Positions 1 through 64,000 of a stretch of DNA of 64,000 nucleotides are shown piece after piece. Position numbers and translations under genes: made by a program. Source of the DNA: Callorhinchus milii. Taxonomy: Eukaryota. How positions within the stretch are numbered: the first letter of the stretch is position 1; each line of letters begins with the position of its first letter. Location: contig NW_024704742.1 of assembly GCF_018977255.1 (NCBI RefSeq), forward strand, positions 8,434,001 through 8,498,000, in the 5' to 3' direction. The notes below the pieces were generated by a model that was not told the origin of the DNA, did no database searches, and was given only the letters and a program-made list of their open reading frames with translations.

Positions 1-830
1 GTAACATGGGCAGACATGTGGCAGATGAAGTTTAATGTGGGGAAATACAAAGTGATGCATTTTGGGTCAAAGAATGAGGAGAGGCGATATAAACTGATGG
101 TACAATCTGAAAGGAATTGAAGGAACAGAGAGACTTATGTGGGTTGCCATCTAAGTAAAGCTTTAAAGGTAACAGGACAGGTTGATGAAGCTGTTAAAGT
201 AGCGTATGGGATACTAGGCTTCATGAATAGGGGCATAGAATACAAAAGTCAGGAATTTATGATGAACCTTTATAAAACACTAGTTAAGTCTCAGCTAGAG
301 TACGGTTTTCAGTTCTGGGCACCACACTTCAGGAAGGATGTCAAGGCATTGGAGATTGACCAGGATGGTACCAGGAAGTGGGACTTCAGTTATCAGGAGA
401 GGATAGAGAAGCCGGGATTATTCTCCTTGGAGCAGAGAAGGTTAAGAGGAGACTTAATAGAAGTTTTCAAAATTATGAGGGGATTCGATAGGGTGAACAA
501 GGAGAAACTATTTCCACTGGCGGGTGGGTCGATAACCCCAGGACACCGATTTAAAATAGTTTTAAAAGAAACAGAGGGGAGTGGAGGTGAGGAGAAAGTT
601 TTTCACGCAGCAAGTTGTTCGGATCTGGAATATTTTGCCTGAAAGGGTGGTGAAAGCTGTTTTCGATAACAACTTTTAAGAGAGAAATAGACAATTATTT
701 TGGGAGGACAGTTTGCAAGGCTATAGGGAGAGCGCGGGGAGTGGGATTGATTTGCATAGTTCTTTTTAAAGAGCCGACACAGACACGATGGGCCGAAAGA
801 CCTCTTTCTGTGCTGTATAATTGTGTGATT
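1..830 (+). mobile_element. CR1 LINE 3' fragment (C-terminal ORF2 + 3' UTR), degenerate
   Basis: ORF 139-642 has CR1 ORF2 C-terminal motifs (LEYxxQFWAPH, LFSLEQRRLRGDLIEVFKIM), followed by a CR1-type 3' end (gatgggccgaaagacct...gattcta). Confidence 0.9.
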
Positions 831-928
831 CTAGGTCCTGAATTAGTCTGTTCCTTAATGAACAACTAGGCCGCAATGTTAGAATAAAATTAGATAATTT
901 CATATGTGAATTAGTTACAGAAATACTC

Positions 929-949
929 AAAGTGAAAGTGAAAGAAAGT
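929..949 (+). promoter_or_regulatory. IRF-binding / ISRE element upstream of APOL-A
   Basis: AAAGTGAAAGTGAAAGAAAGT matches the IRF (GAAANN)n consensus. It lies ~80 bp upstream of a donor site at 1025/1026 that is conserved in the paralogue at 59589/59590. Confidence 0.6.
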
Positions 950-979
950 TGTGTTGTAAATTTGCGCACACCTTTATGC

Positions 980-1025
980 ATGTCATGTTCAGCCGGTCAG
1001 TCACACAGGTCACCCAGGCTACCAG
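980..1025 (+). other. APOL: Putative non-coding exon 1 of APOL-A (5' boundary approximate)
   Basis: Donor CCAG|GTAAATGGG at 1025/1026. Same donor in the duplicate (59589) and a similar one in APOL-C (TAG|GTAAATGG on the minus strand at 50426). Confidence 0.45.
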
Positions 1026-2126
1026 GTAAATGGGTTGTTTGTTGCTGAACTATCAATGTTAACAATTTGTATTGTCTCAGCACCTAGTGCTGTAACCAGG
1101 AGTAACTTTTACTGATGTTGAGGAACAGAGAGATCGTAAGGATATGTAGGTTAAAGGTTTAAAAGAGAATAAAAAGACAAATTAAGTTGTGCTTTGTAGT
1201 TATTGACTGTAAAGCAGAAAGTGCTTACTTCATTAGTTAGAATAGTGTATGTATTATCACAGCCACAGAGAGGCTATGGACGGCATTGATTCTCAAGGGG
1301 AATGAATATCAGAGTGGAGGTTTATATGGAGTATAAACACCAGGCTATGGACTGAATGGGCAGTGTCTGTGCTGTAATGCTCTATGTAATTCTATGAGCA
1401 GCCGTGGTTTCAGGAGAGGCTCAACAAATTGGGGTTGTTTTTGGTGAGACAGAGAAAAGATGCGATAGAGGACTTAACAGAGGATAGAGGAATTTCCTCT
1501 CCCCATGGATGCTGCCTGACCAGCTGTGTGTTTTCAGCCACTTCTGTGTTTATACCAGATTTCCAGCATCGACAGTACTTTGCCTTTTGTTTGGAGGATT
1601 TAACATTCTGAAACAGATTGTGAGGTTAAACAGTAACAGATTATTGCTGATCAGTGCACAGTGATACGTGTGATGTGTGGTTGAGGCCTGTGTTCTGTTA
1701 CTATTATGGATATAGGGTTTGGTTACAGATTATCAAACCCCCTCAGAAACCATTTTACACTTCATTTGACTTTGTCTGACTGTGTCTAAAAATGGCTGCT
1801 CTTCAGCCCTTCAGGGTGTGTTGACTTCCTGTAGTGAATAATCATCAACATCAACCTGACTCGTCCAACCAGACAATAGAAAACCTGTTCATATAACAGA
1901 AAAACTGGAATGGACAATAGAAAATTGAAGTTGCATCCATCAATGTCATCAGGCTCCATTGTCTCTCTGTCGCCCAATGTACAAATCCCGGTGTGGCCGC
2001 ACTCCGCCTTAACTATCTGGATCTCTATTCAGCCACTACATCCCAAAACTCTGGACTACACTCCCTCAATCCCTCCGCCTTGCCTCCTCTCTCCCCTTTT
2101 TCAAGTCTTGCCTGAAAACGTTCCTT

Positions 2127-2760
2127 TTCAACCATGCATAAGGTTACCTCCCCCACTGCCCCCCAACCTGCATTGAACTGTTGAAAATTTCCCCTCATCC
2201 AGAACTTGATGTCCGACAGACTGTCTGTCAGGACAGCAGTGGTCCTGGAGTTGAGGGTGGAGAAAGATAGAGTTGGGTGTCATCTGCATACATATGGATG
2301 TTGACCCCATGTCTGCGGATGATGTCACCAAGGGGGAGCATGCAGATGTTAAAGAGGAGAGGGCCAAGGACAGAGCCCTGGGGGACGCCAGACGTGACAG
2401 TGCGGGGGCTGGAGGAGAAACCGTTAGAGGCAATGGTGGAGACGGTGTGAGAGATTGTAATCAAACCAGGCAAGGGCAGGTTTGCGAAGATTAAGTAAAG
2501 AGGAGAGGCAGTGTATGAGGATAGAGTGGTCAACAGTGTCGAAGGCAGCAGAGAGGTCGAGGAGGACAAGGAGGCAGAGGGAGCCCTGATCACAGATGTT
2601 CAGAATGTCACTAGTGACTTTGACCAGGGCTGTTTCTGTGGTATGGGCAGTGTGGAAGTGTGGATTGAAAGGGGGGAAAGGTATGTGAAAACCTTCAGAA
2701 TTACTGGAAATCTCCTGTAAGCAGGGTGGCTCCCTCCAGGGAGTGTGCACTTTCCATTCC
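2127..2760 (-). mobile_element. L2 LINE reverse-transcriptase fragment
   Basis: Minus-strand ORFs contain [34 protein letters not shown] and YADDTQLY, with frameshifts. Confidence 0.9.
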
Positions 2761-2950
2761 AATTTACAAGAATTTTCATATATAGCTAGAATTTGGTAGA
2801 TCGGGTTTTAAGGTTTATGGGGCAAGGGTGGATAATTGGACTGGAGGAACAGATCAGCCATGATCTTATAGAATGGCAGAATGGGCTTGAGGGACTGAAT
2901 GAATAGAGATGCACTCCTGTAATATTGATTTCCTTTACCTCTTCAGAAAC

Positions 2951-3035
2951 ATGATCGTTGAGGTTACAGGATCCTGGTCTAATCTCATCGTTCTCTTCCT
3001 CTTAGTCCTTCTGGCAGCATGGTTTCTCATGTCAG
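2951..3035 (+). CDS. APOL: APOL-A first coding exon (hydrophobic leader MIVEVTGSWSNLIVLFLLVLLAAWFLMS)
   Basis: Acceptor tttacctcttcAG at 2946, ATG at 2951, donor CAG|GTAAGG at 3035/3036. 85 nt, phase 1; joins in frame to the micro-exon and terminal exon. Paralogous exon at 63604. Confidence 0.65.
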
Positions 3036-3799
3036 GTAAGGTTTCACGATGATTTCCAGTTTATGAAAACTGCTGAGGGATGTTCAAATACAGACAAACT
3101 GCAGCAATGACTGGATTGTGCAGAAGCCACGAACACCTATCGTAATCCCATTCATACACTGCCCGGAGTAGGATCCCTATCCCTTTCCATCAGCTTTGAA
3201 CACCCAATGAACAGGGTCAGCAGCTCAGTGAAGACCTGAGTCATGGCTTCCTCCTCTATTGAAGGTGTCAGATCTCATTTCTTCATCCGGTGTCTTGAAG
3301 ATATGGACTGGCAAAGCTGACACTGTAAGAATTCTCAGCCCTTTTATCCAATCACACATGTTTTTTTCCCCCATATTGGGGTCCATTCCTCATTCAGTCA
3401 CTGACCTGTGGTGCCTGTCTTAGCCCAGTGTTCATGGATAGTAAAATTCCACGGAACTATTTGAAAAGAAAAGTGAGTTTCTCCTGGTGTCCTCACTAAC
3501 AATCCCCCAAATAAAATGAGTCATTCACTTCACGGCTGTTCGTGGCATTGCTGTGCACAAATTGACTGCTGCATTCACCCACAAAATACACAGCAACTCT
3601 GATTTACCTTATATCCTTTAAAGCACTTTGAGACATTCTCCAAATGTGAAAGGTGTTAAATCAAATGCAAGGATTTTTGTTAGTATGCTCTATGTTGGAC
3701 AACTTGTCGCTCAGCCTTACTGTTTGATAGAGCATCTGTGAATGTTGTGTTGTGGACAGTATTTCTGTACCACAAACTGAGGAATTCTGATTGTTTCTT

Positions 3800-5310
3800 T
3801 CCATACTTGAACAGTTAGGAATATTGGAACACCTCCACAACTCCCTCTCCACCTCTCTTGATGCCCTTGTCCCCCTCATTTCCTGAACTATCTCCTACTC
3901 ACGCAAGTCCCCGGTACACCAGCCACCTCCACTCCCTCAAGGCACAGGTGCGTGCTGACAAGGTGACTTGGACCAAACACAATGCAATGGTCCATTGGCA
4001 GATCTGGCTGGACCACATCAAAGCCTACCATTCTGCCCTTGCCTCAGCTAAATCGTTCTCATATTCCAAGATAATCTTTGAGGCCAACAGTCTCAGGCTC
4101 CTCTTCTTCACCACCCTTTCATGATTCACCCATCCTATCCTCCAATGCCAACTGCAAGGAGATGCTGGACTTCCTCAAAACCAAATTTAAGGGGATCCGC
4201 TCAGCTGCTTCTGCCCTTACAATTACTACTCCCTCCATATCCCCCTCACACCCTGGGGCCCTACCCATCCTTCCCTCCACACCTTCGAACCTGTCTCCCC
4301 CTCCTCTCCCACATTATGACCGAAATGAAACCCACCACCTGCTCTCTTTGGCTACCTGTGACCAAGACTCCCTCTGTCTCCTCATTCTCCTTGACTTCTC
4401 TGCTGACTTTGACATGCAAAGTGTTCTGTGAAACACTTTGAGATGTCTCGAAGACGTGATAAGGTGCTATATCAAATTCAACGATTATTATTATTGTTGA
4501 CCATTCTATCCTCCTCCCCTGCCTCTCGTTTGGTGAATCTTCATGATCCTGTCCTTGCCTGATTCAAATCTTATCTTTCCCACAATTTCTACTTGAACTT
4601 CTACTTCTGCATGAACGGCTTCTCCTCCAGCCCCCACATCTGTGTCCCTCTGGGCTCTGCCTTTGGTCCTCTCCCCTTCAATATCTACACGCTCCCTCTT
4701 GGTGTCGTTATCCGCAGACATGGGGTCAACTTCCACATATCTCTGCCTCCACCCTCGACTCCAGGACCACTGCTGTCCTGATGGATGGTCTGTCAGACAT
4801 CGAGTTCTGGATGAGAGCTAAATTTTCTCCAATTGACTGTCAACAAGACCAAGGCCCTCCTGATTGGCTCCTATCAGTGCCTTTTCACCTCAGGCACTGA
4901 CAGCATCACTTTCCAAGGATGCCACACCACCTCACTGAGTCAGTCCAGGACCTTGGCATCTTGTTTGACCCTCAACTATTCTTTATTCCTCACATCCGTG
5001 CCATGACCCATTCTGCCTTTCCGCAACATTGCTCTGGTGTCTCTCCCCTCAGGCTGCTAAGACCCTTGTCTATACATTCATCACATCCAAGTTTGATTAT
5101 AATGCTTCTCGTTGCTTGTCAGCTCCCCAGCTCTTCCCTCTACAAGCTGTATATTATTCAGAGCTCTGTATAATTAGATTACACTGCTGGAGAGGATAGA
5201 GTTCTAAATTCTCGTCCTTGTTTTCAAAGGCCTCCACGACCTTCCTCCTTCCTACCTCTGTGACCTATTCAGCCAATACCAACCTGTCCGCTCCCTCCAA
5301 TCAGTGGACT
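3800..5310 (+). mobile_element. Degenerate L2 LINE ORF2, interrupted by a SINE 3' fragment (~4410-4495)
   Basis: L2-like peptides (HSALASAKS..YSKII, CDQDSLCLLILLD, DLGILFDPQL) in shifting frames. Confidence 0.8.
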
Positions 5311-5314
5311 CTGG

Positions 5315-5890
5315 CCTACAACCCTTTGTGTGAAAAAGTGCTTCCTGATTTTGTTTCTAAATGGCCCAGCTCTAATTTTAGGATTATGTCCCCTTGTTCC
5401 AGTTTCCCCCACCAGAGGAAATAGTTTCTCTGTAGCAATCCTATCAAATCCCGTCCTCATTTTAAACACCTCAATTGGATCACCACTCAACCTTCTAAGC
5501 TCAAGGGAATGCAGAACAACATGTCCTTATAATTTAGCCCTTTAAGCCCTGATATAATTCTGGTGAACCTGCGCTGCACCCCCTCCAGAACCAAAATATT
5601 TTTCCTGAGGAGTGGTACCCAAAACGGAACGCTGAACTCCAGATGGGGTCTGAATAAGACTAGATAACTGACAGTGCTCTAACCACTGAGCTACATGACT
5701 CCACAAATATACCGTCAATTCACTTTACAGTCTATTCTGTGAAGTGTTTGAGACATTGAGAAGACCTGAAAAGCACTATACCAAATGCAAGGATTATTAT
5801 TATTATTAGATAGTTGAAGCATCATTTCCTCTCCTTTATATTCCAGCCCCCCTTGTGATAAAGAACAACATCCCATTAGCCTTTTTGATA
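5315..5890 (-). mobile_element. CR1 3' fragment with an internal SINE remnant (~5672-5808)
   Basis: ORF 5269-5490 (GDxIEVFKM...LFPLVGE...RKHFFTQRVV) is CR1 ORF2 C-terminus. Confidence 0.8.
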
Positions 5891-6089
5891 ACTTTTTGTA
5901 CCCGAGGGGTGAAGTTTGTTCACTCACGGTCAGTTATTGTTGAAGGACATTGCCAAGAGTAGAATATTTGACAGAGTGATAATGAATGCAATAATATAAC
6001 ACCCCAATATTGTGGTGGTCAATGAGTATTCTGTCATGTTCACTCTATAATAACCAGCAATAATGGTTTGTTTCTCAATTGTTTAACAG

Positions 6090-6114
6090 ACAGTAAAGGA
6101 TGCAATGAAGACAG
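6090..6114 (+). CDS. APOL: APOL-A 25-nt micro-exon (DSKGCNEDR)
   Basis: tttctcaattgtttaacAG|...GACAG|GTACGT. Length 3n+1 converts phase 1 to phase 2 exactly as needed. Equivalent micro-exons exist in APOL-B (25 nt) and APOL-C (28 nt). Confidence 0.65.
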
Positions 6115-6274
6115 GTACGTACAAATATGAGGCAGTTCCTGAATAAACTGCCTGATTTTGTGAATGAATCTCTTCTTCTCATCTCTCTGCATTGCTCTCT
6201 GTTTGATCGTGTTTTTTCTATATTTCACCAAAGTCTGGGTTGGGTTGTAGGCATCACGGTCAGATATTGTTGTG

Positions 6275-6620
6275 GGACCCTGCAGGGAGTAGAACATAGG
6301 ACCCAGGTTCGATTCCTGGGCAGGGCAAACATTTAGGCAAGTTTCCTTACTCCACACACCTTTGTTTAGTTATCAGTAAATAGGGACCTGGTTGTTAGAC
6401 AATTGGTGGATTGCTTTCTGGGGGTAATAATCTCTCAATTTAAAAAAAATTGGTCACTCAATCCACAACTGTTTGTGGGATACTGCTATGTGCAACTTAC
6501 TGCCACATTTTTCCCACAAAATATACAGTTAATCCACTTTTCAATATAATCTGTGAAGCATTTTGAGATGTCTTACTGATTGATAAGCACTATATCAAAT
6601 GCAAGGATTATTATTAGTAA
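6275..6620 (+). mobile_element. Older diverged tRNA-Deu SINE copy
   Basis: B-box-like ggttcgattcc, gcaagtttccttactccacac, Deu-like core and caaatgcaaggattattatt tail. Confidence 0.7.
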
Positions 6621-7399
6621 TACAACAACAACAACAAGATTTCATTTATAGAGCGCCTTTCACACCAGGAGGACGTCCCATGGCAGTTGGGTCGGGACCC
6701 GAGCTGGGGGGAAATGGTCAGGGTGAGGGGAGGGAAGGGAGGGAGCGAGGAGGGGAGGGAAGGGGGGGAGCGAGGAGGGGGTAGAGAGTCGAGAGGGGAG
6801 CTGAAGGCACGGTCAAAGAGAAAGGTCTTGAGACCGGCCTTGAAGGAGGAAAGGGAGGAAGCAAGGCGCAGTAATAGTAATATTTGTCAATATAATTAAA
6901 ACATTGAAAGTTTCCTTTTTCACCCCAACATTAGAAAACTAACTTCTGATTTTGGAGATCTAAAACTACATTTAAGAAAATGCTCCTGTTATCATGCTAC
7001 CGTGTTTTGCCCACAAAACATAGTCAAATCGATTTATAGTATATTCTGTGAAGTGCTTTGAGACATCTAGAAGATGTGAAAAGGCGCTATATCAATGCAA
7101 GGATTATTATATTTTGTTATTACCATTGAAGTGGTTTTATTATGGTAGAAGAGCAAATTAAGTTGCATGAATTTAATGTTAACATCAACAACTTGGATTT
7201 ATATAGCGCCCTTCACATGGAATAGTGTCTCGGAACTCTTAACAATGGCAAAGCCTGACGCATATTCGGGGGGGAGAGAGGAGGTGACCCTAAGCACGGT
7301 CGAAGAGGAAGGTCTTTAGTCATGTTTGAAAAGAGGAGAGGGGACAGCAGTGGGGTTGGGGAAGTTGGCTTTGTTGACCTTGCTTTTGAAGGTTCATTG

Positions 7400-9659
7400 A
7401 CATTGCCGGAGCATGGCATTCTATGTTTGATTTACACTGAGGACTGATATGTCTCGATTTTCCACATTGGAAACAAACCACTTGTTTCTTTACACTTACG
7501 GTTTCTCCCTTCTTTAATAATAATAATAATAATAATCCTTGCATTTGATATAGCGCTTTTCACGTCGGGAGGACATCCCAAAGCGCTTCACAGAATATAC
7601 TGTAAAGTGAATTGACTGTATATTTGTGGGCGAATGCGGCAGCCAATTGCGCACAGCAATGTCCCACAAACAGTCGTAGATTGAAAATGACCAATTTATT
7701 ATTGTTTTTGGTTTTGGAGGGATTATTATTAGGCTCTGTGTGGAGTAAGGAAACTTGCCCAAGGTTTCGCCCTCTGCCTGGAATTGAACTCAGGTCTCTC
7801 ACTTGCAAAGCGAGTGCTCTAACCACTGAGCTACAGGACTCCAAACCACTGAGCTACAGGACTTCTTGGAGGTGAAAATTTGGGTTTCCATTTCCAACCT
7901 GTGAGAGTCCCTCATTTTTCCACATCATTCTGGGTTTATTTTCCACCAATGTATTTCCTTTATGGCTTCTTAAATTTTCTTTCTCACCCTGTCTTACTCC
8001 CACTTCATTACCATTCTCCTTGTGATCTACGCCTCATCATAGTACTGATTGTTCCTATCCCAGCTTTCTTCAAATCTAGACTTGTACGGTGGTAAGGAAT
8101 GGGTAATGATCATTCTGTGCTATTCTGCAAAGTGATCCAGATTATTATGGACCAAATATTCGATATTCAAATAGTTCCCATTGTCTGTCTTTATAACATT
8201 TTGGATGTTCTCCTGGTATTTGTCTGCAATGCTCCAATACTGTATTGGGATCTCCTTTATCATATCCTATGGCATTTAAGATGTTTCCTTGGAAGTTGGC
8301 AGAACGCCTTTCCCATATTTCATGTCCACTGATAAGGTTTTAAACATTGTTGTGGACAATATCGCTACTAGTAACCTGAAATGTCCTTTATCATCACATC
8401 ACGTGTATTTTGTATAGCTCCGCGCTCTGCCTCATTAAATGATTAAAGGCATACGGTTTTCCAACAAATTTGAGAATGATATTTGCCATTACTTGTAGTT
8501 GCATTGTGTCATATGGTATTTTTACTCGAGCTACCTCTTCATCCTCGCCATCTGGGTTAGGTTTCAATTTGTGTTGAGGGGTTGGATACAATGACAAGGC
8601 TTTCACTTTTCAGTATTTGGGAGTAAATTCCCATCTTGATTCAGCAGTTACTGTGTCCAGTCATGGTATTGATTATACCCCTCTTAACTCTTTTCCTTGA
8701 ACATATTCAAGACTGAGATAGATAGATTTCTTATTGCAAAAGGGATTAAGGGATATGGGGATAAGGCAGAGTCAGGTTATTAGCTGGAGTTAGGTTAGAA
8801 GATCAGCCATGATCTAAGGGCCGAATGGCTTACTCCTGCTCCTACATGTTATGTTAACTGTGTGCTGTTCTTGTATTTTTTCTATTTCTTTTTGGGATGC
8901 AACGTGCGATTCCCCTTTCTGGCTTTTTGTGACAGAGCTGCTTGCACTCTAATTACAGTGTGTAAATCACTGTTCTGTTGTTCAAGTTGTTTAATATTTT
9001 GCTCTTACATTCATTTATCTTGTCACCCCATTCCTGCACTTGCCTCAAAATATTAGTTGCCTGTGCCTGATAATATTTGGTGTAAACTTCTAAACTTTGT
9101 ACTCTCCGCATCTAAAAGATTCAATTTCTTCCCTTCTATTTGAACTGTTCTCTTTGCAGATTATCCCTAAAATCAATCATTTGGTATTCGGCCTCTTGGA
9201 CTCTTTTTTACTGTTTATCCAGTTTTGTTTGAGCTCCATTTGAGTTTCTTTCAACTCTCTTACCTCTGTTTCCAGGGTTTCTTTGAACCCTTTTAAATCT
9301 CTTAATTCTCTGATTTCAGAGATCTGTATTTAGAAATCTGCAAGGTTTTAATCCATGCAGCTTCAGTTCAGTTATTCTTTTATCCTTTTTATTTTTTTAT
9401 TCTTTTATCTCTTAATTCTGCAACAATTCATCCATATGTCTCAATCGGAGTGTCACTGGTAGTGCCTCCTTAAAAAGCTCCACATGTTCAGGTAACCTTT
9501 TCTCCACATATGCTCTGTTTGAATCTGCCATGTTTTTAGAATACTTTTTCTAATTCTCCAACTGTTCTAAACGTGACAGGTCTAATACTCAATTTCTAGA
9601 CAATATTAAAATTTGTATTTGTCCAACTTCAACAGCACAGGTTCCCTGTTTGGACACCA
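7400..9659 (-). mobile_element. Decayed LTR retroelement/ERV internal region (PBS + gag) inside an APOL-A intron, split by a SINE (7515-7861) and a CR1 3' end (~8700-8835)
   Basis: Minus-strand TGGTGTCCAAACAGGGAA (9659-9642) resembles the tRNA-Lys3 PBS TGGCGCCCGAACAGGGAC. Disrupted ORF follows from ~9530, with a CCHC zinc knuckle CFQCGKSRHISPQC at 7475-7434. Confidence 0.65.
7515..7861 (-). mobile_element. Full-length tRNA-Deu SINE with duplicated 5' head and 6-bp TSD
   Basis: tRNA-like head GGAGTCCTGTAGCTCAGTGGTTAGAGCACTCGCTTTGCAA, Deu-like core TTGCTGTGCGCAATTGGCTGCCGC and (ATT)n tail. CTTCTT on both flanks (7509-7514, 7862-7867). Confidence 0.9.
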
Positions 9660-10133
9660 ATTATAAGCGTTATTTAAATTTGTGACCCTGCGGTGAAATA
9701 TGAACTGACATAAATTCCTATTTAAGTAGTAAAGCTTAATAAATAATGAGTAAGATTCTACAGAATCAAAATTATACATCAAATCAAATTAATTCTCACA
9801 ATACAAACTACAAAACAAAATTACATTTGTAAAACACCTTTCACTTTCCCAAGACGCTGAACAATCAGGGGTTAGGGATTTGCGATGAGGACCCGAGAGG
9901 GGGTGGGCTGGGGGGATCAGAGAAGGTGGAGGGTAGGGAGGGTAGGAGGTTGGCTGAAGGCACGGTGGAAGAGGAAGGTCTTGAGGCATGCCTTGAAAGA
10001 GACAGGGAGAGACTTGCAGGGAATTTGGGATGGAGTTTCAGAGGGTGGGATGGGTTGGGTGGGGAATGTGGAGCAGGCTAGAAAATGCGTTAAAGTGTCA
10101 AAGGCAAAAGTTGAAGGGAGCTAGAGTAGTAAT

Positions 10134-10665
10134 GGAGTCCTGTAGCTCAATGGTTAGAGCACTCGCCTTGCAATATAATAATAATAATCCTTGCATTTGA
10201 TATAGCACTTTTCACGTCTTCTAGACGTCCCAAAGCGCTTCACAGAATATACTGTAAAGTGAATTGACTGTATATTTGTGGGCGAACGCGGCAGCCAATT
10301 GAGCACAGCAATGTCCCACAAACAGTCATGGATTGAAAATGACCAATTTATTATTATTTTTGTTTTGGAGGGATTATTATTAGGCAAGCAAGAGACCTGG
10401 GTTCAATTCCAGGCAGAGTGAAACTTTGGGCAAATTTCCTTACTCCACACGCCTAATAATAATCCCTCCAAAACAAAAGAATAATAAATTGGTCATTTTC
10501 AATCCACGACTGTTTGTGGGACATTGCTGTGCGCAATTGGCTGCCGCGTTCACCCACAAATATACGGTCAATTCACTTTACAGTCTATTCTGTGAACCGC
10601 TTTGAGACGTCGAGAAGACGTGGAAAGCGCTATATCAAATGCAAGGATTATTATTATTATTATTA
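10134..10665 (+). mobile_element. tRNA-Deu SINE with a 5'-truncated antisense SINE (~10174-10385) nested in its tRNA head
   Basis: Head 10134-10173 breaks at TTGCAA, an inverted tail+core follows, and the head resumes at GCAAGAGACC ~10388. Confidence 0.9.
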
Positions 10666-10912
10666 ATGCCTGTGCCTCTGGAAAAGAAATATTTATTTTT
10701 GGAAATTTGTAAATCATCGTCTTCTGCTGCTCTCCTTGCTGGATCTCTCACTGCTTTGCTCACTTTAGCAAAAATATTGCGCCCTTTTTTGTTAAGCTTT
10801 AAGGTTTCAGCTCAAAACTATGTGTTGTTCTAAACTGTCATTTCGCCGACAATGTGTATTTATGTGAGAATTTATTTGAGAACAGATATCATTGTATTTA
10901 TTATATAAACAG

Positions 10913-12011
10913 GGAAGCCCTCGAAGCTGAGATGGAAAAGAGGATTGAAGAAGTGCAACGCTTTAAAGAGCTGTTTCCTGAATGGAAAAAAAAGATGAGG
11001 GAATACAAAGGAGCACTGTGCAATATTGCCGACAATATTGACACAGTTCACCAAGGTGCCACAATAGCCAACATTACAGGGTCCTCAATGGGTGCTGTCG
11101 GAGGAATTCTATCCATTGGTGGATTAATCGCTGCTCCTTTTACAATGGGTTCATCATTGGTGCTTGCAAGTTTGGGAGCTGGCATAGGTGTAGCTGGTGG
11201 TGTCACTAACATTGCAGCTAGTGGTGTGGATGCTTTTAAACAAGGGGACATAGCAAAACAAATAGATGAAATCATGAAACAATATAAAGAGGATAGTGCA
11301 GAAATGGCAGATTGCTGCGATCAGTGTGTTAAAACGATTCAATTCTTAAATCCCTGCCTTGATGGTTCAAATTGTACAGTGGAGAAAATAGCTGATACCT
11401 TAACAAAAAGGGTGATGATTCTTATTGCAGCGCACAAAGCAGCAAGCATAGCAGGGAGAGATGCAGCAAAGATAGCAGCAAATAAAGCAGTTAAAGAAGC
11501 AGCGAGGAAATCAGCAAAAGAAGCAATTAGGAAAGCAGCGAAAGAAGCAGCAGGTAAAGCAATGAGGAAAGCAGCGAAAGAAGCAGCAGGTAAAGCAATG
11601 AGGAAAGCAGTGAAAGAAGCAGCAGGTAAAGCAGTGAGCAAAGTAGCGAAAGAAGCAGCAGGTAAAGCAGTGAGCAAAGTAGCGAAAGAAGCAGCAGGTA
11701 AAGCAGTGAGCAAAGCAGCGAAAGAAGCAGCAGGTAAAGCAGCAGGTAAATCAGCAGGTAAAGCGGTGGCCAGAACCATGAGCAAACGAGCATTAGGCAC
11801 ACTGGGTCTGTCAGGACTCCTTGTTGGTTGGGATATCTATTCTATAGTAAAGGATTCCTTGGAACTTGCAGAGGGATCGGGGACACAACTTTCTAATCAG
11901 ATCCGAAAATTGGCCCAACAGATGGAGGATGAAGTAAAGATTTATGAAAAGCTTTATAATCCTCTAGAAGGTATTGCAGTGAATGATGCAGGGTGGAAAC
12001 AGCCCAACTAG
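10913..12011 (+). CDS. APOL: APOL-A terminal coding exon: apolipoprotein L domain with an inserted Ala/Lys-rich repeat
   Basis: APOL hallmarks: IADNIDTVHQGATIANITGSSMGAVGGILSIGGLIAAPFTMGSSLVL and C-terminal WDIYSIVKDSLELAEG...QIRKLAQQME. Acceptor AG at 10911-10912 (phase 2), TAG at 12009-12011. Spliced CDS 85+25+1099 = 1209 nt. Confidence 0.92.
11532..11747 (+). repeat. Coding minisatellite: 6 x 36 bp (12 aa, KAAKEAAGKAMR/KVAKEAAGKAVS), with degenerate flanks ~11440-11770
   Basis: Unit aaagcagcgaaagaagcagcaggtaaagcaatgagg recurs at 11532, 11568, 11604, 11640, 11676 and 11712. Confidence 0.95.
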
Positions 12012-12658
12012 TCCTGAGGATGAGATTATGTGTGTCAAAGGGTCTTCTTCATCTTAAACTTTCGAGTAAGTGAGCGAGTGAGTGAGGCAGTGAGTGAGGC
12101 AGGGAGGGAGGGAGTGAATGAATGTGTGAGGCAACGGGCAAGTGAGGGAATGAACGATGGAGGGAGTGAGGCAGTGAGTGAGTGAGCGAATGTTTGAGCG
12201 TAAGAGTGAAGTACATGAGCCCGCCTGTCCCTTTCCTCTCTTCTGTACCCCTATTCCTTTCTCTACTATGTATGAATCAAGTTTTCTCTTGAATAGATTG
12301 GTGCTTTCTGCTGCAACCATAGCTTCCGCAGTGAGTTTGACATTCTCACCATCCTCTGTGTGAAGAAATCCCCCTAAACTTTGTTTAACATCTCCTGCTG
12401 ACTATTTTAGATGTATTTCCTGTAGTTTTGGACTCACTAACACGTAAAACATCAACATCTAACTCATCAACTAATTTAATAAACTAAAACACCTCCATTA
12501 GCTTCACTCTCAATCATCTCAACTCGAGAGAGAAAAGTTTCAAACTGTCTAGTCTTTCCTGATAGTCATATCCACTCATCCCTGGGAACATCCTTATAAA
12601 TTATGACATCCTAGTAAAATTACAGTGCGACAGGAAAGTGAATCAATCAGGTGGCCCA

Positions 12659-12763
12659 GGGGGAGGGACAGAGGAACCATGTCCCTCTGTACAGGCCTGG
12701 GCGGCCTTGTTAATGATAGGACACTGCCTCTGTAGAGGGAGATGTTTCCTCTGTCCCTCCCCC
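12659..12763. other. Hairpin (~35-bp arms) in the APOL-A 3' flank; identical copy at 31527-31631
   Basis: GGGGGAGGGACAGAGGAACCATGTCCCTCTGTACAG pairs with CTGTAGAGGGAGATGTTTCCTCTGTCCCTCCCCC (2 mismatches, 2-nt bulge). Confidence 0.75.
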
Positions 12764-14212
12764 TCTACAGACCCAGGGTCTTCGCCTTGAAAAGCTGCTA
12801 AACTTTCAAGAACAAATCAAATGAATAATATGGGGTGAAACCTACAGAGATGAACAAGGTCTGCGACACACAATCGAAGGTGAAGAAAGATGTGAAAACA
12901 TAACCTTCAACGTGGCCTTGAAATCTCTGTAGGATCCTCACAAATTACACTATTTGGGCGGAATTATAACATTTTAAAAATGACGATGCAAAATATTTGA
13001 AAATCTTTATAAAATATAAAAATATGTGGCTCAACATCAGCATCTTTTCAACAACAATCACTTGCACTTGTATAGCGCCCTCCATTCAGAGTAGCGTCCC
13101 AGAGCGCTTAACAATGGCAGAGCCTGACTCCGAGCTGGGTGGGGGAGGTGGTCGAAGAGGAAAGTTTTCAGGTGGGATTTGAAAGAGGGGAGAGAGGAGG
13201 CAAGGCAGAGGGATTGAGGGTGAGTGTTCCAGAGTTTTGGGGCGTAGTGGCTGAAAGCACGACCTCCGATGGTGGGGGGAAGGGTGTGAGTGATGAGTTG
13301 AGCGGAGGCGCCGGGTGGTGGATTGGGGAGTGAGGAGGTCAGAGAGGTAGGGAGGTGCCAGGGAGTGAATGGATTTGAATACGTACCCGACGTGAAAGGC
13401 GCTCTATAAATGCAATCATGTCGTTGTTGTTGTACGCTCAGCCTGCCCGAGTTGTCCTGTTCACTCCTACCTCCATTTGATGCTCACATGTCCTTTTCCT
13501 ACTGACTTTCAATCTGCAACACTGAGGGTCGTGAAAACAGAGCTGCGTGCTTAAGGGTTAGGTCATGTACTGAGCTGGAGCAGGACATCATATACAGCAG
13601 AAACTCAAGGGTGTGAGCATAGAACGAGAACATTGATTGAGGGTCATGTTTACTGAAATAATGTTTAAATAGTGAGATCAGGTACTTTAGATGCAGTTTG
13701 CTTTTCGGTTCAGTTAATTGGGTCCAATTGCTTTGTGGGAATAAGATTCATTTTAGGAGTCAATTTAATTTCAATATGTTCTCAAATAAATACAGCTGTT
13801 ACACTTTACAACCCTGTACACATTACAATCCTGTAAATCACTCTGACATCTTGAATATGTGCAGGGCGCTATATCAAATACCAGCAATTATTATTAATCA
13901 CTGAAAAACTGTTTCAGGTTCTACCAGTGTAATCCTGACAAGATCAAATCTAGATTGTGCCCAGTTTAATGCAAATGTAATCCTTATAGACATCAATGTT
14001 ACACTGTACCCAGCTCACTGTCAGTGTGATCCTCATGGAGGACGTCCCCAGGCGCTCGACTATCAATTTTTCGGACCCGGGCTGGGGTTTAGGATTGGGA
14101 GGGTGGAGGGTAGGGGAAGAAGGAGGGTGATCGAAAGCACGGTTGAAGAGGAGGGTCTTGAGATGGATCTTGAACGAGGCAAGAGAGGGGACAAGGCAGA
14201 GGGACTGCGGCA

Positions 14213-14775
14213 TGTAATGGATTATGAAGAGTTAATTGGCTAAGAAAGAATCTGTTATTGGAGTCGTCATCTGCTGTTAATTACTGTTATGCACATTGTG
14301 ATAATCAGCCAAAGCTGATGTGATTAATATAACCAGCTGGGTGAAACAAGCTGATAACTGGGGCAGATAACCAGGATATGAGCAAGTGTGTAGATGAGCT
14401 GCACTTCAGTGTGCGAGTGTGTACCGTTCACTCAGCCAGGAGGGAGAACTCCCAGCCCAGGTTTCCGAGATTCAAGTAACATCAGAAGAGGAAAGAAGAA
14501 CAGACGTCGACGACACAAGAACACAAGTTGCAAAAGATTGATCATCAGCGTCCCCAATACCAAGAGACTCCTTGTCGGCTGCCTATGAACTTTGATACTG
14601 TCACTACGGTGATTTACTGTACATGAGTATAATACTGCTATTGCACCCTGATGGTTGATTCATGCAAAACTTTGCCTCAGAAATAAATGAACTGTTAAGC
14701 CAACAACTTCAGTTCCTGACTCCATACTTTAGCGAATAGAATGGTTGTTTCCACTGCTGATCGCAACTGTTGACA
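14213..14775 (+). mobile_element. Candidate solo LTR
   Basis: Begins TGT directly after a truncated L2 piece, has AATAAA at ~14681 and ends ACA. No clean TSD. Confidence 0.35.
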
Positions 14776-15375
14776 GGCTAATACACAATGATCTGTTCCT
14801 TTGCTTGCCGATAGCCTGGTTAATAAAGAGCAGTTTGTTCCATTGCTGGCTATTCCTTTGAACCCAACAACAGCTAACACTGTGCCAGTGTATTGTTTTA
14901 TAAGGACATGTCCAGAGAATATATATTTTATACAGAATATAACAGCAAAAATTAATGCTAAACTTCTAATCACAGTTAGAATATTGCATCCAGTATTAGC
15001 CACCCCACTTCAGGAAAGACGTCAAGGCAATAGAGGAGATTTACTGGGATGATATCAGGGATGAGAGGTTTGGTCAATGAGTGGAGACTGTAGGTAGTGA
15101 GACTTTTATCCAATGGAACAAAGCAGGTTGAGGTGTGGCTTGACAAAGAACTTTAAAATTATGAGGGATTTTGATAGAGTCAATAGGGAGACTTTATTTC
15201 TTCTGTCAGTAAACTATAGGGCATCAATTTAACATTGTAAACAAGAAAATGGGGAGGGTAGGAGAAATTTTAGGACCACCTAAAGTTGGAAAGTTGACTG
15301 AAGCATGCCCTGGGACGTCTTTCCGAAGTGAAGGGCGCTATACAAGTGTAATTTGTTGTTGTTGTTAATGTTTCT

Positions 15376-16290
15376 ATCAACAACAACAACAGAATTACAT
15401 TTGTACAGCATCTTTCACATTGGGAGGACTTCCCAAGGTGCTGGATGATCGATCAGTGTTTCGGATCCGAGCTGGGGGTCAGGACTGGGGAGGGTGCTGG
15501 GTAGGGGGAGAGGCTGGGTGATTGAAAGCACAGTCGAAGAGGAGGATCTTGAGATGGGTCTTGAAGGAGACAAGAGAGGGGGCGAGGCAGAGTGACTGCA
15601 GGATGGAGTTCCAGAGGGTGTGGACAGTGTGGCTGAGGACCCGCCCACCCAATGGTACAGCATTGGCGAGGCAGGGGGATGTGAAGCGGAGGGAGCGGGC
15701 AGGATGGTAGGGGGTTAGGAGGTCGCAGAGATAGGAGGGAACAAGGAGGGAACACCTGCATGAAACTCCGTACCCCCATCACACCAGTCTGTGCCAGGTT
15801 CCACTGGCTCCCTATCACACACACTGAACACCATCACGCCAGTCCTCAACAGGCTCCACTGGCTCCCAATTACCGAATAAATCGATTTTAAAATCCTCTC
15901 ATTTGTTTTCAAATCCCTGCATGCTCTTCCCCTCCTCCCTACCTATTTGATTTGCTAACCCCCCACTCCACCACTGCTCGGCTGTCTCCAGCCTCCTTTT
16001 CATTCCTTGTCCCCTTCTGCTGCACCATCAGTAGCCGTGCCTTCAGCCACTACGCCCTGAATCTCTGAAACGTTCTCCCTCAATCCCTCCGCCTTGTCCC
16101 CTTCCTCACCATTTTCAAATCCCACCGAAAGATCTTCCTTCTTGATCATGTTTATGGTCACCTCCAAACCCCCCTTCACCCCCACCCACTGCCCTCTCCC
16201 CCTGGTTTGGTGTCAGACTCCACCAATGTCAAGTGTTTTGGGACACTACCCCAAGTGATGGGCGCTATATAAAGTTGTTGTTGTTGTATG
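15376..16290. mobile_element. L2 3'-end fragments in opposite orientations
   Basis: L2 3' UTR signatures (aagatcctcctcttcgac, gggcgctatataaagttgttg): minus ~15376-15750, plus ~15770-16290. Confidence 0.75.
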
Positions 16291-16369
16291 CTGGACCCCA
16301 CCGCATCCTTACCAGCCATTGCCTCCTGCCATTGCAGATAGTGACCTGCACAGCTGATTCAGAGAAGCG

Positions 16370-16812
16370 GGAGCGGGGGGGAAGTGTGAGATAGATTGAG
16401 AGAGGGAGATTGTGTATGAGAGTCTGAGTGAGATGTGAGAGAAGGGGAGTAAGAGAGTGAGTGAGAGAGAGGGCAAGAGAGAGAGAGTGATTGTGAGTGA
16501 AAGAGAGTAAGGGAGAGATTGATTGATTGACGGGGGAAAGAAACAGAGAATGTGTGAGAGATTACAGAGAGCGCGGGAGAGAGTGTAAGTGCAGCACAGA
16601 GAGGGACTGAGAAAGGTAATTAAGAGAGGTAGAGAGGGGGGAGAAGGGGTGACAGGGAATGTGTGGGAGAAAGGGTGTGAGAGGGAGTGAGAGAGAGTAA
16701 TTGAGAGAGAGTGTGTGTGAGAGAATTCATGAGAGAGAGGGAAGAGCGAGAGTGATTAAAAGAGGGAGAGAGCATGTGAGAGAGAGTGAGAGAGCAGAGA
16801 GAGAGGAGAGAA
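16370..16812. repeat. GA-rich low-complexity tract
   Basis: Degenerate (GA)n/(GAGT)n run. Confidence 0.9.
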
Positions 16813-17309
16813 GTGTTTTGTTATTCATTGTCAGGCTGGATTACTAGAGCCTCCCTCGACCGTTGTGGGTGGGGGGGCAGGTAACCGGGGGGACACTGAG
16901 GTACAGGCTGTGCAGTTTCATCACAGAAAGCTCCCTGTTTCCCCAGTGAGAAACTCCTCTACGTTCTTCATCCCCCCGCCCTGCCTCCCTCTGTGACCTC
17001 CCAAGTGACCATTCCCTTTCCCCAGCAAACACTGGCTTGCTTCGTGTCCCCACACATCACCATTTTGCCCCCACCTACGCTTTCAGTTATCTTTTTGTCT
17101 CACCATCCCACCTCCCTCAGCTCCCATCCCCAGCTCAGGTGCTCAACTGGCAGTGTCGAACCCTTTGAGATGTCCTTCCTATGTGAAAAAGACGCTGTGT
17201 AAATATTATATTTCTGGAAGGGAGACACGAAAATATTGCTTATGTGGCCCATGGACATTTCTCAAATAGGGCATCCGGCCCTCGGCAGCCAAAAGGCTGG
17301 CCCTGCGGC

Positions 17310-17615
17310 CTAGACTATGTGAGTTCCAAATCACCGACCCAAGGGCTTGAACCCACAACTTTCTGACTCATAGCCAAGATTACTATCATAAACCAGGCTG
17401 ACATATGATTCTGTCACCTAACCAAGAAGAGCGTGTGTTAGAGCGTGTTAGACCGGGGTGGTGGGATCTCCTGCCCCTCACTCTCTGGGTCATATATGAA
17501 TGGGAGCTCAGGCTGAGGTAAAGGAGATGCCTGTGGAATTGTCCCTCAGTATAGAGGAGTGTGACAGGTTGTGGAGAGAGCTGGTACCATGGATTTGGGA
17601 ATCAGAGTATCACAA
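17310..17615. repeat. Segmental duplication, direct copy at ~33145-33502
   Basis: Shared non-TE text, e.g. actatgtgagttccaaatc, caggctgacatatgat, atgaatgggagctcagg and catggatttgggaatcagag. Confidence 0.8.
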
Positions 17616-18223
17616 GATCCATTAGCACAGGAGAGGCAGCCTGTCGATATATTGCAGTGCAGGGCAGACTACAGTGTAGGAGTATATGGCACCTCCCAAC
17701 CTCTCTGACCTGCTTACTCTCCGAGCTGCTTACTCGCCAACCCACTAACCACTGCCTCCGCTCGACTGGTTCCAACCTTCTGCATGTCCCTTGTGCCCTC
17801 ATTTCCATCATCGGTGGCTGGGATTTCAGCCACTATGCCACAAAACTCTGGAACACACTTCTTCTATCCCTCCACCTTGCCCCTTCCTTCCCCATCTTCA
17901 GATTGCCCCTGAAGACCTTCCTCTTCGACTATGCCTATGGTCACCTCCCCCTCTCCCCGGCTCGGCAATGTGCTCCCCCATTGTCAAGCGCTCTGGGATC
18001 CCCTGTGTGAAGGGGCACTATATAAACGCAAGTTGTTGTTGTTGTTGAGTTCCAAGTCCTGATGCGGGACTTGAACCCACAGCCTTCTGATTCAGATAGT
18101 GTTACCAACTGAGCCAAGCTTACACACACTACATGCAGGACATAGGGAAACCAATAGGTTAGACTGAACAATCAATAGAATCAGAAATAAATACATGAAA
18201 TAGATCACAGAAAGAGTAACCAA

Positions 18224-18229
18224 TTTAAT
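18224..18229 (-). terminator. Candidate polyadenylation signal (ATTAAA) for APOL-B
   Basis: ATTAAA ~120 bp downstream of the stop, followed by a U/GU-rich stretch. Confidence 0.45.
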
Positions 18230-18349
18230 ATATTGTTGAAAAATGGACAGGTTCATAAACAACAAGAATGCAATCTACTAACAATCTGCCCAAATGGGGT
18301 TTGTGACAGGCACTGAAGTCAAAGTTAGCCACGAGTCCTGCACATTGGG

Positions 18350-19089
18350 CTAGTTTTGCTTTACAGTTTGACTTAAAGTTTCATAAACCTCTTCATACTT
18401 CTTTACCTCATCCTTTATCTTTTGAGCCACAGCTCGTATTTGTTTAGCCATTTCTGTCTCAGCTCCTTTGCTAAGGTCAATGGAATCCACTGTGATAGAG
18501 TAGATATCCCACACAACAAAGAGTCCTGACAGAACGCCAGAAACCGCCTTGAATGTTCTTAAGGACTGTTTGGACATTGCTGCAGCCACTGTAGCAATAA
18601 CACCTGTGCTTTTTGAAAAGACCTCAGTCACACCAATGAAAGCATCTTTTACTAATTCGTCACTGCAATTCTCATAGAAATGAACTGCATTGCAGAATTT
18701 ACTGAAGCAATCTGCCATTTCCTCACTGTCCCTTTTATACTCTTCCATGATTTCATTAACTCTTTTTTGTTTATTCGATTGTGAAACAGAATCTACTGCA
18801 TTAGCTGCGATGTTAGTGACACCACCAGCTACACCCACCCCAACTCCCACACCCGTGAGTACCCAATGATGTACCCAATGTGAAAGGGGCAGCAATTAAT
18901 CCTCCAATCGTTAGAGCCCCTCCAACAACACCTACAGAAGACCCTGTAATATTGGCAATGGTGGCACCTTTGTGACACTCGTCAATATTATTTGCGATCT
19001 CTTGGAGTAATGTCACGTGTTGATCCATCCGTTCTTTCCAGTCAGGAAACTTCTTTGAAAAACATTGTAAGTCCTCAGCTTTATTATTC
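18350..19089 (-). CDS. APOL: APOL-B terminal exon, apolipoprotein L domain, with a single +1 frameshift at 18862-18864 (recent pseudogene or assembly error)
   Basis: ORFs 18813-19028 (IANNIDECHKGATIANITGSS...IAAPFTLG) and 18350-18895 (VLTGVGVGVGVAGGVTNIA...WDIYSITVDSIDL) join if one G of TTGGGTACTC is removed. Phase-2 acceptor tatttatagcAG at 19091-19090. Confidence 0.88.
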
Positions 19090-19194
19090 CTGCTATAAAT
19101 ACAATTATATGTCAGGAGCGTTCACACATCATTGGCCTGAAACATGGCCTGATCTTGCTAGAAAAACTGGGATTGGCTAAAGAAACTCGAATTA

Positions 19195-19425
19195 ATCTCC
19201 TTGGAGCAGATAAATTTAAGAGGAGATTTAATAAAGGTTAACATTATGAGGGGATTCAATAGAGTGAACAGGGAGAAACTATTTCCACTGGCAGGTGGGT
19301 CAGTAACCAGAGGTCACAGATTTAAAATAGTTGTCAAAAGAACCAGAGAGGATTTGAGGATAATTTTTTTCACACAACGAGTTGTTCGGGTATGGAATGC
19401 ATTGCCTGAAAGCAGGGTAGAAGCG
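19195..19425 (+). mobile_element. CR1 3' fragment
   Basis: LRGDLIKV..IMRGF...LFPLAGGSVTRGHRFK...FFTQRVVRVWNALP. Confidence 0.85.
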
Positions 19426-19622
19426 GGGGATGGAGGAGGCACAGAGCAGGGAACGGAGGGGGTACAGAGCGGGGAATGGAGGGGGCACAGAGCAGGGAAT
19501 GAAGGAGGCACTGGGCAGAGTGGAGGGGCACAGGGCAAGACCCAGGATCTGACCAATAGGGAAGTGGTTTGGAACCTGACTGACAGTGTGAGCTTGTTGT
19601 GATCTCGCTTCATAACTGAAAT

Positions 19623-20599
19623 TGTGAATATATGTTAACCTATGTAGTCAAAAGAATTATCTTGATTAATGGTTAAAAGTGATGATGTAACTAGAAAAAT
19701 GTCAAGATGACTTGTTTATGATTGTTGAAGATGTTTTTCCATAACAAATTCATCTTTTAATTAGTGTTGTGTTAACGATGAGGTAGTTGAAGAGGTTTTC
19801 CCATAACAGATTCATGTTTAATCAGTGTCGTGTTAAAGTGTTCAATAACAAATAACAATTGTACTGATTGTATTCTGTTATTCCTTTTATGTGAGACAAT
19901 TGCTTCATGGATGTAAGAAAGGAAAGATTGTTTATTCTTATCCTGCCTATAGAAAATTGATCATTAAAGGTGTATGGCCAAACTACACTTTGTTCAACCT
20001 AAGACATAACATATCAGGTGCTCTCCACATAAAAAGCCATCTTTCATGTGATGATATGAAGTGGTGAAGCCAATGTACTGTCTTCGAGTTTAAAATGCAC
20101 CAGATTTAAACTATTCCATCATTTCATCAACTTTCGTTAATTCCAACAATTTCAGGAAGAAGGAAAACTGCAGAAATTCCAGAACGTCTGAAATTGTTTT
20201 AAAGGTAACGGGAAGAGAAGATGGACAATATATAACTACTGTTGAATAAAGTGCACGGCTCAGCTGTCCATCATCAACTTTGACTTCTTGATCAATAAAC
20301 CCAAGCAGGAGGTTTCTGGTCTGAAGCAAGAGACTTTTCATCCGATGCCTGTTGTTTGACTTCTGCCTGTTGTTTGTGAATTAACCAATTGACTTTAATA
20401 TGGACATGTGTCTACGCTATTGACACCTCTGTTGTATTGTGATATTTGAACTAACAAACTTTGCATTTCATATTAAGTAAAGAATTTTTAAAGCATGAGT
20501 TGCTGAGTGTCATTGGTTGCTCAGTTCTTGGGTCCTTATTTAAAGAGAGGCTATAAAAAATAATCTGGTCTGATTCTGCTCATTGCTCAGAACCCAACA
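19623..20599 (+). mobile_element. Candidate solo LTR / unclassified insertion
   Basis: TG...CA ends, an internal ~60-bp direct repeat (19724-19836) and a CATAAAAA box at ~20028. No TSD seen. Confidence 0.3.
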
Positions 20600-22655
20600 A
20601 GCTTCAACAACAAGAAGATTAAATTTGTATAGTGCCTTTCATGTCGGGAGGACTTCCAAAGGCACTGGACAGTGTACAGCATTTCAGACCCAAACTGGGG
20701 TCAGGAGGGGGAAGGGAGGGGAGGGAAAGGGGGGTGGCCGATGGCATGGTTGAAGAGGAGGGCTTTGAGGCAGGACTTGAAGGAGGCTAAGGAGGGGGCG
20801 AGGCAGAGTGATTGGAGGATGGAATTCCAGAGATTGGGGGCAGAGTGGCTGAAGGTTCTCCCGCCATTGGTGGGGCGGGTGGGTCAGGGGAATGTGGAGC
20901 AGGCCAGAGCCGGCTGAGAGGAGGGAGCAGGCGGGTTGCTAGGGTGTAAGGAGGTCACAGAGGTAGGGTGGGGCAAGGTCACGGAGGGCTTTGTGCTAAC
21001 AGAGGAGGGAAACTGCCCAGGATAGAGGTTCACTTCCCAAACTGGTCAGAGAAAGACATGAACAGAGCCAGAAAAGACCATCCAGTCCACCTAGCTTATC
21101 ACAAAGTAGAAAAGCACAAGATGGGACAATGACATGTTCATCTCATCTTTCCTGAAAACCTACCCAAACATTTCCCTATCACAGCAACAAGCTATTTCTT
21201 AAATGAGTCCAATATCCTGGCCTCAACCACCTTCCTGATAATTGATTCTAGTCATTATTCCCCCTCCTTGTAAGATACTTGTTGGTGTCTGTCCTGAACA
21301 TGCCCTTCACACCCTGACACTGTCCTATCATCTTGTCCTGTTGCCTTGAGATACCTGAAAGTATTGTTATTTTCTCAATCACAGAGTGTTGTTTACACTG
21401 TTAATTTTATTGCCATCTTTATTGCAGTGACAATATGATTCCTGCTGAAATGATTTGATAGTATTTTGCAAGGGACGATCAGTCACTGGGGACAGGGAAT
21501 CCTCGCACTCAGCCATGTAAGCGAAAGGCCTAACAGGTAGAGTGATCTTTGCTGGACAAGCAGCAGGAAAGCTTGCCAGACAGTATTATGCTGGTTAAAC
21601 TCCAGCACACTTTGGGGTCCCCAAGTGTCTTGCCCACCATCACCTAATACTTCCCAGAATTAGGAATCTTTCTCTGGCATTTCCATGTGTAGGTGGGTGC
21701 ATGGAAATCTCAGCTTGGTTTTGTTACTCTTAAGCACGGTGATGGGTATCTCCATGTGTCACACATGTGATTGAACCAAAACCAAAGTGGCTGAGGAGAT
21801 GGAAACTATTGTGGCTTCCTGAACTCTGAATGTTATGAGATCACAAGGTGGGTTTGGATGAAGAAAGACCTTTGGTCCATCTGATCTCATCCCTCCAAAA
21901 CACCTACCCTATCCCTCCATCACAGCATCAAGCTGCTTTTTAAATTAGTCCAATGTCCTAGCATCAACCACCCTTCCTGGCCACTCTGTTCCAGTCATCA
22001 ATTAACCTCTTGGGAAAGAAAAAATCCTGCTGTCTGTCCTGAAGTTGCCTTTACATCTCTAACCTTCTTATTATATTGTCTTGATGTGTCCTAAAGTATT
22101 GATCTGGGTTTACCTTTTCAATCCCATTTAAAATGTTACAAACCTCTATGAGTTCCCCCCTGAGTTGTCTTCTCTCAAGACTGCAGAGCTTGAGCTTGTC
22201 TAGTTATTGCTCACAGCTCATTCCTCTAACACTGGGGATCAGCCACATTGCTCTCCTCTGCACTGTCTCTAGTGTCTGGCAGTCCCTTTATGTCACAGTG
22301 ATCAGAGCTGTCTGCAGTATTCAAGGCCTGACCAGAGGGTGATGTCTGGGGTCTGAATCCCACACCAGGGCTGGGGGGGTGGTATTGACTGGATGATGAG
22401 AGGCAATAGAACAAGAAACAACAATCAGACAGAGTTGGACAAAAGATAAAGTGAAGTTAGGAAAGTTAGGAAAAGGATTCTCAGAACATGGAATGAATTT
22501 CCAGCAGTGTCTGTTGAAGCAGCATTGATTGTGGTATTTTGAAAGAGAATTCAATAGGAACATATGAAGAACAAATATTAGAGGATACAGTGAAAGAGCA
22601 GAGGAGTAGGATAGATGGCTTTGTTATTAACCCACAGTTTAACATATGTACATAC

Positions 22656-22680
22656 CAGGATGCTCTATCAACATCTGCAT
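22656..22680 (-). CDS. APOL: APOL-B 25-nt micro-exon (DADVDRASW)
   Basis: Minus strand cttatttaccAG|ATGCAGATGTTGATAGAGCATCCTG|GTATGT. Same length and phases as the APOL-A micro-exon. Confidence 0.65.
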
Positions 22681-23329
22681 CTGGTAAATAAGTGGTAAAA
22701 AATATAACTGGTTATAATCTGGTACTAACAGTGAACATGACACAATCCTGGCTGATACAATGAACACACACACACACCAACACAGACACCATTCCCATCC
22801 AGGCTATCACATCCAGGCTCGACTAGGCTAACTCCTTGCTTATCCGTCATCCCAACTTTTCCTCCACAAACTGCAGATTATTCAGAACTCTGCAGCTTGT
22901 GTCCTCTACCACACCGGGCTCCATGATCATCACCCTCACCCTCGCCCAGCTCGACTGGCTTGCCAACCCCCAGAGATAGAGTTAAAAATCCTCCCCATTG
23001 CCTTCAAAGCACTCCATGGCCCTGTTCCTCACTACTGTGACCTGCTAATCCCATACCACCCTGTCCACTCTCTTCGCTCAGGACCGGTCTATATCCCACG
23101 CCCGGCCCACCCCACCTTCAGCATTCAGACCTTCAGCCTCTCGACCCCCACCCTTTGGAATTCCACCCCACCTCACACCCTCCTATGTCTCCTTCGTCTA
23201 AAGACCCTCTTCTTTGACCACACCTTTGGCCACTCTCCTATCCCTACCCTGCCTTCCCTCCATCTGTCCTGATCCCAACCCCCAGGTTGGGTCCAATTTC
23301 CTGACAGTCCAGCGCCTTGGGACATCCAC

Positions 23330-24180
23330 CCCACCACAGACACCGAAGCCCCTCCAACACACACACATAAACTGTCCCCAACACACACAGACACCGTCCC
23401 CAACAGACAGACACCATCCCCCCTCCCCACACACACCCAGATACACAGACACTGTTCCCCCCACACACACAGATACACAGACACTGTTCCCCCAAACACA
23501 CTCACACAGACACCATCCCCAACATACACACAGACAGCGTCCCCAACACACACACAGACAGCGTCCCCAACACACACACAGACACCGTCCCCAACATACA
23601 CACAGACACTGTCCCCAGCACACACACAGACACCGTCCCCAACACACACACTCACACAGACACCGTCCCCAACATACACACAGACAGCGTCCCCAACACA
23701 CACACAGACAGCGTCCCCAACACACACACAGACACCGTCCCCAACATACACACAGACACTGTCCCCAGCACACACACAGACCATCCCCAACTCACACAAA
23801 GACACCGTCACCCACACTCACACAGATACACAGATACTGTCCCCACCCCCACACCCACAGACGCCATCCCCAACTCACACAGACACCATCCCCAACACAC
23901 ACACACATACACAGACACTGTCCCCAACACACACACAGACACTGTCGCCAACACACACAGACACCATCCCAACACACACACACATACACAGACACTGTCG
24001 CCAACAGACACTCAGACAACGTCTCCAACACACAGACACCATCCAAAACACAAATACGGTCCTCAATACACACACACTGTCCCCAACACAGACATCATTT
24101 CCCCAGCACACACACAGACATTGTCCCCCAAAACCCCCACCACACACACACACACACACACAGAAACACGGTGTCCCTGA
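23330..24180. repeat. CA-rich minisatellite, ~24-bp unit (acacacacagacaccgtccccaac), with a 150-bp higher-order duplication
   Basis: Unit visible throughout; the block starting aacatacacacagacagcgt occurs at 23521 and 23671. Confidence 0.92.
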
Positions 24181-24279
24181 TTCAGAGGGACGGCAGGAGG
24201 TTGTTATCTCACTCGGTGCAGTGGACACAGGATTAAAATAAAAAGTTAATATTGTCATCAATTCCAATAGATTAATTAC

Positions 24280-24301
24280 CTGGTTTGCAAATCTCTGCCA
24301 T
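24280..24301 (-). CDS. APOL: APOL-B first coding exon (MAEICKP), no hydrophobic leader
   Basis: Minus strand ATGGCAGAGATTTGCAAACCAG|GTAATT, acceptor ttgttcAG at 24335-24334, phase 1. Ends AAACCAG|GT like the APOL-C leader exon. Total 22+25+740-1 = 786 nt. Confidence 0.6.
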
Positions 24302-25553
24302 TGTGTGAACCGTTCCTGTGGTCAATGATTTTTCTGAACAACCTTTTGAAATTAAGAAAAACAATGTGAATCCAATCTCTCCCCATCATCAGTGACACAA
24401 ACACAGTCATTCTGATCATTATGTCAATCACCTCCTATATTTAAGCTTGAATTTATCAGTGATCAATAGGAAGGGATGTGTGTCTGAATTGTGGTTAGCA
24501 AGATGGTGGCAATGCTCTCACACATTTTCCACTTTTTAATGCTGAGTTGTGTTGCCCATCAGGAAGTTCGCAGAGAGTTGTTGGAACCTTCTATCAACCC
24601 AGTGAAGGCTCAAACCCAAACCCCTGGAAACCCCAGAGATAGATTGTTGGAATGGAATGCGCACTCTCTCCCTGGAGGGATGCATCCTGTTCACCTAATT
24701 CTGAGGAGAATCCCTGCACCCAGTAACCGGTCCTGCCGATCAGGCTACCTGGGCTATCATCAGCTCAGGGGGCTATATAAATACAAGCTGTTATTTTTGT
24801 TATTGTTGATGGGACAGTGCTCACTCAGATTGAGCCAAACACGATTCACTGCGTTACTCAGAAAGGTCATTTTAGAGCCTTAAAGTGTTGCCCACTGAGC
24901 AGGATTAGAGGACGGGCAGAGCTTCTCAGCCTGGTTTGGTTGTTTCTAGTTTTGAGACATTGAGTGGGATTCATTTCAGAACATTACAATGTTGTTTCTT
25001 ATTCAAGAAATGGAATGTGTTTAGAAATCCCTCATTGTGATCAATATTCAACATGTCTCTTCACCAGTGACCCACACAAGGTTACATCAACTTCCTTTGA
25101 TTTTTCCTCAAATACCCTGAGATGTCAGCCTAGTACTGTGTCCTGTGGACTCTCAGATATTGGGGAATTATCTTTGCTCTTGCTCAGCCTCACATTTACT
25201 GAAGTATCAGTAATCACACCCTCAATCACTCTCCGTGATAGAGAGAACCCTCACTCACTCTCTGTGATGGAGAGAAACAGGACTTAAACATGTAAATGCT
25301 TTAATGTGTGGATAACCACACAATGAAGACACAACAGTGCAATAGTCCAATTTGAGCACCCGCACAAGACAGACACGAAGACCAGGATAGTAAAGTAAAC
25401 ACAGAAGAGACACAAGCCAACGTCTGCACGTGAGCTATGTGACACGTTGTGGTTTGGAACAGTTTGAGACAGGTTCAGACAAAAGCCCTTGAGACAATCT
25501 GATCTAATCCCAGAATCCCTGCCACACATCCAGTCTGAAACTTTCAATCTCAC

Positions 25554-25760
25554 CTCAAATCTTCTTCCTTTGGTCTGGGTTAACGGTGAGGTCACTGGCT
25601 GGGTCACTCTGTCACTGGGTGGATCACTGGTGGATCATTGGGTGGATCACTGGCTGGGTAACTGGCTGGTCACAAAGTGACTGGCTGGGTCACTGGCTGG
25701 GTCACTGGATGACCAACTGGCTGGTGATGCAATGGAAGAATTCTAAGTCAGCTGCAATGA
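25554..25760 (-). other. APOL: Putative non-coding exon 1 of APOL-B (5' boundary approximate)
   Basis: Donor GAG|GTGAGA at 25554/25553, downstream of TATA-like TATATAT (~25784-25790) and an ISRE. Contains short ccagccagtgac repeats. Conserved in the inverted copy (donor at 55864). Confidence 0.45.
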
Positions 25761-25800
25761 GTTCAAGAAGCAGCATTCAGCAAATATATAGCTCATCATT

Positions 25801-25816
25801 CCTTTCACTTTCACTG
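25801..25816 (-). promoter_or_regulatory. IRF/ISRE element of the APOL-B promoter
   Basis: Minus strand CAGTGAAAGTGAAAGG about 10 bp upstream of TATATAT. Confidence 0.6.
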
Positions 25817-26257
25817 TAACCAACAGAAATGAACATGTGACTCCATAAACATTTACAAAGTAAGCAAAGCTGGTAATGAAATGTGAAAGGAGTTACTCAG
25901 TGAATAATAATAATATTCCTTGCATTTGATATAGTGCCTTGGCAGCCTTCGGAACCTACACTGCACCCTCTTCATAGTGTAATATCTATTCTATAATGTA
26001 GCCTACAATTTACAACTGCAGCCAAACAAATATATTCTATATGTATAAACATGCAGGGACATGGGTGGGGGTGGGGGGGGGGGGGGGGGTGTCAGGGGGA
26101 GGATGCAGTGAAGATCAAAGCCAGGAACCTCCAACTAGCCTTGGACCTGCCCTCCCAGTGCTGGTCTACATGATTCTTTTTGAGGCACAAAAACATTCAG
26201 TGTTCCAATTGTGATGTCCATCCACAAGAAGAGTCGGCCTAATGAGTCCGAGAACTA

Positions 26258-27730
26258 CAGCAACAACAGCAACATGCACTTATATATTGCTCCACGCAGG
26301 ACAGCATCTCAGAGCACTTAGCAATAATGGAGCCTGACTCCCTGCCGGGGTGGGGGTAGGTGACCGTAAGTACAGTCAAAAAGGAAGGTTTCAAGGTGGG
26401 ACTTGAAAAATGGGAGAGAGGGGGCAATGCGGAGGGATTGACGGAGAGTCTTCCAAAGTTTTGGGGCATAGTGGCTGAAAATGCGAACTCCGATGGTGGA
26501 GCGGAGGGTGCGAGGGACGAGCAGGAGGCCAGTGCCAGTCGAGCGGAGGTGCCGGGTGGTGGATTGGGAGGTGAGGAGGTCAGAGAGGTCGGGAGGTGCC
26601 AGGGAGTGAATGGATTTGAACACGAGAGTGAGGATCTTGAAGTCGATCCGTTCGGTGATGGGGAGCCAGTTGATTCTGGGCCAGAACTGGTGACATGTGG
26701 GTATTGAGTTTGGTCCGGGTCAATATGTGAGGAGCAGAGTTCTGAATGAGCTGGATTTTTTGAATAGTGGAGCTGGGGAGACCGGCGAGGGGTGCGTTTG
26801 AATAATCCAAGCAGGAGGCGACAACCGCATGCTCGAGACATTCGGCTGCATTTGGGGTATGGCACGGTTGGATATGGGCAATGTGGCAGAGGTGTAGGAA
26901 GGTGGTCCTGGTCAGGGACCAGATTTGGGGGAGGAGGGACAGCTGAGGGTCGAACCGGATGCCTAGATTGTGCACTGGTTCGGTGAGTATGAGGGAAAGC
27001 CCAGGGAGGTTGAGGAGTTTAGATCCGCAGGAGTGAAGATGTTGATGGGAGCCAAAAAGTATGCCTGCAAACTCCTGGCTTGTTGGGCCCCCAACTCCTC
27101 CCTTCATAGGCTGCAGATCAACCAGAACTCTGCAGCCTGTGTTATCTCCCGCTCCAGGCTCCGTGACCCTATCACCCCCATCCTCGCCCAACGCCACTGG
27201 CTTCCCATCATACAGAGGATACAGTTCAAGATCCTGGTCCTCACTTTCAAAGCCCTCCATGATCTTGCTCCCCCCTACCTCTGCGACCTCCTAACCCCCT
27301 ACCATCCTGCCCGATCCCTCCGCTCAGTGGGCTCCGGCCTACTTCATGCCCCCCACTTCACTCACCCCACCATTGGCGGGCGGGCCTTCTGACACTCTGT
27401 CTCCACTCTCTGCGACTCCATCCGGCAGTCCCTTTGCCTCGTCCCCTCCCTTGCTTCCTTCAAGACCCATTTCAAGACCTTCCTCTTCGACTGTGCTTTC
27501 GATTAGCCTCTGCTTCCCCCCTGCCCTCACCCTCCCTGATCCCAACTCCCAGCTTGGGTCCAAAACTCTGACTGTCCGGTACCTTAGGATGTCTTCCCAA
27601 CTTGTCTTCCCTCCTTCAAGGCATATCTCAAGACCTTCCTCTTCAACTGCACCTTCAGTCACTCTCCTACCTTTGCCCTCCACTCTTCCTGGTCCCACTC
27701 CTGGCTCAGGTCCAAATCACTGATTGTCCA
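26258..27730. mobile_element. Composite L2 fragments (minus ~26258-27065, plus ~27070-27730)
   Basis: L2 ORF2 C-terminal peptides (HWLPIIQRIQFKILVLTFKALHDLAPPYL; LDYSNAPLAGLP). Confidence 0.85.
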
Positions 27731-27930
27731 GCTCATTCCTCTAACTACTAGATTACTAGTCACTTTATCTTTTATTATAGATTCCAACATTTTGCTCACA
27801 ATCAAGTCACTGGCCTTGGGTTTCCTGGATTAGCTTTACCACCATTTTTTACAAATAGTTATAACATTGGTCATTCTCCAGTCCTTCCTTTCTCTACAGA
27901 GTTCTTATATATATATATGTATATTATATG

Positions 27931-28050
27931 TGGAGTCCTGTAGCTCAGTGGTTAGAGCACTCGCTTTGCAAATGAGAGACCTGAGTTCAATTCCAGTCAG
28001 GACGAAACCTTGGGCAAGTTTCCTTACTCCACACAGAGCCTAATAATAAT
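27931..28050 (+). mobile_element. tRNA-Deu SINE, 5' portion only
   Basis: GGAGTCCTGTAGCTCAGTGGTTAGAGCACTCGCTTTGCAA...gagcctaataataat, then truncated. Confidence 0.85.
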
Positions 28051-28171
28051 CTTAGCACACTGTCTAGTCTTTTTTTCAGTGTCGTTTGCTCTGACATGTC
28101 TACCACATTTCCTGCTTGCTTTACTTTTTTGCAGTCCTGTAGCTCAGTGGTTAGAGCACATGTCTTGCGAG

Positions 28172-29320
28172 TGTAAGATTATACTTTTGATGTTTAATGT
28201 TTTTTAAGGCTTTTAATTAATCTTTATATACATTTAAAATGTAACCTACCCACAATCCTTTAATAAGATTTGTTTGATTTAATGACTAGTTTAGCAGGGG
28301 TTAGAAAGTAGCTTCGCTGGACCAGTTGAGGTCAGTTTCTGATTGAATGGCTTTCGCCTCAACACCTGCCTATCTCAAGGCTGAAAAACAAGCAGGCTGC
28401 GGAAGGCTGCTGAGAAGTTGTTCATATTTCTCTCTCTGCAAAGCAGCCTGTGAAGGGTGGGGTCTATCTCTGCGACGAGGGGAGGTGGAGTTAGAAACAC
28501 ATAAAAGAAAGATGTAACTGAAATAGTTGGAGATGTGTAGGGGGTCATCGCACTTCCCAGTGGAATCAATATAAATTAATAAACCTTGGATTATTGCACC
28601 ACCGTAATGGTCGTCTCCATCTGAATCTCTTACAAATTGTCGAACCAGCCAGGAGCCCAGTAAGACACAAGTGATATAAAGGCGAGGGGTTTGTGCAAAA
28701 TAGCCGGAAAGGAAGGCTTGATCCCCATAATGAAGGGGGATCATCCCTATCAGAGTGCAAGACTTTAGGTTGAAAATTCCAGCCTTAAGCTCCTACAGCA
28801 TGGAGCTAGTGTAGTAGAATTCTAGTTAAGTGCAAAGATCGGAGAGTTGCAGAGCCAGTTAGGACTGGCCACATCACGATGTGTAGCCTTTGCAAATGGA
28901 TGTAGAGAAAATGAAGACCTTAAGGAAAAGTTAAGGGAAGTATAAGAAAAATTGTACGATGCTCAATCGGTGCTGCGGATGGCTTTGAGAAAGCCAGTGG
29001 AACGTCCGGCTGATCATTGACATCATCAGAGAAGTATTCAGGAAGAAAGGGATGGAACCTCCAAGCCCGAGCAGTAGCAGAAAGTTACAAACAAAAGTTA
29101 GATTTTGATGGGGACATAGATTGGGATGGTCTGGATGATGAGGTGTACCACTATCACGAGGATGACCCATATGGACCCCATTTTTGGGACAATGTCCCCT
29201 ATGGAATCGCTCCCACACTTTTATCAACAAATGACCCAAGCTAGCACCCTGGAGGAAAACAAAAGCCTGTGGCAGTGAAATATACATCAGATACCTATGC
29301 CTCACGTGTCCTAAAAGTAT
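28172..29320 (+). mobile_element. LTR element 5' part: LTR (28172-28634), tRNA-Arg(ACG)-type PBS (28638-28655), decayed leader/gag-like sequence
   Basis: Perfect terminal inverted repeat TGTAAGA...TCTTACA with internal AATAAA (~28578). It is followed by TGTCGAACCAGCCAGGAG, 16/18 identical to the complement of the tRNA-Arg(ACG) 3' end (TGGCGAGCCAGCCAGGAG). Confidence 0.75.
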
Positions 29321-29415
29321 GTGTGTTTTAGCACATTATCTTGTCTTTTTTTCAAAGTTGTTTGCTCGGACATGTCTACCGCATTTCCTGTTTGCTTTAC
29401 CTTATACTTGTTTGC

Positions 29416-29730
29416 AGTCGTGTAGCTCAGTGGTTGGAGCACTTGTCTCGTAAGTGAGAGTACCTAGGTTCGATTCCCGGGCAGGGCAAAGCTTTGGGCA
29501 AGTTTCCTTACTTCCTTACTTTTTACCTAGCAGTAAGTAGGAACCCGGTTTTTAGTCATTGCTTTTGCAAAAAAAATAATTTGAATCCATGACTGTTTGT
29601 GGGTCACTGCTGTGTGCAATTGGCTGCTGCGTTTCGCCCACAAAATACACAGTCAATTCACTTTACAGTACATTCTGTGAAGCGCTTTGACATGTCTTGA
29701 ATATGTGATAAAGTGCTATATTATTATTGC
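29416..29730 (+). mobile_element. Diverged tRNA-Deu SINE
   Basis: Head gtagctcagtggttggagcac, core tgtgtgcaattggctgctgcg, tail gtgctatattattatt. Confidence 0.8.
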
Positions 29731-30304
29731 TATTCATCTAGTTTAGCCGATATACATGGTTAGGTGGCCTACCATTCCCGTTACACTGTGCAGTGCTGCT
29801 GCTGTATCCCCGTTGTCACAACTCACTTCTTTTATGGGCTGTAGCCCCTAAAACTCTCCCGCGTTAATCTGGCCCTGTTGACCTGTTTGAAAGCGGGGAG
29901 GGAGGGAGTTGGAGGGACTTCAGGGAAAGAGTTCCTGAGAGCTGGGGAGACAAAATAGCGATGGTAAGGCAGATGGGGCGGGGGGTAAAATTGTTCATTC
30001 AGTCCATGGCTGTTCATGGGACCTTGCCTGGTCCAACTTGGCTGAGCATTCACCCACAAAACATAGAATCCCACATACGCTTTGAAAGACTTGAAAGACT
30101 CTGTATCAAATGAAACAATGAATATTATTATTACAATCTATGGGGAAGGAGTAATGCATGTAATTTAGATAGAAAATACATTCAAATGCGACAGGCAATA
30201 TTTTAAGGAAGGCACAGAGGTAAATGCCTCAATTTCTAAGTCACTGATCACTTGTGTGAGTTGTGTGGGAACAACAGATCTAATTGTATGTATAATATTA
30301 ACAG

Positions 30305-30877
30305 AAACAAGTTGAAATCATGGAACAATATAAAAAGGATAGTACAGAAATGGCAGATTGTTGCAATCAGTGTATTAACACTATTCAATTCTTACATCAC
30401 TGCAATGATTCCCAATATGCAATGGTTCCCAATATGCAATATGCAATATGCAATATGCAATGGTTCCCAATGTACGTTTGAGACGATAGCTGAAACCTTA
30501 GCAAAAAGAGTGAAGGTTCTTTCTAAAGTGTGCAAAGCAGCGAGATGTGCAGCAAAGACAGCAGCCAATAAAGCAGTAGAAAGAGCTGCAGGTAAAGCAG
30601 TGAGCAAAGCAGTGAGCAAAGCAATGTGCAGAACCACAAGCAAACAGACATTAGGCACACTGCAGACTCACAGTTGATTCAGAACTCCTTGCATGGGATG
30701 TCTATTCTATAGTAAAGGAATCAAAGGAACTTGCAGAGGGATCTGGGACAGAACTTGCCAAATAGAAATGAAAATCAGATAGAGGATGAAATAATGATGT
30801 ATGAAAAGATTTATAACCACTTAGAAGGTATTACAGAGAATGATACAGCACAGAAACAGGTCACACAACCGAACTAG
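30305..30877 (+). pseudogene. APOL: APOL pseudogene (paralogue of the APOL-A terminal exon)
   Basis: Aligns to 11260-12011. About 350 bp after the acceptor (including the GATIANITGS...AAPFT hairpin) is deleted, with frameshifts and stops. Homology continues in the 3' flank to ~31640 (=12772). Confidence 0.88.
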
Positions 30878-31978
30878 TCCTGAGGATGCAATTATGTGGG
30901 CTGAAGGGACTTGTTCATTTGAACCGCTCAAGGTAGTGAGGAGTGAGTGAGTGAGTGAGACAGTGAGTGAGTGAGCAAATGAATGAGTCAGTGCGTGAGT
31001 GAATATATGAGGCAGCAGGCGAGTGAGTGAGTGAGGGAATCAGGGACGGAGGGAGGGAGGCAGTGAGTGAGTGAACATTTGAGCGTATGAGAGAAGTACA
31101 TGAACCTGCCTGTTCCTTTCCCCTCTCCTATAGCCCTATTCCTTTCTCTCCCATGTATGAATCAAGTTTTCTCTTAAATAGATTGATGCTTTCTGCTGCA
31201 ACCATAGCTCACAATCCTCTGTGTGAAGAAATCCCCCCTAAACTCTGTTTAACATCTCCTGCTGACAATTTTAGATTATAATCTGTAGTTTTGGACTTAC
31301 TAACAGGTAAAACAACCCATCAACATCTAACTTATTAAATCCTTTCATAATCTAAAACCCCTCCATTAGCTTCACTCACAATCATCTCAACTCGAGAGAG
31401 AAAAGTTCCAAACTGTCTAGTCTTTCCTGATAGACGTATCCACTCATCCCTGGGAACATCCTTATAAATTACGACATCCTAGTAAAATTACAGTGCGACA
31501 GGAAAGTGAATCAATCAGGTGGCCCAGGGGGAGGGACAGAGGAACCATGTCCCTCTGTACAGGCCTGGGCGGCCTTGTTAATGATAGGACACTGCCTCTG
31601 TAGAGGGAGATGTTTCCTCTGTCCCTCCCCCTCTACAGACGCAATGTCTCATCAATAATTCGAACGAAAAATTTCCGCGAAAATCTTTTTTTTAACCACA
31701 CACCAGTCCCCTCAACATCAGCACCCCCACACTCTAGTCCCCCTAACAACCGCCCACTGACCAGCCCGCCAAACACCATCCCCCCCCCCCAGCAACACCT
31801 GAAGACCTTCCTTTTTGACCATCCCTACGGTCATCCTCCTTCTGTCCCTGACTCAGTGTCAGACTCCGCACTGTTGAGCGCTCCTACACACTACCCCATG
31901 TGAAGGGCTGTGTAAAGGCAAACTGGTGTTTGTGTTGATTTGTGGGTAAGCCCGACAGCCAATATGGAGTCCTGTTGG

Positions 31979-32290
31979 TGGATCCTGTAGCTCAGTGGTT
32001 AGAGCACTTGCCTCGCAAGTGAGAAACCTGGGTTCGATTCCCGGCAGAGCAAAACCTTGGTCAAGTTTCCTTACTCTACACGTCTGATAATAAACCCTCA
32101 AGAAAAAAAGCAATAATAAATTGGTCATTTTCAATCCACAACTGTTTGTGGGATGCTGCTGTGCGCAATTGGCTGCTGCATTTCGCCCACAAATATACAG
32201 TCAATTCACTTTACAGTATATCCTGTGAAGTGCTTTGAGACGTCTAGAAGACGTGATAAGGCGCTATATCAAATGCAAGGATTATTATTT
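31979..32290 (+). mobile_element. tRNA-Deu SINE
   Basis: Head, Deu core and ggattattatt tail present. Confidence 0.88.
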
Positions 32291-34776
32291 TTCATTGTAT
32301 GCGCACAGCAGACAGGACCTTGGTTTAACGTCTCACCCTAAGGACAACACCTCCGAGAACCTGTCTCTCTTCCAGCACTAGGTTGGAGAGTCAGCCTGGA
32401 CTGACAGCTCGTGGAAAAAATCCCCACCTGATGTTCAGTCGGTTTTTTAACTTCACTTCAACAGATGCAATAACTGGCTCCAGGTGGCAGTGTCCCCTAT
32501 AACCTGAACTGTGTCCAACACCAGAACCTTGTGACCACAATCAAACCTCAATTACCAGATTGTCAGCTATTGTACCTGGTGCCCTCAGTATTACCAGTGT
32601 TTAAATATGAATATACTCAGAGCCGGAAGTAATAATAATCCATGCATTTGATACAGCGCCTTTCATATCAGCAGGATGTCTCAAAGGCCTTCACAGCAGG
32701 GGAGTGACTGTATATTTTGTGGGTGGATTAGGCAGCCAATTTGCTCACAGCATTATCCCACACACAGCCATGAACTGTACCTAGGAGATTGTTGAACCTT
32801 CTCCTTTTGACTCGTGCCGCAAGATATTTAATGTCCAGCTGACCAGGCAGATTGGACCTAGTTTAACAGCTCTATCTGAAGGGTTCTGAGACACTATTCT
32901 GCTTGAAGGATGAGGTATCATCAATAGCGGGTTTTATAAATGCATAAATGCAAGTATATAAATGCATGTTGATGTTGAAGGACAGTACTTCTGACAATAC
33001 AACATACCCCCAGCACGGAAGTAGTGTGACAGCCTACACCAAGGTGGTTCCATCCATGCCAGCGGATGATTTCACCTGGCCTGAGATCATTTCCCACTGT
33101 GGGGCACCCCCTCCCTCCCTGATGAACTGTATTCTCATAGCAGTGGCCTAAACTATGTGAGTTCCAAATCCCTGACCTAGAGTTCGAACCTATAAACATT
33201 TAACTCATAGGTAAGAGTGCTACTTTAAGACAGGCTGACATATGATCCTGTCACCAACTTTGGAAACTGTGAGTGCACGTGGGAACTTTAGGTGAGGGAC
33301 AGGATTTGAGCTGTTTCCACCCCTACCCCACCTCCCCAGGGATGGTGGACTCTCCTGCCCCTCACTCTCAAGGTCATGTATGAATGGGAGCTCAGGCAGA
33401 GGTGTAGGAGGTGCCTGTGGAGATGCCCCTCAGTGTAGAGAGAAGTGCAACAAGTTGTGGTGAGAGCTGGCAGCATGGATTTTGGGAATCAGAGCAGCAC
33501 ATGCTGTGAAACTAACATTTAATATACTGTAATGGGCACTAGGAACGCAGGACAGGAAGGCTTGAGGGGAGTCTGTGACCTCTCCTTCTCCATTTCAAAC
33601 ACCATATTACATTCAATTATACACATATTGTGGTCACTGATTCCAAGTTGGTCTCTAACCACCAGATTATTAACTCTGGTTCATTACTCATTGCCAAATC
33701 TAGCATTGCCTGGTCCCTTGTAAGTTCTAAAACTTACTGTTTTGGAAAACAATCCTGTGTGCATTCCGAAAATGTACTCATTATTTGCAGCTGTAATGTT
33801 CCTAGTACTATCCTCCTGGGGGTGGATGGGGAGTGTGGAGATAAGTGGGGTCTCCTCGGTGCTGAACTGGTTCCAAGAATCATGGTTGGCAGTGGAATGT
33901 CAGAATCAAGCCAGCCATCTGTGACGGTCTCCAGCCCCGTTCCTCAGCCAAGCAGGTCTGCAGTATTCCAGGGCATTTCTGATTCCAGACTGGCTCATTG
34001 GCAGGATTTGGAAGAGCAGACCAATCGCTGGGGGCAGGGACTCTACCCACTCAGCTCCTGTTAATCCTCAAGCCAAAGAATCCTCTGGGGTCCCAAACCT
34101 TCAACCATCTGATGTAATTTCTCCAGAACCTCCACCATAACATCTGCCTGTACACAGTGCTGACCGAGCACTATCTTGCTCTCAATGGCAAGTTATGCTG
34201 TCTCAGCTGGTTTAACTCCATTAGATATCTCCACCCATACTCTGATATATTAGTTCAATTCTCCACATGAGGCTTGGATGCACAACCAAGCCTCAGAGGC
34301 CTGAGAGCTGCTAACCTAGTCAGGCTGGCACACAATAGATAGCTCTTTATATCAAAAGTTATGACAAACATTCTGGTGCATGAACTATCAGTGCGGAACC
34401 ATCACAGTGATCTTTATTATTGGTCTCCCACCGATCCACCCTGTAACCTTGTCCTGTGCCCTGTGGACTCTCAGGGACTGGAATCCAGAATTATTGCTCA
34501 GCTTCACATTTACCAGAATATCAGTGATCGCACCTTCATTTATTCCTTCACCTTTGTCCTGTCCCACCATCTTATGTTTAAATTAGTCATATTCTTTAGA
34601 GCCAATATTGAATGGGTGAGTGAACATGAAAGTGAAAGGAACTTGTTGGAGTTTCCGTGCTGGTGAACGTTCTACACTGAATATGATTGATTTTGGGCAG
34701 TGTGTTAGGCCAAGTGAGGTTACTGGAGCTTGGTGTTCAGACAGTCACTTCAGCACTGTTTGTGATATTTCATGTC

Positions 34777-35400
34777 AACAACAACAAATTACATTTATAT
34801 AGCACCTTTGATGGGGGGAGGGGGGAGGGCAGGTGGGAAGCAGGGAGAGTGAAAGGCACGGTGGAAGAGGAGAATCTTGAGGTGGGTCTTGAAAGTGGAA
34901 GGATGGAGGGACTGTAGGATGGAGTTCCAGAGGGTGGGTGCAGAGTGGCAGAAGGCCCGCCTGCCGATAGTGCGGCGAGCGAGGCGGGGGACGTGAAGTA
35001 GACCGGAGCCCACTGAGTGGAGGGAGTGAACAGGGTGGTAGGCGGTTAGGAAGTCGGAGAGATAGGGGGAGCAAGACCATGGAGGGCTTTTAAGGTGAGG
35101 ACCAGGGTCTTGAACTGTATCCTCTGTGTAATGGGAAGCCATTGGAATTAGGTAAGGATAGGGGTGATAGGGCCACGGAGCCTAGTGCGGGAGAGGACAC
35201 AGGTCTCAGAGTTCTGGATGATCTGAGGCCTGTGGAGGGAGGAGTTCGGGAGACCAACAACAGTGAGTTTGCATAGTTGAGCCTCAATGTAATGAAGGCG
35301 TGTATGAGGGTTTCGGTGGCCTGTAGTGTGAGACAGTTTTGGAGCGGGGCTACGTTCCGAAGGTGGGGAAAGGCAGATCGGGTCATGGAACAGATATGGG
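34777..35400 (-). mobile_element. L2 3' fragment
   Basis: Minus-strand L2 C-terminal peptides (ETLIHAFITLRLNYANSLL; APTLWNSI...FKTHLKILLF) and ttgttg tail. Confidence 0.85.
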
Positions 35401-35569
35401 ATAGAAATGCCAAGCAGGATAATGCAACAATACGACACCCCCCAGTGCTGCATTCGACTGTGATTCCAAGTCCTGATGTAAGGCTTGAACCCACAACCTT
35501 TCAACTCAGAGACGAAAGTGCTACCACCGAGCCAGATTAACACTAACTATTGAATTTAATATGGTGTCT

Positions 35570-37815
35570 CAAATGGAGGAGAGGTCACAGACTAAGATTG
35601 TAAATGTAAACAAAGTTAATTTTGAAGTCATGAAAGAAGTTAGTTAAATGGAATAAACTTCCAGTTGATAAAAATACAGATGAGTAATGGGAAATATTTA
35701 AAGATGTAACTAACCAGATGTAAACCAAAGGTGGAGCTTTGAGTGCCAAACAACCTGGGTGAACAAAATAGTAAAGGAAAGCATCAGACAAAAATAGAGG
35801 GTGTAATAACAGCAAAAGAAAATAGGAAGGCAGAGAGTTGGTGCATTAAAGGGAGCAACAAAGTGACACCCTCTTGACATGAAAGGCGCTGCACAAATAT
35901 AATTTATTGTTATACAAATGTAATTTGTTGTTCTGGTTGACAACTAGTGAATATAAGAAGAGCAAAACAGAAATATGAAAAGAACTTGCAGATAATATTG
36001 AAGGTAGCAGTAAAAGGTTTTACAGATATATAAAGAGAAAGAGAGTCATAAAGGAAGAGGTTGGGCCCACCAAAAACAGATGAAGGGAAAACTATAATGG
36101 ATGGTAAGGAAATGGCAGAACTGTTAAATCAATATTTTGCATCACTGTCGAGAAGGAGAATAAAATGCAGGTGGTAAAGGGAAGCCTAAAAGTTATTGAA
36201 AGCAAGGAATTTACAGGATTTCATGTAAGCAGAAAAAAGGTTATGGATAAACCATGGGAACTTAAGATCGATATATCTCCAATTCCATCCTATGGTACTG
36301 AGAGTTAAACAGTCGATCCTGGAGGAGGCAAAGTAGATTTGTGTGTTATCCGCATAGAACATAAATATATATGTACAAAGATACATAGGTATAGGCATAG
36401 AATCATAGAATTACACATGCAAAGCTGTTTTGCTTAAGGTGTACACATATTGTTTATGGCATGTTAAATGGTTTGTGAGAGGCATCACTGAAATTTACAT
36501 TCCATATTGGATCCTTTGGTTGCAAGCATAGCTTGAAAGGGTACAGCTAGTAAGGGATAAAGTAAAGATTACTTGGACAGGCATAAGGTAAATAAGGAAA
36601 GCCAGCATGGATTTATAAAGAGCAGGTTCAGCTTGACATACCTGATGGAATCTTTTGAAGAGGTCACCAAAGTGATGGATACCATCCGGTCAATGAACAT
36701 TGTTTATATTGATTTTCAGAAGGCATTTAATATGTGATGGCTAAAATTAAGGCACATGGGATTGGAGACAACCAGATGGTATGCATGGGAAGTTATTTTT
36801 GAGACAAAGACAGAGAGTTGGGATAAAGGGGATAATTTATATAGAAGAATTAAGGGGGATCTTATTGAAACTTATAAGATTCTTAAAGGGCTGATAAAGT
36901 AGACACAGAGGGACTGTTTCCCCTGGTAGGAGAATCTATAACCAGGGGTCACAGTCTTAAAATTAAGGGTCAGCCTCTTAGAACAGAGTTGAGGAAACAT
37001 TTCTTCACTCAGAGGGTAGTGAACTTATGGAATTCACTACCCCAGAAGGCTGTAGATGCTCAGTCCTTGAACATTTTCAAGGCTGAGACTGATAGATTCT
37101 TGAAAAATAGAGGGATTAGGGGATATGGGGATAGGGCAGATAATCAGAGTTAGGTGAGAAGATCAGCCATGATCTTATTGAATGGCGGAGCAGGCACGAA
37201 GGGCCGAATGGCCTACTCCTGCTCCTAATTCTTATGTTCTTATGTTCTTAATTTCTTAATTTCTGACTGGTGAGCAAAAACGAGATTCCTCTGGAATCTG
37301 CATTGCAGCCCCAACTGTTCACTACACTATGTATTAATGACAATGATCAAGATGCAGAAGAGATTCTCTTTGTTTGCAGATGCTGGGAGATGTAGTATGT
37401 TGTGAGGAATGGCAGCAACAAAATGCAGAATGAGGTTAGCAGAATAAGAGAATGGGTAGAATTATGGTAGATGGACTTTAATGTGGCAAAGTGTGAGGTG
37501 GTTCATTTTGGACCTAAGAATGAGTAGTTGAACTACTCTCTTGATGGAGAAACACTTAGCGGGTTAATGAGTAGAGGGATCTTGATGTTCCAAATCACAA
37601 AGTTATAAAAAGTGGTGCAGAGCTGTACAAGGTAATCAAAAAGGCGAATGCAATGTTGGCATTTATCACAGGGAGGCTGGAATACAATAGTCAGGATGTG
37701 ATGTTCCAATTATACAAAATGGTAGTTAGACCTCGTTTGGAATATTTTGTGCTGTTTTGGGCACCAAACCCTAGGAAGGATATACTGGCCTTACAGAAAG
37801 TGCAGTGGAGATTTA
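35570..37815 (+). mobile_element. Old degenerate CR1 with a younger CR1 3' end (~36838-37250, (TTCTTATG)n tail) inserted
   Basis: CR1 ORF2 remnants (YIKRKR, SQHGF, YIDFQKAF, RPRLEYFVLFWAP) and an intact-looking 3' UTR gggccgaatggcctactcctgctcct. Confidence 0.8.
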
Positions 37816-38286
37816 CTATTTTGGGCGGGGGGTCAGTCGGGTGTCTAATGCATATGGAAACCCATGTGCTTAAAAGTATCCAAACCAAACTGAGAATTCC
37901 ATGTGTAGGATCACTTGCAAGACAATCAACCACACCAGAAATGGTTTCAATCAACTTATCTACTTTATTAACCAATAACAATGGTAAAATCTCAATCAAG
38001 TACAGTGAAATACAATAGAATTTTAAATTAAGATAGCTAATATTAGAGGTAACTAACTCAGAGATTGTGGTATTGATGGTTATCTTCTCTGGGGGAGTGG
38101 TGACTTGCTTTCGCCAGCTTTTTCAGGCTTCTCCACTGAAATTTGCTGAACTTCCATTTTTATACCCCATAGTTAACAGGAACCAGACGTTGTCTGACCT
38201 CAATAGAATTCAGTTCGATTGTCCAATTGTGTTCACAAACTGGATCAACCAATCACCTTTCCATTCGTAGGATACGTACATCACCA

Positions 38287-38579
38287 ATCCTTGCATCTTC
38301 CAGACATCTCAAAGCACTTCACAGAATATACTGTAAAATGAATTGACTGTATATTTGTGAACAAAATGCGGCAGCCAATTGCATACAGCAGTGTCCCACA
38401 GACAGTCGTTGATTGAAGTGACCAATTTATTATTGTTTTTTTTTCTTGAAGGATTATTATCAGGAGTGATAATAGGCTTGTGAGTAAGGAAACTTGCCCA
38501 AGGTTTCGCCCTGCTGGGAATCGAATCCAGGTCTCTCGCTTGCAAGGCGAGTACTCTAACCACTGAGCTACAGGACTCC
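38287..38579 (-). mobile_element. tRNA-Deu SINE
   Basis: Reverse complement of the head/core/tail consensus. Confidence 0.88.
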
Positions 38580-38830
38580 ACTGTCCTCGCCCTAAATTTG
38601 GTTTTGGTTCATGTTCTGATAACAAGTGGGGGTATGAAGTTGAAGCCAAATGATCATAATTCTACTTTGAAACCTAAGGTCATAAAATCCTTTCCTTATG
38701 AACACAGAATTGCATCTTATTTTTTTGGGATGGACTATTGGGCACCTACTCTCACGGAATGATAGAAAGCATTTGGTGCTAACAGCTTTTGTCCTCATTA
38801 GCACATTCCAAATAACAACAACAAATTGCA

Positions 38831-39042
38831 ATAATAATCCCTCCAAAACCCAAAACAATAATAAATTGGTCATTTTCAATCTACGACTGTTTGTGGGACA
38901 TTGCTGTGCGCAATTGGCTGCCGCGTTCGCCCACAAATATACAGTCAATTCACTTTACATTGTGTTCTGTGAAGCACTTTGGGACATCCTCCCGACGTGA
39001 AAAGCGCTATATCAAATGCAAGTATTATTATTATTATTATTA
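38831..39042 (+). mobile_element. 5'-truncated tRNA-Deu SINE flanked by a 51-bp direct repeat
   Basis: 38780-38830 and 39043-39093 are identical except for one base. Confidence 0.9.
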
Positions 39043-39851
39043 TAACAGCTTTTGTCCTCATTAGCGCATTCCAAATAACAACAACAAATTGCATTCATAT
39101 AGTACGTTTCATGTAGGAAGAACATCCCGAGGCACTGGACAATCAGAGAGGAGTGGAGGGCGAGGGGAGTGGAGAAGGGAAGATGGCTGAAGGAAGTTCT
39201 TCAGAAGGGCCTTGAAGGCTAGGGATGGGATGAGGCAGAGTGGCTCAGGAATAGAGTTCCAGAGGGACCCCTGATAATGGAGCAGGCAGGGCAGGGGATA
39301 TGGAGCAGGCCAGTGCCTGCAGAGCAGATGGAGTGAACAGGTTTGTGAAGTTTCAATAGGTCGTAGAGGTAGGGAGGAGCAAGACCTTGGAGGGATTTGA
39401 TCGTGAGGACAAGGAACTTAATACTTCTAATAATTATCCTTGCATTTCATATAGCACCTTATCACGTCATTGACATGTCTCAAAGCGCTTCACCGGATAA
39501 ACTGCCAAGTGAACTGACTATTGAATTCAATCCTATGGGGGTTGGGGAGCCAGTGAAGCAGGGTGAGGAAGGGGGTGATCGACTCATGAAGCAGGAAAAA
39601 CTATGATGGAGGCGGAAGGAAAGAAGGTGTGACTTGTGACTTTGACAAACACTGTCAAAGTACTCTTCAGCCGTGCCTTCAGCTCCCCTCTCGACTCTCT
39701 ACCCCCTCCTTGCTCCCTCCCTTCCCTCTCCTTTGACAAGCACTGTCTGTGTGCTGTGGGCAGGGCGCAAATCAGATCACAGGGGCTCAAATAGGGAATG
39801 GAATAATGTTTAAGATTTAATATGATTCTGACAGCTGTCCCACCCTCAATC

Positions 39852-40572
39852 TCAGGGCTGCCCCTCAGCAATGCACAGCCTTTTGCCTCCCGCTAATCGT
39901 GTCAGCATCCTGTGCTTCTTCTCCAGCTCCCGTAATAAAACCTCCCAGCGCTTAGCTTCCTCTCGGATCTTTTCTGCATCTTCCTTCTTCTTCTTTTCTG
40001 TTTTGAACCTAACCACATTTCTGACCAGTGAGGTGACATCTCCCAGCAGGGGGAAGGCTGACAAGGTGGTACTGGCAGCGACTTGAAGACCTACAGTGAT
40101 CAGCTTCTTGACCTTCTCTCTTGCCCTCCTGTGTTTCGTGTTTGGCTCAGTTTTGGAGCTTGGAGGGAAACACGCCAGTATTTTTGTGCGGGCTGAGTTA
40201 TATTTATTCACAATCGCATCAATTCGTTTTTTTGCTTTCATTTTTTTTAAGGATCTTTTGGCACCAGCTGTGAAGTTAGTGGCATTGCCAGCGATGCCCA
40301 GTCCAGTCCCCACGGCTGTGAGTGCCAACGATGCCCCCAGGGTGAAAGGAGCAGCGATTGCTCCTCCGACTGCAAGAAGCCCTCCCACCATTCTCACAGA
40401 AGACCCCGTGACTTTGGCAATGTTGCTGCTCTCTTGACATTTCTCAATGTCATTTGCGATGTCTCCCAGGTCCTGGATGCAATCTCTGATACATTTATTC
40501 TGGTCAGGAAACACCTGCAAAAAACTCTGTAGATCTTCGTCATGCTGTTCCTGCTCAGCTTCCTCCAGATCC
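39852..40572 (-). CDS. APOL: APOL-C terminal exon, divergent apolipoprotein L domain
   Basis: LGDIANDIEKCQESSNIAKVTGSSVRMVGGLLAVGGAIAAPFTLGASLALTAVGTGLGIAG. Open to TGA; phase-2 acceptor AG at 40574-40573; ATTAAA on minus at 39821-39816. Confidence 0.9.
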
Positions 40573-41233
40573 CTGCTCATAACAAAATCTAGAATTATTT
40601 TAAACATTGCATTTACAGGGGAGGGGAAGACATCTCAAAGCACTTCACAGGATTCACTGTAAAGTGGTGACTGTATATTTTTGTGGGTGAACACAGCAGA
40701 CAATTTCTGCACAGGAACGTCCCACAAACGGCTATCAAGTGCATTTCATTAGCGCTCTGAGTTACTACCCCGCGTGAAGGTGGTGTATAAATGTAAGTTG
40801 TTGTTGTTGAAGGTAATGACCAGTTGATCTGGAGGATTGTGGGCCAGGGCACTGGAGGAAACTCTCACTCTGTGCTTCTAGCACTCCTCACCAATCTCCC
40901 CAGCTCCATCATCCACAAGGTCCAGCTCATCCAAAACTCCACCACTGTATCCTCAGCCACTTTCCTTCCAATGTGAAAAGCAATATAAATGTAATTTGTT
41001 GTTAGGCATGCTGATGGGTTTCCACATGTGGCTGACCAAAATCAAATTCCCACCTTACACCTTCCTTTTCGACTGCACATATGCACAAAGTGGTCACCCA
41101 CCTTTCCCGTTTTCTCTTCCTCAGTGTCTAACTTTGCAATATGAAGTCCTCCAACACATTCCCCTATGTGACTGTGCCGTGTAGATACAAGTTGAGAAGA
41201 GAATCCATTCATTCCGTAGCAGCTCACACTTAC

Positions 41234-41261
41234 CTTTCTTCATCTGTACTGAGTTCCTTGT
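41234..41261 (-). CDS. APOL: APOL-C 28-nt micro-exon (DKELSTDEER)
   Basis: Minus strand tcattcctttaacAG|ACAAGG...GAAAG|GTAAGT. Length 3n+1; acceptor context tttaacAG|ACA shared with the APOL-A micro-exon. Confidence 0.7.
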
Positions 41262-41589
41262 CTGTTAAAGGAATGAGACAAGTCATGGTTATTAATGTTA
41301 AGCTGATTGAAGTGTTAACAATTCTGAATGGATTTGACGAGGTGGATAATGTTCAGTTCTTTCCACTTGTTGGTGAGTCCAGTAAAAAGATGGCATAAAT
41401 ATAATGGGTCAGTAACACATCTAACAGGGAGTTTAGGGGAACCTTTACACACAGAGAGTGGTCATGTTATCAAGCTCATTGTAGCATTATTAAAATATAA
41501 ATATAAATATAAACATAAATATAAATTGAAACATTATTTGTAGAGTTAGAGTTCTGGAAAAATCATAGGATTAAACAAATACAATTACT

Positions 41590-42695
41590 TTGAGGGCTTT
41601 AGCTATGGGGGGGCACTTTAGTTATTAGGGGGCTTTAGATATTAGGAGATCTTTAGATATAAGGGGGTCTTTAGCTATTGGGTGGCTACAGCTATTAGAG
41701 GTGGCTTTAGCTATTAGGGTGGGCTTTAGCTATTATAATGAAATAATAATAATCCTTGCATTTGATATATAGCGCTTTTTCACGTCTTCTACACGTCTCA
41801 AAACGCTTCACAGAATATATTGTAAAATGAATTGACTGTATATTTTGTGGGTGAAACGCGGCAGCCAATTGCGCACAGTAGTGTCACACAAACAGTCGTG
41901 GATTGAAGTGACCAAATTATCATTAATTTTTTTTCTTGAGGGATTATTATCAAGCGTGTGCAGTAAGGAAACTTGCCCAAGGTTACGCCCTGCCAGGAAT
42001 CAAACCAAGGTCACTCCACCCCCCATTAGGGGTTCTTTAGCTTTTAGGGGTCTTTAACTTTTTCTGGGACTTTAGCTTTTAGGGGGGCTTTAGTGATTGG
42101 GGGGGCTTTAGCTTTTTGGGGGGGCTTTAGCTTTTAGGAGGGGCATTAGCTATTGGGTGGACTTTAGCTATTGGGGGAGGCTTTAGCTATTAGATGGAGA
42201 TTTAGTTGTTGGGGTGGGCTTTGCTATTAGTGGGGCTTTAGCTATTGGGGGGGGCTTTAGCTATTGGGAGGCTTTAGCTATTGGGGTCTTTTAATATTGG
42301 AGGGCCTTTAGATATTAAGGTGGGCTTTAGCTATTGGGGTGGTTTAACTATTAGTAGGGTTTTAGCTTTTAGGGGGCTTTAGCTATTAAGTGGCGGCTTG
42401 AGTTATTAGGGGGCTTAGATATTAGGGGGGTTAGCTATTAGGTTGGATTTAGATATTAGGGGGGATTTAGTTATTAATGGGCTCTTTAGCTATTAATGGT
42501 GACTTTCCTATTAGGGGGCTTCATCTGTTAGGGAGGCTTTAGTTATTACAGGGGCTTTATCTGTGTGTATGTGTGGAGGTGGGGGGGCTTCAGCTAATAG
42601 GGGTTTTAGCTATTGGGGGGATTTAGCAATCAGGGTGGGCTTTAGTTATTAGGGGGAGATTTAGATATGAGGGGGGGGCTTTAGCTATTAGGACT
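41590..42695. repeat. G-rich minisatellite (~17-20-bp unit gctttagctatt(a)gggg), interrupted by a minus-strand SINE (~41743-42010)
   Basis: Dozens of degenerate ttagctatt+G-run units on both sides of the SINE. Confidence 0.92.
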
Positions 42696-43458
42696 TTGAG
42701 GAAGGGTGAGCTGACTGTGGGTGTGGCCACTGAGGGAGGGTGAGATGATTGTAGGTTTGGTGGAAGAGGTAAGTGTTCAATTGAGATTTAAAGACAGATA
42801 AAGAGGAATCAATGTGGAGGGATTGAGTCAGGGAGTCCAGAGGTTAGGGGTGTAGTGTCTGAAGGCAAGGCCACTGATGGTGGTGTGGAAGTGATGTGGA
42901 GGCCTGTGTTAGCTGAGTGTATGGGACAGGCAGAAGAGTGGGGTCAGAGCAGGTCAGAGAGATAGGGAGGTGCTGGAGTGTGAAGAGATTGTATGTGAGG
43001 GTGAGGAGTTATTCTAACTTTCACATTTTTCTGCTGATATCTTAATAATAATTCTTCCATTTGATACAACACCTTATAATGTTGTGAATGTCTAAGTTAC
43101 TAAAGGGCATCAATTTAACCTGGATAGCAAATGAGCATATGTGGATACTAGGATTAATTCATGCACAGAGTAGTTAGGATATTGAATGCCCTGCTGGGAA
43201 CAGTGGTTGAGACGGAATCGATATTGGATGAAGAGGGAAGTAGACAAATACCTTAAAAAGAATCAGCTACAAAGCGCAAGTAACTGGAACTGAAAGGACT
43301 GCACTTGAAAGAGCCGGCACAGACAACAACACATTACATTTGTTTTGCGGGAGGAGCTGGACATTGAAATGTTTGTTGCTGAGCTGGGGGCTGGATTCAA
43401 GAAGGGTGGAGGGTAAGTGAGGTGGAAGAGGGAAAATGATCAAAGGCACAAACGAAGA

Positions 43459-43781
43459 TAATAATCCTTGCATTTGATATAGCCCTGTAGCTCAGTGGTT
43501 AGAGCACTCGCTTTGCAAGTGAGAGACCTGAGTTCAATTCCAGGCAGGGCGAAACCTTGGGCAAGTTTCCTTACTCCACACGCCTAATAATAATCCCTCC
43601 AAAAAAAACAAAACAATAATAAATTGGTCATTTTCAATCTACGACTGTTTGTGGGACATTGCTGTGCGCAATTGGCTGCCGCGTTCGCCCACAAATATAC
43701 AGTCAATTCACTTTACAGTGTGTTCTGTGAAGCGCTTTGGGACGTCCTCCTGACGTGAAAAGCGCTATATCAAATGCAAGG

Positions 43782-43826
<45 letters not shown>

Positions 43827-44114
43827 GCGCTTTTCACGTCGGGAGGACGTCCCAAAGTGCTTTACAGAACACACTGTAAAGTGAATTGACTGCATATTTG
43901 TGGGCGAACGCGGCAGCCAATTGCGCACAGCAATGTCTCACAAACAGTCGTAGATTGAAAATGACCAATTTATTATTGTTTTTGGTTTTGGAGGGATTAT
44001 TATTAGGCTCTGTGTGGAGTAAGGAAACTTGCCCAAGGTTTCGCCCTCTGCCTGGAATTGAACTGAGGTCTCTCACTTGCAAAGCAAGTGCTCTAACCAC
44101 TGAGCTACAGGACT
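43459..44114. mobile_element. Nested SINE pair: plus-strand SINE (~43484-43822) inserted into the tail of a minus-strand SINE
   Basis: The minus SINE tail 43459-43483 resumes at ~43823. TATAGC occurs on both sides of the insert. Confidence 0.9.
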
Positions 44115-44119
44115 CGATG

Positions 44120-44585
44120 AATGTCTTGAGAGGGGCATTGAAGGAGATAAGGGAGGGAGCGAGGCAGAGAGATTCTGGGATGGAATTCCAGAAGGGTGGA
44201 GGCAGAGAGTCTCTGGGATGGAGTTCCAGGGTAGGCAGAAAGGCTGAAGGACGAAGATTTTGAACTTGGTTCTCTACATGATGGGGAACCAATGGAGCTG
44301 AGAGAGGATTGGGGGTGATCAGTTCATGGAGCTTAGTGCAGGAGAGGACACAAGGTGCAAAGTTCTGAATAATCTGCATCTTGTGGAGGGAAGAGTTGAG
44401 CAGTCCGGCAAGCAGGGAGTTAGCATAATCAGGCCTGAACATAGTGAAGGCATGGATGAGGATTTCAACAGCCAGAGCACAGAAGAAGTGGCAAAGGCAC
44501 ACATTTTGCAGAGCTGGGGGAAGATAGAACAGGTCGTGGATGGATGTGGGGTTTAAAAGATATTTGAAGTTCAAACAAGACACTA
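44120..44585 (-). mobile_element. L2 3' fragment
   Basis: EILIHAF...DYANSLLAGL...LHKMQIIQN. Confidence 0.8.
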
Positions 44586-44589
44586 AGCA

Positions 44590-45820
44590 TCACATCATAG
44601 AAGTCTACATCACAGAAGGAGGATATTCAGCCCATTGTGCCTGTGCCGGCTGTTTAATACAGCTATCCAACTCGTCCCTCTTCCCTGTTCTTTTCTCTAA
44701 GCCTTGCAATTTTTTTCTTTTCAAATTCCCTTTTGAAAGTTATTAATGAATCTGCTTCCACATCCTTTCATACATACATTTCAGATTTGCTTCATAAAGA
44801 AATTTTCCTCTTCTTCCCTCTGGTCCAATTATCTTAAATATGTGTCCTCTGGATACCGACTCACCTGCCAGTGAAAACAGTTTCTCCTTTATTTATTCTG
44901 TCAAAACCCCTCATAGTTTTGGACACCTCTATTAAATGTCCCCTAAAGTCTCTCTGCTCAAAGGAGAACAACCCCAACCTTTCTAGTATCTCCAATGAAG
45001 TCCCTCATCCCTGGCACCATTCTGGTAATTCTCCTTTGCACCCTCTTCAAGACCTTGGCATCCTTCCTAAAGTGCGGTGACCAGAATTGAACACTGTATT
45101 CTAGCTGAGGCCTAAACAGTGATTTATAAAGGATTAGCAGAACTTCCTTACTCTATGCCTCTATTTATGAAGCCAGGGATCCCATACGCTTTTTTTATTA
45201 GCTTGTCCTGCCATCTTCAAAGATCTGGGTATATGAATCCCCAGGTCTCTCTGTTCCTGTACCACCTTTGAAATTGTACCATTTAGTTTATATTGCCTCT
45301 CCTCATTCTTCCTCCTAAAATGCAACACTTCACTGCATTAAATTTCATCTGCCATGTGTCTGCCCATTTCACCAGCCTGTTTATATCTTCCTGCAGGCTG
45401 CTATTATTCTCCTCACTGTTCCCTATGTTTCCAAGTTTTGTGTCATTTGCGAACTTTAAAATTGTGCTCCCGATCCTCAAGTCCAGGACATTAATATATA
45501 TTAAAATGAGCAGTTGATCTAATACCAACCCCTGGGGTACACCACTGTATATTTCCCTCCAGTCCGAAAAACAACCATTCACCATTACCCTTTGCATTCT
45601 GTCTTCCAGCCAATTTTATATCCATGCTGTTCCCTTTAATGCCATGGGCTTCAATTTTGCGATTATGTGGTACTTTATCAAACGCCTTTTGAAAGTCCAT
45701 ATACACATCATCAACTGCACTACTTTCATCAACCCTCACTGTTTCATCGAAGAAATCAAATCAAGTTGGTCAGAGATGATTTACCTTTAAAAAATGTGTG
45801 TTGCCTGTCATTTATTAACT
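44590..45820 (-). mobile_element. CR1 RT to 3' end fragment
   Basis: VYMDFQKAFDKVPH, GVPQG, KFANDTKLG and WADTWQMKFN; CR1 3' UTR at the left end. Confidence 0.88.
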
Positions 45821-46236
45821 TGTCATGTTAATAAAGGTTTATTAGGTTTCTGTATTGGCTCGGTGAGGTGGAGACTCCATCCATGAAAACAGCCACAAGT
45901 TTGGTATGGAAGATTGTTGGCTAGGATACGTAGAGAAAATCCCTAAGTTCTTTTAAATTCATGACATGAGATCTTTAGCGTCCACCTAAACAGTTAGACA
46001 GGACCTCAGCTTAACGTCTCATCCAAAGGACATCTCCTCTGACAATGGAGTGCTGCACAGGAAATGCTACCCTTTCAGCACTGCCCATCACATCGCTGAA
46101 ACTGACCTCCTTGTTTTATAATATCACTTTTATCTTTGATCAGTTACAGGTTAAAGCTCAGGTTTATTCTCTCTCACTCTCACATATACCTCAGGGTCCA
46201 GACCAGACATAGTCTGTGGTCTCTGCTAACACTTAC

Positions 46237-46299
46237 CCTTCCGGCCATCCCACCACACCTTCAGAGTAAGCCCTTCACCAGGAACGGTGTCCAGCAAAT
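46237..46299 (-). CDS. APOL: APOL-C putative 63-nt symmetric exon (DLLDTVPGEGLTLKVWWDGRK)
   Basis: Minus strand tttacatgtAG|...GAAGG|GTAAGT, phase 1-1, open frame. Could be skipped without frameshift. Confidence 0.5.
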
Positions 46300-46564
46300 C
46301 TACATGTAAATAACACTGTTATTGTACTGAACACGTGACACAGTAATACCTCAATCTACAGTACATTAATAAATACACACAGCCATTTAAAACAATGCGT
46401 GTCATATACACACACATACATGCACGCACATACTGATTAAATGAATCCCATGTAATATACACACAACAAATGAAACGTGTAACACACACAACACACACAC
46501 ATATTAAATGAAATGCATGTCTCACACACACACACAGACGTACACACTAAATAAAACATGTCAC

Positions 46565-46673
46565 CTGGTTTCTGAAGCCATTTCTTGATTTCATGATAGA
46601 TGATGACCCCAGACAAGAGCCCAAGCCCAAGATGCAGATTGTTCCAAACTGTTACCAAGATTGAAAGAATCAT
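46565..46673 (-). CDS. APOL: APOL-C first coding exon (MILSILVTVWNNLHLGLGLLSGVIIYHEIKKWLQKP)
   Basis: Strong acceptor ttttttttctcAG at 46682-46681, AAAATG start, donor AAACCAG|GTGACA; 109 nt, phase 1. Total 109+63+28+721 = 921 nt. Confidence 0.65.
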
Positions 46674-46749
46674 TTTGAGGCTGAGAAAAAAAATCAGAAT
46701 TTAAAAGTTGGACCTAGAGACTGAAACCTTTTATCATATATCAACATTT

Positions 46750-48650
46750 CATGGAATTATACAGCACAGAAGAAGGCCATTCGGCTCATTGTGTCTGTGT
46801 CGGCTCTTTGAAAAGAGCTTCCAATTCCAATTCAATTCCACTTCCACGCCCTGCAAAATTGTCCTCCCCAAATACTTATCTACTTCTCTCTTAAAAGTTG
46901 TTATCGAATCGGCATCCATCAGCCTTTCAGGCAATGCATTCCAGATCCAAGCAACTCGTTGTGTGAAAAAATTTCTCCATCTCCAATCTGTTTCTTTTAA
47001 CAGCTATTTTAAATTGTTTCCCTCAGGTGACTGACCAACCACCAGTGGAAATAGTTTCTCCTTGTTCACCCTATTGAATACCCTCATAATTTTGAAAACT
47101 TCTATTAAATCTACTCTGCTCCAAGTAGAATAATCCCAGCTTCTCTCGCCTCTCCTGATAACTGAAGTCCCTCATTTCTGGTACCATTCTGGTAAATCTC
47201 CTTTACACCCTCTCCAATGCCTTGACATTCTTCCTAAAGTGTGGTGCCCAGAACTGAACACAGTCTCAAGCTGAGGCCTAACCAATGTTTTATAAAGGTT
47301 TTTTCCATATCTTCCTGACTTTTATACTCTATGCCTATATTTATAAAGCCTTGTATCCCATGTTTTTTAACAGCTTTATCTACCTGTCCTGCCACCTTCA
47401 AAGATTTACTTATATGAAAGCCCAGGTCTCTCTGTTTCTTCACCCCCTTTAAGATTGTACCATCAGCTTATATCGCCTCTCCTCATTCTTTCTCCCAAAA
47501 TGAATCACTTTCTCCACATTAAATTTAATCTGCTACATGTCTGTCCATTTTACCAGTCTGTCTATGTCCATTTGCAGTCTGCTACTATCCTCCTCACTGT
47601 TTACTACTTTTCCTAGCTTAGTGTCATCGTGGAGACCTGTAGCTCAGTGGTTAGAGCACTCGCTTTGCAAGCGAGAGACCTGAGTTCAATTCCAGGCAGG
47701 GCGAAACCTTGGGCAAGTTTCCTTACTCCACACAAAGCCTAATAATAATCCCTCCAAAAACCAAAAACAATAATAAATTGGTCATTTTCAATCTACGACT
47801 GTTTGTGGGACATTGCTGTGCGCAATTGGCTGCCGCGTTCGCCCATAAATATACAGTCAATTCACTTTACAGTGTGTTCTGTGAAGCGCTTTGGGACGTC
47901 CTCCCGACGTGAAAAGCGCTATATCAAATGCAAGGATTATTATTATTATTATTATTATTATTATCTGCAAACTTGAAAATTGTACTCCCTATACCCAAGT
48001 CCAGGTCATTTAAAAAGATCAAAAACAGCAGTGGTCCCAATACCGACCCCTGGGGGACACCACTGAACATCTCTCTCCAGTCAGAAAAAAACAAGCGTTC
48101 ACCACCACTCTCTGTTTTCTGTCTCCCAGACAGTTCTGTTTCCATGCTGCCACTGTGGGCTTCTATTTTGCTTACAAGCCTCTCATGTGGCACTTTATCA
48201 AAAACCTTTTGAAAATCCATATAAATTGCACTATCTTCATCCACCCTCTCCTGTTACCACATTTAAAACTGTGCCATTTATTGTGTATTGCATCTCCTCG
48301 TTCTTCCTCTCAATGCATCACCTCATACTTCTCAGCATTAAACTTCATCTGCCCTGCGTCTGCCCATTTCCCCAGTCTCTCTGTACTGCTGCAGTTTGCT
48401 ACCATCCTTATAACTGTTTACAACATTCCCAAGTTTTCTGCCATCTGTAAACATTAAAATTTTGCTTTCTATCCCCAATTCCAAATAAATTGACATATAT
48501 TAAAAATACTACCCACTGGGGACACCACTGTATATACTTCCCTCCAGTCAGAAAAGCAACCGTTGACCACTACTCCTGCTTTCTGTCCCCTCCGCCAGTA
48601 TACATACTATCAATTTTCCTTTAATACCATGGGCTTCTGTTTTACTTACA
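46750..48650 (-). mobile_element. CR1 fragments with a full plus-strand SINE (~47632-47961) inserted
   Basis: CR1 RT motifs ([26 protein letters not shown] split by the SINE) and 3' end; the SINE has head, core and (ATT)n tail. Confidence 0.88.
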
Positions 48651-48679
48651 TCTAAAGGTAAATCTTTTAAGGTCCCAAC

Positions 48680-50270
48680 TGCCATGGCAATGGTGTGGCC
48701 CTCATCTCTAGGATCTCACTTGCCATATCTATCCCCTTACTCCTCTGGCTCATTCCCCTCATTCGAACACCTTTCCCTCTATCATCCCTCCAATCTTTCA
48801 CTCCCAATTCTCCTAATTTACTGCCCCCCTCCCACCTTCTTCTCTGACTTCTCCACCCTCCTAACTTCCCTCTGCCTCTATTTTGAATGCCTCCTCATCC
48901 TCGGCGACTTCAACCTTCACTTCACCACCTCCTGATCTATCTACTCTGATTTCTCCTCTCCTCTCACAACATCTCCCTCCACATCCACTCTGCCATCCAC
49001 GTTCATGGCAACCTGCTCAACCTGGTGATTACCTGGAGCCTCAGTGTCTCAGATATCACAAATATAGGCAAAGCCATCTTTGATCACCATGTCATCTGCT
49101 TTAACTCCTCAATCCCTCTCCCCACTGCCACCAAACCTACCTCCATCTATCCCTCCTGGAAAAAAATCTCCCCACAATCCCTCTCCATTGCCCTGGGGCT
49201 CATCTGAACTCCCCCCCCACTGGCTTAACTCCTGCACTGACTTATCCTCCTCACTCACTCCACTCCACATCTCCTTCTCCACCACTCTTGATGCCCTTTC
49301 CCTCTTCACCTTCTGAACTGCTTCCTACTCATGAACCTCACCCTGGTACACCAGCCACCTCTTCTCCCTCAATGTGTGGGCCGTCGAATGCACCTGGCTC
49401 AAGTCTGACCTAATGATCTACTCCACAAGTAGATCTGGCTGGACCCCATCAAAATGTTCTGCTCTGCCCTTGCCTCGGCCAAATCATCCTTCTACTCCAA
49501 GATAATCTTGGAGGTGAAGGACAACCCCAGGCTCCTATTCTCCACCACCGATCGGCTCCTCCATCCACCCTCACATGCCTTGCCCATTCTCTACTCACGC
49601 TCTCACTATGGGGAAATGTTGGATTTCTTCCAGTCCAAAATCGAGGGGCTCTATTTAGCTGCCTTCACTCTCCCAACTACCCCTCCCTCCCCATCTCCCC
49701 CCACACTCCTACAAATACCAATCTCCTCCCTCCACATTTCCAAACCTTTCTGTCCCTCGTCTCTCATCACCACCATATGCAGCATGAAACATGCCACCTG
49801 CTCTGTTGACCCCATCCCCACCCCTCTCCTTACCTCCAAGCTCCAACTCCTCACCCCTCGATTCCCCAACACCATCAATTACTCCCTTTCATCTGGCAAC
49901 GTACCCATCCCCTTAAAAACAGCTACAATCACACCCATCCTGAAAAAACCTTCTATGGACCCATCGCTGCTTTCTAACTACCGGCCCATTTCCAACCTCC
50001 CTTTTGTTTCGAAGGTCCTTGAAAGAGTTGTTGCTTCCCAGCTTCACTCACTCCTCTTCTACTATTCCCTGCATAAGCCCCTCCAATTGGGTTTCTGTGC
50101 TGCTCACAGCATGGAAACTGCTCTGGTCAAGGTGACAAATGATATTTTGTCCATCTGTGACCAGGGCTCCCTCTTCCTCCTCATCCTCATTGACCTCTCT
50201 GCTGCCTTCGATACTGTGGACCACTCCATCCACCTCCACTGCCTCTCCTCTCACCTCAACCTTCAAGGTT
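48680..50270 (+). mobile_element. L2 LINE ORF2 fragment (endonuclease end to RT)
   Basis: LILGDFNLH; ORF 49454-50296 has NYRPISNLPFVSKVLERVVA, ETALVKVTND and [11 protein letters not shown]. Confidence 0.92.
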
Positions 50271-50425
50271 CTGTAGAAATTTGTGCTCATTCCTGATGTC
50301 TGACAGATAAGCTGGTCGCAGCTGGAGGTGGAAAAGTAGACTTGAGCGTCATCCGCATACAGAGAGGAAGCATATAGATGAGGAAGAGAATCCAACCGCT
50401 ACAATGGAAAAAGCAAACCATTTAC

Positions 50426-50595
50426 CTACCGGATTTGTTGACAGATTTGTTGGCTGGTTGGAGTATGGTCTATGTTGCTGTCTGTGTCACTGCCTGGCTC
50501 TGTTGCTGCTTAGTTAAAGCTGTTTGGTAACTGAGTAACCTATAATGACCAGCATCTGCTCTATAAACATGCTTCTTGCACTTTCATGTTTACTA
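50426..50595 (-). promoter_or_regulatory. Putative APOL-C promoter and non-coding exon 1
   Basis: Minus strand AAACATGAAAGTG (IRF-like half sites), TTTATAG, then donor TAG|GTAAATGG at 50426 resembling the APOL-A exon-1 donor. Confidence 0.35.
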
Positions 50596-52569
50596 CAACC
50601 AATGAGAATTTGCACAATGAACACATGAAGCCATAAATTCCTCCAGAGCTTATCTGAGATATCTGTAAACAACAACAATTTATGTTGATGATAAACCCTT
50701 CACATTGGGAGGAACCAGAATTAAGCTGTACAAGGAACCAAGTGCAAAGGTGGTGAATGAATTGAAAGTTTGTTATTGGTAAGATTGAGAGGACATGTTG
50801 CAAGTCCAGAAAGTGCTGAGAAAAGCACATGTACAGTCACGGCCAGTTACAGTGCACTAGGCCATTCAGCCCACTGTGTCTGTAAGTGCTCCGGGATGCT
50901 ACCCTGCATGAAGGATGCTGTATAATTGCAAGTTGTTGTTGTTGTCCTGCTGCTGCCTCTTCACAGGAGCTATCAGCTCTGATCCCATAATCCCCCACAA
51001 ACACCCAGTCACTGCACTTTACAGTGAAGTGTAAAGTGCTCTGTGCATCTCAGTGAGCCAGTCAGGAACCTAGGCTTGTTTACCCTCAACTGTCTTTTCT
51101 CCGGCATCTCTACCATGAACTGCGCTGCCTTCCCCAATCACCGCAACATTCCCCGGCTCCGCCACTGCCTCACCCCTCAGGCCATTGAAACCCTCATTCA
51201 CGGGTTCATAACATCTAAACTCGACTACACCAATTCTTGACCTTTCCAACTCTTCCCTCCACAAGCTGCAGATCATCCAGAACTCTGCAGCTCGTGTCCT
51301 CTCCCTATCAGGCTCTGTGACCTCATCACCTCCACCCCCACCTGACTCCACTGGCTCCACATACCCCAGAGGATAGAGTTCAATATCCATGTCCTCGCCT
51401 TCAAGGTACTCCATGGCTTTGCCCCTCTTTACCTCTGTGACCCTATATTAACCTGTCCATTCCCTCCACTCAGCAGGCGTTGGCCTAATCCAAGACCTCC
51501 ACCCGGCCTGACCCACCATCACCAGTCAGGCCTTCATCCTCTCTGCCCCCATCTTTACGAACTCCATCCCACATTCCCTTCGCCACGCTCCCTCCCTTGC
51601 CTCCTTCAAGGCATGTCTCCTCTTCAACTGTGCCTTTGCTCACCCTCCTACCATCCACCTTCTCTTAACCACCCCTCTCCAATGCTCGAGGTCAAATTTC
51701 TGACTGTCCAGTGCTTTGCGACGTCCAGCTGACATAAAAGGTGCTACATACACCCATTCTGTGCCTGTTTGTGGGACACTGCTGTGCGCAAACTATCTGC
51801 CGTGTTTTGTCCACAAAATACACAATAAATCCATTTCACAGTATATCCTGTGAAGCGCTTTGAGATGTCTCAACAATATAAGTTGCTTTACATCAAGGAT
51901 TATTATTATCTCCAGCTCCAAACACGAGGAGGGGGAGGCTCAGGACAGGGCGGCAGCCAAAAAGCGCACGCAGAGCCTGGGAGCGAGCAATCAGTGGAAT
52001 GACATCAGCCCTCAGGCTGAACCTCCCAGGTTCTACATTTTTTTAAAAAAATTTTTTTATATAATTTTTTAACTATGACGTTACGCCGACATCACTTTGT
52101 GAATCGCGCCGCCCCGTCTCTTACCCCTCCCCGCCCCCCACCCCGCCCTCTCCCACCCTGCGCTCTCCTACCTCTGCTCACGACTGAGTGGCTCCTCACC
52201 TGGCTGTGCTTTTATACACAGCCAGGCCTCGGCTCCGCCCCGCGCTCTCCTACCTCCGCTCCCGATACCAGGAAAGACTAGACAGTTTGGAACTTTTCTC
52301 TCTTGAGTTGAGATGATTGTGAGTGAAGCTAATGGAGGTATTTTAGATTCTGAAAGGATTTAATAAGTTAGATGTTGATGGGTTGTTTTACCCTGTCATC
52401 CACAGACACAGGTTAAACTTACACGTGTATGTGGATGACACACAAATCTACTTTGCTTCCTCCAGCATTGACTCCAGGTCCACCGATATTCTATCAACTT
52501 TGCTGGCAGACTTCAGAGCCTGGATGAATTCAAACTTCCTGCAGCTGAATATGGACAAGACAGAACAAT

Positions 52570-54800
52570 AACAAGAACAAAATTACATTTGGTATAGCAT
52601 CTTTCATGTTGGGAGAACATCCCAAGGCACTAGATAATCAGAGTTTCGGACCTGAGATGGGAGTTGTGATCAGGGAGGGTGAGGGGCAGGGGCGGAAGCA
52701 GAGGGTAATCGAAAGCACGGTCGAAGAGGAGGGTTTTGAAATGGGTTTTGAAGGAGGAAAGGGAGGAGGCAAGGCAAAGGGATTGCAGGAGGGAGTTGCA
52801 GAGGGTGGAGGCAGAGTGTCAGAAGGCCCGCCAGCCAATGGAGGGGCGAGTGAGGTGGGATACATGATGCAAGCCGGAGCCCGCTGAGCGGAGGGATCGG
52901 GCAGGATGGTAGGGGGTTAGGAAGTTGCAGAGATAGTGGGGAGCAAGACAATAGAGGAAGACAATAGAGCAAGACAATCCTGGTAAGCACCAGGATCTTG
53001 AACTGTATCCTCTGTATGATGGGAAGCCAGTGGTATTGGGCGAGAATGCGGGTGATAGGGTCACGGAGCCTGGTGCATGAGATGACACGGGCTGCAGAGT
53101 TCTGGATGATCTGCACCTATGAAGGGAGGAGTTGGGGATCAACAAACCGGGGGTGTGGAGGCATTCTCTTTGGCTCCCATCAACATCTTCACTCCTGTGG
53201 ATCTAAACTCCTCGATTTCCCTGGGCTCTCCCTCAGACTCACCGAACAGTGCACAATCTAGGCATTCAGTTCAACCCCCAGCTGTTCGTCCTTCCCCAAA
53301 TCTTGTCCCTGACCAGACCAGGACCGCCTTCCTCTACCTCTGCCACATTGCCCGCATCCAACCGTACCTTAACTCAAATGTAGCCGAAAGCCTTGTGCAT
53401 GCGTTTGTCGCCTCCCGCCTGGACTATTCAAATGCACCCTTTGCCAGTCTCCCCAGCTCCACTATTCAAAAAATCCAGCTCATTCCAGAAGGCTGCTCCT
53501 CACATACCTGGACCAAACTCTATACCCACATCTCACTGCTGTCCTGACAGAATGCCTTCGGACATAAAGTCCTGGATGAGGGCAAATTTCCTACAGTTGA
53601 ATGTGAACAAGACTGAGGCCTTCCTGATTGGCTCGCGTCAGCACCTCAGCACCTCAGCCTCTGGCAGCATCAACCTCCATGGTTGTACACTACAACTCAC
53701 CAAACCAGTCAGGAACCTCAGTGTCTTGTTCAACCCTCAACTGTCTTTTCTTCCCCACATCCAAGCCATGACCAGCTCTGCCTTCTCTCACCTCCGTAAC
53801 ATCGCCCGACTCCGCCACTACCTCACCCCTCAGGCGCTGAAACTCTTGTTCATGCCTTCATCACCTCCAGGCTCAACTATGCAAACGTCCTGCTTGTCGG
53901 CCTTCCCAACTCCTCCCTCCACAGACTGCAGATAATCCAGAACTCTGCAGCCCGTGTCCTCTCCCGCACCAAACTCCATGATCCCATCTCCCCCACTCTC
54001 TCCCGACTCCATTGGCTCCCTATCCTTCAGAGGATCCTGGTCCTCACATACAAAGCCATCCATGGCCTCACCCCACATCCCTCTGTGACATCCTAACCCC
54101 CTACCAACCCGCCGGACGGTCCGCTCAGCCGGCTCTGGCCTGCTCCACGTCCCCTGACCCACCCCCCACCATTGGCGGGATAGCCTTCAGCCACTCTGCC
54201 TCCAACCTCTGGAATTCCATCCCCCAATCACTCCACCTCTCGCCCTCTTTTTCCTCCTTCAAGTACCGCCTCAAGGCCCTCCTCTTCAACCATGCCATTG
54301 GTCACCCCCCTTCCCTTCCCCTCCCCTCCCCCCCCCCCCCCCCCCCCCTCAGTCCAGCTCAGGTCTGAAGTGCTGTACACTATCCAGTGCCTTGGGATGT
54401 AATCTTGTTATTGTTGTTGTTCCTGCCAGGCTCACCAAATGGATCGACTTCAAGATCCTCACTCTCATGTTCAAATCTGTTCACTCTCTGGCACCTCCCT
54501 ACCTCTCCAACCTCCTCACTCCCCAATCCAGCACCCGGTGCCTTCACTCGACTGGCACCAGCCTCCTGCTTGTCCCTCACACCTGTTTTCAGCCAATACA
54601 CCCAAAACTTTGGAAAACTCTCTGTCAATCCCTCCACTTTGCCCCCTCTCTCCTCTTTCAAGTTCCACCTTGAAACCTTCCTTTTTGACTGTAGTTTCGG
54701 TTACCTACTCCCACCCCAGCTTGGAGTCAGGCTCCATCATTGCTAAGCGCTCTGAGACACTGTCCTGTGTGGAGGCGATATATAAGTGTATGTTGTTGTC
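52570..54800. mobile_element. Composite L2 fragments, largely an inverted duplicate of 26258-27600 with an extra L2 insert (~53525-54420)
   Basis: Same unusual L2/L2 junction as at ~27065 is seen in reverse complement at ~53140-53160. Confidence 0.8.
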
Positions 54801-54802
54801 GT

Positions 54803-55094
54803 AATAATAATAATAATCCTTGCAATTGATATAGCGCTTTTCACGTCTTCTAGACGTCTCAAAGTGCTTCACATAATATACTGTAAAATGAATTGACTGT
54901 ATATTTGTGGGCAAAATGCGGCAGCCAATCGCGCACAGCAGCATCCCACACACAGTTGTGGATTGAGTGGCCAAATTATTATTGTTTTTTTCTTGAGGGA
55001 TTATTATCAGGTGTGTGGAGTAAGGAAACTTGCCGAAGGTTTCATCCTGCTGGGAATCGAACCCAGGTCTCTTGCTTGCAAGGTGAGTGCTCTA
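54803..55094 (-). mobile_element. tRNA-Deu SINE
   Basis: Reverse complement of the consensus; absent at the paralogous site (~26255). Confidence 0.88.
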
Positions 55095-55499
55095 ACCACT
55101 GAGCTACAGGACTTCATGAGATATGATATATATGATATGAGATATTCTCCAAGAGAGTTGAGAGTTGGTAGTTCTCGGTCTCACTAGGGTCACCTTTCTT
55201 GTGGATGGACACCACAGTTGGTACACTGAAGGTGTGTGTGCCTCAAGCAGAATCATGTAGATCAGCACTGGGAGGGCAGCTCCAAGGCTAGTTGGCGATT
55301 CCTGGCTTTGATCCTCATCGCATCATCCCTGCGACCATCGCCCATGTCCCCCCTCCCCCCACCCAGCAGGATCTCAGCATTAATTCTTAGTATGATATAT
55401 TTATATACTAAACATGTTTATACATATATAATTGTTCAGCTGCTATTATAATATTGTGGGCCTCTTTATGGAATAGATATTACAGTATGGAGAGGATGC

Positions 55500-56390
55500 C
55501 TTGTAGGTTCCCAAGACGGCTAAGGCAGTCTATCAAATGCAAGGATTATTATTATTATTTATTGAGTAACTCCTTTCACATTTCATCACCAACGTTGCTT
55601 AATTTGTAAATGTTTATGGAGTCACATGTTCACTTATGTAATTGGTTACAGTGAAAGTGAAAGTGAAAGGAATGGTGGGTTATATATTTGCTGATCTCAT
55701 TGCAGCTGACTTAGAATTTTCCCATTGCATCACCAGCCAGTTGGTCATCCAGTGCCCCAGTCAGTAACCCAGCTAGAGGTCAGCAGCCAGTTGGTCATTC
55801 AGTTGCAGAGTGACCCATCCAGTGACCTCACCATCAATCCAGAAAAAAAGGAAGAAGATTTGAGGTGAGATTGAAAATTTCAGACTTTTGTCTGAACTTG
55901 TCTCTATGAATTATTGTGTGTTTACTTTACTATCCTGGTCTTAGTGTCTGTCTTGTGTGGGTGCTCAAGTTGGACTATTGCACTGTTGAGGATTTCTTTG
56001 TATCACAGAGTGAGTGAGGATGTGATTACTGATACTCCAGTAAATGTGAGGCTGAGCAAGAACAAAGATAATTCCCAATCTCTGAGAGTCCACGGGACAC
56101 AGTACTAGGCTGGCATTTAGAATATGTGTGTGTTTGTTGGGCACAGTGTCTGTGTGTTGGGGATGGTGTCTGGGGGAGTGTGTGTTGAGGACAGTGTCTG
56201 TGTGTGTATGTCTTGGAGACCGTGTCTCCAAGACATACACACACAGACACTGTTTGTTGCAGCAGTGTTTGTTTTGGGGACAGTGACTGTGTATATGTGT
56301 AAGTTCGTGGGGTATGGCATCTGTATGGCGTCTGTCTGTGTGTGTGTTGGGAATGGTGACTGTGTGTGTGTATTGGGGATGGTGTCCTTG
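55500..56390 (+). pseudogene. APOL: Orphan inverted copy of the APOL-B promoter, exon 1 and intron, lacking the ATG exon
   Basis: Reverse-complement match to ~25115-25960 (ISRE 55649-55670, TATATAT ~55681, donor 55864), joined directly to the inverted CA minisatellite (56124-56385). Confidence 0.7.
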
Positions 56391-56579
56391 TTTGTCCCTC
56401 AACTATCCTTTCTACCCAACGTCTGTGCCAAGTCCCATCTGAAGACCTTCTTCTTTGATCATGCCTTCTGTAACCCTTCCACCCCCACCTGCCCTCCTTT
56501 CCTTCTGACCCCAAGTCCCAGCTCGGGTCCAAAATTTCTGAGTGTTCAGCACCCTTTCCAACGTGAAAGGCCCTCACAG

Positions 56580-56885
56580 ACGGAGAGAGACCTCCTTCTC
56601 ACCCCCCAGAGAGAAAGAGAGACACATACACAGATTTACACACACCCGAGCGAGACACACACAGAGATACAGACACATATACATGGACACTGACAGAGAG
56701 AGAGAGACACTGGCAGACAGAGAGAGAGAGACACACACCCACACACAAACTCACACACACACTCAAAGAAAACGAGAGACACTCAAAGACATTCACAGAC
56801 ACAGAAAGAGAGAGACACACAAACACACACAAATGAACAAACAGTGACATACAAACAGAGGAGAGAGAGACCCACACGGACACTC
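56580..56885. repeat. GA/CA low-complexity tract
   Basis: Mixed (GA)n/(CA)n. Confidence 0.85.
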
Positions 56886-56949
56886 TAACAAGCCACAGTG
56901 GAGTCCGTGTTCACTCATTTCTCTTCTGCCCCGCTGCCGCCAACCCAAC

Positions 56950-57745
56950 AACCATTGGCCCAGCCTGTCATTGGAGAAGCTGAGAACGAGGCTTCTTGCT
57001 CATCTCCTCTAGAGACAGCTGAATCTCTCGGGAGGTCAGAACATTACAGTACGGAGGAGGTGGAGGAGCACGGCGTGATCAACTGTGTTGAATGCGACCG
57101 AGAGGTCAAGAAGAATGAGGAGGAGGAGGAGCCCTGGTCACAGAGAGAAGACGTCATTTGTTGGTTTGGCATGCGCTGTCTCTATGCTGTGGGCTGGGTG
57201 AAACCATTCTGGAGAGTTTTGAGTAGGGAGTGGAGGGAGAGGTGTAGGTGAAGTTGATTGGCAACCACGTGTTCCAAAACTTTGGCCAGGAAGGGCACGT
57301 TTGAGATCGGTCTGAAGTTTTTGAGGTTGGAGTGATCGATGGTCAGTGTTTTAAGGAGAGGAGTAATGCCAATGATTTTAAGGGTGAGTGAGACAGAATC
57401 TGAGGAGAGGGACTGGTTGGTTGTGTTGGCCAGCAGTGGGGCAGGGGAGGAGGTGATGCATGACCAGAAGCTGGGTGGGGCAGGGCAAGGCAGCAGGTGG
57501 AGGGCTTCATTTTGATAATGGTGGGGGAAAGGGAGGCAGGAGAGATGGGGCAAATGAGAGTAGTGTGTGCCGTGGTAGGAGGAGAGGGTGGTGAGGGAAG
57601 CATGGGCAGGGGGGAGGAGGAGGAGGCAACCAGGCGGGTGTTGTCGATTTTGGAGATCAAAAAGTTCAGGACCTCTTCGCACTTGGCGTCTGAGGTGAGA
57701 ATTGCCGGTGCTTCAGAGGGGGTATGGAGGAGGGAGTGGACAGTG
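56950..57745 (-). mobile_element. L2 RT fragment
   Basis: NFRPISNVPFLAKVLEHVVANQL. Confidence 0.8.
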
Positions 57746-59410
57746 TCTACTCAGTGTCTACTTTATCCAGCCCTTTAAGAATATTATATGTTTCAATAAG
57801 ATCTCCCCTAATTCTTCTGTACTCTAGAGAATACAGCTCTACTTTATTCAGCCTATCCTCATAGGTCAGTCCCCTCATCCCAAGCACTAACCTAGTGAAT
57901 CTACGCTGCCCCCCTTCTAGGGCAAGTATGTCCTTTCTTAAATAAGGAGACCAAAACTGCACACAATACTCTAGGTGTGGTCTCACCAAGGCCCAACACA
58001 GTTGCAGCAAGACTTCCCTACTCTTGTACTCTAAACCTTTTGCAATGAACACTAACATGCCGTTCGCCTTCTTAGTTGCTTGCTGCACCTGCAAACTAAC
58101 TTTTTGAGACTGGTGTACAAGGACACCCAAATCCCTCTGAACACTAACACTATCTAATCTCTCCCCCTCTAGAAAATAATCGTTTTTTCCATTTTTTGCT
58201 ACCTAGGTGAAAAACTTCACACTTCCCCACATTAAATTCCATCTGCCACCTACTCGCCCACTCCCCGAGCCTATCTATATCCCATTGCAATCTTTTTGCA
58301 TCATCCTCAGAGCTTACTCTCCCACCTAGTTTAGTGTCATCCGCGAATTTAGATACGTTACATTCAATGTCCTCGTCTAGATCATTGATGTAAATTGTAA
58401 ATAGCTGAGGCCCAAGCACTGATCCTTGTGGCACTCCACTAGTCACATCCTCCAATTCGAGAATGACCCGTTTATCCCTACTCTCTCTTTTCTACCCGTT
58501 AGCCACTCTTCAATCCATGCTAATATGTTCCCATTAATCCCGTGGGCCTTAACCTTGTGCAATAGCCTTTTGTGTGGCACTTTGTCAAATGCCTTTTTAA
58601 AATCTAAATATACTACATCTACTGGTTCCCCCCTATCTAACCTGCTAGATACGTCTTCAAAAAAAAAGATTAGTTAAGCATGACTTCCCTTTTGTAAAGC
58701 CATGTTGACTCTGCCTAATCTTGTTATGGTCTTCCAGGAATCCCATAATGACATCTTAATTAAGGACTCAAGAATTTTCCCTACCACTGATGTCAGACTA
58801 ACTGGTCTATAGTTCCCCATCTTTTCTCTCCCACCCTTCTTAAATAGTGGTGTTACGTTTGCAATCTTCCAATCAATGGGAACCGTTCCAGAATCCAGAG
58901 AATTTTGGAAGATCAAAGACAAGCCATCCACTATCTCAGTAGCCACCTCTTTTAAAACCCTAGGATGTAGGCCATCAGGTCCAGGGGATTTATCAGTTTT
59001 AAGACCTGACAATTTACCTAAAACCATTTCTTTACTAATATTAATTCCCCAAGTTGCTCGCTAACATTGTCTTCTCGGTCCCCCTCTATTCTTGGTAGGT
59101 TTTCAGTGTCTTCTAAAGTGAAGACAGTAGCAAAGTACTTGTTTAATGACTCTGCCGTGTCTTTGTCCCCTACTATAAATCCCCCTGTCTCTGCCTCTAA
59201 TGGACCCACATTTACCTTTGACAGCCTCTTCCTCTTTATATATTTGTAAAAACTCTTGCAGTCTGTCCTTATGTTCCTCGCTAGTTTGCCCTCATATTCC
59301 ATTTTCTCCTTCTTTAATCACTTTTTTGGTTCTCCTTTGTTGATCCCTAACGTTCTCCCAATCCTCGGGTTTACTACTCATCTTAGCTGTTTACTACTCA
59401 TCTTAGCTGT
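57746..59410 (-). mobile_element. Relatively young CR1 ORF2 fragment (RT domain)
   Basis: Consecutive ORFs with [48 protein letters not shown] and RPHLEYCVQFWSP; few frameshifts. Confidence 0.93.
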
Positions 59411-59429
59411 TCCTGAATCTTGGTGGTAT

Positions 59430-60515
59430 TGTTAGAATAAAATGAGATAATTTCATACGCTAATTGGTTATAGAAACACTCTAGTGAAAGAAAGTTGTGT
59501 TGTAAATTTGCCTACAACTTATTGCAGCTTAGGTAGAATTCCTCCTGTGTATTCAGCCGGTCAGTCATACAGGTCACCCAGGCTCCCAGGTAAATGGGTT
59601 GTTTGTTGCTAAACTATCAATGTTAACAATTTGTACTGTCTCAGGACACCTAGTGCTGTAACCAGGAGTAACTTTTACTGATGTTGAGGAACAGAGCCAT
59701 CACATGGAGTAGATATGTAGGTTAAAGGTTTAAAAGAGAATAAAAAGACAAATGAAGTTGTGAGGTTTATATCCAGGAATATTGACTATAAAGCAGGAAG
59801 TGAGAACTTTATCCAGGACATTAGTTAGAATATTGTGTGTATTTTTACAGCTATAGAGAAGCTATGGATGGCATCGATTCTCAAGGGGAATGAATATCAG
59901 AGTGGAGGTTTATATGGAGTATAAACACCAGGCGAAGGACTGAATGGGCAGTGTCTGTGCTGTAATGCTCTATGTAATTCTATGAGGAGCCGTGGTTTCA
60001 GGAGAGGCTCAACAAATTGGGGTTGTTTTTGCTGAAACAGAGAAAAGATACGATAGAGGACTTAACAGAGGATAGAGGAATTTCCTCTCCCCATGGATGC
60101 TGCCTGACCAGTTGTGTGTTTCCAGCCACTTCTGTGTTTATACCACATTTCCAGCATCGACAGCCTTTTGTTTAGAGGATTTAACATTCTGAAACAGATT
60201 GTGAGGTTAAACAGTAACAGATTATTGCTGCTCAGTGCACAGTGATAAGTGTGATGTGGGGTTGAGGCCTGTGTTCTGTTACTATTATGGATATAGGGTT
60301 TGGTTACAGATTATCAAACCCCCTCAGAAACAACTTTACATTTTAAACAATTGACTTTGTCTGACTGTGTCTAAAAATGGCTGTTCTTCAGCTGTTCAGC
60401 GTGTGCTGAGTTCCTGTAGTGACTAATCCTCAACATCAACCAGACCAGCCCAACCAGACAATAGAAATCCTGATCATATAACAAAAAAACAGGACTGGAT
60501 GATAGAAAACTGATG
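59430..60515 (+). repeat. Direct segmental duplicate of ~878-1930 (APOL-A promoter, exon 1, intron 1)
   Basis: Colinear high-identity match including the donor at 59589. ISRE is shortened to AGTGAAAGAAAGT (59483-59495). Confidence 0.9.
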
Positions 60516-60680
60516 TAAGTTGCTCACAATGTCTTTTTAAGGCCACATCATCACCCCTGTCCCTATCTCATGCCTAATGCAGCTGAAACCCTGTTACATG
60601 TCTTCATTACCTTGAGGATTCATTGCCTTTGCCAATGCCTTCTTTGACAGGTACTCTGTTCTATCATCCCCAAGCTCCAG

Positions 60681-61663
60681 CATTCACCAAAATAACGTTG
60701 CGTAGATTTTTTTGAAAAATATCGAGTTCAATATAATTTACAAGCCAAATGATACTTGTTTTTGTTCAAGATGCACAGAAATACCATCACATCAAAAATC
60801 AAATAAATTGTTTTAATGTAACAAATCTGAAGTAAAATGATATTTGCTATGATTTTTACATCAATATCCACAGAAAGAGCCTCATTTTGTAATCGCTGTA
60901 AAATATCAAATAAAATAAAATTTTGAATGTTTAATGTACAAAAGTAGAATAAAATTAGATTCGATACGATTTTTCCATCAAAATAATACATCGCATGGAT
61001 TTTCTGTAATAGTATTGAGTGAAATAAAATGTTTAGTTTTTTTATTAATAAGAAATCTTTTTAAATAAGAATTCAAATGAGTTGGTCACAAACATGCACC
61101 AAAATAAAATTGCCTAGATTTTCTGAAAAATATTCAGTGCAATTAAATCTTAATTGTTATAATGATATTTGATACGATTTTCCCATGAACATCCTCATAG
61201 AAAATGTTTTTTTCATCGTTGTAGAATATCAAGTGAAATAAAATGTCAAGTTTTTAGTAGCACCATTGCGAAATAAAACAACATTCATCAAAATAACGTT
61301 GCGTAGATTGTTTTAAAAAATATCGAGTTCAATAAAATGCTAAGCCAAATAAAATTTACAAGCCAAATGATACTCGTTTTTGAACAAGATGCACAGAAAT
61401 ACCTTTGCATGAAAAATCAAATACAATTGTTAAAATGTACAAATCTGAAGTAAAATGATATTTGATGCAATTTTTACATCAATATCCATGGACAGAGCCT
61501 CATTTTGTAATTGCTGTAAAATATCGAACAAAATAAAATTTTGAATGTTTAATGTACAAAAATAGAATAAAATCAGATTCGATGCGAGTTTTTTTGTCAA
61601 GTTTTTAATGGTACATTTGTGAAGTTAAATAACATTCACCAAAATAACGTTGCGTTGATTTTT
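60681..61663. repeat. AT-rich tandem element, ~601-bp unit (one full, one partial, start of a third)
   Basis: cattcaccaaaataacgttgcgtagatt at 60681, 61282 and 61633, with a diverged sub-copy at ~61094. Confidence 0.85.
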
Positions 61664-63603
61664 GTCGCTGACTTCCTTACCCTTACAGCACCTTGGGATG
61701 TCCTCCTGATGTGAAAGGCATATAAAATGTGTAAAATGTAATTTTGTGTTGTATTACCCGCACAAAGCTTCTCACGTCCATCAACGTCAACAGGCTCAAT
61801 TGGCTCTCTGTCACCCAATGGATTGACTTAAAGATGCTCAACTGCAAATCCCTGTGCGGCTGTACTCCACCTTAACTCTCTGTACCGCTCCCACTTCCTC
61901 ACTCCCCAACCCACCATCTGGCACCTCTGCACGACTGACACTGGCTCATCCCTCACACCCTCCGCTTTCAGCCACTACACCCAGAAATTTTGGAACATTC
62001 TCCCTCAATCCCTCCGCCTTGCCCCCCCTCTCCCCCTTTTCAAGTCCCACCTGAAAACCTTCCTTTTCAACTGTGCTTATGGTAATCTCCAACCCCTCTC
62101 GGCTCGGAGTCAGGCTCCATCACTGTTAAGAACAAGTTGTTGTTGTCGACCTTTAGCTGACTGACAACCTTGCTCTCCAAGACACTACCCAGTGTGAAGC
62201 CACAAAAACAATTGTAGTCGTTTTTGTGGCTTGACTCCTCCATACACATAAAGTATATTGCCTAGGCAAGAATTTAATTTTTTTCCTGTATCATTCATCC
62301 CAACATGGATTCTAACCATTGGATATTCTCATAACCACTAGAATATTAACACAGTTTGCTCCGATGTGTTCCCTTTCCCCAGCACCGGAGAGGGAACTCA
62401 CCATAAGGGCTTACAGATCATATTTACTAACCTGCCTGTCTGTCTGTCTGTCTGTCTGTCCTTCTGTCTGTCTTACACACCACAGAAATTTTGACACAGT
62501 CAGTGACTATTCGATCCATTGGATAGGTGTTGGTGTTTACTCTTCCAATGAAGCCTCAAAGCAAATCACAATTCCCTGTTCTCCCCCTGTATCACCTAAT
62601 ACCCCTCTCTGTATGAGCCAATTAAATAAGCGCTCTGAGATTCTACCTGCGTAAAGGATGGTGTAGCAAGCTGTTGTTGTTGATTCCCTTTTAAATATCC
62701 CAAAGGATTGGGACCCTTGGAAATTAATTGCGTATTCCCACAGCTCTCTAGGAGGAGTGGGAATATGCAATTTACCTCTAATTCCCCCTTTCATATACCC
62801 AGTTTAGTCTTAAATTCACACCCTTATTCACCTGCAAAGCACAGTCACTCCACTTTACTGTAAATCCTGTGGAGTGCTTTGGGACGTGAAAGGCAAGTAA
62901 CAGCAACTTGCATATATATAGCCCCCTCTCATGCAGGGTAGCTTCCCAGGGCGCTTGACAGTAGCGGATCACGATGCCCAGCCAAGGGGAGGGAGGAGGA
63001 GACCATAAGCACGGTCAAGGAGAAAAGTCTTCAGCCATGACCTAAGATGGGAAGAAAGAGGTAAGACAGAGTGAGTCATACCTCAAAACTAAGCTACTGT
63101 TGATAAGTAGTAGCTTGCTGCATAAGTTTTAATGTACAGTATATAATAATAATCCTTGCATTTGATATAGTGTCTTATCATGTCTTTGAGACGTCTCAAA
63201 GCACTTCACAGAATATACTGTAAAGTGAATGACATAGACAGGATCCTATTTCACCATTTTCTAGACATTATCGAGGACGAGGGAATGAATATGTTGAGTA
63301 TTTGTTCAAACATCCAACTTTTGAAAGTAGCTATTTTGAAGATTTGCTAAAGCTTTGAGAGGGAACACAACTCCGAGCAGAAAAGACCAGAGCAAATAGT
63401 CTCTTTCAACACAAAGCACCTGTGCAAAATGTCTGAATAACAAACCAATGAAATCACATTTGTGGATGTGATGGCCTTTTCTGGAGGCAATAGGAGGAAT
63501 AATTGACAATAATGCTCTGGTCAAGACTTTCCTTCAGTCACTTGAGTGCTAACAGAGACTTGGTGGTACCAATGCTCACCCTGCCCTGCCACATGCTCTT
63601 CAG

Positions 63604-63712
63604 AAACATGATCTTTGAGGTTTTAGGTTCCTGGTCTGGACTCATCGCCCTTTGCTTCTTATTCCTTTTGGCAGCATGGTTTCTCATATCATGGACTCAT
63701 TCCAGTTTATGA
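63604..63712 (+). pseudogene. APOL: APOL-D leader exon (paralogue of 2947-3035) with the splice donor lost; duplication continues to the window end
   Basis: ctcttcAG|aaacATG ATC TTT GAG (MIFEVLGSWSGLIALCFLFLLAAWFLIS). GTAAGG donor is absent and the frame runs to TGA at 63710-63712. 63690-64000 matches ~3050-3353. Confidence 0.65.
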
Positions 63713-64000
63713 AAACTGCTGAGGGATGTACAGATACAGACAAACTGCAGCAATAACTGGATTGTGCAGAGGGCATGAACATCTATTGCAATTCCATTCA
63801 CCCTCTTCCTGGGGTAAGATCCCTATCTCCTTCCATCAGCTCTGACCCCCAATGAGCAGGGTCAGTACCTACATTGAAGACCTGAGACATGGCTTCCTCC
63901 TCCATTTAAGGTGTAGGATCTCATCTCTTCACCCAGTGTCTTGAAGCTATGGACTGGCGAAGCTGACACTGTAAGAACTCTCAGCCCTTTTATCCAATCA

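Follow-up and report, generated by a model that had tools for sequence, protein, structure and literature searches.

The window, a 64 kb stretch of elephant shark (Callorhinchus milii) DNA, is part of a real row of genes of the apolipoprotein-L (APOL) family, known for immune proteins that damage membranes, comprising two intact members (A and C), one broken member (B) and three decayed remnants (D, E and F). The original prediction had placed this sequence in a cartilaginous fish lineage, which is correct, and had proposed ApoL domains in three terminal exons, all of which score above the curated cut-off of the Pfam ApoL family (PF05461, 25.9 bits): gene A at 126.8 bits (E = 1.5e-36), gene C at 94.5 bits (E = 1.1e-26) and gene B with two matches split over two frames (74.1 and 57.7 bits, E = 1.7e-20 and 1.7e-15). 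A six-frame profile search of the 64 kb confined ApoL coding to these three genes and to fragment D at 30.3 kb. The terminal exons, which range from 721 to 1099 nt and carry most of the ApoL domain, lie in a tandem cluster, and A, B and C have in common a phase-1 donor, a micro-exon and a phase-2 acceptor with AG/GT ends throughout. When both strands were scanned blindly for micro-exons, two candidates were returned, namely the micro-exons of A and C, with that of B falling below the thresholds used. Of the prediction that all three genes splice in frame, the exon layout holds for A, B and C, but the reading frame holds for A and C only, as B carries a frameshift at 18862-18864. All three genes are already present as public database models.

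Gene A lies on the forward strand. Its coding sequence begins with a 50-nt coding part of exon 1 (976-1025, phase-2 donor at 1026) that matches the N-terminus of the RefSeq protein, and continues through an 89-nt exon 2 (2947-3035, phase-1 donor), a 25-nt micro-exon identified by both the blind scan and a splice model (6090-6114) and the terminal PF05461 exon (10913-12011), which also matches RefSeq. The spliced product of 420 amino acids is letter-for-letter identical to XP_042194187.1, a protein named 'uncharacterized' in RefSeq. Residues 28-46, which derive from exon 2, are strongly hydrophobic (hydropathy peak 2.35); gene C has a weaker N-terminal hydrophobic segment (residues 2-20, 1.61) and gene B none. 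Within the terminal exon, a 36-nt tandem repeat occupies 11437-11764, with 8.5 copies to 11742 followed by a 12-nt period to 11764, and encodes an Ala/Lys-rich amphipathic helix spanning residues 231-339. This tandem-repeat insert was found in only one of the 207 proteins compared, and the expansion of the repeat into a cationic amphipathic insert is new here.

Genes B and C are encoded on the reverse strand. Gene B consists of a terminal exon with the ApoL domain (18350-19089), a 25-nt micro-exon that aligns with the N-terminus of its paralogue P0160 (22656-22680), a start-codon exon (24280-24333, ATG at 24301, phase-1 donor) and an inferred non-coding exon 1 with promoter (25554-25814), a region that aligns with those of A (E = 0.008) and F (E = 1e-5). 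The frameshift is caused by an extra base in the G run at 18862-18864 and leads to a stop after 107 residues; the RefSeq model (XP_042194193.1), which is flagged LOW QUALITY PROTEIN, is frameshift-corrected and begins at an internal Met. Gene C has an open terminal PF05461 exon (39852-40572), a 28-nt micro-exon recovered by the blind scan and splice model (41234-41261) and a start-codon exon (46565-46680, ATG at 46673) that encodes a weakly hydrophobic N-terminus and also occurs in database model P0039. A candidate non-coding exon 1 at 50425-50520, chosen by eye from an A-like donor, has no tandem IRF element. Once spliced, gene C forms an open frame of 285 residues, relative to which its RefSeq model (XP_007909632.1) contains extra exons at both ends and inside.

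The original prediction further described at least three broken APOL copies in both orientations. Three remnants are indeed present, but all lie on the forward strand and only D carries ApoL coding. Remnant D (30232-31649) retains an A-type acceptor followed by a 343-nt deletion, so that neither the first helix nor the hydrophobic hairpin is left, and then the frameshifted rest of the A terminal exon with its 3' flank (80% identity to A). The pieces at 55.2-56.1 kb and 59.4-64 kb are instead 5'-end copies of B and A, respectively, that have no ApoL domain inside the window. The first, remnant E (55168-56116), is an inverted copy of B that spans the promoter, exon 1 and the beginning of intron 1 (90% identity over aligned columns) and harbors three GTGAAA units at 55651-55668; a search of this remnant for a start-codon exon found none. 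The second, remnant F (59430-64000), copies exons 1 and 2 of A at 88% identity and runs off the end of the window; gone from this copy are the exon-1 ATG, the exon-2 donor and 7 nt of the IRF element. Recent duplication and decay at this locus are thus clear from the duplicates and from the lesions in B, D, E and F, as had been anticipated. Since 57% of the window has another copy within it, such duplication needs no selective cause.

Also new here is a tandem IRF-binding element that shortly precedes the first exon in A, in B and in remnant E, and for which we used the definition given in PMC7819612, where IRF1 is reported to recognize GTGAAA/AAGTGA repeats and to control APOL1, APOL3 and APOL6. 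In gene A, two GTGAAA units at 930-943 on the forward strand lie 88-96 nt before the exon-1 donor, and in gene B the element occupies 25802-25814. With the first exons in B, C and E placed by eye, all four matches to GTGAAAGTGAAA in the window fall within 261 nt of an exon-1 donor, against 0.11 expected. The element is found at three of the five inferred first exons, being absent from those of C and F. Since B and E are duplicates of one another, these three occurrences amount to two lineages. The promoter regions of A and B are homologous, and the element has been kept between them even though their proteins are only 47% identical. A generic ISRE pattern is barely enriched across the window (8 matches versus 3.7 expected; 4 of 100 shuffles). 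An IRF-like match at 34626 adjoins a short segment that is found beside B and E as well, though in the opposite strand orientation, and neither similarity nor six-frame ApoL profile searches of the window found a gene there. APOL1 is listed in bioRxiv 10.1101/693333 among the interferon-stimulated genes that are ancestral to zebrafish and human, and an interferon link carried over from mammals gains local support from the IRF-type elements predicted at these first exons.

The encoded proteins display several features of the APOL family. Following the N-terminal helix, a hydrophobic hairpin with hydropathy peaks of 1.5-1.75 is present in A, B, C and P0160, in a region that holds invariant Gly, Pro, Thr and Ser columns. 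A C-terminal hydrophobic segment and helix resembling the SRA-interacting region follows; B matches the Pfam profile here over positions 236-295 of 298, and A and C align over the segment with a conserved Asp, C being the most divergent. The Pfam matches begin near position 40 of 298. When a family profile was compared with the PDB, the top three matches were to human APOL2 and APOL1 (E = 3e-12 to 4e-10), and the alignment covers the solved APOL1/APOL2 N-terminal domain with a gap of approximately 30 residues; single-sequence searches of the PDB gave no E-value below 0.14. Two AlphaFold models predict all-helical proteins in which the hairpin is not resolved. None of 108 Foldseek matches reached E = 0.001 and Atlas structure matches had TM-scores of at most 0.30 by query, while the best fold matches were designed helical bundles (Z = 12.0, rmsd 3.0, 145 residues aligned; Z = 10.3, rmsd 3.9, 165 residues aligned), in a range common for bundles. 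Pore- or detergent-like membrane activity is known for human APOL1 and APOL3.

Four sequencing runs (X1-X4) were compared with 900-19300. Among the 15 joints listed of 6,434 there were no splice junctions, and as all 15 lie at repeats they neither support nor refute splicing. X1 and X2, both only presumed to be RNA, hint at expression of gene A: an intronic bin at 8882-9495 has zero depth in these two runs but is covered in X3 and X4. One X1 contig stops 18 nt past an AATAAA at 14682, suggesting a possible long 3' UTR for gene A (12012-14700), but the other RNA-like run ends elsewhere and this contig end is consequently a weak hint only. With respect to gene integrity, one X4 contig lacks the extra base of gene B (depth 15.5 of 15.5), an X3 contig over the same site shows no gap, and one X3 contig has a 19-nt deletion in gene A (11796-11814; depth 8.64 of 8.64) that is absent from X1, X2 and X4; the open B and the deleted A are each seen in a single contig, and the X3 and X4 counts are incomplete, with 111 substitution and 2 indel rows standing outside those listed. 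The four amino-acid changes over gene B among the rows listed all match P0160. That these contigs represent P0160 itself is the less likely reading, since among the rows listed they show 4 of the 13 B-versus-P0160 differences expected in the span and so resemble B alleles more than P0160. Gene loss at the locus may therefore be ongoing.

Beyond the window, C. milii encodes further relatives of B (NP_001279577.1, referred to as P0160) and of C (XP_007883241.2 and XP_007910727.1), and sharks and rays of at least 13 genera have related APOLs. P0160 and P0080 come from a contig that equals in length the one with A and B. B is 84% identical to P0160 and C is 55% identical to P0158 and P0080, and these proteins form C. 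milii-only clades (B with P0160, support 100/98; C with P0158 and P0080, 100/100). In tree 2, the second of our two trees, 25 chondrichthyan rows fall together on one side of a 90/94 branch from bony vertebrates. Tree 1 was built without three intended outgroups (P0183, P0186 and P0196) in which the anchor motif was not found, tree 2 differs from it by eight rows removed, nine added and other outgroups, and both stand without a verified APOLD1. Pairwise NG86 dN/dS was below 1 in eight of eight pairs (0.38-0.77), such that the comparison across paralogues proposed in the original prediction gave no signal of positive selection.

Taken together, our data lead us to favor, with a probability of roughly two in three, an account in which a larger APOL array turns over by duplication and decay and its intact members act like mammalian APOLs. 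The family assignment, structure, duplicates, lesions and promoter motif are observed. According to this account, the window would be a slice of a larger elephant shark tandem array whose turnover proceeds through decay and through local duplication, in part with inversion. A, C and, wherever it reads through, B would be induced via the promoter element in response to interferon/IRF signalling, and the proteins would fold as a helical bundle hiding a glycine-rich hydrophobic hairpin. We infer that this hairpin inserts into a pathogen or organelle membrane and permeabilizes it, and that pathogens may drive the turnover.

An unlikely alternative is that the locus consists mostly of neutral debris and assembly noise, in which case a homopolymer error would account for the B frameshift, duplication in repeat-rich DNA would have left D, E and F as by-products, and the turnover would be drift under relaxed constraint. 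The extra base does sit within a G run, is corrected by RefSeq and is missing from X4; repeat content is high, dN/dS is below 1 throughout, and the matches to P0160 would also be expected if the X4 contig derived from a B-like paralogue. Yet the ungapped X3 contig, the likeness of the contigs to B alleles and the retention of the IRF element between A and B argue against noise. Less probable still is that these genes encode lipid-handling or vascular factors like APOLD1 instead of immune effectors. Some databases do name the C-like P0204 and a gar protein 'apolipoprotein L domain-containing 1-like', but APOLD1 is highly conserved and lies apart from the APOL cluster (PMC8557400) whereas the tandem copies here diverge fast, the closest named relatives are labelled APOL3/5/6-like, and A and B have IRF elements.

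Apart from these, it is quite possible, at a little under even odds, that the subfamilies are old and only their tips young, with A/B and C having split before chimaeras and sharks parted and having kept separate roles while only within-lineage copies turn over. In tree 1, 11 elasmobranch APOLs of the 'long' type join C, P0158 and P0017, apart from A/B (97/99; 98/98 under a second model), an AU test against a single holocephalan clade gives p = 0.041, dS is 1.25 for A-C versus 0.47-0.66 for A-B, and in tree 2 sharks and rays occur in two supported groups (98/96 and 96/91). On the other hand, under the other outgroups of tree 2 the clade uniting C with elasmobranchs becomes a polytomy (AU p = 0.057), a long stem (1.36-1.49) leads to the C lineage, and neither tree pairs any elasmobranch protein directly with A, B or C. 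Such ancient subfamilies overlap with the turnover account that we favor and weaken the claim of an independent chimaera expansion; the independent diversification originally proposed is upheld with respect to bony vertebrates and for the tips, but A/B and C may have diverged before the chimaera lineage arose.

A bolder scenario, which we consider improbable, would make this an interferon-controlled APOL defence locus dating from the first jawed vertebrates, in which A and B each still segregate for functional and null alleles under pathogen pressure, and with A having independently gained both a repeat-built cationic amphipathic helix of approximately 110 residues and a segment that serves as signal or anchor, which make it a secreted or surface lytic factor convergent with primate APOL1. 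More modestly, a chimaera cluster with IRF elements and its shark and ray relatives suggest that APOL clusters, probably under interferon control, go back as far as the jawed vertebrates themselves and have undergone repeated expansion. Because zebrafish data had already implied old interferon-controlled APOLs, the shark cluster will be more useful than surprising to specialists. It offers cheap tests in the form of promoters that have the element (A) or lack it (F), natural APOLs of approximately 260 residues for studies of mechanism, and possible segregating null alleles.

The cluster extends a pattern already known from mammals. The APOL family is approximately 300 million years old and clustered APOLs date to a mammalian ancestor approximately 70 million years ago according to PMC8557400, the main text of which leaves sharks unmentioned; in the openly accessible literature we found no paper on chondrichthyan APOLs, including those of Callorhinchus, although fish APOL trees may exist in the supplements of PMC8557400 and 10.1101/693333. 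Like the clusters of human (APOL1-6, chromosome 22) and mouse (Apol6-11, chromosome 15), the shark genes have PF05461, a tandem arrangement, a large ApoL-coding last exon and lineage-specific copies (PMC8557400). IRF1-type control (PMC7819612) is a further probable likeness, predicted in the shark genes from the promoter motif. Unlike those clusters, the shark genes arose by a separate expansion for which no one-to-one orthologue was found, and the positive selection reported for primate APOLs contrasts with pairwise elephant shark dN/dS values that are all below 1. Existing RefSeq/UniProt models of C. milii are identical to A and match B and C, but no database name mentions the promoter element, repeat or remnants. 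Elasmobranch APOL3/5/6-like proteins, which come in a 'short' type of approximately 250 and a 'long' type of approximately 300-390 amino acids with conserved cores 38-58% identical, have the same hairpin and C-terminal helix, and in the long type a basic insert in the central part is near that of A in length (223-227 versus 232 residues between anchors) but unrelated to its tandem-repeat insert in sequence. Zebrafish apol1 likewise combines an APOL with interferon control outside mammals, although induction was measured in the bony fish whereas the elephant shark offers a promoter motif (bioRxiv 10.1101/693333). Finally, the IFIT family, a different protein family and thus a precedent for the pattern only, is also interferon-stimulated through ISRE promoters and duplicated in a lineage-specific manner, with eight elephant shark genes and with zebrafish copies that, having lost the element, have also lost induction (PMC3688568).

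Six-frame translation and self-comparison across the whole window yielded three long exons with similar products, the terminal exon regions of gene A (10.9-12.0 kb, plus strand), gene B (18.35-19.09 kb, minus strand) and gene C (39.85-40.57 kb, minus strand), all of which exceeded the Pfam ApoL cut-off, as the original prediction of an APOL cluster had anticipated. When a profile built from 15 chondrichthyan-type APOLs was searched against all six frames of the window, ApoL coding was found at four places, namely these three genes and fragment D at 30.3-30.8 kb. The four-exon model of gene A (976-1025, 2947-3035, 6090-6114 and 10913-12011, plus strand) gives a translation identical to RefSeq XP_042194187.1, a Callorhinchus milii protein, and the coding exons of gene C (46673-46565, 41261-41234 and 40572-39852, minus strand) form an open frame of 285 residues, with 260 of 280 aligned residues agreeing with an older database model. 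Gene B shares the layout of A and C (24301-24280, 22680-22656 and 19089-18350, minus strand), and the N-terminus of its paralogue P0160 (NP_001279577.1) aligns with its first two coding exons. Short exons of the right phase were sought in a blind scan, and the two candidates that emerged are the micro-exons of A and C. The predicted phase-1/micro-exon/phase-2 architecture holds for all three genes, but the in-frame splicing claimed with it fails for B: a G run at 18862-18864 is one base too long and ends the frame after 107 residues, and RefSeq labels the model low quality. The gene C intron also holds a possible further exon (46235-46298, minus strand), which the database model P0039 uses with other boundaries.

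Broken copies had been predicted alongside these genes, and three plus-strand remnants exist, although E and F contain no ApoL coding within the window by the six-frame profile search. Fragment D retains an acceptor of the A type (alignment score 54 versus a maximum of 39 among 200 shuffles); the exon's first 343 nt, coding for the initial helix and the hydrophobic hairpin, are missing, and what follows is a frameshifted copy of A at 80% identity. At 30232-30305 the acceptor is kept and the loss spans exactly the exon start through the hairpin. E (55.2-56.1 kb) duplicates the B promoter and first exon in inverted orientation, and F (59.4-64 kb) duplicates A exons 1 and 2, having lost the start codon of exon 1 and the donor of exon 2; since F extends beyond the window end, a gene lying there could still use its exon 1.

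Repeats of GTGAAA or AAGTGA are reported as the recognition sequence of IRF1, whose targets include APOL1, 3 and 6 (PMC7819612). The doubled unit occurs four times in the window, in every case within 261 nt of an exon-1 donor of A, B or E, against an expectation of 0.11; allowing one mismatch gives six matches versus 0.17 in shuffles, for a pattern that was picked after being seen. The A and B promoter regions align mutually and with the corresponding parts of remnants E and F, at E-values of 1e-6 to 0.008, so this is a single homologous element that two lineages have retained, although A and B share just 47% of their protein residues. The element is absent at C and half lost at F, and a generic ISRE pattern is barely enriched across the whole window. 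Zebrafish IFIT copies without their ISRE element are described, in a passage of PMC3688568, as not induced. We infer that these APOL genes may be induced by interferon through IRFs.

The proteins share a long helix, a glycine-rich hydrophobic hairpin, more helices, and a C-terminal hydrophobic stretch plus helix. Predicted structures of A and P0160, of moderate confidence (mean pLDDT 66.5 and 67.9), are all-helical and leave the hairpin unresolved, and human APOL2 and APOL1 are the first matches of the family profile. Human APOLs are summarized in part of PMC8557400 as interferon-inducible proteins with pore-forming, membrane-addressing and SRA-interacting parts, and an excerpt of PMC12482154 describes APOL3 as restricting cytosolic bacteria by attacking their membranes. 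By homology, the elephant shark proteins would most likely put the hairpin into a target membrane. The hairpin region (family profile A3, positions 91-175) also shows weak similarity (E 1e-5 and 3e-5) to two helical pore-forming proteins of bacteria, which may reflect shared hydrophobic composition. Gene A stands apart in encoding a strong hydrophobic segment at residues 28-46, possibly a signal or anchor, and a 36-nt repeat encoding residues 231-339 (42 Ala, 30 Lys/Arg, 9 Asp/Glu). The mean hydrophobic moment of this insert is 0.37 versus at most 0.36 in 1,000 shuffles, a margin that periodic repeats easily achieve. Its motif is found in one of 207 proteins compared and D has few units, so the expansion is probably recent; long elasmobranch APOLs carry a basic insert of like length but unrelated sequence. 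That the insert binds anionic membranes is a guess.

Four public runs were compared with window positions 900-19300. Runs X3 and X4 extend over introns, as expected of DNA; B's extra base is absent from one X4 contig, and the X3 contig at the same place shows no gap. This raises the question of whether B is a segregating null, whether its extra base is an assembly error, or whether these contigs are paralogue reads. All four amino-acid changes listed over B match P0160, as paralogue reads would. B and P0160 differ at 13 residues in the X3 span and nine in the X4 span, most of which are missing from the changes listed, whereas for another X3 contig nine of its 11 differences are listed. The contigs are therefore interpreted as alleles of B, which would make B a segregating null, with a probability near one half or slightly above. 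An assembly error and reads from a paralogue stand as alternatives, since 111 substitution rows and two indel rows lie outside the listing and the counts are flagged as incomplete. In gene A, one X3 contig carries a 19-nt deletion at 11796 (residue 351) not seen in X1, X2 or X4, and the three coding differences listed all change an amino acid, which is too few to weigh. Variation around gene A is high and uneven, X3 contigs differing patchily from the window by 0.3-2.5% over 1288-8433 (2 in 620, 11 in 449, 15 in 601). No splice junction occurs among the 15 joints listed of 6,434 from the four runs (900-19300). Runs X1 and X2 cover the last exon of A plus ~2.7 kb beyond and leave a unique intron bin uncovered, which hints weakly at a transcript.

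In a first tree (33 rows, 245 columns), A, B and P0160 group together (94/91), and C and P0158 (a C-like C. milii protein) join long elasmobranch APOLs in a clade of 14 rows (97/99); constraining all holocephalan rows to one group gives an AU-test p of 0.041. A second tree with different outgroups (34 rows, 250 columns) splits 25 chondrichthyan rows from nine others (90/94), six of them named bony vertebrates, and retains A+B+P0160 (87/89) and C+P0158+P0080, another C-like protein (100/100); its deep branches fall into a polytomy, and the holocephalan constraint gives p 0.057. Together, the trees bear out independent diversification at the tips, which are chimaera-specific, but the split between A/B and C may be older than the chimaera lineage. 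Pairwise dN/dS is 0.38-0.77 in all eight comparisons, consistent with purifying selection relaxed on average; these comparisons give no proof of an arms race.

The surrounding sequence is rich in repeats. Eight tRNA-like heads (7769-7839, 27935-28004, 29417-29488, 31982-32051, 38506-38577, 43482-43551, 47634-47703 and 55042-55113; seven Ala, one Thr) are part of a 300-nt repeat whose copies reach 97% identity; this is a young SINE family of tRNA origin, in which inverted pairs are frequent. Decayed LINE reverse-transcriptase pieces (RVT_1) lie at 57750-59400 (minus strand) and 49433-50293 (plus strand, E 1e-9), with many shorter pieces throughout the window. Just upstream of D, broken frames at 28690-29330 (plus strand) resemble a decayed retroelement capsid-side fragment; the piece tested has no Pfam match. 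The first intron of F contains an inserted 73% AT block (60660-61670) with an internal 300-nt direct duplication, probably a DNA-transposon remnant. Minisatellites occupy the introns of C (18-19 nt, 37 copies, 41595-41735 and 42025-42692) and B (24 nt, 22 copies, 23475-24038), and a short CpG-rich stretch (52080-52260, 15 CpG, 66% GC) lies ~1.7 kb upstream of candidate exon 1 of C (minus strand).

The cluster is real and undescribed in papers yet already annotated: A, B and C have database models, as do many relatives in sharks and rays, and we found no paper on chondrichthyan APOLs in the open-access literature. Outside the window, the teleost proteins P0008, P0020, P0176, P0179 and P0181 carry many ApoL stretches or an ApoL-kinase domain fusion; the pike protein among them, of 5,937 residues, has 27 ApoL stretches. 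The APOL family, its clustering, turnover and interferon control are already established in mammals (PMC8557400), and the ancestral interferon-stimulated genes common to zebrafish and human include APOL1, as stated in 10.1101/693333.

Follow-up and report, generated by a model that had tools for sequence, protein, structure and literature searches.

Apolipoproteins L (APOLs) are innate-immune membrane effectors whose mechanism is debated, with channel formation, detergent-like action, and control of membrane dynamics as the competing views. Coding minisatellites (VNTRs) are known from surface and immune genes, where arrays grow and shrink without loss of the frame if the unit length is divisible by three. 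An α-helix is favored by Ala/Lys-rich sequence, as is known from designed helices of the EAAAK type. Human APOL1-6 (PF05461) are characterized by the ApoL domain, a hydrophobic helix-loop-helix hairpin, a later segment with a conserved aspartate, and a C-terminal heptad helix, and human APOL1 also features a hydrophobic signal-type segment at the N terminus. According to PMC8358165, every APOL shares the conserved aspartate of the human pore-lining region (D348). For human APOL1, PMC8446801 proposes that the open channel requires translocation of residues 276-305, which comprise the region between the third and fourth transmembrane spans, and refers to the structures of the APOL loops as still undetermined. 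PMC11726835 proposes that anionic lipids are bound by stretches of basic residues in APOL helix 5.

The ApoL domain, the hairpin, and the segment with the conserved aspartate, together with a predicted C-terminal helix of heptad-like spacing and an N-terminal hydrophobic signal-type segment, recur in an elephant-shark gene that contains a long Ala/Lys-rich repeat. The gene lies in a 64,000-nucleotide stretch of the Callorhinchus milii genome (G000:C1:8434001-8498000; searched genome size 991 Mb), hereafter the window, to which the positions below refer. A protein database comparison showed 100% identity between the open frame at 10914-12011 (plus strand) and the product of LOC121849701 (P0004, 420 amino acids), which is deposited as 'uncharacterized protein LOC121849701 [Callorhinchus milii]'. 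The gene, which we also call paralog A, consists of four coding exons on the plus strand with canonical GT-AG splice sites and a 420-codon open frame. The first three exons were located by tblastn, starting from the N terminus of P0004: the coding part of exon 1 at 976-1025 (ATG at 976, donor GT at 1026), exon 2 at 2947-3035 (with AG acceptor and GT donor), and the 25-nt exon 3 at 6090-6114 (...DSKGCNED-). The last exon (10913-12011) extends to the stop codon and, as defined by the open reading frame, the Pfam match, and the identity to P0004, encodes the entire ApoL domain including the repeat. An ISRE-like motif is found upstream of exon 1 at 928-945. Exon 2 encodes the hydrophobic segment WSNLIVLFLLVLLAAWFLM, with 19 hydrophobic residues that come after a 26-residue lead (mean hydrophobicity 0.64-0.76 for P0004 residues 19-48), which suggests a signal peptide or signal anchor. 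An older protein model of the gene (P0005, 214 amino acids) jumps from ...ILIAA to sequence behind the stop codon and lacks the array; splicing was ruled out as the cause, because the 609 skipped nucleotides do not have GT..AG ends.

The last exon matches the Pfam ApoL profile (PF05461) with 127.3 bits (cut-off 25.9; E 1.1e-36), which bears out the assignment as an APOL made in an earlier note on this window. The match falls into two stretches divided by the Ala/Lys tract, the first of which ends at position 244 of the 298 profile positions. Hydrophobicity and alignment place the Gly/Ala/Ser-rich hydrophobic hairpin, the equivalent of the membrane-insertion domain, at 11073-11222 (residues 109-158, mean hydrophobicity 0.5-0.7). 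Residues G119, G125, P130, T132, G134, S136, and G143 of this hairpin are nearly invariant in an alignment of 98 sequences. The hydrophobic segment ALGTLGLSGLLVGWDIYSIVK at 11790-11852 is probably equivalent to the pore-lining region and contains the conserved aspartate (codon at 11832-11834). In the alignment column of this residue, Asp362 of the WDIY motif, 91 of the 98 aligned APOL homologs have an aspartate. We infer that Asp362 is the counterpart of human D348, a correspondence drawn from the description in PMC8358165. The segment is followed by a C-terminal helix at 11880-11993 with heptad-like hydrophobic spacing, a putative equivalent of the zipper, which AlphaFold predicts with a pLDDT of 88-95 (residues 378-415). 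Its hydrophobic residues (381, 385, 388, 392, 396, 399, 402, 406, and 409) follow each other at a spacing of 3-4 with one irregular step. In contrast to APOL1, no hydrophobic segment equivalent to the third transmembrane span was seen in P0004, where the mean hydrophobicity around residues 217-235 is 0.24-0.29.

The array proved to be a genuine coding minisatellite, located in frame within the last exon of LOC121849701. Tandem Repeats Finder reports 11437-11742 with a period of 36 nt (8.5 copies, 87% matches, score 379) and a nested 12-nt period that continues to 11764, so that the minisatellite as a whole, a 36-nt higher-order repeat of 12-nt subunits, spans 11437-11764 on the plus strand. 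The underlying 12-nt unit is GCAGCAGGTAAA and encodes Ala-Ala-Gly-Lys. The units stand head to tail, their length is a multiple of 3, and they are in frame within the exon. The six near-perfect 12-residue units described earlier are present at 11526-11741 (plus strand; P0004 residues 260-331), as seen by reading in the exon frame and by pairwise comparison. They read IRKAAKEAAGKA, MRKAAKEAAGKA, MRKAVKEAAGKA, VSKVAKEAAGKA (twice), and VSKAAKEAAGKA and are flanked by degenerate units, three upstream and one downstream. Pairwise, the six differ at 0-4 of 36 nt, with units 7 and 8 identical, and adjacent units are 0-1 nt apart except for one step of 4. Each 36-nt unit consists of three 12-nt subunits ([V/M/I][S/R]K[A/V] - [A/V]KEA - AGKA), resulting in a strict four-residue rhythm of the protein. 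Each unit also contains the motif CAG|GTAAAG, a potential splice donor.

The entire Ala/Lys tract comprises 116 amino acids (P0004 residues 232-347; 11442-11789). A 121-residue stretch around it contains 43 alanines, 26 lysines, 7 arginines, 8 glutamates, and 1 aspartate, corresponding to a net charge of +24. Alanine is encoded by GCA (34 times) and GCG (7 times) and lysine by AAA (25 times). The tract follows the hydrophobic hairpin and a Cys-rich helical stretch and directly abuts ALGTLGLSGLLVGWDIYSIVK; its position between the hairpin and the C-terminal WDIY region is therefore as the earlier note had placed it. In LOC121849701, the Ala/Lys tandem repeat adds ∼85 residues that the human APOLs lack, directly ahead of the pore-lining segment.

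We compared the region 10500-12400 with short-word contigs from four public runs of three studies (X1, X4, X6, and X7). The contigs of X1, whose total is near genome size and which cover the intron, reproduce 11096-11558 with one difference (A>G at 11434), and those of X6 reproduce 11296-11558 without any. On the other side of the array, X4, X6, and X7 reproduce the sequence from 11698 or 11713 to 12093 with 0-1 differences. X4 and X6 are guessed to be RNA, with contig totals of 94 and 74 million letters, respectively. Of the sampled words, 68% occur in X4 and 53% in X6, and both runs leave 10692-10819 of the intron uncovered. Their contigs showed no splice joint over 10500-12400; a joint from 10536 to 10855 was treated as spurious, since its shorter side comprises 27 letters and its start falls within a repeat of very high copy number.

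The contigs of all four runs stop at 11558 and resume at 11698-11713. None spans 11559-11712, and the assembly is therefore the sole source for the number of inner units. This unbridged interval, together with the older model P0005 without the array, would fit an assembly artefact that affects the number of copies, or some of the array, as can arise where a repeat is difficult to assemble. We consider such an artefact very improbable. The runs of three studies agree with the assembly at either end of the array, over 3.4 units in the case of the left end, and differ from it at 0-1 positions; breaks at 11558 and 11713 are inevitable for 31-mer contigs that meet near-identical 36-nt units. Furthermore, the differences between units form an orderly gradient, in which neighbors are 0-1 nt apart bar the one step of 4, and related arrays are found in two paralogs.

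These paralogs are part of a large APOL cluster at C1:8.36-8.73 Mb, which contains 33 of the 36 matches from a six-frame genome search with the exon product. When the doubled 12-nt unit was searched with up to 2 mismatches, 32 matches were obtained in the 991-Mb genome, 2 in paralog A, 26 in a paralog B, and 4 in a paralog C, whereas the reversed control gave none genome-wide. The doubled unit is thus confined to three APOL genes, indicating that the array is private to this subfamily and not a dispersed satellite. The repeat is therefore not a one-off. The last exon of paralog B (L002; G000:C1:8504756-8506183) lies 7 kb past the end of the window, and its exons 1 (59549-59596) and 2 (63602-63691) were located by tblastn within the window. 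Paralog B has an open frame of 501 amino acids and 43.2 copies of the 12-nt unit (87% matches); no protein record for it was among the matches of the protein database searches. Paralog C (L003) has 9.5 units and, relative to paralog B, a 2-nt deletion that shifts the frame. Like paralog A, both carry the 12-nt unit at this position and in this frame, within the same flanking APOL sequence.

In contrast to paralog A, the tract of paralog B (231 amino acids) has no 36-nt structure. It is built from AAGK (13), AAGE (13), AASK (10), AVGE (3), and four single variants and contains many glutamates (19, next to 38 lysines), which results in a net charge of +18. Per residue, the tract of paralog B is far less cationic than that of paralog A, so charge is not the property that has been conserved. 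The flanks of the arrays of paralogs B and C are identical at 268 of 275 and 84 of 86 positions (97.5%), yet the arrays differ by ∼33 units, demonstrating that array length outpaces point substitution.

A sister pseudogene, truncated at the 5′ end and frameshifted, is located in the window at 30300-30880 (plus strand). As the earlier note had reported, its Ala/Lys segment (∼30513-30640) contains about one unit (...KAVERAAGKAVSKAVSKA...); the pseudogene also has a CAATATG microsatellite of its own. This single unit and the identity or near identity of the units in paralog A support the recent expansion proposed earlier. The two other APOL exons of the window, at 18350-19076 and 39852-40634, both on the minus strand, are indeed free of the repeat.

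The 3′ flanks of paralogs A and B share 91% identity, and 310 of 383 aligned bases are identical in the upstream intron. Between the coding sequences, dS is 0.146 and dN/dS 1.26 over the N-terminal 164 codons, and dS is 0.128 and dN/dS 0.8 over the C-terminal 63 codons. A dN/dS of ∼1 is compatible with relaxed constraint and equally with an arms race. If constraint were relaxed, the gene might be decaying, or dispensable and polymorphic, and the repeat would represent neutral low-complexity growth in a birth-and-death cluster. Two of the four subfamily members, the sister pseudogene and the frameshifted paralog C, are broken, and the database names the product of LOC121849701 simply an uncharacterized protein. 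Moreover, the X1 contig that covers 11713-12098 has a 19-base deletion at 11796, which is present at the full depth of this position (8.64/8.64). This deletion just behind the array would stop the frame 10 codons further on, ahead of Asp362, and may represent a segregating null allele. The deletion is absent from the contigs of X4, X6, and X7, however, and paralog A has retained its complete four-exon structure, its canonical GT-AG sites, its 420-codon open frame, and the nearly invariant residues of the family, including Asp362. We therefore regard a decaying gene as quite unlikely.

We then asked how the site of the array behaves across the APOL family. An exhaustive profile-free search returned 1386 proteins at E ≤0.001, of which the best 150 were analyzed. 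Tracts of at least 24 residues that pass a composition filter (24-residue windows with Ala ≥33%, small plus charged residues ≥85%, and Lys/Arg ≥12%) are found in 10 of 158 proteins, the best 150 of 1386 included; two of the 10 are the query itself, and the next longest tract, in P0008, comprises 43 residues. Both the hairpin and the pore-lining segment could be matched as anchors in 133 of 163 scanned proteins. The spacing between them has a median of 99 residues (n = 133) and amounts to 184 residues in LOC121849701. Only three others of the 133 reach a spacing of at least 180, namely P0024, P0051, and P0126. P0024 and P0051 were dismissed as long-spacer APOLs, because their spacing results from duplicated C-terminal halves, whereas P0126 has a real Gly/Arg-rich tract of ∼80 residues at the site before the pore-lining segment. 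Smaller tandem or low-complexity tracts are located at this site in P0117 (three 9-residue units), P0055, P0024, and P0008 (...AAGKAAGKAVSKTAAKA...). The Pfam ApoL domain was confirmed for P0008, P0117, P0126, and P0055, and for P0024 by precomputed Pfam.

Across 97 homologs, the 36 residues before the pore-lining segment contain 43% Ala/Gly/Ser/Thr (32% in the whole proteins), 14% Lys/Arg (12%), and 5% Asp/Glu (12%). The tract of LOC121849701 is therefore not a foreign insertion but exaggerates a small-residue, basic, and acid-poor segment that is found family-wide. As judged from these sequences, long tracts are rare among vertebrate-type APOLs (best 150 of 1386) but recur at one site.

A distant APOL-like clade has tracts of comparable length at this site. 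A word-based search with the tract and C terminus of paralog B gave 31 matches, among which only P0004 has the Pfam ApoL domain. The C-terminal anchor matched P0168, P0192, and P0009, and P0165 was added by alignment. These four proteins align with one another and match the APOL alignment over the hairpin region with an hhalign probability of 99.1% (E 6.5e-19), and all of them remain under the Pfam ApoL cut-off (best P0192, 22.1 versus 25.9 bits). They possess Ala/Lys/Thr/Gly tracts of 130-170 residues at the site before the pore-lining helix, which end at a PLLNxGFxAWDxY motif. Like paralog A, the clade combines the hairpin, a long Ala/Lys-rich tract, the motif, and a C-terminal helix. Unlike that of paralog A, its tracts are older, more diverged, and richer in threonine and glutamate; the exception is P0165, whose tract is plainly tandem (AAGKGATR/AAGKAATK). 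That Ala/Lys tracts turn up again at this site in such a distant clade could reflect selection rather than mere tolerance. The remaining matches of the search (bacteria, a dinoflagellate, and others) were set aside as compositional without a one-by-one check, and P0011 (5937 amino acids, 30 matched stretches) is a Thr/Lys mucin-like, low-complexity false match.

AlphaFold2 with the 98-sequence alignment gave a mean pLDDT of 65.1, with helices at residues 211-275 (block means 52-76) and 282-304 (∼60) and with a pLDDT of <50 over residues 299-356 and over the hairpin. From the single sequence (11379-11891), AlphaFold2 predicts one helix at residues 2-121, corresponding to P0004 residues 212-331 and thus extending through the sixth near-perfect unit. 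Its pLDDT drops from 82-90 to ∼50, and it is followed by a break and then the pore-lining helix. These predictions lend weak support to a helix-prone tract and provide no reliable tertiary arrangement. In this sense, the earlier description of the repeat as in frame, net cationic (+24), and helix-prone is retained (predicted helix, pLDDT ∼85 down to ∼50).

The helix is not coherently amphipathic. When 72 residues are included, the hydrophobic moment amounts to 0.62 at 90° per residue but to 0.02 at the α-helical angle of 100°; at 100° per residue, it cancels beyond ∼18 residues, and the amphipathic appearance is limited to windows of 12-18 residues. The tract also differs from the 11/22-mer amphipathic repeats of the exchangeable apolipoprotein and synuclein type, as its period is 12 (4+4+4) and no continuous apolar face is formed. 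With 8 glutamates and 1 aspartate versus 33 Lys/Arg and 43 alanines in 121 residues, its composition is not that of a single α-helix (ER/K) domain. The earlier note had likened the tract to EAAAK linkers, TolA domain II, and histone H1 tails. This likeness holds for the composition and not beyond it, since Pfam shows ApoL only and gave no other match, including TolA domain II or histone H1 tails, at E ≤0.01. In contrast to EAAAK linkers, the array contains a glycine in each 12-residue unit and has a Glu:Lys ratio far from 1. A search of the ESM Atlas gave only ApoL leads below 0.9, and all structure matches had a TM score of <0.55.

It is reasonably probable, in our judgment, that the array represents an in-frame coding minisatellite of an elephant-shark APOL that was amplified fast and independently in a young subfamily and is most likely tolerated. 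The starting point was a short Ala/Lys segment of the ...AAGKAVSKA... type, which normally precedes the pore-lining helix of APOLs. The 12-nt unit GCAGCAGGTAAA of this segment underwent repeated and independent amplification within a single young subfamily of the shark APOL cluster, likely by slippage or unequal exchange. Because the unit is 12 nt long, the frame is kept at every step. The outcomes are 8.5 copies of a 36-nt repeat in paralog A, 43 copies of the 12-nt unit in paralog B, 9.5 in paralog C, and about one in the pseudogene. In paralog A, the connector between the hairpin and the pore-lining helix would thereby have been lengthened from the family median of ∼100 residues to 184 and have gained a net charge of about +24, probably as a helix-prone, solvent-exposed Ala/Lys rod or as a flexible tether. 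A stronger electrostatic pull to anionic membranes is a plausible side effect. Since low-complexity growth is accepted at this site family-wide, the array most likely reflects tolerance rather than precise selection.

Next to the pore-lining helix, a tract of 116-230 residues with a net charge of +18 to +24 is unlikely to cross the bilayer, as is proposed for the far shorter human APOL1 loop (residues 276-305) that lies N-terminal to the pore-lining region; the comparison with this loop is by description. As the tract is long and charged and a third hydrophobic span is missing from P0004, we expect the tract on the side of insertion, possibly with a different membrane mode.

The array might instead be a selected effector module whose length and charge were adjusted in the course of an arms race against microbes or parasites, either as a polycationic arm that docks on anionic microbial membranes or as a switch from a channel to a detergent-like surface mode. 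The occurrence of Ala/Lys-rich tracts at exactly one site in three shark paralogs and in the distant APOL-like clade would agree with such a module, as would the net charge of +24, the ISRE-like motif upstream of exon 1, and a dN/dS near or above 1, which is common in immune effectors. The frames of paralogs A (365 codons) and B (465 codons) have stayed intact despite a dS of ∼0.14; however, frame-keeping is automatic with a 12-nt unit. PMC11726835 describes a detergent-like action of APOL3 on bacteria and the binding of anionic lipid by basic helices of APOLs. The shark tract does not maintain a coherent amphipathic face beyond ∼18 residues. Near-identical paralogs differ wildly in length and charge density (paralog B with 43 units and +18 over 231 residues, paralog C with 9.5 units). 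We therefore consider a selected effector module unlikely, and a tolerated minisatellite remains the reading that we prefer.

A broader and rather improbable proposal is that the segment before the pore-lining helix is an evolvable tuning knob, at which Ala/Lys arrays have arisen independently in shark paralogs and in the distant APOL-like clade, are selected for length and charge, and either retarget APOLs to anionic microbial membranes or block translocation of the region before the pore helix. If so, an APOL with blocked translocation would disrupt membranes from the surface instead of forming channels, and the shark arrays would be length-polymorphic immune alleles.

The gene model LOC121849701 was already public as an uncharacterized protein, and the array is best regarded as a fast-changing, probably tolerated extension rather than a unique invention. 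Our literature search found nothing on APOL repeats or on cartilaginous-fish APOLs, functional data included; the sole paper found that names both apolipoprotein L and the elephant shark (10.1101/693333) does so in unconnected passages. The paralogs form a natural series with ∼1, 9.5, 26 (8.5 × 3), and 43 subunits in the segment before the pore-lining helix, which provides a ready-made test of the role of this segment and of its need to cross the membrane. The array is also an example of in-frame turnover that proceeds very fast although the genome evolves slowly, even if the tract may be merely tolerated low-complexity growth. As a minor observation, open reading frames also run across the array in the antisense direction; these are a mechanical consequence of the repeat.

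Most of the genome sequence related to the APOL exon of gene A (LOC121849701) resides in a single region. Of the 36 genome matches to this exon, 33 lie within 370 kb (G000:C1:8359715-8727631), which forms a large tandem APOL cluster with both intact and broken members. One additional match locus is located outside the cluster, at C1:72.33 Mb. In some fish proteins, an APOL domain is joined to sequence resembling a protein kinase (database proteins P0023 and P0162); P0162 is named Nek8-like and comprises Pfam kinase and ApoL domains, and P0023 features N-terminal APOL fragments in repeated form.

The repeat-bearing APOL subfamily possesses a conserved 3' feature, a (GAGT)n / GAGTGAGG microsatellite that begins within 50-110 nt after the stop codon in gene A (window 12064-12186), the sister pseudogene (window 30930-31000), and the paralogs B (L002 2999-3189) and C (L003 2581-2765). 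The sister pseudogene also has its own CAATATG-type microsatellite (window 30395-30460), within the Cys-rich region 5' of the Ala/Lys segment.

The start of paralog B lies within the window (exon 1, 59549-59596; exon 2, 63602-63691). Its exon 1 lacks the ATG used by gene A, and a Met is still present in exon 2. The last exon of paralog B (on L002, G000:C1:8503256-8507176) contains 43 copies of the 12-nt unit (L002 2162-2680), giving a tract of ~230 amino acids. Paralog B may be an unannotated gene, because none of the proteins returned by the protein-database searches matches it.

In gene A, every unit of the array between window positions 11545 and 11764 contains the sequence GCAG|GTAAAG, which resembles a 5' splice donor. 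These repeated cryptic donors within the last exon could in principle yield shorter isoforms. Downstream of the array, 19 bases (window 11796-11814) are missing from the contig of sequencing run X1 at full local depth; the deletion was seen in one of the four runs and not in the other three. It may represent a null allele, because the frame of gene A would end ahead of the conserved Asp-362.

An older protein model of gene A, P0005 (214 amino acids), was compared with window 11433-12041. In P0005, the residues ...ILIAA are joined directly to sequence 3' of the gene A stop codon, and both the array and the pore-lining segment fall within the 609 nt thereby skipped. The missing stretch is not bounded by GT..AG ends. 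The skip may be an artefact of modelling, or an earlier assembly may have had a gap or a deletion here.

Upstream of gene A, an ISRE/IRF-type motif, GTGAAAGTGAAAGAAAG (window 928-945), ends ~30 nt 5' of the exon-1 ATG. A looser ISRE/IRF pattern matches three times in the window, versus 0.25 matches expected, with the remaining two matches at 34622 and 55653. Window 10500-10640 is an interspersed repeat of very high copy number, for which run X1 shows a summed contig depth as high as 4.4 million, and similar copies are found at window 10154-10402 (minus strand) and near 43834-44589.
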